Shown: one piece after another, positions 1 to 64,000 of the stretch
How positions within the stretch are numbered: the stretch's first letter is position 1
Layout: the number at the start of each line of letters is the position of its first letter
Assembly (NCBI GenBank): GCA_963844715.1
Contig: CAWJPJ010000007.1
Location: forward strand, 384,001-448,000
From: an uncultured Phycisphaerales bacterium
GTDB lineage: Bacteria > Planctomycetota > Phycisphaerae > Tepidisphaerales > Tepidisphaeraceae
Direction of reading: 5' to 3'
Length of the DNA stretch: 64,000 bases
The notes under the pieces: model-generated
Database searches by the model: none
Told to the model about the DNA's origin: nothing
What the model saw: only the letters and a program-made list of their open reading frames with translations
Position numbers and translations under genes: made by a program

Positions 1-489
1 ATCTACGACACCCGAAAGACCATCCCCGGCCTGCGCCTCCTCGAGAAATACGCCGTCCGCTGCGGCGGGGGGGTCAACCATCGCGTCGGCCTCTACGACG
101 GTCTCCTCGCCAAGGACAATCACATCGCCGGCGTCGATATCAAATTACTGGCCGCCCATCTCTCCGGCGTCGTCGAAAAAAGCCGCGCCGAAGTCCCTGA
201 CCGTTTTATCGAAATTGAAGTCGACAGCCTCGACCAGATGCGCGAAGTCCTCAAAGTCGACGGCGTTCACGTCATCCTCCTCGACAACATGGATTGCCCG
301 CGTATGCAATCCGCCGTCGAACTCCGCGACAGGGCGGGCAAAAGAGGAAAAATCGCCCTCGAAGCCTCCGGCGGCGTCACCCTCGAAACCGTCCGATCCA
401 TCGCCCTCACCGGTGTCGAGCGAATCTCCGTCGGCGCCATCACCCACTCCGCCCCGGCCTTAGATGTCGGTCTCGAAATCGAAACCTAG
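1..489 (+). CDS. nadC: Nicotinate-nucleotide diphosphorylase (quinolinate phosphoribosyltransferase), 5'-truncated by the window
   Basis: Frame 1 from base 1 reads IYDTRKTIPGLRLLEKYAVRCGGGVNHR..KDNH..EIEVD..ILLDNM..EASGG..ISVGAITHSA; TAG at 487-489. Confidence 0.96.
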   Translation: MYDTRKTIPGLRLLEKYAVRCGGGVNHRVGLYDGLLAKDNHIAGVDIKLLAAHLSGVVEKSRAEVPDRFIEIEVDSLDQMREVLKVDGVHVILLDNMDCPRMQSAVELRDRAGKRGKIALEASGGVTLETVRSIALTGVERISVGAITHSAPALDVGLEIET

Positions 490-516
490 ATATCGCCCTC
501 ATCCCTTCCTAGGGTA

Positions 517-539
517 TTCCCATAGTTTTCGCAGGATGG
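517..539 (-). repeat. Dispersed 23-nt motif, copy A (CCATCCTGCGAAAACTATGGGAA)
   Basis: Matches copies at 20435-20457, 24015-24037 and 43790-43812. Confidence 0.85.
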
Positions 540-892
540 ATGAGCCTCCCGCAAACCTCCCGATTTTTATTTTTCCACCGCCGTTTATCGGACGCCCAGC
601 CCGCCGGATCGCCCCAAAGACACCGCTTTCCGGTCCCCTGTAAAACGGGGCGACTTAAGTTGTCTGTGCCGCGCGACGATGACGGGGATGTTCCATTCCC
701 TGTTGCGCGGATACGTCGCAAAACGCGTCGCGCCCGCACAGGTGGCCGACCGGTAATAAACGGTTTACCAATTGCGATGGAGCGTCGCTTACCTGGGTTG
801 CCGCGGTCCTTATGTAAGGCTTCGGCCCTCAAACGCGCCGTTCGCGAATATCCACGATCGGCGGGCGCAACACACTGTGAGGAGGACATCGC

Positions 893-1366
893 ATGTCCGC
901 GATTCGTCAGTCAACGCGTAAGGCGTTTACGCTGGTGGAAATTCTGATCGTCGTGATTATCCTCGGGATTCTCGCCGCGATCGTCATTCCCCAGTTCACC
1001 AACGCCAGCAGCGACGCTCGCAACAGCAGCCTCGCCAGCACTCTCCAGACCCTGCGCAGCCAGGTCGAGCTCTTCAAGCTCCAGCACGGCGACACGCTGC
1101 CCAACCTGCTCACCACCACCACGGGCTGGGCGCCGTTCACCGGCACCACCACCTACGGAAACCCCGCCCAGACTTTCGGTCCCTACATGCAGGCGACCCC
1201 CGTCAATCCTGAAAACGGATTCAGCACCGTCATCGACAGCACCTCCGCTCCCGGCGCCACCGTCGCCACCGGGACCGGCTTCGTCTACGACTACAACGGC
1301 GGAAATGGTTCGGGTGAAATTTACGGCACGTCCGACACGGCCGGCACCATCGTCGCGCCTTATTAA
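893..1366 (+). CDS. Type IV pilin / GspG-like major (pseudo)pilin
   Basis: Class III signal RKA|FTLVEILIVVIILGILAAIVIPQF with E5; GGAGG RBS at 881-885; C-terminal GPY..PVNP motif. Confidence 0.92.
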   Translation: MSAIRQSTRKAFTLVEILIVVIILGILAAIVIPQFTNASSDARNSSLASTLQTLRSQVELFKLQHGDTLPNLLTTTTGWAPFTGTTTYGNPAQTFGPYMQATPVNPENGFSTVIDSTSAPGATVATGTGFVYDYNGGNGSGEIYGTSDTAGTIVAPY

Positions 1367-1370
1367 ACTT

Positions 1371-1402
1371 CCCGGGCCGTTTGGAGGCGCGCGCGGCCCG
1401 GT
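1371..1402 (+). terminator. GC hairpin after the first pilin gene (possible attenuator or mRNA-stabilising stem)
   Basis: CCGGGCCG..CGGCCCGG stem 5 nt after the stop; weak U tail. Confidence 0.35.
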
Positions 1403-1541
1403 TATCCCGGTTCTCCCGGCCCATGGCCCGGAGTCGCGCCCATTTTGAGTTAGGGCGAGGCCCCAGTGGCGAGCATGATCCCCATCCCCACCGACTCACT
1501 TCACGGCTCAAGCCGCCGTCCGAATCGCCGCGCCTTCCAGT

Positions 1542-2121
1542 TTGAAAGTAAAATCACGCGGCGCTCCTCGGCCGTACCAGCAACCGGCAACTAGCCGAAG
1601 GGCCGCCGCGGCGGCCAATTGGCAACTACTCTGCCTTCACGCTCGTCGAAATCCTCATCGTCGTGATCATCATTGGCATTCTAGCCTGCATCGTCATTCC
1701 GCAGTTCACCAGCGCCAGCCAGCAGACCCGCGAAAACACCATCAAGGACGACTTGCGCTATCTGCGAACACAAATCGAGGTCTTCAAGGCCCAGCACCAG
1801 GACATTCCCCCTGGATACACCAGCGGCAATCCCGACCGCGTCGCCTCCGCGCAGGCCTTTTCCGATCAGCTCACCATGCACACCGATATCAATTGCAACA
1901 CCAGCACCACTGCCTCCTCGCAGTTCTGCTACGGGCCCTATCTCAGCCAGTTGCCCACCAACCCGATTGATGGCGACGCGACGATGACCATGGTGGCCAA
2001 CAACCAGTCCATGCCCGCCCCCGACAGCACAACCGGATGGATCTACCAGCCCCAGACCCAACAGATCATGGTGAATCTCACCGGGAATGACAGCAGTGGC
2101 ACGCCGTACTACAGCTACTAA
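1542..2121 (+). CDS. Second GspG-like pilin; start uncertain (leader out of frame with the mature part)
   Basis: Frame 1 gives SA|FTLVEILIVVIIIGILACIVIPQF from 1630, paralogous to 893..1366; no in-frame start after the stop at 1549; candidate TTG at 1542 is in another frame. Confidence 0.85.
1581..1629 (+). repeat. REP-like palindrome GGCCGCCGCGGCGGCC flanked by (G/C)GCAACT-type heptamers
   Basis: CAACCGGCAACTAGCCGAAGGGCCGCCGCGGCGGCCAATTGGCAACTAC; near-identical to the reverse complement of the reconstructed IS target at 32041-32078 + 32969-32983. Confidence 0.85.
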
Positions 2122-2682
2122 TCCGGGCCAATTCCCGCGCGAGGCTTCACCCTTCTCGAGGCCCTCGCCGCCGCGGTGGTTTTGTCGATCCTGGTCATCG
2201 GCGTATGCGGCGTCCTTAGCCAGTCCTACCAGCAGACCCAGGCCTCACAGAGCAACGCCACCGGCGTTCTCCTCGCCCAGCAGCTCGCCGACGAAATCGC
2301 CTCCAAGCCCATGGCCGATCCCACCACCGGCTCCACCACCCTCGGCCCAGACACCGGCATGACCACCCGCGCCACCTTCACCCGTGCAACCAATTACGAC
2401 GGGTACACCGATACCAGCACCGCCCTCCCACTCCTGGCCGGCGGGTCCATGAATGTCACCAACCCACAGAATTTCCCCGGCAATTTCGTGTACACGCGCT
2501 CGGTGTTGCCCCTCTCCGGAGCGACATCCATGGTCGGCGCCAAAGTGATGTGCAATGGGACGTTGTATGACACGCTTTCTCCAACCACGAATTTCGCGAT
2601 TTTCACAGTGACTGTCACTTGTCCCGACGGAAACAGCGTGTCGATTCCCGGATTCACGGCCAACTATTCGGTCCAACGGTAA
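2087..2682 (+). CDS. Minor pilin (PilV/GspI-like), frameshift near 2135
   Basis: RG|FTLLEALAAAVVLSILVIG in the 2176 frame; the ATG at 2087 supplies the leader. Confidence 0.82.
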
Positions 2683-2685
2683 TTC

Positions 2686-3390
2686 ATGTTGAGAAAAGCT
2701 GCTAGTTGCCAGTCGCCAATCGCCAATAAAACTTGGCGGCGATTCCGCGCTTTTACGTTTGTCGAATTGATGATCGGATTGGTCATTACCGCAATGGTCC
2801 TAGCCGCAATGGCCGCCGTCATGACCGCCGTCGCTGAAGGATGGGAGGATGGAGCCGTCAGCCAGTCCACACAAATCCAGGCCAATCAGATTTACACCCG
2901 CGTCCAGAAAATCCTCTCCAGCGCCAAATTCATCGTCCTCCCCTCCGACGGCAGTTCCGGAAGCTCCATCATCTTCTGGGCCAACGACAACCTAATCGCC
3001 GATTCCACCGTCGAAGCCGGAGAACTGGGCCTCATCACCTGGGACAGCCCCACCCAGTCCCTCTACCTCTACGAAGCCGAGCCCAATCTAACCGGCAGCC
3101 AGCTCGCCGCCGCCGAAACCCAATTGAACTGGTCCACCCTCCAAACCCTCACGCCCGCCACGATCGAAAGCTGGACGACGTACATGCAAAAGACAACCCT
3201 CGGCGGCCCCGGCACCACAGGCAGCGCCAGCGCGCTCCAAATCACCGGCGCCAATTTCTATGTCACCGGCTTAAACAGCACCACCCAACTCCCCATCGTC
3301 GAATTCTCCCTAACCTTCACCAAGAACGGACAATCCGTAACCCTCTACAACTCCACCACAATGCGAGGCCCCAGCACTCAACCGAATTGA
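2686..3390 (+). CDS. Minor pilin (PilW/GspJ-like)
   Basis: RA|FTFVELMIGLVITAMVLAAM prepilin motif. Confidence 0.85.
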   Translation: MLRKAASCQSPIANKTWRRFRAFTFVELMIGLVITAMVLAAMAAVMTAVAEGWEDGAVSQSTQIQANQIYTRVQKILSSAKFIVLPSDGSSGSSIIFWANDNLIADSTVEAGELGLITWDSPTQSLYLYEAEPNLTGSQLAAAETQLNWSTLQTLTPATIESWTTYMQKTTLGGPGTTGSASALQITGANFYVTGLNSTTQLPIVEFSLTFTKNGQSVTLYNSTTMRGPSTQPN

Positions 3391-3391
3391 A

Positions 3392-4888
3392 ATGAATCAA
3401 GAACTTCAAATCCCGACCGCCCCCACAACGCCCCGAGCCGGCGTTCCAGAAATTTGTCCCCTCTCCCTGTGTACTCACGGGGAGAGGGTTAGGGTGAGGG
3501 GCGACTTTCGATCGTCGAGCGCCGCCCCTCACCCTAGCCCTCTCCCCGGAGTACCGGGGCGAGGGGACCGATGCGCGAGCCGACAACAAAAGTCACAACG
3601 TCGACAACCCCCGACGCCCCCTTCGAGGGGGCTACCTGAAGACATCCCCTATGGGGGTGGAGCTTCCCTTGTCATTCGTCATTCCAGACGAGCCTTCGCC
3701 CTAGTCCTGGTCGTCTGCGTCATGGCTCTCGCCGCCATCCTCAGCTACGCCCTCCTCGCCACCGCATCCATCCAAGCGGCTCAAAGCAACAATCAAATTG
3801 CCGCCGCCATCGCCCAAGCCCAGGCCGAATCCGGCGTCAAACTCGCCATGTATTATCTCCTCAATCCTCAATACGCCCCCAGCCTGCTCGTCAGCAATTC
3901 CGTGCCATACTGGCCCGGCACGCGCCGGGTCCCCCGTCACCTTCGCCACCACCGGCTCCCCCTCAGCCCAAATGCCCGGCTGGGTAACTATCTCCGTCAC
4001 CCCGCCCGCCAATCAGATGACGAACACCTACACCGTCGTCGCCACAGGTTACAGCTCCGGCGTTGGCGTCGACATCGGAACCGGTACCCAAGCCATCACC
4101 CGAACCATCACCGCCCAGGTTGAACTCACCTATCAAGTCCAGCAAGCCCTCGCCCTGAATCAGTCCGCCGCCCATCATCGGCTCTGGCGTCACCATCATC
4201 GGATCGCCCACTGCCATCCGCGCCGCTGGAACCCTCACCCTCGATCTCGGCGACATCCATTTCCGGCGGAATCGGCGCTCTCAATTTGCTTCAGATTCCA
4301 TCCGGATTATTCAACGGCACACTTCTCTCGGCCCCGGGCAGCGCCCCGGCCCCAACCTCCAGTTCCATCAATCACTACGCCACCTATCTCTATCAAGGAA
4401 CGATCTATTCCGCCGCGGCGTTGTCCGGCGGCACCTTGAGCAGCGGGACCATCCCCGCCTACGACCCCGTCCACAACCCTCTCAACGTCTTCTATTACAC
4501 CGGCAACATCACCCTCGCCGGCAACGTCAACTTTCAAGGCACTCTCATCGCCGTCAACGGCAACATCATCGCCCAGAGCGCTAACAACGTGATTACCGCC
4601 TACTCAACCATGCCCGCTCTTGTTGCCGACAAGTCGCTCGAAGTGAAAAGTTCAAACGCCTCCCTCACCGTCAACGGCCCCGTCTATGCCGGCAGCGGAA
4701 TCGCCTCCGGCGGCGGGATCAACACCGGTTCCAAAATCGTCATCAACGGCGGCATGCTCATCGACTCGGGTCTGGTTACCCCTCCCACAGGCTCGACCCT
4801 TTCGATCACTTACAACTCCACTTACGCCTCCGCCCCCGCGCTGAGTTCGGTCGCCAACGCGGTGCAACTGGTCTCCTGGTCCCAATGA
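3392..4888 (+). CDS. PilX/GspK-like minor pilin with large beta-rich C-terminus; frameshifts near 3920, 4170 and 4260
   Basis: RRA|FALVLVVCVMALAAIL (no E5, as in PilX/GspK) followed by AQAQAESGV; continues through ORFs 3798 and 4286; ends LVSWSQ. Confidence 0.78.
3456..3568. repeat. Composite palindromic repeat (CCCCTCACCCTAGCCCTCTCCCC type)
   Basis: CCCTCTCCC..GGGGAGAGGGTTAGGGTGAGGGGC..GCCCCTCACCCTAGCCCTCTCCCC..GGGGCGAGGGGAC; nested inverted repeats. Confidence 0.9.
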
Positions 4889-4907
4889 ACACAAAAGAGG
4901 TGCACGG

Positions 4908-5147
4908 ATGAATACCAACAAACTTCTGAGCGCGATTCTCGTTCTTCAGATTCTGACGCTCCTCAATCAGTTCCTCGCTCCCTCGCTCCCAGCCGCGCGC
5001 GGCCAAATCCCCGACGCCGGGGCACAGCAAAATGACGTCATCCAAAATCTGCAAAACCTTAACGACAAAATGGACAAGCTGGTCGGGATTTTAGAGTCCG
5101 GGAAACTTCAGGTTCAGGTCGCAAAACCCGATGACTCACAAAAGTGA
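4908..5147 (+). CDS. Small exported/membrane hypothetical protein with a short coiled coil
   Basis: 79 aa; hydrophobic N-terminus; GAGG RBS; in operon context. Confidence 0.7.
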   Translation: MNTNKLLSAILVLQILTLLNQFLAPSLPAARGQIPDAGAQQNDVIQNLQNLNDKMDKLVGILESGKLQVQVAKPDDSQK

Positions 5148-5218
5148 CGTCAGCTCGGAAGGCGATTTCACGCCCCCTCGCGGATCGTCATAAGTGATAA
5201 ATTGACAAGAGATTAAGT

Positions 5219-5782
5219 ATGACCCGGCCCCCGTCTGGTCTCGGCTCGCATTCCGCTCCACGCCGGGGATTTACGCTCATCGAAATATTATCGGTCGTCC
5301 TCATTCTGGGAATTATTTCCGTCATCGTCGTCCCCCAAATCGGCCAGCGCGGCGACCTCCAGGCCGCCGCCGCCGCGCGCGTCCTCATCTCCGACCTCAC
5401 TTACGCCCAGAACCGCGCCATCTCCACCGGCGGCTGGACCTACGTCACCTTCAGCACCGCCAATCAAAATTACACGCTCTACAGCGGCACCTCCTCCGCG
5501 CCTTCCGCCACGCCCCTGACTCACCCGGTCAATACCGGAAATTACACCATCGTCTTCGGCGGAACAGGCGCGAGCGCCCTCTCCGGGGCCACCCTCACTT
5601 CCGTCAACATCGGAAGCAACGCCTCCACCCTCGCCTTCGACTCGACAGGGATTCCCTACTCCTACGTCGGTGGCGGCGCGCCCGTCGAATTGACCAGCCC
5701 CGCGCAGGCCGTGATCTCCAGTAACAATTATTCCGTGACCGTCAGCATTGAGCCGGCCACGGGGGACATCAGTGCCCAGTGA
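5219..5782 (+). CDS. GspH/FimT-like minor pilin
   Basis: RRG|FTLIEILSVVLILGIISVIVVP; AAARVLISDLTYAQNRA. Confidence 0.88.
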   Translation: MTRPPSGLGSHSAPRRGFTLIEILSVVLILGIISVIVVPQIGQRGDLQAAAAARVLISDLTYAQNRAISTGGWTYVTFSTANQNYTLYSGTSSAPSATPLTHPVNTGNYTIVFGGTGASALSGATLTSVNIGSNASTLAFDSTGIPYSYVGGGAPVELTSPAQAVISSNNYSVTVSIEPATGDISAQ

Positions 5783-7060
5783 TCAAATTCGACCCCTGGA
5801 AATGGACCAAGCGCCAGATTCAGCCCATCGGGCTCGACATCGGCCACGACAGCATCAAGCTCATGCAGCTTGAGGTGCGCGACAATGTCCCCTGGGTCCA
5901 TCGCATGGCCCGGAAAGTTCTCATCCATGGCAGTGACGCAGCCGCCGCCCGCGACGGCGAGTTGGTCCGCCCCGAGGCCGTCGAGGTGATCCGCCAGTTG
6001 CTCGCCGACAACGATTTTCGCGGCCGCGCCGTCGTCACCGCCCTCCCGCGCCAAATCGTCCAGGTCAAGAACCTGCGCCTTCCCGTGATGCCCGCCGCCG
6101 AAATGGCCGCCGTCGTCCAGTTCGAGGCCCGCAACATCTTCACCTTCGATCAGAACGAGGGCCGCATCGACTTCATCCCCGCCGGCGAAGTTCGCCACGG
6201 CTCCGAAGTCCGCCAGGAAGTCATCGCCCTGGGCGCTAAACACGCCGACATCGACCGCTTTCTTGAGCAATTGCATCCCTCGGGCGCGGTTGTCGATTCC
6301 CTCGATGTCGAGCCGTGCGCCCTCTACCGCTGCATCGCCCGATTCGTCCGCCGCCGCGACGACGAACAGGAAATTCACGTCCTCATCGACGGCGGCATGT
6401 ACCGCACCCAGGTTCTCATCGGCAAAGGCCGCGACATCAGCTTTTATAAGTCGATCGAAATCGGTGGCGGAAAGTTCAACGAGTCCGTCAGCCGAAAATT
6501 GGGCATCACCATCCAGGAGGCCCGCACCCTGCGCCGCCGAATCGCCGCGGCGCCCGACGACACCGCGCGCGATCCCGTCCGCCAGGCCGTCTTCGACGCC
6601 ACCCGCAGCATCATGGAAGACCTCACCAAGGAAATTTCCCTCTGCCTCCGTTACTACTCTGTCACCTTCCGAGGCCAGCGTCCCAGTCGCGTCCGCCTCA
6701 TGGGCGGCGAAGCCCACGATCCCCAGCTCGTGACCATGCTGAGCGGGGCCCTTAGCATTTCCGTCGAGGCCGCGCGCCGCTCTTTAGCCTCAATTGCGCC
6801 CAAATCCCCAACCTCGACGGCGCCGCGCCCTCCGCCGAATGGTCGCTCGCCACCGGGCTCGGTCTCGAGCGCACCGAAGGAAAATTCGCCCCGCGCGACG
6901 GCACGCCTCGCTCCGCCAAGGGCCAGCCCGGCGCAGCCGAAGTCGTCGATTTGAATAGCGCGATTTCGCCCGCCGCTTCACTGGCTGGCGCCGCGCCAAA
7001 CCCCCAGGCCGAGCATTTCGCAGCCGTCCGCCGCGCGGCGGGAACGGAGTCCACCCATGC
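5779..7060 (+). CDS. pilM: Type IV pilus alignment protein PilM (frameshift near 6775)
   Basis: IGLDIGHDSIK actin-like motif; LIDGG..T; LMGGEA; directly upstream of pilN/pilO. Confidence 0.88.
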
Positions 7061-7671
7061 GTGAACTCGAATTCCTGCCCGCCTGGTATCCGGCCCTTCG
7101 ACGCCGACGCCGCATGGTCGCGTTGCAAGCCTACCTCGCCGGCGCCGTCCTGGCCGCCCTCGGCTTGTGGATGCTCCTTGCCGAGCGAAACGTCCGCGTC
7201 GCCGAGGGAGCCCTGAGCAATCTCCAGCGCCAGCTTGCCCTGACCGACGATCAGTTGCATCGCCTCAGTGAATTGCAGTCCCTCAAGCAGCAGATGTCCC
7301 AGCAGGCCGAAGTCGTCTCGCGTCTGGGTCCCCACGTCCCCGTCGCCCGCCTCATCGACGTTCTGCAGGACACCATGCCCGACGACATGGCCGTACTCGA
7401 CCTCTCCGCAGAAAATCAGTCGCAGACGAAGCAAAACACCACTCTCGCCGCGGCGGCGGGGGCCCAGCCCGTTCTCGTCCGAACCATGCTCATCCGTCTC
7501 CACGGCGTCGCCCCCAGCGACGTGGACCTCGGAAATTTCCTGGCCCGACTCTCCGCCGTCGAATATTTCAGCGACATCGCCATGACCTATTCAAAAGACC
7601 GCGTCGACAGCGGCCGCGCCATGAGGGAGTTCGAAGTCACCTTTACCATCCACCTGGATGATGGGAACTAA
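7057..7671 (+). CDS. pilN: PilN-domain protein
   Basis: ELEFLP N-terminal motif (INLLP-like), one TM helix, coiled coil, ferredoxin-like C-terminus (LHGVA..FEV). Confidence 0.85.
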   Translation: MRELEFLPAWYPALRRRRRMVALQAYLAGAVLAALGLWMLLAERNVRVAEGALSNLQRQLALTDDQLHRLSELQSLKQQMSQQAEVVSRLGPHVPVARLIDVLQDTMPDDMAVLDLSAENQSQTKQNTTLAAAAGAQPVLVRTMLIRLHGVAPSDVDLGNFLARLSAVEYFSDIAMTYSKDRVDSGRAMREFEVTFTIHLDDGN

Positions 7672-7674
7672 TCC

Positions 7675-8229
7675 ATGACTTCCCTCAAATCGCAAATCAA
7701 TTGGTGCCGGCGCATGCAGACGGGTCTGGTGGGCACGAGTTTGGCGCTCGTCGGGCTCTTTTACTTCGGCGGCTACCACCCCCAGATCGCCCGCCTGCGC
7801 GAACTCTCCTTCCAAATCGCCGGCGCCCGCCGCGATCTCGGCATGAGCAGCGCCCGCGCCCAGGGCCTTCCCGTCGTCGTCGCCGATATCGCGCGCCTCC
7901 GCGCCCAGCTCGCCGATTTCAAACGCCTGCCCAAAAATCTCGACCTCGGCCAGTTCGTCACCGAAATCACCGAAATGTCCCGCCGCACCAATCTTCAGAA
8001 ATTGGAATACAGCCTCAGCGGCGCTCCCCAGCAGGGCCAGCATTTCATGGTGCAACCCGTCACCCTGAAATTCCAGGGCGATTTCCTCAGCGTCTTCAGC
8101 TTTATCCAGCAGGCCGAGGACATGCAGCGCCTGACGCGCATCTCCAGCATTGCCATTCACGATTCGGATCTCACCAGCGGCTCCGTGAAGGTCGACGTCT
8201 CCATGGATTTGTATTTCTCGGAGGGATAG
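7675..8229 (+). CDS. pilO: PilO-domain protein
   Basis: TM helix, coiled coil, RLP, PVTLKFQGDF..F..RLTRI. Confidence 0.87.
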   Translation: MTSLKSQINWCRRMQTGLVGTSLALVGLFYFGGYHPQIARLRELSFQIAGARRDLGMSSARAQGLPVVVADIARLRAQLADFKRLPKNLDLGQFVTEITEMSRRTNLQKLEYSLSGAPQQGQHFMVQPVTLKFQGDFLSVFSFIQQAEDMQRLTRISSIAIHDSDLTSGSVKVDVSMDLYFSEG

Positions 8230-8862
8230 ATGCCGACCCCGGCCATGAAAACCTGGTCTGACAAGCTCCTCCAGCCCGCCAAGGCTTCGCCGAAAAAATT
8301 CTCGGTGATGGTCGGCCTCGCCCTCATCCTGGTCGTCCTGGTCCTTCGTCTCGTCTTCGGTTCATCCGGCCCCTCGTCCGCCTCGGCGTCCGTCTCTAAA
8401 TTCGTTGGCGGCACGATCTCCGCCGCTCTGGGCCAATCCGCCGACTCCAACGCCCCGCAGCATATTTCCGCCCAGGAATGGGCCATCCTCGAATGGGCTC
8501 GCCAGCCCATCGTCCCCCTCAAACGCAATTTCTTCGCCGTCCCGCTCGATGACTATCGCCGCGACGGCGACCAGGCCCCCGAGTTATCGGTCGGCGCCGG
8601 ATTTTGGGACCGGCTCGCAAAGTCCCTCACAGCCCATGCCGATCAACAGGAACAGCGGCAGATCCTCATCGAGAACGTCCGGATCATGGCCGCTTCGCTC
8701 AAATTGCAATCCATCGTCATGGGCAACCAGCCCAGCGCGATGGTCAATGGCGAAGTGGTCACCGAAGGATCCGATATCGCCGGTTTCCACGTTCTGCGCA
8801 TCGAGCCGCGAACGCTCATCGTCGAACGACAAGGTGTTCGCCTCGCGATCGTCATGGAATAG
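8230..8862 (+). CDS. PilP/GspB/GspC-like bitopic protein
   Basis: One TM helix; RNFF; C-terminal LKLQSIVMG..AMVNG..EG..I..F.VLRIEP. Confidence 0.7.
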   Translation: MPTPAMKTWSDKLLQPAKASPKKFSVMVGLALILVVLVLRLVFGSSGPSSASASVSKFVGGTISAALGQSADSNAPQHISAQEWAILEWARQPIVPLKRNFFAVPLDDYRRDGDQAPELSVGAGFWDRLAKSLTAHADQQEQRQILIENVRIMAASLKLQSIVMGNQPSAMVNGEVVTEGSDIAGFHVLRIEPRTLIVERQGVRLAIVME

Positions 8863-8897
8863 GTCCCGCCGTGTCTTGCTGGTGCTAAGGATTGGTT

Positions 8898-10894
8898 ATG
8901 CGCGAATGGACCCCCTCCGCCGGGATTATTTTTTTGCTCGGCTGGTCCGTTTATATGGATCAGGCAAACTTTGCCGCGCGCAGGTTCATCTTATCAGCGA
9001 CGGCTCAACCGACGTCCCCGCAACCCAGCCCGCCGAAGCAGCCGGTCCCAAGGTCGTCATGAACGACTCCGGGACCTTCAGCATTCAAATCAACAGCGGC
9101 GTCGATCTCCTCCAGGTCCTCCGCATGATCGCCAACCAGGCCCAGATCAGCATCATCCCCGGCAAGGATGTCAAAGGCACCGTCCCCGCGATGGATCTCT
9201 ACAACGTCAGCGTCTATGAAGCACTCGACGCCATCCTCCAGACCAACGGAATGCACTGGAAAAAGCAGGGCAATTTCATTTACGTTTACACGCAGCAGGA
9301 TTGGGACAAGCTGATTAAAGCCAGCCACGTCCGCCAGACCAAGGTTTACACGCTCTATTACGTCACCGCCCAGGACGCCGCCGATCTGATCAAGCCCGCT
9401 CTCAGCGGCGACGCCCAGATTCAAACCACCAAGGCCACCCAGACCGGCCTCTCCGCCGTCACCGCCGACGCCACCTCCTCCGACTCCACCGGTGACACCG
9501 GCGGCGACGCCATGGCCGGCGTCGATATGATCGTCGTCAGCGACTACCCCGAAAATCTCGCCCAGGTCGATCAGATCATCGCCAAGATCGACCGCCGCCC
9601 ACAGCAAGTCCTCGTCGAGGCCACCATCCTCGAAGCCACCCTGAACGAAAATAACGCAATGGGAATCGACTTCTCCTTCATGGGCGGCGTCGACATGGAT
9701 ACCCTCCTCTCCAACGGTCTGGGCATCTCCAGCGCCCTCAGCGGGAATATCCTCAACCCCTCCTCCAGCACCGGCGCCACCTCCGGCACCGGGACGGGCA
9801 CCGGCACCAGCTCCACCCCGGCCCCCGTCGTCGCCAACGGCTACGCCGGTTTCACCACCGGAAATTTCGACACCCAGGTCCCCAACGGCGGCCTCCAGGT
9901 CGGCATCGTCAAAAACAACCTCGGCGTCTTCATCTCCGCCCTCGAAGCCGTCACCGACGCGACCATCCTCGCCAACCCCAAAGTTCTCGTCCTCAACAAA
10001 CAGCCCGGCGATGTCCACGTCGGCCAGGAACTCGGCTATCAAACCACCACCGTCACCCAAACCACTTCGACGCAAACCGTCCAATATCTCGACACCGGAA
10101 CCATCCTCACCTTCCGCCCCTTCATCGGCGACGACGGATACATCCGCATGGAGATCCACCCCGAAGACTCCACCGGAGTCCTCGTCAACAATCTCCCCCA
10201 GAAAACCACCACCGAAGTCACCAGCAATATCATGGTCAAGGACGGCAGCACCATCGTGATCGGCGGTCTCTTCCGTGAAAATAGCCAAACCACCCGCAAC
10301 CAGGTTCCCCTCCTCGGCAGCCTCCCCTTCGCCGGCCCCCTATTCCGCAGCAAGGCCGATACAACCCAGCGCCAAGAGATCATCATTCTCCTGACGCCTC
10401 ACATCGTGAAAGACGACGCCGCCTACGGCCGAATGGGCGAGCAGGAACTCCGCGAAGCCGAACGCCTCCGCGTCGGCGTCCGCAAGGGCATGATGTGGTT
10501 CGGCCGCGAACGCCTCGCCGAATCCTGCTACGAAGACGCCGTTGACGAGATGAACAAGCCCCACCCCGACATCGACAAGGCGATCTGGCACCTCAACTGC
10601 GCCATCAATCTCAATCCAAAATTCAGCGAAGCGATTGCGATGAAGGAGCAACTCACCGGCAAGGAAGTCACCGACGTCGACAACAGCACCATCCGCTCCT
10701 TCGTCCAGCGCGCCATCATCGAAGACACCGCGCCCCCCGCGACCGAGCCCGCGGCCTTCGTCCCCCAACTCCGTCCCGCCCCGATCGTTATGACTCCCGC
10801 CGCGCCGCCGACTCCGAAACTCGAGATCAAGGTCCTCAACGACACCACACAGCCGTCCAACGCCAACGTCGACGCCGACGATGACCGGGAATAA
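8898..10894 (+). CDS. Outer-membrane secretin (PilQ/GspD family); probable start ATG 8898 with a frameshift near 8975
   Basis: IDRRPQQVLVEATILE; ANPKVLVLN; VKDGSTIVIGGL; VPLLGSLP..GPLFRS; IILLTPHIV. Confidence 0.93.
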
Positions 10895-10898
10895 ACCC

Positions 10899-12082
10899 AT
10901 GCGAAAGCTTTGCCTATTCATTCTGATCGTCACCCCTCTCCTGGCCGCTTGCAGCCAGCACAAGGACCCCAGCGAGCAGGCCCTGGCTGAGAAGCGCTGG
11001 AACGCCGCGCACAGCGCCGTCCTCCTCGGCCTGGCCCGCGACCAATACGACAACCAGAATTTCGACAAAGCCCGCCAGACTGTCGACGAATCCCTCAAAA
11101 TGTCCCCCGATTCCGCCCCCGCCCACATCCTCTCCGCCAAGCTCTATATCGAGCAGGGCCAGCTCGAGGCCGCCGAACGTGAACTCGCCTCCGCCCGGCA
11201 GCTCGATCCCACCAACGCCGAATGCGACTACTACTCCGGCGTCATCTACCAGCGCTGGCAGCAGCCCCAGGACGCCCTCAAATTTTATGAACAAGCCAAC
11301 ACCAAGGCCCCCGCCGAATTGGCTTATCTCCTCGCCCGCGCCGAAATGCTCGTCGCCCTCGATCACCGCGACGAAGCCCTCGCTCTCCTCCAGGAAAAAG
11401 TCACTTACTACGAACACAGCGGCGCCATTCGCGACGCCGTAGGCCTGCTCCTCATTCAGGATCATCGCCTCCCCGAAGCCGTCGAGATGCTCCGCCGCGC
11501 CAGCATCCTCTCGCCCGACGATCTGACGATCCGCGAGCACCTGGGCCTGGCCATGGTCCAGGCCAAGAAATATTCCGACGCCATCGATGTCCTCTCCCCG
11601 CTCCTTCAGCAGACCGCCTACGCGAATCGCGGCGATCTCTGGGCCGCCCTCGGCGAAAGCGAACTCGCCGTCGGCCGGGTCAGCGACGCCGTCGTCTCCC
11701 TCTCCACAGCCTCCGACTCCCTCGACAATTCCCCCGGCGTCTGGCTCAGCCTCGGCAACGCCCAGATGCAGCAGGGCAATCTCCGCATGGCCGAAGTCTC
11801 CCTCCGCCGCTCCATCGCGCTCGATCCGCAGAATTCACAGACCCACCTCCTCCAGGGATACATTCAGTTCCGCCAGGGGCAATTATCTGATGCCCTCGAT
11901 TCGTTCACCGCCGCCAATCGCCTCGCCCCGGCGGACACCGTCAATCTCTGCATGGTCGGCCTCACCCTCCAGAAGCTCGGACGCGCCCCGAGGCCGCCGC
12001 CTTCTATCAGCGCGCTCTCCAGCTCAGTCCCGGCGATGAAATGGCCGCCCAACTTATGGCACGCCTCGATTCGCACGAATAA
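10899..12082 (+). CDS. TPR lipoprotein (pilotin-like), frameshift near 11985
   Basis: Lipobox LLAAC; tandem TPRs; corrected frame ends MARLDSHE*. Confidence 0.8.
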
Positions 12083-12159
12083 ACATGTAGCGGACCGCGC
12101 TCGCCCGCGCGTCCGATAAGTTCGCGCCGGAAAAATCCCCGCAATGGGGAGGAGTCGTT

Positions 12160-13590
12160 GTGCGTCGCGGCAAAGCCCTGTCGATCCTAACCCTCGCCTT
12201 CGTGGCGGGCGGAATAATCTGCTTCTCCTCCAGCCTCGGCGAGGCCCTTCACGGCGACGCGCGCCTCCAGGTCGGCATCGCCGGCTCCATCATGTTCGTC
12301 CTCGGCGCCGGCACCGCCCTCACCGCCATCACGCTCCTCCGCCGCGACTGCCGATTCCTCGTCGCCGCCATCCAGCGCATGACCAACGACGGCCGCCTCG
12401 ACGTCCTCCGCACCACCAACCCCGAAATCCGCCCCCTCATCACCGCCGTCAATGAAATGGTCGAAACCGCCGACCGCAGCGTCTCCGAAGCCGTCCTCCG
12501 CATGAAGGAACTCGAAATTCAGTTGAAGGTCGCCACCGCCCAGCGCCAGCACGCGGAAGCCATCCTCTACAGCATTTCCGACGCCGTGTTCGTCACCGAC
12601 ACCTTCGACGAACTCGTCCTCGCCAACGAAGCCGCCGCTCGAACCTTCCAGTTCGACCTCGAACGTTCCAGGCGTCTCCCCATCAATCAGGTCATCGCCG
12701 ACGAAAAACTCGTCGAACTCGTCCGCGACATGCGCCAAAGCAACAGCAGCACCGGCCGCCGCATCGTCGAACATCGCGTCAAGAACGACCGCGAGGAAAA
12801 AATCTTCAAAGTCACTCTCTCCGCCGTCGCCGACAACAACGACATGCCCGCCGGCGTCGTCGCCGTCCTCCACGATATGACCCGCGAAAAAGAAGTCGCC
12901 GAACTCAAGAACGACTTCGTCTCCAGTGTCAGCCACGAACTCCGCACCCCCCTGGCCAGCATCAAGGCCTACGTCGAAATGCTCATCGACGGCGAAGCCG
13001 ACAACGAAAAAACCGAGCACGAGTTCTACGAAGTCATCCAGAACGAGGCCAACCGACTCTCCCGGCTCATCGACAACATCCTCAATATTTCCAGGATCGA
13101 ATCCGGCCTCGTCCAGATCAATAAACAGCCCCAGAGCCTCGCCGTCATCCTCAAGGAAGCCATCGAGGTCATCGCCCCCCAGGCGAAATCGAAACAGATC
13201 AATCTCAATGAACAGTTGACCCCCGTCTTTTATCAGACCCTCGCCGACCGCGACATGCTTTATCAGGCCGTCCTTAATCTTTTGAGCAATGCTGTGAAAT
13301 ATACGCCCGAGGGAGGCACCATCACGGTTCTAACCCTCGTCGACGAGGCCAAACGCAAGGTTATCACACGTATTTCTGATACTGGAGTAGGGATTCCGCC
13401 CAAGGACCTCCCTTTTGTGTTCGATAAGTTCTATAGGGCGGAGGCTAACAATCACATGGCCAAGGGAACCGGCCTCGGCCTGTCCCTGGTCAAGCACATT
13501 GTGGAAACCGTCCATCGTGGCCGAATCTTCGTCGAAAGCCACGTAGGCAAGGGAAGTTGTTTTGGTTTTGAGCTGGACCTCTGCGAGTAA
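12160..13590 (+). CDS. Membrane PAS sensor histidine kinase
   Basis: Two TM helices; PAS (ISDAVFVTD..LANEAA); H-box SHELRTPL; NLLSNAVKY; DTGVGI; GTGLGL. Confidence 0.95.
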   Translation: MRRGKALSILTLAFVAGGIICFSSSLGEALHGDARLQVGIAGSIMFVLGAGTALTAITLLRRDCRFLVAAIQRMTNDGRLDVLRTTNPEIRPLITAVNEMVETADRSVSEAVLRMKELEIQLKVATAQRQHAEAILYSISDAVFVTDTFDELVLANEAAARTFQFDLERSRRLPINQVIADEKLVELVRDMRQSNSSTGRRIVEHRVKNDREEKIFKVTLSAVADNNDMPAGVVAVLHDMTREKEVAELKNDFVSSVSHELRTPLASIKAYVEMLIDGEADNEKTEHEFYEVIQNEANRLSRLIDNILNISRIESGLVQINKQPQSLAVILKEAIEVIAPQAKSKQINLNEQLTPVFYQTLADRDMLYQAVLNLLSNAVKYTPEGGTITVLTLVDEAKRKVITRISDTGVGIPPKDLPFVFDKFYRAEANNHMAKGTGLGLSLVKHIVETVHRGRIFVESHVGKGSCFGFELDLCE

Positions 13591-13616
13591 TCGCCCAGGT
13601 CCGCGAGGGAGAAAAA

Positions 13617-14003
13617 ATGGCGGCGAAGAAAATACTCGTAGCCGACGACGAGAGCCACATCCTCAACGTGGTCTCTCTAAAACTGCGCAACGCGGGTTTC
13701 GAAGTGGTGACCGCGTCTGATGGGCTCGAAGCGCTCGAGCTGGCGCAGACCGAACGTCCGGACCTCCTGATCACGGACTATCACATGCCGCAGCTCTCCG
13801 GCCTGGAATTGTGCCAACGGCTCAAACAGGACCCGCTGACTGCGAAAATCCCCGCGATCATGCTGACCGCTCGTGGCTATCAGCTCGACGCGCAGGACAC
13901 CGAACAGAACGGAATCTTGCGAATGCTCAGCAAGCCGTTCAGCCCGCGGCATCTGCTCAGCACCGTTAACGAGGTGCTCGCCGCCGCGGGCACGGCCGCC
14001 TAA
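13617..14003 (+). CDS. Single-domain response regulator
   Basis: ILVADDE, LITDYHMP, MLTA, KPF. Confidence 0.95.
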   Translation: MAAKKILVADDESHILNVVSLKLRNAGFEVVTASDGLEALELAQTERPDLLITDYHMPQLSGLELCQRLKQDPLTAKIPAIMLTARGYQLDAQDTEQNGILRMLSKPFSPRHLLSTVNEVLAAAGTAA

Positions 14004-14027
14004 AAGGAAGGCGCCGCAAAATGCTGG

Positions 14028-15735
14028 TTGTTGTATATGACGTTGCAGGCAAATAATCGTATCGCGGGTTCGGGCACCGCCCACGGCGGCGCCCCCATTG
14101 CCGTTTTGGACGTCCTGGCCACCCGCTTCCGGCCCGCCGGCCTCTTCCTCGCGCTCCTCAAGCCCGACGGAACCGTCCTCTTTCACGACTCCGGCGCGGG
14201 ACTATTCTTCCAGCGATACGTCCTGCCCATGCTCCAGTATGACGATTCGTCCGACACTGGAATCAAACAGCAATTGGCAACTCTCACCGCCACGTCCCCC
14301 GTGACGGTCTGGAACCATCTCCCCGGAATCATCCTCGCTGCTTTCCCGCACGTCGAGCGCCGCCAGCTCGTCGGCATCCTCGTCCTCGCCGCCAAGAGCG
14401 CCACCTTCAAGCTCGGCGAAGATGTCGTCCGCGTCTGCAGCCGCCTCGGCCTCGACGGAATCTGGCTCAATCAGCAAGCCGAGGAAACTCCCACCTTCAA
14501 CGATGAGACCATGCAGCGTCAGGCCCGCATGCTTCTCAACATGCTGCGCGACCAGGTACGCCTCGCCAGCCTCGAAGGCGAACTCGATTCCCTCTCCGGA
14601 CAACTCGCCAACACCTACGAAGAACTCAGTCTCATCTACCAGATCAGCGGCGGCATGCGAATCAACCGCCGCGCCAATGACTTTTTCAAGCAGGCATGCC
14701 TCGATGTCCTGGAAGTCATGGGTGTGCAGGGCATGGGCGTCGCCCTCAGCGGCGACGCCGCCCAGCGCCAGGAGCCCGTCCTCTACGGCCCCCTCAGCCT
14801 CCCCCCGGGAACCGTTCATCGCCTCGCCGATGAATTAATGCCCGTCCTCTTCCATCGCAAAAGCCCGCTCCTCATCAACGATCTTTCCAAGGACAAAACT
14901 TTCCATTGGCTCAGCGAGCATTCCAAGCATCTCCTTGCCGTTCCGCTTCAGCGCCAGGACCAGGTCCTCGGCTGCCTCTTCGCACTCGACAAAATCACCG
15001 GCGATTTCGACTCCCAGGACAGCAAGCTCCTCAACTCGATCGCCAACGAATCGGCGATCTATCTCGAAAACGCCATGCTCTTCGACGACGTGCACGGCCT
15101 GATGATGGGATTGCTCCATAGCCTCACCAGCGCCGTCGACGCCAAGGACACCTACACCTGCGGCCACAGCGAACGCGTCGCCGCCATCGCCCGCCAGCTC
15201 ACCCTCGAAGCCGGCCTCCCCGAGTCTCTGGCCGAGCGCATTTACATGGCCGGGCTCCTTCACGACGTCGGAAAAATCGGCGTCCCCGAAGGCCGTCCTC
15301 CAAAAAACCGGCCGCCTCACCGCCGAGGAATTCGAGCAGATGAAAAAACATCCGCAGATCGGCGCCAGAATCCTGCGCGACGTGAAGCAGATCAGCGATC
15401 TGATCCCCGGCGTCCTCCATCACCACGAACGCTACGACGGCAACGGCTATCCCGGCGGCCTGGTCGGCGAAGCCATCCCCATCATGGGACGGATCATCTG
15501 CCTCGCCGATTGCTTCGACGCCATGACCAGCAATCGAACCTATCGCAAGGCCCTCCCCCTGGAGGTTGCCCTGACGGAAATCCGCCGCTGCTCCGGGACT
15601 CAGTTCGACCCCGTGCTCACCGAAGCGTTCCTCAAGATCACCACGGAAAAATTCCGCGAGTACATGAGCATGCGCCAGGAGCAGGCCAAGGATTTCATCG
15701 AATTGCATCAGCGGACCATCCAGTCCGCCGCCTGA
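14028..15735 (+). CDS. GAF + HD-GYP cyclic-dinucleotide phosphodiesterase (frameshift near 15290)
   Basis: GAF (LLAVPL..GCL..FD..D..LL); HSERVA; LHDVGKIG; HHERYDGNGYP; ADCFDAMTS.R.YR. Confidence 0.92.
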
Positions 15736-15747
15736 AACGGAAAGAGT

Positions 15748-16086
15748 ATGCCCATCAAGTGTGAGGAATACAGCCAGGTCTGCGTGATGGAAGTTCAGGG
15801 CGATTTCATGGCCGAGACCGCCACTCTGGCCAAGAAAAGCCTCGAGGACCAGATCGAGCAGCGCCGCATCGTCGATTTCGTGGTCGACTTCCAGAAATCC
15901 GGCTTCGTCGACTCCGACGGCCTCGAGGCCCTCATCTGGATGAAACGCCGCTGCGAGGATCTTTTCGGCCAGATCAAGCTCGTCAATCTCGACGAAAATT
16001 GCCGCAAGATTCTCGAAATCACCCGCCTCGAGCACCGCTTCGAGTGCCACGCGGATTTGGCGTCGGCCCTTAAGACGATGAGATAA
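15748..16086 (+). CDS. STAS-domain anti-anti-sigma factor-like protein
   Basis: VVDF..FVDSDGLEAL..ILEITRL. Confidence 0.88.
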   Translation: MPIKCEEYSQVCVMEVQGDFMAETATLAKKSLEDQIEQRRIVDFVVDFQKSGFVDSDGLEALIWMKRRCEDLFGQIKLVNLDENCRKILEITRLEHRFECHADLASALKTMR

Positions 16087-16097
16087 CAGCATTCGCC

Positions 16098-17801
16098 ATG
16101 GTCGCCACGCTGGAAAGAAAACCTCTCGGACAGTTGCTCATCTCCAAGGGCCTCCTTCAACAGGAGCAGCTCGAGCGCGCCCTCGACGAGCAAAAGCGCT
16201 GCGGACATCAGAAACTCCTCGGCGAAGTCCTCGTCGAACTGCATCTCTGCACAGAGGACCAGATCACCGAGTCCCTCGCCCAGGCCTACGGCGTCCCCTA
16301 CGCCCGCGTCAGCCCCAGGGTCGCCGACCCCAAAGTCATCGCCGTCCTCCCCAAGGAGTTCCTGGAAAAACACCAGGTCCTCCCGCTCTATCTCGTCGAG
16401 GGAACCCTCACCGTCGCCGTTCCCGAACCCGCCAACGTCTTTCTTCTCGAAGAAATCGAACGCATCAGCGGCTATCACGTCCAGGTCGTCGCAGCGACCG
16501 TGCGCGACATCAAGAGCACCCTCCAGGCTTATCTCCCCAACGACAAGGTCTTTGTCATCGACGACATCATCGAGGAGGTTAAGCCCGAGGAATTCACGCT
16601 CATCGAGGCGCCCGTTCCCGATATCGCCTCCCTCGAAGTAGCGGCGGGGGACTCCCCGGTCATCAAGCTCGTCAACTACGTCATCTACAACGCCGTCAAG
16701 GAAGGCGCCAGCGACATTCACATCGAGCCCGGCGACGGACTCCTCCGCATTCGTTATCGCATCGACGGCCGCCTCACCGAAAAACTCCGTCCACCTTTCC
16801 AGATGCACGCCGCCGTCGCCAGCCGAATCAAAATCATGGCCTCGCTCGATATCTCCGAGCGCCGCCTCCCCCAGGACGGGGGCATCCATGTCCTCATGGA
16901 CAAACGCCCCATCGATCTCCGCGTCAGCACCATGCCCGGAAAGTACGGCGAAAAAGTCGTCATCCGCGTCATCGACAACGACAAGGCCTCCGTCAATCTA
17001 GAAAAACTCGGCTTCGGCTACGACACACTCAAGGCCTGGCGAAAACTCATCGCGCTCCCCAACGGAATCCTTCTCGTCACCGGCCCGACCGGCAGCGGAA
17101 AAAGCACCACCCTCTACGCCGTCCTCCAGGAACTCAACCGCGGCGACGTCAATATCTGCACCGTCGAGGACCCCATCGAATATGCCCTCAGCGGCGTCAA
17201 CCAATTCCAGGTCAACGAAAAAGCCGGCTTCAGTTTCTCGACGGCTCTTCGCGCGCTTCTGCGCCAGGACCCCGACATTCTCATGGTCGGCGAAATCCGC
17301 GACTCCGACACCGCCAAGCTCGCCACCCAGGCCGCCCTCACCGGCCACATGGTCCTGAGCACCCTGCACACAAACGACTCTCCCGGCGCCATCACCCGTC
17401 TCTACAACATCGGCGTCGAGCCCTATCTCGTCGGCGCGACGGTCATCGGCGTCCTCGCCCAGCGCCTCGTCCGAAAACTCTGCCAGCATTGCAAGGAAGC
17501 CTACGAGCCCGGCGTCAACGAGCGCCGCCAGATGGAGCGCTTCGCCGGAACCATCGACAAGCTCTACCGCCCCAAAGGCTGCTCGCGCTGCCGCAACCTC
17601 GGCTACAGCGGCCGAATCGGTATCTACGAACTACTCGTCCCCGACGACGCCATGGTCGAAATGATCAGCCAGGGAGTCCCCCTCAACGAACTCCGCGAAC
17701 TGGCCAAAAAACAAAACATGAAGACCCTCCGCGTCGACGGAGTCGAAAAGGTGAAATCCGGAATCACCACCATGGAAGAGGTTTATCGCGTGACGGCTTA
17801 A
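16098..17801 (+). CDS. pilB: PilB/GspE assembly ATPase with N-terminal MshEN-like domain
   Basis: ASDIHIEP; PQDG; GPTGSGKSTTLY; EDPIEY; LRQDPD; TGH..STLH; CxxC..CxxC. Confidence 0.95.
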   Translation: MVATLERKPLGQLLISKGLLQQEQLERALDEQKRCGHQKLLGEVLVELHLCTEDQITESLAQAYGVPYARVSPRVADPKVIAVLPKEFLEKHQVLPLYLVEGTLTVAVPEPANVFLLEEIERISGYHVQVVAATVRDIKSTLQAYLPNDKVFVIDDIIEEVKPEEFTLIEAPVPDIASLEVAAGDSPVIKLVNYVIYNAVKEGASDIHIEPGDGLLRIRYRIDGRLTEKLRPPFQMHAAVASRIKIMASLDISERRLPQDGGIHVLMDKRPIDLRVSTMPGKYGEKVVIRVIDNDKASVNLEKLGFGYDTLKAWRKLIALPNGILLVTGPTGSGKSTTLYAVLQELNRGDVNICTVEDPIEYALSGVNQFQVNEKAGFSFSTALRALLRQDPDILMVGEIRDSDTAKLATQAALTGHMVLSTLHTNDSPGAITRLYNIGVEPYLVGATVIGVLAQRLVRKLCQHCKEAYEPGVNERRQMERFAGTIDKLYRPKGCSRCRNLGYSGRIGIYELLVPDDAMVEMISQGVPLNELRELAKKQNMKTLRVDGVEKVKSGITTMEEVYRVTA

Positions 17802-17853
17802 ATGAGATTTTGAACCGTGCAGAACGCAAAGATCCCACAGTAAGAGCGGAACA

Positions 17854-17941
17854 GCCACAGATGGGGCACAGATGAACGCAGATAAATGAAAACGAATTCA
17901 ATTCTTTTTTTATCTGTGTTCATCTGATTTTCATCTGTGGC
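17854..17941. repeat. Inverted repeat built from (C)ACAGATGAA-like units
   Basis: GCCACAGATGGGGCACAGATGAACGCAGATAAA .. TTTATCTGTGTTCATCTGATTTTCATCTGTGGC. Confidence 0.8.
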
Positions 17942-17970
17942 AAAAATGCCTTTTGCCGGATTAGAAGATA

Positions 17971-19191
17971 ATGGCCACCTTCGCCTACACAGCGCGCGAT
18001 CACGCCGGGCTTCCCGCCACCGGAACCCTCGTTGCCACCAGCGTCGCAGACGCCGCCAATCTTCTCCGCGCCGACGGCAAATACCCGACGAGCATCCGCC
18101 CCTCCAGCGAAACCCCGCAGGTTGAAGCGGCCGGCTTCGGCCCACGCGGCCTCCGCATGAGCCGCAAGGATCTCATCCAGTTCGCCCAGCAGCTCGCCAT
18201 CATGGTCGACACCGGCGTCACCCTCTCCGAGGCCCTCGAATGCATTGCCGCTCAGGCCGATAAGCCCAACGTCAAGGGCATCGTCACCGACATCAGCCAG
18301 CAGGTTCAAGAAGGCGGCGATCTCAGTTCCGCCCTACAACGCCACCCCCGCGCTTTCCCGAGATTATTCATCGCTCTCGTCTCCGCCAGCGAAAAAAGCG
18401 GCATGATGGGCAAGCTCCTCAATCGTGCCGTCACATACATGCGCGACGAATATGAGGCCATCCGCCGCGTCCGCGGGGCCCTCACCTATCCTGCCATCAT
18501 GCTCTTCTTCGCCATCACCACGACGACATTCCTGCTCACATTTGTGTTACCAAGATTCACCGCGATCTATGCCGCCAAGCAGGCCGCTCTCCCCGTCCCC
18601 ACCAAGGTCCTCATCGCGATCAGCGGCTTCGTCGTCCACCAGTGGCCCTGGCTCCTCACCGGCATCGCCGGCACATCCTTCGCCCTCTACTCCTTCGGCT
18701 CGACACAAACCGGCAAACGCGTCTTCCACTATATCCAGCTCCACATCCCCCTCTTGGGCGGCCTCTTCCACCAGGTCTATCTTTCCCGAGGCCTCCGCAT
18801 GATCGGCACCATGGCCGGCGCGGGAATCAGCCTCGTCGACTGCGTAAAAACCGCCCACGACCTCGTCGCCAACACTTACTTCCGCGACCTTTGGAACAAC
18901 GTCTCCCAGCAAATCCAGGCCGGCAAGCAACTCTCCGAACCCCTCTTCCAAAGCAATCTGGTCCCCAAGCCCATCGCCCAAATGCTCCACAGCGCCGAAA
19001 AAGGCGGCAAGCTCGCCCAGGTCATGGAACAAGTCGCCACTTTCTCCGAACAGGAACTAAAAGAAAAAATCGCCGACATGACCAAGTACATCGAACCCAT
19101 CATGATCGCGGTAATGGGCGCCATAATCGGCGGCGTTGCCATGGCGCTCATGCTGCCGATCTTCACGATCAGCAAAGTGATCGCGCGATAA
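17971..19191 (+). CDS. pilC: PilC/GspF inner-membrane platform protein
   Basis: FAQQLAIMVDTGV.L; ASEKSG; ALTYP; EPIMI..G..ALMLPIF. Confidence 0.95.
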   Translation: MATFAYTARDHAGLPATGTLVATSVADAANLLRADGKYPTSIRPSSETPQVEAAGFGPRGLRMSRKDLIQFAQQLAIMVDTGVTLSEALECIAAQADKPNVKGIVTDISQQVQEGGDLSSALQRHPRAFPRLFIALVSASEKSGMMGKLLNRAVTYMRDEYEAIRRVRGALTYPAIMLFFAITTTTFLLTFVLPRFTAIYAAKQAALPVPTKVLIAISGFVVHQWPWLLTGIAGTSFALYSFGSTQTGKRVFHYIQLHIPLLGGLFHQVYLSRGLRMIGTMAGAGISLVDCVKTAHDLVANTYFRDLWNNVSQQIQAGKQLSEPLFQSNLVPKPIAQMLHSAEKGGKLAQVMEQVATFSEQELKEKIADMTKYIEPIMIAVMGAIIGGVAMALMLPIFTISKVIAR

Positions 19192-19367
19192 TTCGCGTTC
19201 CGCATTTTTCTCCTCCCGCGATACCCCGCCCGAAAGGAATTGTCGACTTTGCCCCGACCGCGCCATTTCCCTCTACCCCAATAAGTTGCAGAATAGACTG
19301 TTGATGGTCCGCGCACGACCGCGGCGCAAAGGCAAGCCACTATGAATCGAACCGAACAAGGCCTGAC

Positions 19368-20347
19368 ATGACGACCCAAGATCCCGCGTCCCCCAACGGC
19401 GACCTCCACGTCATCTTCGGCGCCGGCCAAGTCGGCCCTCTCCTGGCTCAACACCTCCTCGACGCCGGCCATCGCGTCCGCGTCGTCCGCCGCGGAAACC
19501 AATCCATCGCCCCGCAAATCGAACTCATCTCCGGCGACGCCACCGACCGGGAATTCTGCGCCGGCGCCGCCATGGGCGGCTCCGTCGTCTATCACTGCAT
19601 GAATCCCGCCGAATACAACGCAAAAATCTGGGCCGATCTCGTCCCCAAATACATGGACAACCTCATCGCGGCCGCCAGAACCGCCGGCGCCCGCCTCGTC
19701 GTCCTCGACAATCTCTACATGCTCGGCCGCCCCAACGGCAAACCCCTGACCGAAAAAACCCCCGTGAACCCCTGTAGTAAAAAAGGAGAGATCCGCGCCA
19801 AAACCGCCGAAAAATTATTCGCCGCACACAACAAGGGAGAAGTCGCCGCCATCACCGGTCGCGCCTCGGATTTCTACGGCCCGCGCGCCAGACTAGGCTT
19901 CCTCGGCGACCCCTTCTGGAAACCCGCCCTCTCCGGCCGCAAAGTCCGCACCCCCATCAATCCCGACGCCGTTCACACCTACCACTATGTCCCCGATGTC
20001 GCTGCCGGATTAGCCGCCCTCGGCAGCGCCCCCTCGATGCCTACGGCAAATCCTGGATGCTCCCCTGCCAACCCGCCGAAACAATGCGCCAACTCGCCGG
20101 GCGGCTGTCCAAATATCTCGGCAAACCAATCAACGTCGCCAAACTCCCCTCTTTCCTGCTCAAGGCCGCCGGAATGTTCGTCCCCATCGTCCGCGAATTA
20201 AACGAAATGCGCTATCAGTGGGACGAACCCTTCATCGTTGACGACACCGCCTTCCGCGCGAAATTCGGACTCACGCCCATCGATCGCGACCAAGCCGCCA
20301 AGGCCACCGTCGAATGGGCGCGCACCGCCTACGCAAAAAAAGGATAG
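19368..20347 (+). CDS. NAD-dependent epimerase/dehydratase-like atypical SDR (frameshift near 20030)
   Basis: IFGAGQVG; DNLYMLG; KGEIR; RASDFYGP; YVPDVA; EMRYQW..PF. Confidence 0.88.
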
Positions 20348-20434
20348 ACCCCATGACTGCCGTTGCCTTGCACCCCAGTGGAACAGTCCGCTCATCCCGC
20401 CCGCCCCAAAGACGACGCCTTGCCGATTATCGCT

Positions 20435-20457
20435 CCATCCTGCGGAAACTAGTGGAA
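20435..20457 (+). repeat. Dispersed 23-nt motif, copy B (CCATCCTGCGGAAACTAGTGGAA)
   Basis: Matches copies A, C and D. Confidence 0.85.
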
Positions 20458-20602
20458 GCCTGATATGACTGGTCGTTCTGCCCAGCGCCCGGCCCGTCTG
20501 GACGCAACGCAGAAGTTACAAAACAGATGAAGCTGCTCCAGCCGGCCGTCAACCCTCCAACTCATTACGCCCCCAACCACTTACCCGCCAGGAATTTTCC
20601 GC

Positions 20603-20631
20603 TTGACGACGCAATTATTTGTATATACAAT
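20603..20631 (+). promoter_or_regulatory. Sigma70 promoter overlapped by a palindromic operator
   Basis: TTGACG-17 nt-TACAAT; palindrome TTGTATATACAA at 20619-20630. Confidence 0.8.
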
Positions 20632-20661
20632 TAAATCGTCGATGATCAAAAGAGGCACGCA

Positions 20662-21105
20662 ATGGCCGATACCCGCACCTGGCAGCAAAAAATCGACCTG
20701 ATGGCCCGCCAGTGCCTGGCCCTCAAGGTCCGCATGCTCAACCGCGTCGTCTCCGGAATTTACGACGACGCCTTGCGCCCCTTCGGCCTAAAAGTCAGCC
20801 AGATGAATATCCTCGTCGCCACCGCCAAATTCGGCGTCGCCCATCCCGGCCCCATGTCCAAGCTCCTGGAACTCGATCCCTCCACCCTCAGCCGAAACGT
20901 CGAACGCATGCGGGCCCGAAACTGGATCGAGCCCGTCCCCGCCCCCGACGGCCGCGAACAACCTTTCCGCCTCACTCCGACCGGCGAACGCCTCCTCCAA
21001 AAAATCGCCCCCGTCTGGGAAGCCGCACAACGCCAGGCCGCAAAACTCCTCGGAACCCAAGCCGTCGCCTTCCTCAACCGCCAAACCATCAATGTCGAGG
21101 CGTAA
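20662..21105 (+). CDS. MarR-family regulator
   Basis: CLALKVRMLNRVVSGIYDDALRPFGL..Q; LDPSTLSRN; DGR..LT..G. Confidence 0.92.
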   Translation: MADTRTWQQKIDLMARQCLALKVRMLNRVVSGIYDDALRPFGLKVSQMNILVATAKFGVAHPGPMSKLLELDPSTLSRNVERMRARNWIEPVPAPDGREQPFRLTPTGERLLQKIAPVWEAAQRQAAKLLGTQAVAFLNRQTINVEA

Positions 21106-21133
21106 CCTCTAATGAATTTCTATTTTGACCAGA

Positions 21134-21148
21134 TATTTGTATATACAT
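21134..21148 (+). promoter_or_regulatory. Second copy of the putative MarR operator
   Basis: TATTTGTATATACA identical to 20616-20629; TTGACC at 21125-21130. Confidence 0.72.
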
Positions 21149-21171
21149 TCAACTTGCTAAAGGAGCAAGCC

Positions 21172-21816
21172 ATGTTGAGCCCTGTTTCCATTCAATCCGA
21201 TACCCGCGTCAGGACAACCGTGTGGTTCGTGCTGTCGTCCTGGTTCCTGGCGGCGCTCGCCGGTTCACTGCTCGGAGCCTTCCAGGCCGGAAACCGTCCT
21301 CCCATCCCTCTCGGTTTGATGGCCGTCGTCCCGGTCGTCGCGTTCCTCATTGCCTACCGTTCTTCCGAGCCCTTTCGCCGATTTGTCCTGGGCACCAATC
21401 CGCGCTGGCTTACATTCGCCCAATCCTGGCGCGTAATGGGCGTCGTTTTCCTGATCCTCTATTTCCGCGGATTGCTGCCGGGGTTGTTCGCCCTGCCCGC
21501 CGGTTTGGGAGACATGACCATCGGCCTCACCGCCCCTCTCGTCGCCCGGGCCGTGTCATCGCCTAGCGCCTCCCTCCGCACGCGCATCATCGCCTGGAAC
21601 CTGGGCGGAATTCTCGACCTCGTCACCGCTGTGACCCTCGGCGTCCTCAACACCCCCAGTCCCATCGGCATCCTGGCCTCCGGAGTCAACACCCGCCTCA
21701 TGGGTTCATTCCCCCTAAGCCTGATCCCGACGTTCCTAGTTCCCCTTTTCCTGATCTTCCATTTGATCACACTGATCCACCTGCGCCGTCCCGACACGGT
21801 CCCCGAGGGTAATTGA
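21172..21816 (+). CDS. Multi-pass membrane protein
   Basis: AAGGAG RBS before ATG 21172; about 6 TM segments; QSWR..G..F, AGLGD, WN..G..D, FPL.LIP motifs. Confidence 0.8.
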   Translation: MLSPVSIQSDTRVRTTVWFVLSSWFLAALAGSLLGAFQAGNRPPIPLGLMAVVPVVAFLIAYRSSEPFRRFVLGTNPRWLTFAQSWRVMGVVFLILYFRGLLPGLFALPAGLGDMTIGLTAPLVARAVSSPSASLRTRIIAWNLGGILDLVTAVTLGVLNTPSPIGILASGVNTRLMGSFPLSLIPTFLVPLFLIFHLITLIHLRRPDTVPEGN

Positions 21817-21946
21817 CTTTCGCCGTTTAACGCGGCCGCAAGGGAAAGTTAAGCGCACAAAAAACGGGGTCATTACTGACCTCCTCCCGCGGTAATGACC
21901 CCATTCTTCTAAACTGCACGATCCCGTTCGTCTCTCCACCCAACCC

Positions 21947-22666
21947 CTATTTAATTTCCTCCGCCTGATATCGCAGATACCTCTTTTTCATCCACCTCAC
22001 CCCCAGCAAATCCACAAACGCCCGCCATGCCCGATTCCGAAGCCCATACTTCGCCGTCCCCGCGAACCTCGCCGAATGCTTCACCGGCGTCTCCAAAACT
22101 TTGTACCCTCGCATCTTCACCAGCGTAGGCATGAACCGATGCGCCCCGTTGAACAAATAAATCCCCTCCAGGCAATGCCGCTTGTAAATCTTCAAGCTGC
22201 TCGCCGAATCCTCGATCGTCTCCTCGCTGATCCAGTTTCGAATCCCGTTGGCGATTCGCGTCTGCAATCGCCGAAAGGCTGAATCGCTCCGCTTCTGCCT
22301 CCATCCCGTGATCATGTCCACCCCCTCCAGCATCGGCAGCAGCCGCGCAATCTCCTCCGGATCGTTCTGCAAATCCGCGTCGATCGTCGCGATCAATCCC
22401 CCGCGCGCCGCCTTGAACCCCGCGTCGAACGCCGCGCTCTGTCCCCCGTTCCTGCTCATCCGCAAAATCCGCAGCCACGGCCGAGTCCCCTGCGCCTCTT
22501 TCAATAACGCCGCCGTCTGATCCGCGCTCCCGTCGTCCACAATCACGACTTCAAATCGCTTCTGCGTCAGCTTCAACGCATCTTCCACCCGCCGCAGCAA
22601 CTCGGGAATGACCTCCTGCTCGTTATACGCGGGAATCACCAGCGACAGTTCCACTTCGTCCGTCAT
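21947..22666 (-). CDS. GT2 polyprenol-phosphate glycosyltransferase (ArnC/DPM1-like)
   Basis: SLVIPAYNE; VDDGS.D; N.GQSAA; IDADLQNDP; HRFMP. Confidence 0.92.
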   Translation of the reverse strand: MTDEVELSLVIPAYNEQEVIPELLRRVEDALKLTQKRFEVVIVDDGSADQTAALLKEAQGTRPWLRILRMSRNGGQSAAFDAGFKAARGGLIATIDADLQNDPEEIARLLPMLEGVDMITGWRQKRSDSAFRRLQTRIANGIRNWISEETIEDSASSLKIYKRHCLEGIYLFNGAHRFMPTLVKMRGYKVLETPVKHSARFAGTAKYGLRNRAWRAFVDLLGVRWMKKRYLRYQAEEIK

Positions 22667-23328
22667 GAATTGCTGTCCTCGCGTCTGTCCGCCCCTTCAC
22701 TTGACGGCTGCACCGGAAACCCCTGCGCCTTTGTCGATGATGGAAACAGGCGATTCACCAAAAACCGCGCCGCATGCGCCACCAGAATACCCAAGCACGC
22801 CCCGGCCACCGTATCGCTGGGATAGTGCGCTCCCTCAGCGATCCGTTCAAGGCAGATCCAAATCCCCATGCACCACCACAACAACTTCCCCCCCGGCGCC
22901 GCCCACGTTAGCGACGCCGTCATCGCAAACGCCAGCGTCGCGTCCCCCGACGGGAAGCTCAACCCCGCCTCCGCATGCATCAGACCATCAAGGTGCCCGG
23001 AAAACGGATGAAGCGAAAATGGCCCGAATCCATGGAATGGCCGATATCGCCCAACACACCATTTCACGAATTGATTCACCCCCGAAAAAATCCCGCTCAA
23101 AAGCACGATCGCCGCGCTCGCCTTGCGGCCCAGAGAGAGCAGAATCAAGCACGCCGGAATTGTGCACAGCCAAAAAATGCCGTAGAAGCGAAGCCCGTAA
23201 TGGATCAGATAGTAAGGCACTCCCGCGGCCCCTTTGATCGCCGCGCTCAGCCCCGAATCGTGTACCCATGTGGATACAGGAACGTCCAACCCCAGCGAGA
23301 TTGCAAAAATCAGGAGCCCCACACCCAC
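22663..23328 (-). CDS. PAP2-family phosphatase; true start may be GTG near 23397 with a frameshift
   Basis: K..VGRYRP; SFPSGD; ERI..GAHYPSD. Confidence 0.88.
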   Translation of the reverse strand: MGVGLLIFAISLGLDVPVSTWVHDSGLSAAIKGAAGVPYYLIHYGLRFYGIFWLCTIPACLILLSLGRKASAAIVLLSGIFSGVNQFVKWCVGRYRPFHGFGPFSLHPFSGHLDGLMHAEAGLSFPSGDATLAFAMTASLTWAAPGGKLLWWCMGIWICLERIAEGAHYPSDTVAGACLGILVAHAARFLVNRLFPSSTKAQGFPVQPSSEGADRREDSNS

Positions 23329-23690
23329 GCCGAAAAGTCGATTCCTCGACCCGCGCCGGGCACCACAGCCGAAGGTATTTGCCGGACTTGCGCCACGAAA
23401 GTTATCGGATCATCGAAGCCAACCCAAGGCACGTCAAGCCAGGAAGGATACGCAGCGGAAAACGCCCCCCCACGAAAAAATAACGCCCACGGCGCTGCCA
23501 TGGACCTCCCCGCGACCACCCCATTTTTGCCCATTTCATGCGCGCCCAAAACCCATGATGAAAACAAAATCAGCGGCCCCCTCAAACCCCGCCCGAGCCG
23601 CGCAAAATAAAACCGCCCATTTCACCCCCACAAACGCGATTTTCGCAAAACCGTTCACGATTCTCACCCATGGCATCCCCTTTGTTTATA

Positions 23691-23830
23691 GGAATCCCGT
23701 AGCCGTCGTGGTGACGGTTATGAGTGGCCAAGCGAGTCACTCACATTCATGGAGCGCGGTTGGTTCCCACGGGCAGTGTCGTCCGGCCGGCGGTCGGCCG
23801 GACGACACGCTGGCCCGGGGTTTTTTTATT
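23691..23830 (+). ncRNA. Candidate orphan small RNA
   Basis: Two hairpins plus a strong terminator, with no credible plus-strand ORF to terminate. Confidence 0.5.
23768..23830 (+). terminator. Rho-independent terminator
   Basis: 14-bp perfect stem GTGTCGTCCGGCCG/CGGCCGGACGACAC, extended outward, followed by TTTTTTTATT. Confidence 0.8.
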
Positions 23831-23971
23831 GATATAGGTTTGCCACCCATCACCGCGCCCGCCTCGCCAGTCCATTCTCCTCATCATCTTTCCTTCATTC
23901 CCCCGCGCGCTCGCGCCTCTGGACGACCTTCCGGCTTAAAGCGCATCAGTATCTTTTTGGTTCCTCCCCAA

Positions 23972-24085
23972 CGTTGAGGGGAAAAGGAGTGGGGATGGGA
24001 GGGTGCGGGAGGGATTCCGGCAGTTTCCGCAGGATGGGCCTTTTATGGTTCGCCCCTTCCCTCCCGCTTTGCATTCGCCTTTGAA
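23972..24085 (-). repeat. ~115 bp dispersed element containing motif copy C (24015-24037)
   Basis: Reverse complement aligns with 43745-43856 along its whole length. Confidence 0.85.
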
Positions 24086-24196
24086 TTTCATTTTGCCAAC
24101 AGGGAACTGCTGCCAAGAAAGCGCTGGGCGCTCAGATGTGTCCCCGGAGCAAGGACTGAGTTGGGCTGTTGGACTATTGATGAAGCGCGTCTTGGA

Positions 24197-25334
24197 TTAT
24201 CCTTTGACTACGACCAAGCTCTTCCCCTCCACGAGCAGATCAAACAAAACCGAAATATCTGCCGCGCGTAGTCGAATGCATCCCATGCTCGATTGTTTCC
24301 CAATGCTGTCCGGATCGATCGTCCCGTGGATTCCATACGAAAGTTTCCCCACCGCCTGTCCTTCCGTCCCCGTAATTCCGATCCAATACCCGCCCAGTGG
24401 ATTCTTCGGATCATCCGCCGCGATCACACCCTCCCCGCGCGGGCTGTAATAGGTCGGATGCTTCAGCTTCCTATGCGGCTCCACCATCCACGTCCCCGTC
24501 GGAGTGCTATCATCCTGCCCCAATCCCACCGGGAACGTCATCACGTACATCGAACTCTTTTCCCCAGGCAGCGCCCCAAGATAAACGTCCAGCGTGAATT
24601 TGCTCTTGTCCACCACCGCGAAGAACGGCCCCTGCGCAACTTTAATCGTCGCCCCCGCGCAGATGCCGCGGATCGATCCCATTGATCCTCCCGAGCAGTT
24701 CCCACGTCGTATCGCAATCCGCCGCGATCTTCGCCAGGCTGTCCCCCGGCTTGACCACATACACTCCGCCGTACGGATCATCCGGAAATCGCTGCTTGCT
24801 GAACACCAGTGTCTGGTTGATCTGCGTCAATTGCTGTTTCACACTTGCCGCGTCCGCCTCGCTGAGCTGTCCCCCTTGCAGCGCATCGTTAAGCTGCTCG
24901 CGGGCCGTCAAAAGATCCCCCGCATCCAGCTTCGCCCTGGCCTGTAAGATTAAATCCCCACTCGGAACCGTCGTCGGTCCCAGCGTCATTTCCGCCGCCG
25001 CAATCGCCGGCGTTGTGTCGACCGCCGTATCCTTCGCCGGCTGCGTTGCCGCCGGCGCATCCGCCCCCGCCGCGTTCACCATCGGCGTGTCCACGCTCTG
25101 CCCCGCCACGGCCACGGGAAGCATCGCCTCATCCGCCGCGGGCCCCTGCGCCTGCGCCGTCGAATCAGGCTCCGTCGCCGCCGGCGTCACCAAAGGCGCC
25201 GCCGTCTGCGCGGCAATCGGCTGCGGCGCGGCCGCATGGCGAACCTTGTACCCAAAGGACAAAATCCCCAGTGAAACCGATACAACCAATATAAGAATTA
25301 AAACCCGGCTGGTGCGGCGATCCGTGCGACTCAC
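24197..25334 (-). CDS. LysM + YkuD L,D-transpeptidase, membrane anchored (frameshift near 24650)
   Basis: YVVKPGDSL.KIA..INGI; FPVGLG..TPTG; YGIHGT..IG..SSMGCIRL; GGAGG before GTG 25334. Confidence 0.92.
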
Positions 25335-25378
25335 GAGAACCTCCATGTTCTCAAAGTGCTTTGCTTTCGGAGCGGAAT

Positions 25379-25978
25379 TCAGTGCTGCGTCATGCAGTTC
25401 GTCGCGAAGCGGCGAATTCCGCGATCCGTGCACAGCATACTCAGAGCCATGTCATGGTCAAGCACCGGCAGCGACGGAATCATCTGTTCTTCAAACCCGT
25501 ATCCGCAAGAAACCCCCAGAAAATCCGCCTGCGCCAAAAACCGGTCGTAGAACCCCATCCCGCGCCCGATGCGATGCCCCGTCGGCGTGAACCCCAATCC
25601 CGGCACGATCACCAGATCGATCAGATTCAGCGGAATCGGCTGCCCGCTCACCGGCTCCCGAACCCCCGGCCCGCTCGTCGTCATGCTCGTCTGCAAACTC
25701 GTGATCTCCACCGGCAGCATCCGCTTCTGGTCCCACGATACCTTCGGAACCACCACCGTCTTCCCGCTCTGCCAACACCGCAGCGCCAGCGGCGTCGTAT
25801 CGATCTCAAACGGACTGTTCAGATACAGCATCACTACCCGCGCCGCCGCGAACTCCGGCGACGACGCCATCAGCGAACACGCGCTTAGGCTCTTCGCCTG
25901 TCGGTCCGCATCGCTCATCGCCTCCAATACCTGGCGAAATTGGCGGCGAATTTGTGATTTATCGTTTGCCTGCTCCAT
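25379..25978 (-). CDS. 5-formyltetrahydrofolate cyclo-ligase
   Basis: K..IR; EIDT; REP; IDLVIVPGLGF..RIGRGMGFYDR. Confidence 0.94.
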   Translation of the reverse strand: MEQANDKSQIRRQFRQVLEAMSDADRQAKSLSACSLMASSPEFAAARVVMLYLNSPFEIDTTPLALRCWQSGKTVVVPKVSWDQKRMLPVEITSLQTSMTTSGPGVREPVSGQPIPLNLIDLVIVPGLGFTPTGHRIGRGMGFYDRFLAQADFLGVSCGYGFEEQMIPSLPVLDHDMALSMLCTDRGIRRFATNCMTQH

Positions 25979-26020
25979 CGACTTTATGTAACTCCGCATA
26001 CAACATATCGGCTCAAGCCC

Positions 26021-27412
26021 TTACGGCTCTTGGGCCGCAGGCGGCTTCCGCCCGCGGACTTCTCCAGTCTCGCCCGATGTCCCCTGACTCGACTGCCTTT
26101 TCTGCTCCTCCAGCCGACGCTTGACCTCGCCCTCATACCCCCGATCCGTAGGATCATAGTATATTTTATCGACCCCAAGGTAGTCCTGCGGCACAAATCC
26201 GCCGGAAAATTCATGCGGGTACTGATACCCCTCCCCATGCCCAAGTCGTTTTGCCCCTTGATAATGCGAATCCCGCAGCACTTTCGGCACCGGCACCGTC
26301 CTCCCCTCCGCCACGTCCTTCGAAGCTGCCCAGATTGCCTTCGCCGACGCGTTCGATTTCGGCGCCGTCGCCATATAAATCACCGCCTGCGATAGCGTCA
26401 GTTGCGCCTCCGGCATCCCGATCTTCTCCACAATATCAAACGCCGCCGCCGCCACCTGGATCGCCCGCGGATCGGCGTTACCGATGTCCTCCGACGCCAA
26501 GATCGCCACCCGCCGCGCGATGAACCGCGGGTCCTCCCCCGCCTCCAGCATCCGCGCCAGCCAATACACCGCCGCATCCGGATCCCCGCCCCGCATGCTC
26601 TTGATCAGCGCGCTGGCCGCGTCGTAATGCTCATCCCCCGTCCCGTCATAAACAATCGCCTTGCGCTGAATCGACTGTTCCGCCACATCCAGATCGATCT
26701 TGATCGCCTTCTTTGAATCCTTGCGTTCCTCCATCTGAGAAAGCACCGCCACCTCCAGCGCCGAAAGCGCCCGCCGCGCATCCCCATCCGATTTCGTAGC
26801 CCACAAATCGACCGCCTCATCTGAAATCTCAAATTTCAAATCCCCATACCCCCGCTCCTTATCCCCAATCGCCCGCCGCACCAAAGATCGAATCTCCTCC
26901 TCACTCAGCGCACTAAACTGAAAAATCTGGCTCCGGCTGATCAGCGGCGAATTCACCGAGAAAAACGGATTCTCCGTCGTCGCCCCGACGAGCAGGATGT
27001 ATCCCGCCTCCACGTCTTCCAGCAAAATATCCTGCTGGGCCCGATTGAACCGGTGAATTTCATCCAGAAACAAAACCGTCCGGCCCCCTCCCGCCGCCAG
27101 CCGTTCCTTCGCCCCTTCCAATATCCCCCGCACTTCCTTCACGCCCACCCCCGCCGCGTTCAAAGGCACAAACTCGCTCTTCGTATACCGCGCAATGAGT
27201 TGCGCCAAGGTCGTCTTCCCCGTCCCCGGCGGCCCATAAAAAATCACGCTGGTCAGCCGATCCGCCTCCAGCATCCGCCGCAATAATTTCCCCTCTCCCA
27301 AAAAATGCCCCTGCCCCACAAACTCCTCGAGCGACCGAGGCCGCATCCGCACCGCCAACGGCGCCACCCGAGCCAAATTCCTCTCCCGAGACTCGGCGAA
27401 CAAATCAGGCAT
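26021..27412 (-). CDS. rarA: Replication-associated recombination protein A
   Basis: PLAVRMRP; GPPGTGKTT; DEIHRFN; GATTENP; HYDAASALIKSMRG; ASEDIG; PKSN; YQYPH. Confidence 0.96.
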   Translation of the reverse strand: MPDLFAESRERNLARVAPLAVRMRPRSLEEFVGQGHFLGEGKLLRRMLEADRLTSVIFYGPPGTGKTTLAQLIARYTKSEFVPLNAAGVGVKEVRGILEGAKERLAAGGGRTVLFLDEIHRFNRAQQDILLEDVEAGYILLVGATTENPFFSVNSPLISRSQIFQFSALSEEEIRSLVRRAIGDKERGYGDLKFEISDEAVDLWATKSDGDARRALSALEVAVLSQMEERKDSKKAIKIDLDVAEQSIQRKAIVYDGTGDEHYDAASALIKSMRGGDPDAAVYWLARMLEAGEDPRFIARRVAILASEDIGNADPRAIQVAAAAFDIVEKIGMPEAQLTLSQAVIYMATAPKSNASAKAIWAASKDVAEGRTVPVPKVLRDSHYQGAKRLGHGEGYQYPHEFSGGFVPQDYLGVDKIYYDPTDRGYEGEVKRRLEEQKRQSSQGTSGETGEVRGRKPPAAQEP

Positions 27413-27477
27413 CTATGAAATGATAGGTGAAGAATGCCGAATGATGAATTGAAAACTTCAGCAATAACGCGTGTAGA

Positions 27478-27699
27478 TCAAGCCGCCATCGGCTCAAATC
27501 TCAGCCGAAAGATTTGCGATGCCGAAAGAGTCGCCAGCCCGTACGTTTGGCCGTTGTTGTCGACAAACTCAACCTCAAAATCGGTGGGCGTGTAGACATG
27601 CACGACCGTGCCAACCTGCCCGCGCAGCAGATTCTCCGACGGAATATCCTCCGTCAGCGCCACCACATCGAGTTCCCGGATAGGCTCATCCATCGACAT
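27478..27699 (-). CDS. DUF4926-like small protein
   Basis: ELDVVALTED..L.RGQVGTVV..FEVEF.D..G.TY. Confidence 0.85.
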   Translation of the reverse strand: MSMDEPIRELDVVALTEDIPSENLLRGQVGTVVHVYTPTDFEVEFVDNNGQTYGLATLSASQIFRLRFEPMAA

Positions 27700-27703
27700 T
27701 CGA

Positions 27704-28036
27704 TTATAGCGGATAGCACGTCACCAATCGAGGAAATTGCTCGTCATTCAGGACAATCCAGATGCTTAGAACCCGTTTCACACCACTGGGGCCGCTCATT
27801 CCAAATTCCACCCGATACAGTTGCCCAAATCTATTCCTTTTGGTCGCGGTCGCTTCTTCGTTTCGAGCCGCTTTCAAAAGCGCTTCGCGTAGCTCCGCGA
27901 TCTGATTCGCCCCTATTCCCAGTGACGCGGAAAAAATCCGAGCTTTGTGCCGTCCGCGCGAATGCGACTGCGATAAACAATACTGCTCGAGTTTCTTTAC
28001 GTCGACTATGGCTCGATCACCATTGGGAAGTTTCAT
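27704..28036 (-). CDS. DUF6883-like protein
   Basis: MKLPN..A.VD..KL..YCL..H.RG.HKA..F..LG; W....PRLVTCY. Confidence 0.8.
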   Translation of the reverse strand: MKLPNGDRAIVDVKKLEQYCLSQSHSRGRHKARIFSASLGIGANQIAELREALLKAARNEEATATKRNRFGQLYRVEFGMSGPSGVKRVLSIWIVLNDEQFPRLVTCYPL

Positions 28037-28052
28037 CTGCTCTCGAGGGAAT

Positions 28053-29267
28053 TTACCATCGTTTCGCCTGCTGCGCCACCTTCATAGGCAGCCCAAACAA
28101 ATCGATAAACCCGCGCGCCGCCGTTACGTCGTATCCCTCCATGCTGAAGCTCGCCAGTTGCGGATCGTACAAGCTGAACGGGCTCGTCACGCCCGCCGCC
28201 GTCGCCCGCCCCTTGAACAGCTTCACCTTCACCTGCCCCGTCACCGAAATCTGCGTATGGTCCACGAACGCCTGCATCGCCTCCCGCAGCGGATGGAACC
28301 ACTGCCCGTAATAGACCAGTTCCGCATACCGCAGCGCCACCTGCTGCTTAAAATGAAACGTATCCCGCTCGATGCATATCTGCTCCAGCGCCTTATGCGC
28401 TTCATACAAAATCGTCCCGCCCGGCGTCTCATACGCCCCGCGCGATTTCATCCCCACCAGCCGATTCTCCGCCAGTTGCGTCTGCCCCACCCCATGCTTC
28501 CCTCCCATCTCATTCAGCGCCGCGATCAACTCATGCCCGGCCATTTTCTTCCCATTCACCGCCACCGGGTTCCCCTTCTCAAAATCCACCGTCACATACT
28601 CCGGCTCGTTCGGCGCCTTGCTCACCGGCACGGAAATCATCCACAATTCGTCCTTGGGCTCATTCCCCGGCGACTCCAAATCCGCTCCCTCATGGCTGAT
28701 ATGCCACAAATTCCGGTCCCGGCTGTAAATCTTCTTCTTGCTCTGCTCCACCGGCACCCCCTTCTTGTTCGCATAATCAATCGCGCTCTCCCGATCCCGC
28801 AACCCAAACGCCGGGTCCTTCCACGGCGCAATGATCTTGAGCTCCGGCGCCAAAGACATATACGTCAGCTCGAACCGCACCTGATCGTTCCCCTTCGATG
28901 TCGCCCCATGTCCCACCGCATCCGCCCCCGTCGCCCGCGCCACTTCCACCTGATGCTTCGCAATAATCGGCCGAGCGATGCTCGTCCCCAGCAAATAATC
29001 ATTCTCATAAACCGCATGCGCCCGCAGCATCGGAAAGCAGAATTCCTCCGCGAATTCCTTCCGCAGATCCTTAATGACCACTTCATCCGCCCCGCTCTTG
29101 CGAGCCTTCTCCTCGATCCCCTTGAGTTCCTCCCCCTGCCCCAGCTCCGCCGCGAACGCGACGAGTTTGACGCCCGGATACCGATCCTTCAGCCAGGGCA
29201 AAATCACGCTGGTATCCAGCCCGCCGCTATAGGCAAGCACAATCTTTTTAGGTGTATTCGATGACAT
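28053..29267 (-). CDS. argG: Argininosuccinate synthase
   Basis: VLAYSGGLDTS; YLLGTSIARP; GNDQVRFE; ENRLVGMKSRG.YETPG. Confidence 0.97.
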   Translation of the reverse strand: MSSNTPKKIVLAYSGGLDTSVILPWLKDRYPGVKLVAFAAELGQGEELKGIEEKARKSGADEVVIKDLRKEFAEEFCFPMLRAHAVYENDYLLGTSIARPIIAKHQVEVARATGADAVGHGATSKGNDQVRFELTYMSLAPELKIIAPWKDPAFGLRDRESAIDYANKKGVPVEQSKKKIYSRDRNLWHISHEGADLESPGNEPKDELWMISVPVSKAPNEPEYVTVDFEKGNPVAVNGKKMAGHELIAALNEMGGKHGVGQTQLAENRLVGMKSRGAYETPGGTILYEAHKALEQICIERDTFHFKQQVALRYAELVYYGQWFHPLREAMQAFVDHTQISVTGQVKVKLFKGRATAAGVTSPFSLYDPQLASFSMEGYDVTAARGFIDLFGLPMKVAQQAKRW

Positions 29268-29294
29268 AAGAGGATCAGTATATGCAATGCCCCG

Positions 29295-30155
29295 TCAGAC
29301 GTCATGAAGAGGCGGTTTGTATGTCGCCCAGATGCTCTTCCCCGCCAGATATTCCTCCCTGAGCACCGCCGCAAATCGTTCCAAAAACGCCACCGCCCAT
29401 ATCTCGAAGAGCAACTCGCACACCCATAGGCGCACCTCCCATCGAAACAGCGCAATATTCACAGGCATGATTCTGGTCAGTTGGCGCAACATCTCCAAGC
29501 CAGCATTGGCCAGCAAACAAAACCCCAATCCATACGCGATCCAATTTGCTCGCCGGAACTGGTCAATATCTCGCGTCCGCGCCGCCTGCCGCGCTACGGT
29601 TCGAAAAATCGCCACATACAAAACCGCTGTCAGCAAATCCCCCACAAGCCCGTCCGCGTAAATCGCCCCCTGCGCCAACCGCACCGCCACCGCGATCCGC
29701 ACAGAAAGCCACTGCACTCCGAGCAGCCCCACCAGCGCCCGCAACCCCGTCCGGTCCGATCCGGGCTCCGGCGTCGCCAGCAGCCACGCCCCGCCCAGAA
29801 AAATCAAAAACCCCGCCCAGTTCGCCAGCATCTCCCGGTCCAACGGCAGCCGAGGAATCTGGAACATCCAAAGCAACGGTCCAAACATGATAAAAATCAC
29901 AAGCCCCGCGATGAGCACCCACGCTCCTATCCAAAGTCTTCGCACCCACTGCGGATGCGAATACCTCAGTCGATCGCTCCCCATCGAAAGTGCCACCGCC
30001 GTCCCGCACTCCGGACAAACCCCGCCCGACCCGAGCGTCTTCAAGTTATACCCACATCCCCGGCAAGCCAGATCCCCCTCCACCGTCTCCGCCAAAGGCA
30101 ACTCCGGAAGCGGAACCCCCGCCCCCCAAAATGAAGACCCACCACGCTCATTCAT
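29295..30155 (-). CDS. Zn-ribbon multi-pass membrane protein
   Basis: CRGCGYNL..L....CPECG followed by about 6 TM helices. Confidence 0.8.
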   Translation of the reverse strand: MNERGGSSFWGAGVPLPELPLAETVEGDLACRGCGYNLKTLGSGGVCPECGTAVALSMGSDRLRYSHPQWVRRLWIGAWVLIAGLVIFIMFGPLLWMFQIPRLPLDREMLANWAGFLIFLGGAWLLATPEPGSDRTGLRALVGLLGVQWLSVRIAVAVRLAQGAIYADGLVGDLLTAVLYVAIFRTVARQAARTRDIDQFRRANWIAYGLGFCLLANAGLEMLRQLTRIMPVNIALFRWEVRLWVCELLFEIWAVAFLERFAAVLREEYLAGKSIWATYKPPLHDV

Positions 30156-30189
30156 AATGACACGCCCCCATTATACGGCTACACCCTCC

Positions 30190-30290
30190 CCGTCCTGAGC
30201 GCAGTCGAAGGGCCCCGTCCCTTCACTTCGTCTCTTCGTCTCTTCCCCCCGGTATTCCCTGCCAACTAACAACTCGCAACTGGCAACTAA
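30190..30290. repeat. Cluster of short intergenic repeats
   Basis: GTCCTGAGCGCAGTCGAAGG half-site; CTTCGTCT octamers; CAACTAA-CAACTCG-CAACTGG-CAACTAA heptamers. Confidence 0.7.
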
Positions 30291-30370
30291 ACGCATTCCA
30301 TTTGGAATCTTCACACTCCCGTCGTACCATGCGTCCCATCCACTGAATGGTCGGCTGCTTGCACGGACGC

Positions 30371-31868
30371 ATGCGAACCAAGTCTGAAATCCAATTCGAT
30401 CTCCCGGGCCCCCGCGGATTCCTTGATCGCGCAGCGCCGCCTCTACGCCCAATTCGTTCACGACCCCATAAAATTCCTTGCCGAAACCTACGAAAATCAC
30501 GGCCCCCTCTCCGGCATGACCGTCGACGACAAACGCATCGCCTTCGCTATCGGACCCGATCTCAACCGACAGATCCTCTCCAACCCCGACCTGTTCTATT
30601 CCTTCGGCTTGACCGTCCCCGGCCCCGCGGCCAGCTCCCAATGGCGCATGGGCTACGGCCTCTTCCGGCAGGATTCCCACACCGGCTCACTCCGAAGAAA
30701 AATGCTCTCGCCCATGCTCAGCCGAACTTCCGTGGAATCCCATCTCCCCGAACTCAGCCGCATTATTCAGGAAATGCTGGCGACGTGGCGCCCCGGCCAA
30801 ACAATCGAAATCACCAACCAGATGCGCGACCTGTCCCTCTCCGCCGCCTGCCGGGTCCTCTTCGGTCTCAACCCCGAAGGCCGCTGGCGAAACATCGGCA
30901 AACCCATCGAACGCTGGATGCGCACCAACTCTTCCATCGGCGCCCGCCTCGCTGACCCCGGCCAACCCACCGCCGGATTCAATCGCATGCTCAAAGACGC
31001 CGGTCGCCTCGAGGAGCACGTCAAGGAACTCCTCGCCACCGCCGGCGGCCGCTCCAACCTCCTCTCCGCTCTCCTCCGAGCCCACGGCCGCGACCACGAC
31101 ACCCTTGACCGCGACGAACTCCTCGGGCAAACCTCCGTCCTTCTTGCCGCCGCCTACGAAACCACCGCCATGGCCCTCACCTGGACCCTTTTCCTGCTCG
31201 CCCAGCACCCCAAAGTCGCCGCCGATGTCTTGAGTGAAATCAATCGCGAATCCCGCGGCGAAATCCCTACCGCACCCGAACTCAACCGGCTGGACCTGCT
31301 GGACCGCGTTATCAAGGAAAGTCTCCGCCTCTTTCCCCCGGCTTGTTTCGGCACCCGCGTGGTCACGTCCCCCACGACTCTCCTGCGCCGCCCCATCCCC
31401 AAGGGCACGATCCTTTTCTTCAGCCACTACATGACCCACCGCCTGCCGGAAATTTATCGCGAGCCGATGCGATTCTTGCCCGACCGCTGGAAGGAACCCG
31501 ACCCGTCCCCGTATGCGTATCTCCCCTTTGGCGCCGGCCCGCGAAAGTGCATCGGCGCCACGTACAGCAAATTCGTCATCAAACTGGCGGTCGCCATGAT
31601 CTTCAAAAAGTACCGCCTCACGGTCCAGCCGGATTCAGTTATCAACCGCTCGATAAAAATCATCCTCTTCCCCAAACGCGGCATCCCGATGCAAATTCAC
31701 CCGCAGGACAATCAGTTCCGCACCACCCCGATCACGGGCAACATCCGGGAAATGATCGAGTTTCCCCCCACGGGGGATCCGGGACAAAGCGGGTCGCGCG
31801 GGTCAGTGACCGTGCACACGCTTGGCGCGCGATGGATCGGTGGATGGGAAATTCAACACAGCAACTGA
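30371..31868 (+). CDS. Cytochrome P450 (frameshift near 30425)
   Basis: LPGPRG N-terminus; I-helix AAYETT; KESLR (ExxR); PDRW; FGAGPRKCIG. Confidence 0.95.
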
Positions 31869-32078
31869 ATCTCCAAGCTGTTGGTTTGGAGGGCTCGGAG
31901 GGAAAAAGAAAATTCGAATTCCAAAAAAGGGGGGGTAATTATTTTCCGTGGGAATTTCGATTCGAACTGATATTGGGGTTATTTTTCTCGCAAGGTGTTG
32001 GGTGGGCTGGGGTTGGGGTGTTTGTTTTATGTTGATCAAACAGTTGCGAGTTGGCCGTCGCGGCGGCCCTTCGGCTAG

Positions 32079-32964
32079 GGCCTGTCTGATGAATCGCTTT
32101 TGGTTATAAATAGCGGTTTTCAGACGAGGTGTCACGGATGCGACGTTATGAGCTCACGGATGAGCAGTACGAGTTGATCGGCGATCTGCTGCCCGGCAAC
32201 GGCAAGCGCGGCGGGCAGTGGAACGACCACCGCACCACGCTCAACGGCATGTTCTGGATTCTGCACTCGGGCGCTCAATGGCGCGAGATGCCCGAACGTT
32301 ACGGCAGATGGCAAAGCGTCTACGACCGCTTCAACCGCTGGAGAAAGGACGGAACGATTGATCGAATCCTCCAGCGGCTGCAGATGAGGTTGGACAAGCA
32401 AGGACGAATCGACTGGGACCTGTGGTGCATCGACGGCACCAATGTGCGAGCCAGTCGATCCGCCGCCGGAGCCAGAAAATCAAAACCGCCCCGGAAGAAC
32501 CGGCGGATCACGCGTTGGGCCGCAGCCGAGGCGGGTGGGGCAGCAAGCTCCACCTGGTTACTGACGGCCAGGGAGTTCCGCTCGCCGTCGAGGCCAGCGC
32601 CGGCCAATGCCACGAGAGCCGGTACGTGGAGCCGGTGATGAACGCGATGCGCATTCGGTCGCCGCCGTCGTCGCCCCAGGAGGCTGGCGGGCGACAAGGG
32701 ATACAGTTACGGAAATGTGCGGCGATGGCTGCGTCGCCACCGAATCCAAGCGGTGATCCCGGCGAAATCGAATCAGCCGCCGCAGGAGAACTTTGATCGC
32801 AAGGCGTATCGCCGACGGAACGTGGTGGAGCGTTGCGTGAATTGGATGAAGGAGAATCGCCGCCTGGGCACGCGTTACGAGAAACTGGCGGTGAACTTTC
32901 AGGCCATGGCCAAGCTCGCCATGATCCGTCGCTATTTCAGGATTTTGGATTCATCAGACAGGCC
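32079..32964 (+). mobile_element. IS5-family insertion sequence (IS427-like group), 886 bp
   Basis: Perfect 17-bp TIRs GGCCTGTCTGATGAATC (32079-32095) / GATTCATCAGACAGGCC (32948-32964); CTAG on both sides (32075-78, 32965-68). Confidence 0.95.
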
Positions 32965-32968
32965 CTAG
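32138..32968 (+). CDS. IS5-family DDE transposase, split near 32475 (probably programmed) and near 32660
   Basis: YELTDEQ..G..WILHSGAQWR.MP.RYG.W; IDGT; LGRSRGG.GSKLH; GDKGY; YRRRNVVER..RYEK; stop codon falls in the target CTAG. Confidence 0.93.
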
Positions 32969-33217
32969 TTGCCAGTTGCGAGGCGGGGGGAGAGGTCGAT
33001 TTTCGGGGTTAATATCGCGGCTGGGGGATCAAAAAAAAGAAAATGCATATGTTGGTAGCAAGAAGATTTAATTTTTGCCGATGGGCGCAAGGGGCGGGGG
33101 GATAAGGGGATGGGAATGAATGGCGAAAAATCGATACATGGATTTTCGAATAATTGATAGTTGCGCATTGGGGGAGATTTTCCGCGCGACAAAGCCCAAA
33201 GACTCCCGCTGGTTCTC

Positions 33218-33556
33218 TTAGGTGAGTTGTGTCTCGATATAGCAGAACAAGGCGATCAGACCCGTCATCCATAGAATCGTTGCGATGCATCCGATCAGGG
33301 CCAGATTTCGGCCTCGCAGATGGGGATGCCTCGACACCCACGTATAAGTCAAACAGCAATAAATAATCACCGGGATACCGATTGCCGCCACACAACCGCT
33401 GCCGACCGTTGAGATGCCGTAGGCTATACCCGTGAGGTGCACGACAAACACCATGATTGGCCCGCAGCAAACTCCCAGGATCACTGCGAAGATGGCTGCC
33501 GTGCTCCAGCGTCGCGTGCTTTCCGTGTGGTAGTCAAGCTGGATCGGGTTGTTCAT
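33218..33556 (-). CDS. Small membrane protein (DUF4190-like C-terminus)
   Basis: LDY leader, three hydrophobic segments, LRGRNLALIG. Confidence 0.65.
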   Translation of the reverse strand: MNNPIQLDYHTESTRRWSTAAIFAVILGVCCGPIMVFVVHLTGIAYGISTVGSGCVAAIGIPVIIYCCLTYTWVSRHPHLRGRNLALIGCIATILWMTGLIALFCYIETQLT

Positions 33557-33945
33557 ATAACAGTTTGGGCGTTTGGCACTGGATCGGCTTAATTATACCG
33601 GTTTCTATCTAACCGGGGATTTTTTTCGGGTGGGGTTTCCGTGCCTCCCGAGTGCGCTGGCTCGAATATGAAAGCGCGTTTTCGATGCGATGATCGTTGG
33701 CTGGCCTGCTGTGATGGATGAAGCCTTTTGCGAATGAGAGAAGGGTTTTGCTGTCTGCGGCGGCAAATGGCAGGGGTTTTCGCCTTTGCGGCGACTTCGA
33801 CGCGTCCTTCACAGCCCGGGTTGAAATGGGGGCCAACAGACGCTTTGAAACTCGAAGGCCGTAGGCTAACCTTTTGCTTACCGCATGAGCCGCAAATCTG
33901 ACAGCGCAGGTGTCGAAGTTGCCTTGTCCGAAACTCTGCGCAAAG

Positions 33946-34977
33946 GTGAAGGGCGAAGTGATTAAACTCGCCGCTCCCGCTAAGGCCCAAAAATATGAAG
34001 AAGGATCACCCGCCTCAGATTTCTCCGACTTCGTTCCTGCGGAAGTCGCCGACCTAAAGGATTCTCAACGGGACATTCCCCGGATAGCCCGCGATCCGAA
34101 ATTAACGGCTCTGATCGAATCAGCGGTTCAGAAGATACCCACCCGCCACTCTCTTTACCGCCGCGATGCGCGCGATTTACGCGACTTCGCCGCGGAAAGC
34201 GTTCACCTGGTTCTAACGTCGCCTCCCTATTGGACTCTGAAGGAATACCGGGATGCCAGCGGGCAATTGGGCCATATCGTCGACTACGAAGAATTTCTTT
34301 CCCAGCTCGACAAGGTCTGGCGGGAATGCCATCGCCTGCTCGTTCCCGGCGGGCGCCTCATCTGCGTGGTCGGCGACGTCTGCCTATCGCGGCGAAAAAA
34401 CGGCGGCCGCCACACCGTCGTCCCTCTCCACGCGTCGATTCAAGAACGCTGCCAGTCGATCGGCTTCGATAATCTCGCCCCGATCATCTGGCACAAGATC
34501 GCCAACGCCGCCTTCGAAGTCGAAGGCAACGGCGGCGGCTTCCTCGGAAAGCCCTACGAACCAAACTCGGTCATCAAAAACGACGTGGAATTCATCCTCA
34601 TGCAACGCAAGCCGGGCGGCTATCGCACCCCCTCCATTCCGGAAAGGGTCCTCAGCGTCATCTCCGCCGAAAACCACAAAAAATGGTTCCAGCAAATCTG
34701 GTCCGGCCTCACCGGAGCCTCAACACGATCCCACCCGGCCCCGTTCCCGCTGGAACTAGCCGAACGTCTGGTACGAATGTTCAGTTTCGTCGGCGATACC
34801 GTCCTCGACCCTTTCATGGGCACCGGAACCACGAATCTCGCGGCTGCTAAATGGGGGAGAAACAGTATTGGCGTGGAAGTCGACTCACATTACTTCAGCC
34901 TCGCCGAGCAGCGAATAAACTCCGGTAGCTCGGATCTTTTTCGTGCCGCGTCCGTAACGGCTCATCACAGCGAATGA
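33946..34977 (+). CDS. Beta-class amino DNA methyltransferase (SPPY, likely m4C); start uncertain
   Basis: VLTSPPYW precedes HPAPFP and VLDPFMGTGTT. Confidence 0.93.
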   Translation: MKGEVIKLAAPAKAQKYEEGSPASDFSDFVPAEVADLKDSQRDIPRIARDPKLTALIESAVQKIPTRHSLYRRDARDLRDFAAESVHLVLTSPPYWTLKEYRDASGQLGHIVDYEEFLSQLDKVWRECHRLLVPGGRLICVVGDVCLSRRKNGGRHTVVPLHASIQERCQSIGFDNLAPIIWHKIANAAFEVEGNGGGFLGKPYEPNSVIKNDVEFILMQRKPGGYRTPSIPERVLSVISAENHKKWFQQIWSGLTGASTRSHPAPFPLELAERLVRMFSFVGDTVLDPFMGTGTTNLAAAKWGRNSIGVEVDSHYFSLAEQRINSGSSDLFRAASVTAHHSE

Positions 34978-34981
34978 CCCA

Positions 34982-35755
34982 ATGAAACTCGACCCGCAGC
35001 TACGCAAAGCCGTCAAGCAGTTCTGGCTAACCCGCGAATCCCAGTCACAGAAGCAAGGCGCCGCGACCGGCCAGCGCGACGCCGGTGCTCGCACCGCCGT
35101 CACCGGCGGCAAGCAGATGAACGGGTTCGTCAATCTAGTTCGAGATATGCTCGTTGCGGGCGGCATCCCCAAGCCTTCCGTCTACTGCGAGAAAAGCGTC
35201 GAGCTTCCGGGATTCTTTCGACCCGAAAAATGTTGGGATCTGCTGGTCGTCGTCGAAGGAAGCCTGATCGCATCGATAGAATTCAAATCCCAAATCGGTC
35301 CCTCGTTCGGCAACAATTACAACAACCGGACCGAGGAGGCCCTGGGCAACGCCACCGACATCTGGGCGGCCTTCCGTGAAGGCGCGTTCAAGCCCTCCGC
35401 CCGCCCCTGGCTCGGCTATCTCATGCTGCTGGAGGAAACTGAAAAGTCCACCGCGCCCGTTCGCCCGCGCGAACCGCATTTCAAGGTCTTCCCCGAGTTC
35501 AGGGATGCCTCTTATGCCAAGCGGTACGAAATTCTGCTCATGAAGTTATTGCGAGAGCGACTCTACGATGGAACTTGCTTTCTTCTCTCGGACCGAATCT
35601 CTGGCCTCCGTGGCGGCTACCGCGAACCCAATCCCGAATTGAGTTTTAGAAAATTCGCCGAAGGATTGCTGGCTCGTGCGGTAGCACATGTGCGTACGTC
35701 GGCGCTCAATCCTGCCGCCCTGAAGAAGGTTAAGGCTAGATCAAGCAAACGATAA
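34982..35755 (+). CDS. PaeR7I/XhoI-family type II restriction endonuclease
   Basis: VTGGKQMNGF; LPGFFRP.K.WDL; EFKSQIGPSFGNNYNNRTEEALG; PWLGYLMLLE. Confidence 0.9.
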   Translation: MKLDPQLRKAVKQFWLTRESQSQKQGAATGQRDAGARTAVTGGKQMNGFVNLVRDMLVAGGIPKPSVYCEKSVELPGFFRPEKCWDLLVVVEGSLIASIEFKSQIGPSFGNNYNNRTEEALGNATDIWAAFREGAFKPSARPWLGYLMLLEETEKSTAPVRPREPHFKVFPEFRDASYAKRYEILLMKLLRERLYDGTCFLLSDRISGLRGGYREPNPELSFRKFAEGLLARAVAHVRTSALNPAALKKVKARSSKR

Positions 35756-35854
35756 CCCGCTCCCACGCCAGCCGATGATGGTGTCTGGGACCATTCATGC
35801 ACCGGGCTGCCAACTAAAACAGAGGAGGCGAGCGGGCTCGCATTTTGGAGCTTT

Positions 35855-37054
35855 TCACACCTCGAGCATGAGGCGGCCGGGGTCTTCCAGGTATTGCTTG
35901 ATCCTTACGAGGAAACTTACGGATTCCCTCCCATCGACCAGGCGGTGGTCGTAGCTGAGGGCTACATACATCATGTGGCGGATTTCGATCTTGTCGGCGA
36001 CGACCATGGGGCGTTTTTGGATGGTGTGCATTCCCAAGATTCCGGACTGCGGGGGGTTCAGGATCGGCGTCGAGAGGAGCGAGCCGAATACTCCTCCATT
36101 GGTGATCGTGAAGGTTCCGCCGGCGAGTTCGTGCAGGGCTAGTTTTCCTTCGCGGACGGCGCCTGCGACGCGTTTGATCTCTGATTCGAATCTTGCGAAG
36201 GACATTTGATCGGCATCCTTCAGCACGGGGACCGCCAAGCCCCGCTCCGTGCTGACGGCTATGCCTAGGTTCACGTACTGGTGATAGATCACCTCATCGC
36301 CGTCGATGAAGGCGTTCAATCTTGGGAATTCTTTAAGTGCCAGGACGGTGGCGCGTGCGAAGAAGGACATGAAGCCTAGGCCGACGCCGTAGAGTTCCTG
36401 GAAGCGTTCTTTGTAGCGGTTGCGGAGATCGACGATGGTTGTGAGGTCGATTTCATTGAAGGTGGTGAGGATGGCGGCCGTGTGCTGGGCCTGGACGAGG
36501 GTTTGGGCGATTCGCTTGCGGATTTTGCTCATCCCCACGCGAGCGACGCCGGAGTTGTCGAATTGGATCGGCGAGCTGTCTGCCGCCGGCGCGGATGACG
36601 GCGCAGCCGCCGGCGCGACGGAGGAACTGGGCGGCCCGGCGGGGATCTCCCTCTTTTTCGCCGCCGGTGCGGCAGGCGATGATCTTTCCGGCGGTTTTTC
36701 CGCAGACTTTTCCGCGGGGGGCGGCGCAGTCTTTTTCGCCGACGGAGGCGCCGATACCGGCGCCGATGTCTGCGCTGCCGGGGCGGATTTCGCTGGGGCC
36801 GCTGGTTTCGTTGCCGCGGCCGCGCCATCGATTTGCGCGATGGCTTCGCCGACGTTTACGGTGTCGCCCTCTTTTTTCAATCGGCGGAGAGTTCCTGCTA
36901 AGGGGGACGGGATGTCGACGTTGGCTTTGTCGGTTTCCAATTCGCAAATGGGCTCGTCGATTTGGACGGCGTCGCCGTCGGATTTGTGCCATTTCAGGAG
37001 TTTGGCTTCCTTGATGGATTCGCCTAGTTCGGGGACGGGAACGGGAGTGGGCAT
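35855..37054 (-). CDS. sucB: Dihydrolipoamide succinyltransferase E2
   Basis: [15 protein letters not shown] lipoyl domain; [23 protein letters not shown]. Confidence 0.96.
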
Positions 37055-37133
37055 TGTTATCTCGCTGCGCGAAGTAAAACGCGCCGCACTGGTGCGGGCG
37101 CTAAATGTTCAATGGGGGTATTGTAGGGAATGA

Positions 37134-39966
37134 TCAGTCGCCGCCCAAGCCGGAACCGGGGGCGATTTTTGCGAGTTCCGGATTCGCGGGTTGCGGGGCG
37201 GCGGCGGGTTTGGGCTCGGGGGCGGGGAGTTCGAGGGCGCGGACGAGGATTTCGGCTTCCTCGGCGTCGCTGACTTTCTTGGAGCCAACCGATGGGCTGG
37301 CGGCTTCGTCGCGGCCGGCGTAGATCAATACGGCGGTCTCGGAAAGCATTGGATCGAGCCGATCGGACATGAACGTCCAGGCGCCGCGATTTCGCGGCTC
37401 TTCCTGCACCCAGCAGATTTCGTGGGCATTGCGGTATTTGGCCAGGATGCCCTGAATTTCCTTTTGCGGGTAGGGGTAAAGCTGCTCGACGCGGACGAGG
37501 GCGACGTCTTCGAGGCCGACGCGTTTTCGAGCGGCTTCGAGGGCGAAATAAATCTTTCCGGAGCAGAAGAGGATGCGGCGGACGCGCTCGCGGTTGGGAT
37601 TGTTGGGGTCGTCGATGAGGACCTGAAAGGAGCCGTCGGTGAAATCGGTCAGCGGGGAGATGGCGTCGCGCAAGTTGGCCTTGGGCATCATCAGAACCAG
37701 GGGCTTGCGGAAGTTCCGCTTCATCTGGCGGCGCAGAACGTGGAAATATTGCGCCGGGGTGCTGGGATACACGACCTGGATGTTGTTCTCGGCACAGGAG
37801 GCGAGGAAGCGGTCGAGATACGCATAGGAGTGTTCGGGCCCGGAGCCTTCGTAGCCGTTGGGGAGGAGCATGACCAGGCCGGACATTTTTTGCCACTTGG
37901 ATTCGGCGGCGACGATGAACTGGTCGATGATCGGCTGGGCTTCGTTCACAAAATCGCCGAATTGTGCTTCCCAAACGACGAGGTTTCTGGGGTCGGCGGA
38001 AGAGAAGCCGTATTCGAAGCCGAGGACGGCCAGTTCGGAGAGCATGGTGTTGACGAAAATGATCGGGGCCTGATCGGGGGAGATATTGGCCAGGGGCGTA
38101 TATTTTTCGCCGTTGTTGTAATCGCGGAGCGCGGCGTGACGATGGGAGAAGGTGCCGCGTTGGGTGTCTTGTCCGACGAAACGGACGGGGGTTCCATCCA
38201 GGACGAGGGAGCCGAGGGCGAGCATTTCGGCGCAGCCCCAATCGACGGGGGTTTTGCCGGTGGCCATGTCGAGTCGGCGGGCCAGCAGGGCCTTGAGTTT
38301 GGGATGGATCGTGAAGGTATCGGGGACGCGGGTGGCGCCTTCGCCGACGGTCTTAAGGATATCCGCGGAGACGGCTGTCTGGGCGGACCAATCGGAGCCG
38401 GCGCGGGAAATTCCTTTCCAGATGCCGCCGAAGGTTCCTCCGGCGGCGCGGCTTGGTTTCGCGGGCTTTGGCGAGGGCTTTGTCGAGGCGCTGGCGGGAC
38501 TCCGCCTTCATTACCTCATATTCTTCGGAAGTGAGGCTGCCTTGCTCGATAAGTCGTTTGGCATAGAGATCGCGGACGGAAGTTTTGGCCGCGATTTCGC
38601 GGGCCATGACCGGCTGGGTGAAGCTGGGTTCGTCCTGCTCGTTGTGGCCATTTTTTCGATAGCACCAGAGGTCGATCATCACGTCGCAGTGAAATTCCTG
38701 ACGGAAGGCGATGGCGAGTCGCCCGGCGTGGAGGCAGGCCTCGGGGTCGTCGCCGTTCACGTGGAAGATGGGGGCCTGGATCATTTTCGCGACGTCGGTG
38801 GGGTAAGACGTAAAGCGGCCCTGGCGCGGGAGGGTCGTGAAACCGATTTGATTGTTGACGATGACGTGGACGGTGCCGCCGGTGCGGTAGTAGGGGAGTT
38901 CGGAGAGGGCCAAGGTCTCGGGGACGATTCCCTGTCCGCAGAAGGCGGCGTCGCCGTGCAGGAGAATGGGGACGACGCGGGTGCGGGTGGCGTGGTCGCC
39001 GAGATAGTTTTGCTTGGCGCGGACGATGCCTACGACGACGGGGTCGACGAGTTCGAGGTGGCTGGGATTGTAGCTGAGGGCGATATGGATTTTCTTGCCC
39101 TCGCGCAGGGCGCGATCCTGGGCGTAGCCCAGGTGATATTTGACGTCGCCGTCGCCCTCGTTGGCGACCAGGGAGATTCCCTCGAATTCGCTGAGGATGA
39201 CTTCGTACGGTTTGTTGAGGACGTGCGCCAGGACGTTGAGTCGCCCGCGATGGGCCATGCCCATGACGACTTCCTGGATGCCGAGGTTTGCGCCGTCGTT
39301 GACCAGGGTATTGAGGAGCGGGATGAGTGATTCGCCGCCTTCGAGGCCGAAGCGTTTTTGGCCCTGGTGCTTGACGGCGAGGAAATCCTCGAAGCCCTGA
39401 GCGGCGACGAGTTCGTAAAGGAGGGCCTTTCGCTCCGCAGGTGTGAGGGCGGGGCGGTTGAGATTGGGCTCCATACGCTGGAGGAGCCAATCGCGCTGGG
39501 TTTTGTCGGAGATATTGGTGAACTCGACGCCGATGGTGCTGCAATAGGTGGTGCGCAGCTTGGCGAGAAGATCGCGAAGGGTTCCGTCGAACGGGCCGAG
39601 GAAATCGCTGTGGGTGACGCGTTTGTCCAGATCGGAGAGCCCGAGGCCGAACTGGCTGAGTTCGAGGAGCGGATGGGTGTCGCGGTTGTGGCCGAGGGGG
39701 TCGAGCTGGGCGATGAAGTGGCCTAGCTCGCGATAAGAATGGACCAGGTTTTTGACTTCAACGCCGGCTTTGGCGTCATGGGGTTGCGGGGATTCCTTGT
39801 CGCTGAAGGCGCCGGTAAGGGAGACGGCTTTGCCGCCGGCTGCTTCGAAACCGGCGAAGAAGGCTCGCCAGTAGGAGTCGACGGAGTCGGCGTCGGCCTG
39901 ATACTGCTGGTAGAGTTGGTCGATGTAGTCGGCGTTTGCCCGGTTGACGAAGTCCAGCGATTCCAT
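37134..39966 (-). CDS. sucA: 2-oxoglutarate dehydrogenase E1 (frameshifts at about 38350-38450)
   Basis: KRFGLEG; GMAHRGRLN; GDVKYHLG; HGDAAF.GQG; GHNE.DEP; GQDTQRGTFSHRH; WEAQFGDF. Confidence 0.96.
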
Positions 39967-39993
39967 GGTAGAGATGAACCTTAGCGACGCACC

Positions 39994-39999
39994 ATTATA
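39994..39999 (-). promoter_or_regulatory. Putative -10 box of sucA
   Basis: TATAAT 27 nt upstream of the ATG; no clear -35. Confidence 0.5.
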
Positions 40000-40358
40000 G
40001 GCTGCAAGTCATCCGTGACCTGCTTTAAGCCGGCGCGGGAGCGAGGAAGATACTATACCTTAACTCGCGGGCAAATGTGTGTCATTGCCCAAAGCGCCGG
40101 TGATCGAACCGACGATCCGGCCTATAGTTACATCGTCCTTTGCAGCCCGCACCCTGAAACAATGCGCAGGCGTTTTTGCAGTAGACACGGCGGACCCCGT
40201 GGACGATGGGAGCGGGAATAAAAACTATATAAGTCATTATTTTATGTGAGGTTATGTGACTGCAAGGTTTAGCTTGGGTCGCTTCGGGCATGGTTTGGGG
40301 GTATTTTCTCTCAGAGAGCGGCGCGTACAATCGGTTTTAGACGATATTCGAACGGCTT

Positions 40359-40898
40359 ATGGCATCTGACTTGATGTATTGTCCTGACTGCGGCGGGCTG
40401 ATCGGTGCGACGGAGACGACCGATGAGGGGCGGCCGTGCACATGTTTTAAGACTTACGCCTCGGCGTCGCCGCCTTCAGACGGGGGAGCGGACACATCGG
40501 TTATGGGGCAGCAGGTGGTCGCCAAGGCGAAGGTATGCTGCAAGTGCGGGAAGGACCTTTCGGGCAAAAAGCGGTTGCGGGACAGCCTGGGATACTGGTG
40601 CGTGGAGTGCCATCGGGCGGACGAGGCGGCCAACGCGCCCAAAGGGGTGAAATGCGCGGAGTGCGGACGAGTCGTGGCGGAGGGGGCGATCACCAATTAC
40701 GACGGGATCAAGATTTGCGGGCGATGTCTTGAAGATCGAAAGGAACAGGCGAAGCGCGACCGGAAGTTCGGCAAGGTGGACGACCGGTCGTTTAAGGAGC
40801 ACGAAAAGCAGCGGCTCTATTTGTTTCTGGGGATATTGGGAGTTTTGTTCCTAATAATTGTGCTACGAGCGTTGCATTTGCTGGGCAATATGTTTTGA
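40359..40898 (+). CDS. Multi-CxxC Zn-finger protein with C-terminal TM anchor
   Basis: CPDC, CTC, CCKC, CVEC, CAEC, CGRC; hydrophobic C-terminus. Confidence 0.8.
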   Translation: MASDLMYCPDCGGLIGATETTDEGRPCTCFKTYASASPPSDGGADTSVMGQQVVAKAKVCCKCGKDLSGKKRLRDSLGYWCVECHRADEAANAPKGVKCAECGRVVAEGAITNYDGIKICGRCLEDRKEQAKRDRKFGKVDDRSFKEHEKQRLYLFLGILGVLFLIIVLRALHLLGNMF

Positions 40899-40914
40899 AT
40901 AGCCGCTCAAGCGA

Positions 40915-41340
40915 ATGCCGCAACTGCTCTTCAAACGGAAATACTTTGAAGCGATTCGACGGGGTCGCAAGATGACGACGTTGCGCCGTTGGAAATCGTG
41001 CAAGGTTCATGCGGGGGGTTCCGCGACGACGCCGGGGCTTGGGGTTCTGAAGATTCTCGATTGCCAAAGGGTGAAGCTCCGGAATCTAAAGGATGATGAC
41101 GCGAAGGCGGATGGGTTTGAATCGCTGTCGGACCTGCGGCAGACGTTGAAGCGGCTGTATCCGAACCTGAAGAAGGACGGGAAACAGTGGTACAAGATTT
41201 CGTTCGAGCTGGTATCGGAGGCGGGGTCGAAAGAGAACGGGGAATGGGGGCTGCGGGGTCAAAAAGCGCGATTGGCGAAGCGGGTTCGGGCCGAGCTTGA
41301 CAAGGCGGTGCGACGCAACGGATCATTGCTCGCTCTATGA
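40915..41340 (+). CDS. ASCH-domain protein
   Basis: LLFK..Y.EAI..GRK.TTLR; DAKADGF..L..L...Y. Confidence 0.85.
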   Translation: MPQLLFKRKYFEAIRRGRKMTTLRRWKSCKVHAGGSATTPGLGVLKILDCQRVKLRNLKDDDAKADGFESLSDLRQTLKRLYPNLKKDGKQWYKISFELVSEAGSKENGEWGLRGQKARLAKRVRAELDKAVRRNGSLLAL

Positions 41341-42130
41341 GCAGTGCGGTCGTTTTGCAGCACGTTCCTTATGCCGGTCCGGGGCGAATTACGCCGATTT
41401 TCAGGGATTTTGGGATACCAGTGGAGATTCGCCGGCTCTATCAGGGGGATGAGGTTCCAACTGATCTGGAAGCGATTCGAATCCTGATCATTCTCGGCGG
41501 GCCGATGGGCGTGGCGGACGTGGGGGATTCGAAATATCCGTTTTTATCGCAGGAAGTGGAGTTGCTGAAGCGGATGATTCATGTGGATCGGCCAGTGCTG
41601 GGGATTGCACTGGGCGCTCAGCTGCTGGCGCATGCGGGGGGGCGAAGGTTTGTCCGCTGACGCGGCCGGGGGCGAAGCCGGAGGATCCGCCGGTGCCGGC
41701 GCCGGAATTGGGATGGGGCCCGGTGACGTTTCCATTTCCGGGCGGGACGGAGCCGATTGTGCTGGGGATGATGGACGGGGCGCCGATGTTTCACTGGCAT
41801 TTTGACGCCTTTGATTTGCCGAAGCTTCCACCGCCGCCGGGCGCGCCGCCCAATGCTGCGACGGGGAGCGCGCTGTTGAGTTCGAGCCGGGCGTGCAAGA
41901 ACCAGGCGTTTCGGTTCAAGAACCGGTTGTTCGGATTTTTATATCACATCGAATGCACGCAGCCGGAGATCGAAGGGATCGTCGGGGCGGGTCGGCAGGA
42001 GGCGGCGAAGTGGTTGGGGCCGGATGGGGATACGAAGATTCGGCAGGAGACCGGGAAAGTGTACTCGCGCTACGATCGATTGTGCGCTCGCCTGCTGGGG
42101 AATGTGGTGCAATTTTTGAAGGTTTATTGA
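41337..42130 (+). CDS. Class I glutamine amidotransferase-like protein (frameshift near 41640)
   Basis: LQH; LGGPMGV; PVLGIALGAQLLA; ELGW; FHWH.D.FDLP; NQAFR; YHIE. Confidence 0.85.
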
Positions 42131-42178
42131 TTTCTGCGCGGGGAACCGCGAAGGTCCCGATGCTGGGGCCATTAGGTT

Positions 42179-43657
42179 TTGAAACCGCTTCTGGCTCAGA
42201 TTCGCCGCCGCAAGAAGCCGTTCGTGCGGCCGTGGGCGCTGGCGACACCGATCGCGGTGCTGCTGGTTTGTTTGCCGCTGCTGAGGCCGCTTCGGCATCC
42301 GGGGCAGGTGAGCACGGACGAGGAGCTTCGGCTGGCGACGATCTCGGCGCTGGTTGAGCATCGTTCCTGGAATGCTCCGCTGGCGGACCGGCTGGCGATC
42401 GACGAGCGGCTTTTTTCCGCCGATTCACATCTGATCAGCGTCAAAGGGAAGGTATATAGCGATCAGCCGCCGATGCTGGCGTTTTTGCTGAGCGGGCCAT
42501 ACCGAATTCTCAGGGCGTTTGGGTATCAATTGCGGGACTATTCGGTGCTGGTGCCGTATCTGCTGACGCTGATCGGCTCGACGCTTCCGGCGGCGGCGGC
42601 GGGGGGATTGGTGTATCGGCTGGCGCGGACGTTTGAGCTGAATCGCCCGCTCAGGGCGGCGCTGGCGGCAGCGGTGGTGTTTGGGTCGGGCCTGGTGAGC
42701 TATGCGGTGGTGCTGAATCCGAACGTTCCGGCGGCGGCGCTGGTGCTGGGTTCGATGGGATGCCTGATTCATCTGGCGGCCAGTCCGGACCCGAAGCGCG
42801 GCGGGTGGTGGATCGTGATCTCAGGATTTTGCGCGGCGCTGGCGGCGACGATCGATCCGTGGGCGACGGTTTATCTGCTGATGCTTTTGATCGTGATTCC
42901 GGCGATGCGCGTGCCGCTGCCGATGCGGTTTGGCGGGCTGGTTCTGTATTTGCTCGGGGCGGCGCCGCCGATTTTGCTGCATGCGGTGCTGACGGTTCCG
43001 GTGACGGGAAATTTGCTGCCGGGGTATATGCATCCGGAGCTGGCGGCGACGCCGCGCGGAGTTGATGCGGGGGATATTTCGGGCGACGACGACAACGGCG
43101 CGGATATCGTGGACGATGAGGATTCGGGAGTCTGGTCGAGCTTTTGGCGCGGGACGGGGAGGCTGACGACGGCGCTGTTCGGCGCGCATGGTCTTCTCGT
43201 GCATTTTCCGGCGGTGATTCTGGGGTTCGGGGGCATGCTGGCGGTGATGCATCGGCATTGGCCGACGACGACGAAGCTTCTGGCGGGGGTGAGCGCGGTG
43301 GCGCTGGTGGTGGCGGTGTTCGCGTGCGCGGCTGGAGGTGGAGACGGGGGATCGGCGGCGGGATTCGCGAATCGGAGTTTGCTGGTGTTCAGTCCGATTT
43401 TATTTTTCTGGACGGGGGCGTGGCTGAGACGGGCGCATCGTCCGGGGGTGTGGTGGATCGCGGGAGTTTTGCTGGCGTTTAGCGTGATCGTTTCGCTGAT
43501 CGGGGCGACGGATCCGCTGCCGCGCGGGGGGTATGATCGGTATACGGTGGCGGGGGCGCTGCATCATTTGCTTTATCCGAGAACATCAGTGGCTCCGCCG
43601 GCAGTTGGGCTAGGGGGATCGATGATGGGGAATTTCGGAACTTTGTCTTCGTACTAG
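42179..43657 (+). CDS. Polytopic membrane protein, possibly a GT-C glycosyltransferase
   Basis: DE motif after TM1; YSDQPP; more than 10 TM segments. Confidence 0.6.
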   Translation: MKPLLAQIRRRKKPFVRPWALATPIAVLLVCLPLLRPLRHPGQVSTDEELRLATISALVEHRSWNAPLADRLAIDERLFSADSHLISVKGKVYSDQPPMLAFLLSGPYRILRAFGYQLRDYSVLVPYLLTLIGSTLPAAAAGGLVYRLARTFELNRPLRAALAAAVVFGSGLVSYAVVLNPNVPAAALVLGSMGCLIHLAASPDPKRGGWWIVISGFCAALAATIDPWATVYLLMLLIVIPAMRVPLPMRFGGLVLYLLGAAPPILLHAVLTVPVTGNLLPGYMHPELAATPRGVDAGDISGDDDNGADIVDDEDSGVWSSFWRGTGRLTTALFGAHGLLVHFPAVILGFGGMLAVMHRHWPTTTKLLAGVSAVALVVAVFACAAGGGDGGSAAGFANRSLLVFSPILFFWTGAWLRRAHRPGVWWIAGVLLAFSVIVSLIGATDPLPRGGYDRYTVAGALHHLLYPRTSVAPPAVGLGGSMMGNFGTLSSY

Positions 43658-43744
43658 TCCTTATTGCGATTGTTCCGATTGCCTTTTTCATTTTCGGATG
43701 GCCGCGATTGACTGTGGTTCGGCCGCGGATTGGGTAATTTCTTT

Positions 43745-43856
43745 TAAGACAAATGCAATGCAGGGGAGGCGGGAGAAAAACCATAGGGCCCATCCTGCGG
43801 AAACTATCGGAATCCTCCCCCGCACCCCCTCCACCCTCTTTTCCTTCCCCTCAACC
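43745..43856 (+). repeat. ~115 bp dispersed element containing motif copy D (43790-43812)
   Basis: Aligns with the reverse complement of 23972-24085. Confidence 0.85.
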
Positions 43857-44008
43857 GTCCGGGTAGGGGGCAAGACAGCGGCTTGACCCGCCGGGCGATA
43901 ACTTCGCGATGGTTGCTTTCATGTCCGGATCGCAGACCAGGCAGAACTCTTCTAGTCCGATGGGTCCGCAAAGATCACGTGCGCGTGGGTCGGGTGAGTA
44001 TGGAAATC

Positions 44009-44733
44009 CTAGCTGATAGCGGCGGCGATAGCCTCGCGGAGATCGACGGCGCCTTCGTAGAGGCTTCGGCCTACGATTGCGCCCCAGAGGGAGAGTTTGG
44101 CGAGTTGGCGGATGTGGTCGAGATTGCCTACGCCGCCGCTGGCGATGACGGGGATTTTCCTGCCTGGGCGATGGCTTGGGTTTGCTGGAAATTGGGGCCG
44201 GTCATCATGCCGTCTTTGGCGACGTCGGTGTAGAGAATCGCGGCGACGGGCCAATTGGAGATTTGCGTGGCGACGTCTGTTGCGGTTCGGCCGGTGGTTT
44301 GCGTCCAGCCTGCGGACGGCGATGTTTCCGTCCTTGGCGTCGAGGGCGAGGATGAGGCGGTTGCGATATGCGGGGTCGTGGGCGATGGATTCGAACCAGG
44401 GCCAATCTTCGATGGCTTTGGTGCCGATGACGACGCGCTGGACGCCGATTCGAGGAGGAGATCGATGTCTTCGCGGCGGCGGATTCCGCCGCCGACTTGG
44501 ACCGGGAAGGCCGGCGGTGGCGACGATTTTGGAGATGAGATCGGTTTGCATGGGCCGGCCTTCCTTGGCGCCGTCGAGATCGACAATGTGCATCCATTTT
44601 GCGCCGGCCTGCGGCGAAGGCTGTGGGCGGTTTCCAACGGGTCGACGGCGTAGTTGAGTTGCCGGGCGTAATCGCCCTGCTGGAGGCGGACGACTTGGCC
44701 CTGGCGAAGATCGATACTGGGAATGACGATCAT
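44009..44733 (-). CDS. hisA: ProFAR isomerase (several frameshifts)
   Basis: MIVIPSIDL..GQVVRL.QGDY; HIVDLDGA; QVGGGIR; YTDVAKDG; IASGGV; GAIVGR.LYEG. Confidence 0.93.
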
Positions 44734-44783
44734 GGACACGTTCCGAGTGTCTGCGAACAATAGCAATGAGAACACACAACTCG

Positions 44784-46139
44784 ATGGATGAGAGGCTTAC
44801 AAAACTTGCGGAAAAGGCCAAGGGGCTTCCGAAATCGCCCGGCGTTTACCTGATGAAGGACGAGGAGGGGCGCGTGATTTACATCGGCAAGTCGGCGTAG
44901 CCTGCGCGACCGGGTGGGGAGTTATTTCACTCCGGCGACGAAGCTGGAGCATAAGAAATCGGGACTGCTCGATCAGGTGGTCGATTTTGAAATTGTCGAG
45001 ACGGACAGCGAAGTCGAGGCGCTGCTCGGCGGAGAATCGGCTGATCAAGGATATCCAGCCGCGGTATAACGCGCGGTTGCTCGACGATAAGACGTTTCCG
45101 TATTTGATGGTCACGACGGACGAGGAATTTCCGGGGGTGTATGTCACGCGCGAGCCTAAGAAGAAGGGAGTGAAGCTGTATGGTCCGTTCACCAGCGTGG
45201 GTGGGTTGAAGGACGCGGTGACGCTGTTGCAGACGGGCGATGAAGTTCCGCACGTGTCATCTGGATATTCGGGAGGACGATGACAATCGGCGATTTTTCC
45301 GGCCTTGTCTTCTCTATCCGATTAAACAATGCACGGCGCCGTGCGCGGCGAAAATATCGAAGCAGAACTACCGGCAGGACATCGCGCGATTGACTTCGAT
45401 TTCTGGATGGGGAAAAGAAATCGGTCATGGAGTCGATGGAAAAGGAGATGCTAAAGGCCAGCGTGGACCAGGATTACGAGACGGCGGCGAAATTGCGGGA
45501 TGAGATCAAGGCGCTGAAGGCGCTGGGCGGCGCGGGCGCGAAGGGGGAGCAGGAATATTGGCAGCCGGAGGCTTTTGTTACGGACCCCAAGGAGGGGATG
45601 TCGAAGCTTCAGGAGGTTTTGGGTCTTCATGAAACGCCGCGAATTGTCGAGGGGATCGACATCGCGCACCTGCAGGGGGGTGAGATGGTGGGGAGCAAGG
45701 TGTGCTTCATCGACGGGGTTCCGTTCAAGAACGCGTATCGGCGTTATAAGATCAAGCACGGGGAGGGGAATAACGATTACAAGAGCATTCAGGAAGTTGT
45801 TTCGCCGGCAGATATCGGGAGGCTGGGGCGAGCAACGAGTTATATCCGGATGTGATTCTGATCGACGGCGGTCTGGGGCAATTGCATGCGGCGATGGAGG
45901 TATTCAAGACGATGGATGTTCGTCCGCCGATGGTTGTTTCGCTGGCTAAGAAAGAGGAGCTGGTGTACGTGCAGGCGCGGAGCGAGCCGATCCGGCTGGC
46001 GCGGAACAATGCGGCGCTTCGTCTATTGCAATACGTGCGGGACGAGGCGCATCGATTTGCGCAGCATTACCATCACATCCTTCGGCGTAAGTCGCAGATT
46101 GCGCAGGATGCTGAGCGGAAAGAAGGGATTACTGACTAA
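44784..46139 (+). CDS. uvrC: Excinuclease ABC subunit C, short form (several frameshifts)
   Basis: PGVYLM..IYIGK; PRYN..DDK; CLLY....C.APC; DYE.AAKLRD; EGIDIAH; LIDGG.GQL; RDEAHRFA. Confidence 0.9.
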
Positions 46140-46250
46140 AACCGGTTTCGACGTTATCGAGGAGACGATTCAGGGTCGGTGAATATCCTTTTTTGGGGCC
46201 CTCCTTCGGCGGCGTCGCCCCATCGAGCGGATGCTGGTAACATTCGCCCG

Positions 46251-47943
46251 ATGGCAGGCTGAAGCGAACAAAATCATTTATTCGATGATCGGCGTGGGAA
46301 AGTCCCACGAGAAGAAGGTCATTCTCAAGGATATTTATCTCTCCTATTTCTACGGGGCGAAGATCGGGGTGCTGGGGCTCAACGGGTCGGGGAAAAGTTC
46401 GCTTGCTGCGGATACTGGCGGGGGTGGATAAGAAATTCGAGGGGCAGATCAGCATTCAGCCGGGGTACAGCGTGGGGTTTCTGCCGCAGGAGCCGCAGCT
46501 GGATGAGAAGCTGACGGTTCGGCAGATCGTCGAGCAGGGGATGCAGTCGACGCTGGATCTGCTGGCGGAGTTTGAGCGGATCAATGAGAAGCTGGCCGAG
46601 CCGATGGACGATGCGGAGATGACCAAGCTGCTGGAGAAGCAGGGGGCGGTGCAGGAGAAGTTGGACGCGGTGGGTGCGTGGGATTTGGATGCGCAGCTTG
46701 AGATGGCGATGGATGCGCTGCGCTGCCCGCCGGGGGATGCGGTGGTGAAAGTTCTGTCGGGCGGAGAGAAGCGGCGGGTGGCGCTGTGCCGGTTGCTGCT
46801 GCAGAAGCCGGATGTTTTGCTGCTGGATGAGCCGACGAATCATCTGGATGCGGAATCGGTGGCCTGGCTGGAGCAGCATTTGGCGCGATATGCGGGGACG
46901 GTGATCGCGGTGACGCACGATCGGTATTTTCTGGATAACGTGGCGGGGTGGATTCTGGAACTGGATCGCGGGCAGGGGATTCCCTGGAAGGGGAATTATA
47001 CATCGTGGCTGGAGCAGAAGAAGGCGCGGCTGGAGCAGGAGGAGAAGTCGGAAAGCAGCCGGCAGAAGGCGCTGGCGCATGAGCTGGAGTGGGTGAGGAA
47101 GAGTCCCGATCGGCGCGGCGGGCGAAATCGAAGGCACGCCTGGCGGCGTATGAGGCGATGCTGAACCAGAACGCCCAGAAGCAGGCGTGCGGAGATCGAG
47201 ATTTATATTCCGCCGGGGCCGCGGCTGGGGGCGAAGGTGATCGAGGCGGTCGAAGGTGACGCAAGGCGTATGGGGAGAACGTGCTGTTGCAGGAGATGAA
47301 TTTCATCCTGCCGCCGGCGGCGATCGTGGGGGTGATCGGGCCGAACGGGGCGGGGAAGACGACGCTGTTTCGGATGATCACCGGGCAGGAAAAGCCGGAT
47401 GCGGGGGAGATCAAGCTGGGGGAGAGCGTGAAGCTGGCGTATGTGGAGCAGAGCCGGGATGCGCTGGCGGCGGAGGCGACGGTCTGGGAGGCGATCAGCG
47501 AGAAGCAGGAGAATATCAAGCTGGGTGCGACGCAGGTGAATTCGCGGGCGTATGTATCGCGGTTCGGATTCAGCGGGACGGATCAGCAGAGGATGGTGGG
47601 GACGCTTTCGGGCGGCGAGCGGAATCGCGTGCATTTGGCGCGGATGCTGAAGCAGGGGGCGAATGTGCTGCTGCTGGACGAGCCGACGAATGATCTGGAT
47701 GTGAATACGATGCGGGCGCTGGAGGAGGCGATGGAGAATTTCGCGGGGTGCGCGGTGGTGATCAGCCACGACCGGTGGTTTCTGGATCGGATGGCGACGC
47801 ACATTCTGGCGTTTGAGGGGGAGAGCCAGGTGAGATTGTTCGAGGGGGGGTGGTCGGAATATGAAGCGGATCGGCACCGGCGTATGGGGACCGAGGCGGA
47901 TCGGCCGCACCGGATTACCTATCGCAAGCTGACCAAGGGCTGA
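46251..47943 (+). CDS. ettA: Energy-dependent translational throttle ABC-F ATPase (frameshifts)
   Basis: [65 protein letters not shown]. Confidence 0.95.
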
Positions 47944-47946
47944 GCC

Positions 47947-50320
47947 ATGTCGATGGTGACGATTCAGGAGGCTCTGGAGCGGGCGAAGCAATGTCACCGG
48001 GCGGGGCAACTGGCGGAAGCGGAGAAGATTTACCGGCAAATCCTGAAGGCGGAGCCTCGGCAGGCGGATGCGATGCACCGGTTGGGGCTGGTGGCGTTTC
48101 AAGTGGGGAATAAAGAGACGGCGCTGGGGATGATCAATCATGCCATCGAGGTGAATCCTTCGGCATCGGAGTACCTCAGCAATCGGGGGATGATTCTGGC
48201 GTCGCTGGGGCGATGGGGTGAGGCGCTGGATGATTATCGCCGGGCGATTCAGTTACATGAGAATTATCCGGAGGTGCATAACAACCTGGGCAATGCGCCT
48301 GCGCGCGATGGGTCGGAATGAGGAGGCATTGACCTCTCTGCGGCGGGCGCTGGAGATTCGGCCGGACTATCCGGAAGCGCACAACAATCTGGGGATCGTG
48401 CTGCAATGCATGGGGAAACTGGATGAGGCGATCGCGGCTTTTCGCAAGGCGGTGGAACTGCGGCCGGATTTCGCGGAGGGGTGCAAGAATCTGGGCGGGG
48501 CGCTGGCTTCGGCGGGGAAGTGGGAGGAGGCGATTGGCGTATGCAAGCGGGCGACGGGGTTGCGCTCGCGCGATCCGTCGGCGCTGGCCAATCTTGGCTA
48601 CGCTCTGCGCGGCGCGGGGAGGCATGAGGAAGCGATCGCCGCCTATCGGCAGGCGCTGGCACTGGATTCTAATTTCGTCGAAGCGCTCGACGGACTGGGG
48701 AATGTATTTCTTCTTCAACAACGATTGGAGGAGGCGGTGGCCTGTTATCGGCAGGCACTGACGCGCGATCCGAATCACATGGAATCGCACTTCAATTTGG
48801 GCATCGCGCTACAAATTCAGGAACAGACGGATATGGCGATCGCGGAGTTTCGCGCGGCCGTCAAATTGCGGCCGAACCACGTCGACGCGATTAACAATCT
48901 GGGCGTGGCGCTTCAATGCAAAGGGGAATTGGAGGCGGCGATCGAATGCTATCGCAGGGCGATGCAGCTAAAGCCGGGATACGTGGAGGCGTGCATTAAT
49001 TTGGGGAATGCCATGAAAGATCGCGGGCGATTGAACGAGGCACTTTTGCCGTATGGCCATGCGTCGCCGTCTGGGCCCGAGGATACGCGCGTGGGTTGCA
49101 ATCGGCTTTTTGCAATTCAATACCATGCGGATTATGGCGCCGCGGCGATCTTGCGCGAGGCGCGGGTGTGGAATGAGCGGTACGCCAAGCCGTTGGCCGC
49201 CGAAATTCCGCGGCACGAGAACGATCGCGATCCGGGACGCCGATTGCGGATCGGGTACGTGTCGCCGGATTTTCGGAATCATTGCCAATCGCACTTTACG
49301 ATTCCGCTTTTGTCGCACCACGATCACGAGAAATTTGAGATTTACTGCTACGCGAATGTGGCGCGCCCTGACGATCGGACGCGGCAAATTCAGAGTCATG
49401 CGGATGTCTGGCGAGACATCTTTGGGATAAGCAACGCGCGTATTGCGGAGGTCGTGCGGAAGGACGCAATCGACATTCTGGTGGATTTGACGATGCATAT
49501 GGCCAACGGGCGGCCGCTGGTTTTTGCGCGGAAGCCGGCGCCGGTGCAGGTGGCTTGGCTGGCATATCCGGGGACGACGGGGATGGAGGCGATGGATTAC
49601 CGGCTGACTGATCCTTACCTGGATCCGCCGGGGATGAATGATGGGTTTTATAGCGAGAAGTCGTTTAGGTTGGCGGAGACTTTTTGGTGTTATGATGCGC
49701 TGAGTGAGGGTCCGGGGGTGCAAGCACCCCCGGCTTCGCGGGATGGGGTTATCACTTTTGGGTGTTTGAATAATTTTTGCAAGGTCAATGAATCGACGCT
49801 GAAGCTGTGGGGCCGCGTTCTGGAATCGGTGCGAGATTCGCGGCTGAAGTTGCTGTGCCCGCGCGGGTCGCATCGCGCGGCGGTGATCGAACGACTTGGA
49901 GTGCCGGAGAATCGAATCGAGTTCGTTACGATGCAGCGGCGCGAGGAATATCTGAGGGAATATCATGGGATCGACGTGGCTTTGGATACCGTTCCCTATA
50001 ACGGGCACACGACGAGTCTGGACGCGTTTTGGATGGGGGTGCCTGTGGTGACATTGGTGGGAGAGACGGTGGTGGGGCGGGCGGGGTGGAGCCAGTTGTG
50101 CAATTTGGATTTGAAGGAATTGGCGGTGCGCAGCGAGGAGCAGTTTGTGCTCACGGCGACGGCGCTGGCGAACGATCTCGTGCGATTGGCGGACATGTGC
50201 GCGGGGTTGCGGGCGCGGATGGAGGGATCGGCGCTGATGGACGGAGCGCGATTTGCGCGGAACATGGAATCGGCGTACCGCCAGATGTGGCGGAACTGGT
50301 CACTGGTCGGGGGCCGCTGA
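47947..50320 (+). CDS. TPR + GT41 O-GlcNAc transferase-like (SPINDLY family) protein, copy 1 (frameshift near 48297)
   Basis: About 10 TPRs; LRIGYVSPDF..H; DILVDL; KPAPVQVAWLAYPGTTG; FGCLNNFCK; DVALDT.PYNGHTT. Confidence 0.92.
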
Positions 50321-50343
50321 AGCGGGGAGCGAAGGGCTGAGCC

Positions 50344-52771
50344 ATGTCGATGGTGACGATTCAGGAGGCTCTGGAGCGGGCGAAGCAATGTCACCGGGCG
50401 GGGCAACTGGCGGAAGCGGAGAAGATTTACCGGCAAATCCTGAAGGCGGAGCCTCGGCAGGCGGATGCGATGCACCGGTTGGGGCTGGTGGCGTTTCAAG
50501 TGGGGAATAAAGAGACGGCGCTGGGGATGATCAATCATGCCATCGAGGTGAATCCTTCGGCATCGGAGTACCTCAGCAATCGGGGGATGATTCTGGCGTC
50601 GCTGGGGCGATGGGGTGAGGCGCTGGATGATTATCGCCGGGCGATTCAGTTACATGAGAATTATCCGGAGGTGCATAACAACCTGGGCAATGCGCCTGCG
50701 CGATGGGTCGGAATGAGGAGGCATTGACCTCTCTGCGGCGGGCGCTGGAGATTCGGCCGGACTATCCGGAAGCGCACAACAATCTGGGGATCGTGCTGCA
50801 ATGCATGGGGAAACTGGATGAGGCGATCGCGGCTTTTCGCAAGGCGGTGGAACTGCGGCCGGATTTCGCGGAGGGGTGCAAGAATCTGGGCGGGGCGCTG
50901 GCTTCGGCGGGGAAGTGGGAGGAGGCGATTGGCGTATGCAAGCGAGCCACGGGGTTGCGCCTGCGCGATCCGTCGGCGTATATCAATCTCGGTTATGCGC
51001 TGCACGGGGCGGGGAAATCGGAGGAGTCGATCTCGGCTTACAGGCAGGCGCTGGCGCTGGATCCGAATTCGGTCGAGGCGATGAATGGGTTGGGATGCGC
51101 GTTGCTTGAGACGCTGCGGATGGAAGAGGGGGCGGCCGCCTTCATGCAGGCGCTGTGCGCGATCCGAATCACGTGCAATCGCACTACAACCTTGGCGTGG
51201 CGCTTCAGGCGCTGGGGCAGACGGAGGAGGCGATCGCGGAATTGCGAGCAGCCATCGCGCTCAAGCCCAATTTCCCCGAGGCTTTGAGTAATCTCGGATT
51301 GTCATTGCAAGACAGGGGGAGGCTCGACGAGGCGCTCGAATGTTTCCGGGCGGCGGTCAGGCTAAATCCGAATTATGCCAATGCGTGCAACAACCTGGGC
51401 AACGCGCTGAAAGATAGCGGGAGGCTTGATGACGCGATCGCAGCCTACTCGCACGCCGCGCGGGTGAAGGGGGAGAATCCTCGGGCGTTGAGCAACCGGC
51501 TGTTTACGCTGCAATATCATCCGGACTATTCGGCGGCGGATATTTTTCGGGAAGCGAAGGCGTGGAATCAGATGTATGCCAAGTCTTTGGCGAGGGATAT
51601 CCGGCCGCACGGGAACAATCGTGATCCGGAGAGGCGGCTGCGCGTGGGGTACGTGTCGCCGGATTTTCGGAGTCACTGCCAGTCACTGTTCACGATTCCG
51701 CTTTTATCGAATCACGATCGGAAGGGGGTTGAGATTTTTTGTTACGGCACGGTGGCCCGGCCGGACGAATGGACGAAACGGATTCAAGCTTGCGCGGATG
51801 TTTGGCGAAGCACAATCGGATTGAGCGATGCGCGGCTGGCGGAGATGGTGAGGGGGGATGGGATCGACATCCTCGTGGATTTGACGATGCACATGGCGAA
51901 CGGTCGGCCGCTGCTGTTTGCGCGGAAGCCGGCGCCGGTGCAGGTGGCGTGGCTGGCGTATCCGGGGACGACGGGGATGGAGGCGATGGATTATCGGTTG
52001 ACTGATCCTTATTTGGATCCGCCTGGGATGAACGACGCGTTTTACAGCGAGAGGTCATTTAGGTTGGCGGAGACGTTCTGGTGCTACGGGCCGGGGAGGG
52101 TCCGGGGGTGCAAGCACCCCCGGCTTCGCGGAATGGGTTCATTACGTTCGGGTGCTTGAATAATTTTTGCAAAGTGAATGTGGAAACACTGGAGCTGTGG
52201 GGGCGAGTGCTCAAAGAGACGGGGAATTCTCGGCTGAAAATGCTGTGTCCGGAGGGGGGCGCACCGAGCGGCGGTGATTGAGCATCTGGGAATTGAGGAG
52301 AGTCGCGTGGATTTGATCGCGGTCAAGCCGCGTCCGGAGTATTTGACGGAATACCACGGGATCGATGTGGCGCTCGATACCGTCCCTTATAACGGACACA
52401 CGACGAGCCTGGACGCGTTTTGGATGGGGGTGCCTGTGGTGACATTGGTGGGAGAGACGGTGGTGGGGCGGGCGGGGTGGAGCCAGTTGTGCAATTTGGA
52501 TTTGAAGGAATTGGCGGTGCGCAGCGAGGAGCAGTTTGTGCTTACGGCGACGGCGCTGGCGAACGATCTCGCGCGATTGGCGGAAATGCGCGCGGGGTTG
52601 CGGGCGCGGATGGAGAGATCGGCGCTGATGGACGGAGCGCGATTTGCGCGGAGCATGGAATCGGCGTACCGCCAGATGTGGCGGAACTGGTCACTCGGCC
52701 GGGTGGCGGCGCAGCCGCTTGGCGGCGGTGACGAGGGCGAGGCCGGCCAGACCGGCGAGTCCCTGCCATAG
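50344..52771 (+). CDS. TPR + GT41 protein, copy 2 (several frameshifts)
   Basis: Same motifs across ORFs 50344, 50703, 51155, 52081 and 52274. Confidence 0.9.
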
Positions 52772-53392
52772 CGCGGCCGGAAGCGGGACGGGTGGCGTCG
52801 AGCCGTCGACGGGCACTTCCTTGAAGGTGAAGGTGGTGCCGAGGCCGAGCGGATCGGCGTCGATCATGAGATCGCCGTCGGTGCCGATGCCCCAGAGGGA
52901 CGTGGCGAGATTGGCTTGGGTGCCGCCGCCGTAGACGACGGCGGGGTTGCCGTCGATGGTCGTTGTGCTTTCAGTGGAGAAGACGCCCGACGGAGGAGAG
53001 AAGGGCGAGTTGAGATTGCTCGCGAAGGAGGCGCTGGAGTTTCCAGAATTAAGCAGGATGAAATCGAAGCCGGACCAGGATTCACCGGTTACGTTGGTAA
53101 TCGATTCATCGGTGAAGTCGATGACGGGTTTTGCGCTGCTTGAAGTTTGCGTGAAGGTGATGAGGAGCCCTTCCCCAGCGCTCGCTTCGGTGAAGGTCGC
53201 GGCTTTTTCGACGTTGAGCTGCCCGCTGGGCTGACTGGGATCGGAAACGAGCGCCAACCCCGAGAACGTGGCGGTCCAGCCGCTGTCTCCGATGTTAGTC
53301 AGAACGGTGGCGGCCCGGGTGGGGGATGCCATCCAACCCATTAGAGCGGACGAAGCGGCCAGAGTTATCGTAAGTTTTTTCTTATTGAACAT
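52691..53392 (-). CDS. Secreted VPLPA-CTERM (PEP-CTERM-like) protein
   Basis: Signal peptide; Ser/Thr-rich body; VPLPAALWQGL + TM + KRLRR; GGAGG RBS. Confidence 0.9.
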   Translation of the reverse strand: MFNKKKLTITLAASSALMGWMASPTRAATVLTNIGDSGWTATFSGLALVSDPSQPSGQLNVEKAATFTEASAGEGLLITFTQTSSSAKPVIDFTDESITNVTGESWSGFDFILLNSGNSSASFASNLNSPFSPPSGVFSTESTTTIDGNPAVVYGGGTQANLATSLWGIGTDGDLMIDADPLGLGTTFTFKEVPVDGSTPPVPLPAALWQGLAGLAGLALVTAAKRLRRHPAE

Positions 53393-53498
53393 ATTGCACC
53401 TCCATGCAACAACTTTGTATCCAACCCACTTTTTGATCTACCCACTGCGCGATTCCACGGCAAGTGTAACGAGTAATCGTTTTATACCATGTATGCAG

Positions 53499-53513
53499 GC
53501 AAAATACGGGCCA
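53499..53513 (-). promoter_or_regulatory. Sigma54 (-24/-12) promoter
   Basis: TGGCCCG-TATT-TTGC versus consensus TGGCACG-N4-TTGC, about 107 nt upstream of the ATG at 53392. Confidence 0.65.
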
Positions 53514-53599
53514 AGGGGGCTGCGCGTCAACAGAGAGAACCGCCCGCGACAGGATTTATATTTAGATGTGGCGAAATGACCGGAAAGGGGAGGGATGAG

Positions 53600-53638
53600 C
53601 AAAAAGAAGCGAGGGTTGAGACGAATCTCAACCCTCGC
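53600..53638 (-). terminator. Rho-independent terminator
   Basis: 13-bp stem GCGAGGGTTGAGA-TTCG-TCTCAACCCTCGC followed by TTCTTTTT. Confidence 0.9.
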
Positions 53639-53664
53639 GTAGCTTACGAGTTAATGATCGATCG

Positions 53665-54345
53665 TTAGGCAATGAGCTTTTTGAGGCTCTTCGCCGAGGC
53701 GATCAGGCCGAGGCCCAGGAGGCCGGCCAATCCCTGCCAGGCAGCCGCGGGTAGGGGAACCAGCGGGCCGGTGATGGGGACTTCCTTGAAGGTAAAGGTG
53801 GTGCCAAGACCGAGGGGGTTGGCATCAATGATCAGGTCGCCATCCGGACCGATGCCCCACAGGGAGGTGGCAAAATTTGCCTGGCTGCCTGTGTAGACGA
53901 CGGCGGGATTGCCGTCAATCGTGGTCACGGTGACCGAGGTATAGCCGTCTGGCGGGGCGAACGGAGAACTGGCGCTGCTGACAAACGACGCATCGGCATT
54001 GCTGTTCAGCAGGACGAAATCGAACCCGCTCCAACTTGTGTTAGTCGCGTTGGTGATGGATTCGTTCGTGAAATCGATGAGCGACGTTGCGCTCGCCGAA
54101 GTCTGGGTGAACGTAATCAGAAGCCCTTCGCCGGCGTTAGACGGCATGAAAGTGGCTGCTTTTTCGACGTTCAATTGACCAGTGGGCTGAGACGGGTCGG
54201 CAGTCAGAGAGAGACCCGAGAAGGTCGCCGTCCAACCGCTGCCGCCGATATCGGAGACAACAGTCGCCGCCTTGGTGGCGCTCGACATCAAACCTAGTAC
54301 TGCGGAGAAGCCAGCCACGGTGGCGAGCTTAGTGATGCGCTTCAT
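53665..54345 (-). CDS. VPLPA-CTERM protein, paralog of 52691..53392
   Basis: AAGGAGGT RBS before MKRITKL; shares SGWTATFSGL, GQLNVEKAATF, GEGLLITFTQ, WSGFDF; VPLPAAAWQGL. Confidence 0.9.
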   Translation of the reverse strand: MKRITKLATVAGFSAVLGLMSSATKAATVVSDIGGSGWTATFSGLSLTADPSQPTGQLNVEKAATFMPSNAGEGLLITFTQTSASATSLIDFTNESITNATNTSWSGFDFVLLNSNADASFVSSASSPFAPPDGYTSVTVTTIDGNPAVVYTGSQANFATSLWGIGPDGDLIIDANPLGLGTTFTFKEVPITGPLVPLPAAAWQGLAGLLGLGLIASAKSLKKLIA

Positions 54346-54744
54346 CTGTTCTACCTCCTTAAGAAACCAAACCGCACAGAGCGCCAGACGGCCAGGTTTC
54401 GGACAACTTTTTTTGTTCCACAAAGTCTCGAGTCTCCCACGACCCAAAGACAATGAACACCCACGAACTGCCGTAACGGAACAGTTACGACGAGACTGAA
54501 TATACAACGATTCGTAGTATTAACAACAAGAAAAATACGCGATTCCCCGGGGAGATCATAAACAGCGCAAGATTTAGGGGTTGTATCGGACCTTAAAAGG
54601 GGCTCATTGGCCCCATTATTTTCGGCAGGAAATGCCCAGATTTGCAAATCGTTTTAAATGCACCAGTTATGCAGCGCAGAGCGCCAGGTCCGATAAACTG
54701 GGTAGTTTGATAGAAAGCGCGTATTATCGGTCCAAAATGAGCTT

Positions 54745-57700
54745 TTATTGGCTTGGGGAGGATGCGGCGGCTTTCTTGACCAGGTCTCGAGCCGAGTCCA
54801 GCTCGGCTTGCGAATCTGGAGAAAGCTGAGCGTTGGCGGGCAGAAGGGAATCGATTCGATTGAGATAGCGAGCGGCATCATCGAAGCGACTGGCATGCGC
54901 ATAGGTCGAGGCCAAGCCGATCAGCACGCTGAAGTTCTTCGGCTGCAATTGCTCACCCTGCTGAAAGGCGACGATGGCATCGTCGGTGCGGCCTTCCTTC
55001 AGGAGCGTGCGCCAGCGTGTCGTAGAAATTCGATGTATCGGGATTATTGGGCTGGGCGGCAATGGCGGTTCGGGCGAGAGTTTCAGCTTCGGCGAGCGCT
55101 TGGGGAGAATCCTGCTTACGCAGAAGATCGGCCAGATTATTTTCGGCGACGGGTTGCCTGGGATCGATTTTGAGAAGCTGGCGGTAGGCGTGTTCGGCGG
55201 TGGTGTCGTCGCCGATGGCGCTGCAGGAGAGAGCGTAGGTCATGAGTAGGGAGGGGGTGGCCTTGTCGGTATCGGCGAAGGGGGCCAACGTGTCGTGCGC
55301 CATTTGGAACGCCTTTGGGTAGCCGAGATGAATCGCAACGTCGAAATATGCGGTGGCGATTCTTTGCTGGTCTTCGACGGAGGTGGGATCGAATAGCGGG
55401 CGGATCTGATCGATCCAGGCGCAGGCGGCGGCGCCGTCGGTGTGCGCGATGGCGGCGATCTTCAGCCAGTCGTTGCGCCACTTGGCGGATTTTTCCGCCA
55501 GGGGATGAAGGAGCGCGGCTGCGTCGGGTTCGCTGCCGGAGCGAATGAGGGCCTCGGCGTAAGTCACCAGGACGTCTTCATACGCGTCGGGAGAATTTTT
55601 GGCGTCGGGGATGTAGGGGGCGAGGCGCTCGACGGCGTCCTGAGCCTGATCGGTGAAGAGATCGGCGATGGCGATCATGATGTCGACTTGCTGGGGCTGA
55701 TCGGCGCCGCGCTGGCGCCATTTGTTGGCGGCTACGATGCAGTCGCCCCAGCGGCCGACGGCGGCGTAGCTCTCGGCGCTTAGCGCGCGGCATCCGGGGA
55801 ATCGGGGAATTCGACCATGGCGCTGGCCGCCAGTTGCACCGCGTCGTCCATGCGCCGGTCGGTGAGCATCGCCTGGACAGCCAGTTCGTAAGCGGGGAAA
55901 AACCGCGGATATTTCTGCACGAGATCGGACATGGATTGAGCGATCTGATCCGGATTCTGATCGGAGGCGGCGTAAGCGGTGAGCGTATCCATGCCAGCGA
56001 CATTGGAGGGATCGCGCGTGATGGCGTCGATGAGATCGGGCGCCTGCTGGGCAATCTGCGGGGAGGCGGAAAGAATGTCGTTGATCTTTTTCAGGGCGGC
56101 CAGATCGTCGTTGTTTTGCCAATAGGAGGTGGAGATGTTGAGAGCGGTGGTGGCGGGGGCCCATTCGTGGCGGCGGATGAGGAAGCCGATGCGCGCGATG
56201 GCGGGATCGGAGTGATCGCCGGCGGTTTTGGAGGCGTCGGCGTAAAGAGTATCGGCGGCGGCGGGGTCTCCGAATCGCTCTTCAAAATCGGCGAGGATCA
56301 AGTCCTTTTGCCACGCGGGAAGATTCAATTCGTCGAGGCGGACCAGGAATTTTTTGGCGGCGGGGAGATCGTGCTGGGTGCCGAAGAATTCGGCGGCTTC
56401 GCGGATGGTCGCCGCATCCAGGGCGGGGGCGTTGTTCAACTTGAAATAGACGGAGGCGGCGTCGTTGATCTGGCCGAGAATGCGATCGACTTTGGCAAGC
56501 GTCGCGTCGTGAAGAACCTGATTGGAGCAGGTTGGATAGGCGACGAGGAGCCGCTGGGCGCGTTGCATGTCCCCTTCGCGGGCGATCAGCAGGGCGGCTT
56601 GAAGGGCCATGTCGGGGGAGAGATTGGGAACGTTGGCCAGGCGGTCGAAGGCAAGACGGGCGTCGTCGGGTTGGCCGTCGGCGTCGAGGCAACTGAGCAA
56701 TCCCCAGAGCACGCGGGCGTTACGAGGAGCGAGATCGGCAGCTTGGCGCCATTCGGCGATGGCGGCGCCGTAATTTTTCAGTTTTTCGTTGGCGACGGCC
56801 ATGAGGATGTGCGGGCCGACGTCGCCGGAGGAGATTTTGAGAACGTCGGTGAGCAGGACGATGGCGGCGTTGGCGTCGCGCTGGGTATCGTCGCCGTCGA
56901 TCAGCCAGCGGGCGCGGTAGATTTTCCAGCCGATGGCGTCGTCGCCGGTCATATTCTTGAGGCGGCTGATGGTGCGATCGATGAAGGGTCGAATCGACCA
57001 GGCGGAGTTTTCGTCGGCGAGAATTGTCGATTGCACGAGGAGATCGTTGGGATAGGCGTCGCCCAATGTGACCCAGGCGGCGGCGGCGGTCGGATCGCCG
57101 GAAAGTTCGCGGTACTGGCAGATTTCCAGATCCCATTGGACGGGGGTGCCGACGCCTTTATCTTTGTTGGATTCGAGGAGATTGATACCCTGGGCGGTTT
57201 GTCCGTTGTTAAAAAAATCGGTGGCTTGCGCGAGGGCGAGGCGCGGGGTGAGGCCGAATTGTTTTTCGATCGTGGCGTAGATCTCCGATTCCATTTTCAG
57301 GCCGTCCTGCTGGCTGATTTTGGCCAGACGAAGCAGGGTGTCTTCGTGGAGCTGGGCGGCCTGGGCTTCGGCGACACGGATGACGGCGATGGCTTTGTCC
57401 TGATCGCCGGTCTGGGCGAGTAGATCGACGTAGACGGGGAGAGTTTCGGGCTCGTTGGGATACTGCGACTGGAGGCTCTGGAGGGCGTTGATGAGTTTCT
57501 GAGCGGCATCGGAATCGTGGGTGTTTTTCCACTCGGAATAGCCGACGAGAATCTGAGCGGCGATGGCGCGGACGTCGTAGGCGCCGCCGCCTTTTGAGCC
57601 GGCCAAAGTCGCGCGCTGCACGGCGCTGAACGCGTCGTTATTGATATGTCCCTCGCTGGCGAGCATCTCGGCGATGCGGAGCTGCGGCTCGGCCCAGCTT

Positions 57701-59004
57701 GGGGCGCGAGCGGACGCGTTGTGCCATTGCTCCAGCGCCAGAGAGTTTTCGCCCATGCGGAGATAGGTTTCGCCGAGCAGATAGAGGATGACCGGATTGT
57801 TCGGTGCGTGCTGCAAGGCTTCCTGGAGCTTGTCGAGACGGTCCTTGGGCGAGGAGTTTGAATTGCCGTACTCGGTCTTGAGGACAATGGTCCACGCCGC
57901 GGCGGAGGGCTCGTTGTCGCGGGAGGCGAGGGCCGCGGCGAGCGCGTCGGCGTCGCCGGTCTTATTCAGGTTGTAAAGCGAAAGCGCCTTGAAGGCGACG
58001 AGATCGGCGTTGGTCTTGTCGGAGGCCGCGCTCGCGGGGGTAATGTCGGGGAGGATGGCGACGACCTGGTCAAACTCGTGGTTCTGCCAGAGGCGCTGCA
58101 CGAGTTGCGGCGTAAGGGAGGGATCCTTGAGCTTGGCTTGGGCGCGGGTGAGAAGATCGAGGGAGGCGGCGTACTGCCCGGTGTTGTCGAGCATGTGCGT
58201 GGTGATGGTGACGAATTGCGGATCAGGAGGTTCCTGCTGAGCCGCCTGGGCGAGAAGTTTGCTCGCCTGCTGCAATTCAGCGGTGCGCTCCTCGGTGGTG
58301 TCGGTGGAGCTTTGGGCATAGATATTCGCCATCGCCTGGACGAGTATGAACCTGGGATCGTTGGGATATTTCTTCTGCAGGTCGTCGGCACGGGCGTGAA
58401 TTTGCGAGGGCTCGTCGCCGACTTTCTGCATGAGGTAGAGGGCGCGCTGCTGCATTTCGACGTCGGTGGGATTGGCGTCGCAGTATTTTTCGGTGGCGTC
58501 GAGGGCTTCGTCGAATTTTCGCTCGCGGGTTTGAATCTGGGCGATGGCCTTGAGCGCGGTTAGATCGTTGGGGTTGGCCTGGAGAAGCTCATGAGCCTGG
58601 TCGAGGGCGGCGGCGGCGTAGAGAGTGAGCGGGGCTTCCAGCTCGAGAAGGAAATGCTGCGCTTCGACGTTGTCAGGTTGAAGATCGCAATATCGCCGGG
58701 CGATGGCGACGGCTTGGACGATGTATCCGCCGTCAAGAGTGGGGACTTTGCTGCGCGCGATGGCGAAGGCCATGAGGGCTTCGGTATCGCTTTTGCGCTT
58801 GGTGACGTAGACGCTGAGTTTCTCGATGGCGGTGGGATAATCGCCGGCGTTAAAGGCGGCCATGCCTTCGGATTTGATTTCGGCGATCTTCTGATCGGCC
58901 TGGTACATGCGGTAGCGATAGAGTCCCGCCCCGGCCACGACAAGAAGAAGGGCGATCAAAGCGAGAATGAAGACGCGTCGTTTGGTTTTTGGGCGGATGC
59001 TCAT
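54745..59004 (-). CDS. Very large periplasmic TPR protein (PrsT-like), about 1400 aa; frameshifts near 55790 and 55010
   Basis: N-terminal TM helix; TPR-like repeats; PVAENNLA..L; FYDTLA; translationally coupled to the upstream gene. Confidence 0.82.
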
Positions 59005-60479
59005 GCTCGGGTCACCTTGCGGAAGATGCGCACAATGGTCTTCCAGATGATCCAAACGTCAAGGGCGAGGGAACGCTTTTCAACGTATTCGATGTCGTAT
59101 TTGATCCATTCCTGGAAGTCGGTTCCGCTTTGGCGGGTGCGGTGAATTTGCCAGAGTCCGGTGATGCCGGGACGGACGCTGAGACGGGCCTCGCGCCAGG
59201 GCGGGCAGAATTGATTTTCGACGCGCGGGCTGGGGCGCGGGCCGACGACGGACATCTGGCCGAGGAGAACGTTGATGAACTGCGGAAGCTCGTCGAGATC
59301 ATATTTTCGCAAAACCGCACCGACGCGCGTGAGTCGCGGATCGGTGGGGATGTAAAACTGCGGGCCGTCGGCGAGATTCTGCCGGCGGAGGCGTTCTTTC
59401 ATTTGCTCGGCGTCCTTGCGCATGGAGCGGAATTTGATGCAGGGGAACTCGCCGCCGCCCATGGTTTCGCGGTGATGCGTGAAAAAGAAGGGGCGTCCAT
59501 CCTCGAACCAGATCGCCAGGATGATGAACGGATAGAGCGGAAGAGTCAGAAGCAGGGCGAATAAGCTGAAGACGATGTCGAAGGCTCGTTTGATGAAGCG
59601 AGCGAAGCGGGTTTCGTCCTTGATCGGAGGCGTTTGGGCGGGAATTTCGGAGCGCTCGATGGTGAGCCATTGGATGTCGCGAATCGGGGGGCGCGCCTTG
59701 GGATCGTCCCAGATAATGGCGGGACCGATGACGGTGGTTCCGGCGGGGACGTTGCGGCCGGCGCCGACCCAGACGGGGCCGATGAAACGCGCGTCGGGAT
59801 CGATGGTGCTGTGGGGATCGCGCCAAACCTCGGGCTCGACGAACAGGGCGCGGTCGATGGTGGAATTGGGCTGAGACCAGCGGCTGATGAGATGCCTCAG
59901 ATACGCGGCGATGTCCTGGTCGAGACTGCGATCGAACACGCGGCCGTCGACGGAAAGAGTCAGGCGCTCGTGCCTGGGCGTGTACCGGCGCAGGCGGCGC
60001 CAGCCGCTGAGCGGGTCCGGGGAGGCTTGCCAGAGGCGGGCGACTTCTCGGTCGGGGGTGAGGACGGCGCGGGCGAGGCGCATATCGTCGGCGGTGTCGT
60101 AAAGTCGCTGGAAGCGGACGAAGCGATTGGAGTCGTCGGTGATGACGCGCTCGCGATAGCCGCGTTCGCGGTCGTCGTGCAGTCGCAGGAAAAGAACGGT
60201 CGGCTTGATCCAGTTTAATTCCTCGATGACCTGGCTGACGCGAAAGATGGCGAGCGATCGGGGGTCGGTCAGAAGATACAGCTCGGCGTCGCGCACGATT
60301 TCCGAGGGCTCGCCCTGGCGAACGACCTGGATGCCCCGGGCGGCCCAATAGCGATGATGAAGAGCAAGGATATCCAGACCCCAGACGGTTTGGCTGGAGA
60401 TATGAATAGCCTCTTCGCCGGGGTCAGCGGCGTGGTCGGGCGGGGCGATCAAGGGCGAGGCAACCATGGGTCTGGGCAA
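59001..60479 (-). CDS. Priming sugar (phosphoglycosyl) transferase with an atypical soluble N-terminal region
   Basis: [45 protein letters not shown]. Confidence 0.93.
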
Positions 60480-60503
60480 AATGCCGCTTCAAAGCACTGT
60501 AGA

Positions 60504-62801
60504 TCAGGAATGCTCGCCGTGCGAGCCGAGGCCCGACCGAACCGACGAGGCGACGGCGGTGACAACGGGTCCGATGCGGTCGCCGTTGCCGTTGGCGCCG
60601 GGGAGATCGTGCAGGCTCATGCGGCTGACGGAGCGATCGAAATCCTGAGCTTGTGCCCGGTTGAAGACTACGCCGGCGAGCGTGGCGCCGATGGCATGGA
60701 GATGGGCGATGGCGCGGTCAACCAGATGTTTCTGCTGGCCGCGGGAGACGCAAAGGATGACGCCGTCGGCGGCGACCGCCATGGGCGAGGCCTCGATGCT
60801 GCCGAGGATCGGACCGGTGTCGATGATGATGACGTCAAAATGGCCTCTGGCCGCAAGGATGAGTTTTCTGATGGAGGCGGGGGCAATGGAGCCGGTGTAT
60901 CCGCCCATGGCGCGACCGACGGGGAGGAGGAACAAATCGGCGACGTCGGTATTGTGGATGAGGGGGAGAACGTCGCCGGAGGCCATGGCTTCGAGGACGC
61001 CGTGATCGGCGGTGATGGCGAGGCGGCCGGTGAGTCCGCCGCCGACCAGATCGCCGTCGATCATGAGGGTGCGGGAACCGCTGGCTGCGAAGGAAAGGCC
61101 GAGGGCCAGGGTGAGGCTGGTCTTGCCGTCGCCGGATGAGCCGCTGGTGACGGTGAAGACGCGGCGGTCGAGGCTGTGCCCGGTGATCTGCAATATCGTT
61201 CTGATCTGATGGACGCAGTGAGCGGCGGTGGCGGCCTGATCGGGATCGGTTAGCAGATCGGGCAGGTTGGGCAGAATACCCAGGAGATGCGACTCCGCCG
61301 AGGTCGCTGTGGGTCTCGTCGCTGTAACGGAGGCGTCCATCGAGCAGGCCGATGAGAACAACGACCGCTGCCGGGAACATGCCGCCGCCGAAGAAGCCAA
61401 GGGCGGCGTATTGAAAGCGTTTATCGTGGGTGGGCTCGGCGGCGACGCTCGGCTCACTGATGATTTCCAGTTGGCCGGACATCAGCGACTTCTGAGAGTT
61501 CAGCGAATCGAAATCCTGGTCGATGGCGTCGAGATCGCGCTGTTTGGCGGCGATCTTGCCCTGGACCTCGCGGATCATTTCCATTTGCTGGCCGATCTCG
61601 TGGCAGAGGGTGTCCTGCCGATCGCGCTGATCCTTGAGAATGTTCATGCGGAGGCGCTTGGCTTCGAGATCGGCCTGGAGATTCACGACGACGGGGGTCA
61701 GCCCGTTGTAGGATCCGAGACGGTAGTTTTTGTTCCAGTTTTCGACGTATTCCTTGATCTCGGAATTGAGGATATCCAGATCGTTCTGCATGGACTGGAC
61801 GCGGGGATGGTTGTCGCCGTATCCGTCGGCCTTCATGCGGGCCAAATCCTCGATGAGTTGCATGCGTTCTCCGAGCAGGGAGCGCATTTGCTGATCGCCG
61901 AGATTGGCGATCTGGGTTTCGCTGAGGCGCCGGTGGAGTCGGGAGTGCGCGGAGAATTGGGGTCAGGAGGAAGAGACGAGCCGGCGGAGGTTCCGCTCTT
62001 GGAGGCGATGGCGACGGCGGCCTCGGCCTGCTTGTACTGCTGTTCGGCATCGCTCAATTCGGCGTCGAGATGGGCGAGCTGCTGCATTTGCGAACTGGAG
62101 AAATCGCCCAGATCGTCGGAGCCGTATTTCTTGGACAAATCGGAAAGCTGGGCGCGGAGAAGTTCCAGATCGTTTCCGATTCGGCTGCGGGTGGTGTCCA
62201 ACTGGTTGATCTTGTGAGTAAGAAGGAGCGGGTCCTCGGATTCGTAGAAGTCCTGATAGGCCTCGCCCATGACGTCGGCGCCGATTTTGGCGGTGACGGG
62301 ATCGGGATCGGAGTAGGAGATCTGAAGGATCGAGGTATTGGGGATCTCTTCGACGTCGAGATTTGAATAGAAGGCGTCGACCGAGGCGTCATCCTTCCCG
62401 CCGCCCTGGGCGAGCCATTTGGGATTCTTGAGGGCGAGTTCGACCATGTCACGGCTTTCGATCACCGCGGCCTGCGATTGCAGGAAGGTATTGAATCCGG
62501 GGACCGGGGTGTCGCTGATCGCGTGAGCGGAGGGGATTGTGGGGCTGACGTAGATTCGGCAATGGCTTTCGTACATGGGCCTCTTGGAGAAGAAGCCGAT
62601 GAGGCCGAGGGTAATTCCGAGGGCGAGTCCGAGTCCGATAACCAGGGGATAACGTCCGCGCAGGAGGCGGTGGATTTTCTTGAAGCCTGTCGCCGGCGGC
62701 ACGTGGGGCGGGGGAGCGATTCCCGCGGCCAATTGATGAGAACCGTCATGTCCGACGACGGGAAGCCCCGCTGCTTGCGCTAGACGCGTATCGCTGGTCA
62801 T
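60504..62801 (-). CDS. Wzc-like polysaccharide co-polymerase / BY-kinase (frameshifts near 61890 and 61290)
   Basis: Wzz-like N-terminus; YGDNHPRV; second TM helix; VTS..GDGKT; IDGD; IIDTGP. Confidence 0.88.
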
Positions 62802-63541
62802 AGTGATTTCCCTCCGGTATCGCGATTCATGAGCGTCCGGATTACGCCTTGGATCGGGGTGATGAGATCGACGAACGCCGCGTCCCGTTCCTCGGCGCTC
62901 ATCGTGCCCGACATCACCAGTTGAAATTCGGCCGCGCCGAAATATCGGCGCTGGTAGTCCTCGCCGGAGATATATACATCGTCCATATCGCGGCAGATGG
63001 CACCATTAAGTTCCTTATGGCTGACGGCGACGCCGGGGACGCAAGGGGTGATAAAAAAGTTATAGACCACCTGCCGGTCGCCGAGTTCGTCCTTGGAGAA
63101 TTCGTATACCATTCCATTGATATCCAGATTGTTGAGATGCCAGGTTCGGGGACTCGAGGCGAGGAGCTGCTGGCCCTGGGCCGGATAACAACGCGGGGGG
63201 TAGTGCCCCTGAAGGTCGCGGGCGTCGCTGCAATCGACGATGAGGAGCGTGGCGGTGAACCCGCTGCCTTGCTTGACGTAATCGCGGCTGAGAATGGTGT
63301 TGGGGCGAAGCAGTTCGGTGGCGGCGGTGGCGACGGGGACATCCGCGCCGGTCCAGAGATTGCCGGTGGGCCCGACGAGCGTCAGGGGGATGCCGTCGAT
63401 GACCTTGCGGGAGGCTTCGAGATATTTGGCGGCGTCGGCAGGATGGACGTGGGTGCCCGCCTCGGCCACGATGCCACCCAGCATCAGGACCGAAATCAGC
63501 GGCCAGAGCCAAACGCCTTTGCTTTCCTTTCGATACGCCAT
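62798..63541 (-). CDS. Exosortase-associated EpsI-family protein
   Basis: IP..W.G.DV..LL.P..LSRDY; HYPPRCYPAQG; adjacent to the exosortase. Confidence 0.82.
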   Translation of the reverse strand: MAYRKESKGVWLWPLISVLMLGGIVAEAGTHVHPADAAKYLEASRKVIDGIPLTLVGPTGNLWTGADVPVATAATELLRPNTILSRDYVKQGSGFTATLLIVDCSDARDLQGHYPPRCYPAQGQQLLASSPRTWHLNNLDINGMVYEFSKDELGDRQVVYNFFITPCVPGVAVSHKELNGAICRDMDDVYISGEDYQRRYFGAAEFQLVMSGTMSAEERDAAFVDLITPIQGVIRTLMNRDTGGKSL

Positions 63542-63555
63542 AAATCAAAACCTTT

Positions 63556-64000
63556 TCACTGCGAAGCCAACGTATATTGCGTCACGGGAATTAATGCCCA
63601 CTGGAGCATCTTGATGATTCCATACAGGATAAGGAACGCCAGGGGGAGCATGGCCCAACCGGCGTAATTGTGGAACGGCTGGAAATATTTAGGCTCGTAG
63701 CCGTAGACCCAGACCGTCGCGGGCACGCGGATGACGTTGCACAAAATCGCCGCCAGGGGGCTGGCGACCAGAATGAGGATGCGCACGAAGTTGCGAAGCG
63801 GCAGGGCAAAACCGAAGGCAAAACAGACGAGGATCAGGGCGAAGACCATTCGCATGCCGTTGCAGGCCTCGGCGACGAAGAGGGGCTGGCCATTGATAGT
63901 GAGGAGATTTCCGGTGACTTCGGTGTTCACTTCGCCGCAGAGTTCGAGGACTTTTTCAGAGATGGCGGCGGTCCAGTTTTGCAGAGGCGAGGCGATCGCC
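63556..64000 (-). CDS. Exosortase (EpsH family), 5'-truncated
   Basis: PLQ; VAEACNG (Cys); NVIRV (Arg); FHNYAG (His). Confidence 0.92.
   Translation of the reverse strand, partial: AIASPLQNWTAAISEKVLELCGEVNTEVTGNLLTINGQPLFVAEACNGMRMVFALILVCFAFGFALPLRNFVRILILVASPLAAILCNVIRVPATVWVYGYEPKYFQPFHNYAGWAMLPLAFLILYGIIKMLQWALIPVTQYTLASQ

Follow-up and report, generated by a model that had tools for sequence, protein, structure and literature searches.

We consider the element under study in this window (the whole 64,000-nt stretch of DNA that was analysed) probably to be a dispersed non-coding DNA repeat that carries a separate 22-nt module, with the G-rich strand of the repeat likely to form a purine-motif intrastrand triplex when single-stranded. 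A genome search returned 19 full-length copies of the ~105-nt repeat in the source genome (E 4e-24 to 6e-14), well above chance and every one of them intergenic, and 140 other genomes of the same family yielded matches in 19. In the source genome and its relatives, copies were conserved at both ends, were found in either orientation and had unrelated genes as neighbours. Both window copies were present at the positions and on the strands given in the original prediction; the repeat search of the window listed them among its inverted-repeat pairs, as I1 (75 nt, 72%) and I16, and their alignment to each other had a mean column identity of 75%. A public contig covered 43450-43851 of the window and differed by one letter. 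Read run X1, which may be the source sample, had no coverage past 43860, and the copy 2 locus was absent from the small-share runs X5 and X9.

Table 1 Features of the two repeat copies and related elements, in window coordinates
Feature	Position	Strand	Source
BoxC/TM-type class II triplex repeats arranged as an inverted pair, lacking the module; other host family	3460..3568	.	I5 of repeat search
Same 22-nt module in unrelated repeat family D (source genome C7:404435)	20435..20456	+	
Copy 1 of ~105-nt repeat, module-bearing form, C-rich strand	23971..24075	-	genome-wide repeat search
Copy 1 mirror tail (predicted third strand), fits its own arm	23987..24003	-	
Copy 1 residual lower 3' arm and GCA junction	24004..24013	-	
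Copy 1 22-nt module, 3-bp mini-stem with TGC/GCA loop	24014..24035	-	
Copy 1 5' purine arm, 17 nt; upper half without Watson-Crick partner	24049..24065	-	
Copy 2 of repeat, module-bearing form, other arm subtype than copy 1	43751..43860	+	
Copy 2 5' purine arm	43763..43779	+	
Copy 2 22-nt module	43792..43813	+	
Copy 2 residual lower 3' arm and GCA junction	43814..43824	+	
Copy 2 mirror tail; triad rule obeyed at 17/17 positions against its own arm	43826..43842	+	
Copy 2 conserved end motif, inward-facing in inverted pairs	43843..43860	+	

Intact copies of the repeat contained a stem of 15-18 bp with strong covariation, and a tail that mirrored the stem and covaried with it. Selection on structure, as originally proposed from two copies, was borne out by two-sided changes in 11 of 12 consensus pairs among 70 intact copies (0/500 shuffles). 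The short stem described at the outset, with an A-T pair shifted in copy 2 and an additional A.C mismatch there, was also real, but it is just the lower 6-8 bp left of the 15-18-bp stem. Similarly, the proposed ~115-bp repeat exists, but the pyrimidine tail had been overlooked as a third strand. Arms scored better against their cognate tails than against permuted ones both in the source genome (12.06 of 14 versus 9.73 ± 0.37, 0/20000) and for 41 distinct arms across genomes (11.8 of 13 versus 9.65 ± 0.17, 0/20000; 10.32 versus 8.78 under a strict G-C/A-T rule, 0/20000), with all of these permutation results inflated by related copies. Arm-tail covariation was not significant (1620/20000) in a test confined to module-bearing copies, with a single representative of each arm type (n = 5). 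Copies 1 and 2 folded singly as RNA, on either strand, were no better than shuffles (z -0.45 to -1.51), and RNAalifold applied to a MAFFT alignment of the repeat found only 12 pairs because the lengths of the G-runs vary.

We counted triads after removing 40 of 111 copies (module-bearing, with other inserts, bulged or truncated). On the G-rich strand, G.GC was found in 640/679 cases and A.AT or T.AT in 157/168, and CG inversions were faced by T in 64/73. The available text of PMC4666352 gives A.AT, T.AT and G.GC as the purine-motif triads, and that of PMC6158708 describes T/CG as a natural-base option at CG inversions, depending on context. In favour of the purine motif, 47 positions were A-to-A, for which the pyrimidine motif offers no canonical triad. 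Mismatches in the stem, read on the C-rich strand, were A.C (74) and G.T (6), which become wobbles when read on the G-rich strand and therefore favour that strand, with the A.C excess deriving mostly from one inherited position. For copy 1, the structured strand is predicted to be the G-rich (+) strand. Tracking of the stem by the third strand, including T at CG inversions, is hard to explain unless selection acts on the fold. The repeat family thereby provides phylogenetic evidence for a DNA triplex, in which the third strand obeys reverse-Hoogsteen rules over 41 arm variants.

The strong stem covariation and the intergenic location of all copies would also suit a structured ncRNA present in many copies, or a self-cleaving RNA, read from the C-rich strand. 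The 22-nt motif would be its functional core, and it would fold as a pyrimidine-motif triplex, which RNA is able to form according to the available text of PMC4666352. The 47 A-to-A and 64 C-to-A positions misfit that motif, however, and many protonated C would also be required; the wobbles point to the other strand, the motif is missing from 9 of 19 copies and from most copies in relatives, and copies lie in both orientations with unrelated neighbours. No Rfam match was found in the window at the gathering threshold or at 23300-24200 by E-value. The triad pattern fits a purine-motif triplex, from which RNA is barred according to the same source. On these grounds the ncRNA or ribozyme branch of the original "ncRNA or ssDNA-hairpin element" is unsupported and the ssDNA hairpin is the better branch. 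We regard a structured ncRNA of this kind as very improbable, and any RNA role of the repeat as unlikely. Comparison with consensus features of hammerhead, HDV-like and other ribozymes led us to discard these readings too.

The rules seen in the triads agree with a purine-motif DNA triplex on the G-rich strand. It would belong to class I and so be the isomer opposite to E. coli BoxC/TM. The predicted fold would run from a 5' third strand through a 3-4-nt turn, the purine strand and a ~20-nt loop to the pyrimidine strand. The turn spans 3-4 nt in sequence, and the ~20-nt hairpin loop is partly paired, its inner pair being Watson-Crick in 46 of 47 copies and of three types. The repeat has the three consecutive blocks, a Watson-Crick stem and a (reverse) Hoogsteen-compatible strand, of intrastrand triplexes in general, and its hairpin loop is longer than the 1-6 nt specified for ITxF. 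An independent class I scan recovered nine repeat copies, with six real hits on contig C7 versus one in a block-shuffled control. A canonical G-quadruplex motif on the G-rich strand of 10 of the 19 source-genome copies counts against the triplex. Instead of an intrastrand triplex, the G-tracts and the hairpin could form a G-quadruplex/hairpin or, where duplex DNA is supercoiled, H-DNA, of which a mirror repeat is likewise a signature; the mirror symmetry would then serve H-DNA or be a by-product. Competition by quadruplexes is mentioned in the available parts of PMC4666352 and PMC6158708. A quadruplex does not need the A and C-interruption positions of the tail to follow those of the stem, yet 64/73 do. 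Moreover, the canonical motif is absent from 9 of the 19 copies, and for the related TM motif a quadruplex was ruled out by NMR, as stated in the available text of PMC4666352. A quadruplex or H-DNA role thus appears rather unlikely.

The closest relatives of the predicted triplex repeat are BoxC/PIT/TM-ECO, described in the available text as intergenic G/C-rich intrastrand triplex repeats (Holder et al. 2015, PMC4666352; Hoyne et al. 2000 via PMC4666352). There, BoxC/TM forms a triplex in vitro, its origin and in vivo fold are left open, and in vivo DMS probing of TM in E. coli did not show a triplex. As far as that text describes them, both families are intergenic and G/C-rich, comprise three blocks (stem, stem, mirror strand), use purine-motif triads including T.AT, show no strand bias, and form inverted pairs from two subtypes, the mobilising agent of neither being known. 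The ~105-nt repeat differs from BoxC/TM-ECO so described in its class I order (third strand 5') rather than class II, in having 13-17 triads versus 9, and in its ~20-nt structured loop, T at CG inversions and conserved ends on both sides. It also has a narrow lineage range, was not found beside DUF559 and often has its upper stem overwritten by the module. The source genome additionally contained 80 intact TM-like repeats of another family, identified by a relaxed pattern; the strict TM-ECO consensus was found 0 times. In the literature searched, neither a class I triplex-repeat family nor stem overwriting was found, although comparable class I motifs may be included in the ITxF tables of PMC4666352.

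We examined the 22-nt module, which matched 85 sites in the source genome with up to two mismatches compared to 0 in the reversed genome. The conserved loop had been taken as the element's own, but it proved to be a composite of the native loop and the acquired module. Of the 19 copies, 10 had the module in place of the upper stem and the other nine lacked it. In copy 1 it substitutes for the loop's 3' end together with the upper part of the 3' arm, and the same arm type is fully paired in the intact copies C8:569698 and C8:692601. Module presence and absence were seen within matched arm subtypes, and a single clade of module-bearing copies was rejected (p-AU 4e-46), with no fewer than 3 changes forced. 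From these sequence comparisons, the module appears to have replaced the upper stem several independent times, or by conversion. Its mini-stem covaried (TCC/GGA, TCG/CGA, GCC/GGC), and a second module takes the place of the same arm segment at 4 loci. Additional copies of a TTCGAC-type module were visible by eye beyond the pattern matches. Intact and overwritten matched copies within one genome, such as the intact C7:475167 and its overwritten sister C8:545834, are ready test substrates.

The 22-nt module also sits within BoxC-like and other unrelated repeats, including family D and, in the relative G001, a repeat resembling it. In genus g18 one near-identical variant occurred once or twice per genome, in the repeat at differing loci. 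A search for a module variant gave 0 of 121 phylum genomes. The source-genome motif pattern was found in 1 of 60 relatives, probably by chance, and a loose 13-nt pattern was uninformative (94 versus 70 in the control). Since multi-copy carriers of the exact motif in a GTDB scan were all highly contiguous assemblies, the motif could be an artefact of assembly or of long-read base calling where hairpins are difficult to read. This is extremely improbable: homologous modules with compensatory changes occupy the same position in two fragmented assemblies (G019 and G143) as well as at 6 of 24 JGI metagenome loci, G001 (280 contigs) also has the motif, and carriers are restricted to one lineage while TM repeats are widespread. 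Alternatively, the module may have spread passively onto the repeat as described, by ordinary gene conversion or within whole filled copies and with no dedicated writing enzyme. The g18 variant resembles such a propagating filled subfamily, and filled and empty copies have short flanks in common for conversion. Against this, the hosts (TM repeats, family D) share merely 2-3 nt at the junction, and every filled copy retains its own lower arm and tail, making passive spread unlikely. It departs from our best explanation in the last step only.

The repeat often occurred in inverted pairs, and its close pairs were inverted in 30 of 30 cases across genomes, tail-to-tail and 49-203 bp apart, with the predicted third strands pointing inward as in TM pairs beside DUF559 genes; the two members of a pair were different subtypes by eye. 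REP/BIME/REPIN and GTAG/CGTC palindromes share this dispersal and heterodimers 20-100 bp apart, and REPs inside other palindromes provide a precedent (Di Nocera et al. 2013, PMC3733652, available text). The ~105-nt repeat is not one of the catalogued GTAG/CGTC REPs so described, which are 20-40-bp palindromes: it is longer, has a covarying third strand and lacks a tag directly at the stem, with CGTC ~35 nt 3' on the C-rich strand. RAYT-like genes of the source genome had flanks other than this repeat, unlike REP/RAYT, and the module replaces sequence where the REP-in-palindrome cases in that text merely insert. Bacterial MITEs such as RUP and Correia, a class defined in PMC4666352 and PMC3733652, are short, non-coding and multicopy, and present or absent at orthologous sites. 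The ~105-nt repeat resembles them in each respect. Three repeat sites were empty in 5 of 5 relatives, with flanks too diverged to align for target duplication. It is unlike MITEs in having no transposase link and, as originally noted, no terminal inverted repeats: single units have dissimilar ends, and only pairs are bounded by inverted ends.

Neighbouring genes were searched for a mobilising function, using calls from an in-house gene caller. The linked HUH, IS110 or RT gene suggested as a check was not found. No nuclease gene lay next to or between copies among 66 neighbours in the source genome or 118 in relatives, the latter screened with NCBIfam at 1e-12, which gave no family for small GIY-YIG proteins, such that these genes could escape. 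Among 109 source-genome neighbours (66 by the repeat, 43 by module sites; Pfam 1e-5) mobility genes were limited to scattered DDE transposases, one integrase two genes off and one Y1 transposase 1.9 kb off, the latter being the nearest approach of the repeat to five Y1 loci, none of which it flanked. An end-motif search of 141 genomes, with 15 follow-up loci, returned no gene-bearing inverted pair, and one degenerate pattern gave 0 matches in viral contigs. DUF559 genes were flanked by TM in 3 of 3 cases in the source genome and 9 of 10 in relatives, and not by the ~105-nt repeat. Nothing relevant was found in the literature tying DUF559 or GIY-YIG/Vsr to palindromic repeats, or BoxC to an endonuclease.

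As part of the main explanation, we infer that a small structure-specific nuclease acting in trans would spread or maintain the copies, a role already proposed in REP/RAYT and SRM/Ssn pairs, with inverted pairs as gene-less cassettes. The module would be the recognition hairpin of such a nuclease; cut-and-repair or short-patch conversion would place it in loops that are exposed as single strands, leaving a triplex of only 6-8 triads. The origin of mosaic palindromic repeats would be explained if the module is written by a small nuclease into hairpins unrelated to one another. Beyond this we tentatively propose, as a possibility well below even odds, a two-tier selfish DNA. A single-strand nuclease would recognise the class I triplex repeat as its target structure, and mini-hairpins of 20-25 nt that belong to other tiny nucleases would be written, without real homology, over the central purine strand or into the loop of hairpins, among them triplex repeats and tRNA fragments. 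If the two-tier reading is true, this would be natural structure-targeted writing of short sequence, by units among the smallest mobile ones known.

Ssn proteins are single-domain GIY-YIG ssDNA nucleases with NTS/SRM hairpins; the activity shown for them in the available text is cutting rather than the writing of hairpins into further repeats (Chenal et al. 2025, PMC11893778). Two sister modules, also found in the ~105-nt repeat, resemble SRM as described there in being small, genome-dispersed hairpins beside tiny GIY-YIG genes. Unlike Ssn in that text, the GIY-YIG genes of this lineage are located at tRNA ends; they were not assigned to cd10448, and NCBIfam gave no family for them. In 17 small GIY-YIG loci, no repeat-gene-repeat layout was seen for the ~105-nt repeat or the 22-nt module; the two sister modules did show it. 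The second module flanked 3 of these 17 loci, and the 22-nt module lay near the gene at just 2, apparently one locus twice. By eye, a module variant was also observed beside a small GIY-YIG gene on contig C6 of the source genome.

The two copies of a dispersed element put forward in the original prediction were found in the window and recovered also as inverted-repeat pairs, and an iterated profile search run to convergence identified 19 full-length copies in the 4.55-Mb genome. All 19 lay between genes predicted by a home-made gene caller, in both orientations and with unrelated housekeeping genes as neighbours. The whole window had no Rfam match at gathering scores and, folded singly, either copy was no more stable than its own shuffles. 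With an intact copy as query, matches came from 19 of the 140 other genomes in the host's family; loci around these matches yielded 111 copies in 19 genomes, a sample in which at most six candidates were scored per genome.

Comparison across copies bore out the predicted selection on structure. In 70 intact copies, two-sided changes occurred at 11 of 12 consensus stem pairs and pairing cells reached 96.5% compared to 82.0% in shuffles (0/500), with slid controls much lower, statistics that are inflated because the copies are related. A tail beyond the stem is a new feature of the repeat: set off from the 3' arm by a GCA turn, it repeats that arm in mirror order and tracks each copy's own stem. 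In the host genome the cognate arm-tail score was 12.06/14 versus 9.73 when permuted (0/20,000), and a mirror model suited the tail better than a direct repeat (12.2 versus 8.1). The 41 distinct arms from 71 cleanly parsed copies, 40 of the 111 having been left out as module-bearing (see below), otherwise interrupted, bulged or truncated, scored 11.8/13 versus 9.65 permuted (0/20,000). Arm-tail covariation was not significant among module-bearing copies alone, taken one per arm type (n = 5).

On the C-rich strand, arm G faced tail C (640/679), arm A faced tail T (110) or A (47) of 168, and arm C faced tail A (64/73). On the G-rich strand these become G.GC, A.AT and T.AT, all of them purine-motif triads, plus T.CG. 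According to PMC4666352 the purine motif cannot form in RNA; antiparallel triplexes form at neutral pH, and T is the option among natural bases for CG inversions, depending on context (PMC6158708). Stem mismatches, too, were mainly wobbles on the G-rich strand (74 versus 6 on the C-rich strand), although mostly at one inherited position. A quadruplex is a possible alternative for 10 of the 19 host copies. We consider it probable that the element is, jointly, a triplex-forming DNA repeat and the carrier of a guest module.

With the third strand predicted to lie 5', followed by the purine and then the pyrimidine strand, the repeat falls into class I of Holder's scheme (PMC4666352); TM/BoxC, a known triplex repeat, is class II. 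In an independent triplex scan of the genome, 139 sites were of class II and 20 of class I, the latter comprising nine of the studied family, eight by-products of TM pairs and three short class I relatives, one with the main family's junction and outer end and two resembling flipped TM. Though similar to BoxC/TM in its workings, the repeat does not share that family's consensus or class, and it is distinct from tagged REPs, MITEs and known RNAs. In the literature searched (main texts), no comparable class I repeat family, no TM-DUF559 link and no modules overwriting triplex repeats were described.

The enclosed loop had been taken as conserved. Both copies do share a 22-nt motif, but it is a guest: its 22 nt stand in place of roughly 16 nt that form the loop's 3' end and the upper part of the 3' arm. 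Ten of the 19 host copies carry it; the other nine have a continuous 15-18-bp stem instead. Allowing two mismatches, the motif occurred at 85 sites in the host genome, 72 of them outside predicted genes, and at none in the reversed genome. Most other sites were inside BoxC/TM-like repeats, where one block was likewise replaced (42 anchored sites), and a third repeat family carried the module both here and in another genome, G001. Its presence in several families and absence from nine copies mark the ~105-nt repeat as one host among others.

The module consists of a 3-bp stem closing a 3-nt loop, whose G-rich-strand sequence is GCA; in DNA, triloops of the GNA type have very high stability. Among 75 TM-context sites the inner pair was C-G at 37 and G-C at 34; the outer pair was G-C in relatives, and one variant, seen twice, was mismatched. 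An assembly or read artefact is unlikely, since homologous modules occupied the same position in four other genomes (G019, G143, G152, G153) and at 6/24 JGI loci, and a public contig, possibly from the source sample, covers copy 2 including its module. A GTDB scan placed the module in TM context at 23/87 loci; three Phycisphaerales records, which possibly overlap with genomes already counted, supplied 22 of these 23, and the remaining loci resembled chance matches in genes. With the module excised, a single clade of module-bearing copies was rejected (p-AU 4e-46; 7 changes, of which at least 3 were forced), pointing to recurrent gain or to conversion.

Relatives have further short palindromes lodged in this loop or arm. 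At four loci one of them replaces the arm segment that the 22-nt module replaces; the same palindrome takes the place of the anticodon arm in tRNA fragments that lie beside small GIY-YIG genes (3/17 loci). A second, spotted by eye within loops of four loci (L206, L209, L290, L300), matched hairpins at 4/17 GIY-YIG loci. No partner gene was established for the 22-nt module. Tandem arrangements of ~70-aa GIY-YIG genes, found with one query in 9/141 family genomes, had each gene preceded by a tRNA-Pro (or tRNA-Asn) 3' fragment with a short palindrome as anticodon arm.

Close pairs of the repeat were always inverted and tail to tail (30/30, 49-203 bp apart) and usually combined two subtypes, resembling the TM type A/B pairs and REP heterodimers described in PMC4666352 and PMC3733652, respectively. 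Their predicted third strands point inward, as do those of the TM pairs on either side of DUF559 genes. Inverted BoxC/TM-type repeats bracketed all three host DUF559 genes (L011-L013), and TM adjoined the DUF559 gene at 9/10 loci in relatives (L280-L288). Five RAYT-like Y1 transposase genes (L014-L018) were flanked by short palindromes of their own that differ from the studied repeat. Three host sites, both window sites among them, were empty of the repeat in 5/5 relatives, where divergence of the flanks obscured any target duplication; other sites were common to relatives. The repeat has therefore moved, yet is also inherited. Neither the neighbouring genes in the host and relatives nor end-motif searches for inverted pairs revealed a gene-bearing cassette, and the one pattern searched gave no viral copy.

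The repeat is most likely a non-autonomous DNA element, with its single-stranded triplex fold serving as the recognition target of a trans-acting small nuclease. In that case only copies with all three strands matched would propagate, and inverted pairs would be gene-less cassettes. The exposed loop and central strand could be hot spots for hairpin modules of other nuclease systems, entering by cleavage and repair or by short conversion; such nuclease-driven writing is a tentative idea that we rate as somewhat improbable.

The single-copy non-coding block at 23670-23830 kept 82-92% identity in 5/5 relatives and had no Rfam match; it could be an undescribed ncRNA or attenuator leader. The TPR duplication may reflect recent duplication, conversion or an assembly effect.

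Coordinates of the repeat copies and of other features in the window and host genome
Feature	Location	Strand	Remark
Copy 1	window 23971-24075	-	module-bearing
Copy 2	window 43751-43860	+	module-bearing
Weak module variant	window 518-539 (C7:384539)	-	2 mismatches; intergenic hairpin
TM-like tandem array	C4:77888-78260		each unit with the module's second subtype
Short class I triplex-like elements	C7:895140-895200; C7:883560-883620; C8:6890-6990
Tandem GIY-YIG genes	C6:558800-559750 (L020/L021)		also at loci L310-L318, L265, L270
Non-coding block	window 23670-23830	+	single-copy; ends in hairpin and T run
TPR-rich genes	window 47935-52548		tandem duplication, ~2.4-kb period; 100% identity stretches grading to 71%
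Another dispersed palindromic repeat	window 1591-1627; 32042-32078		37 nt; 92% complementary
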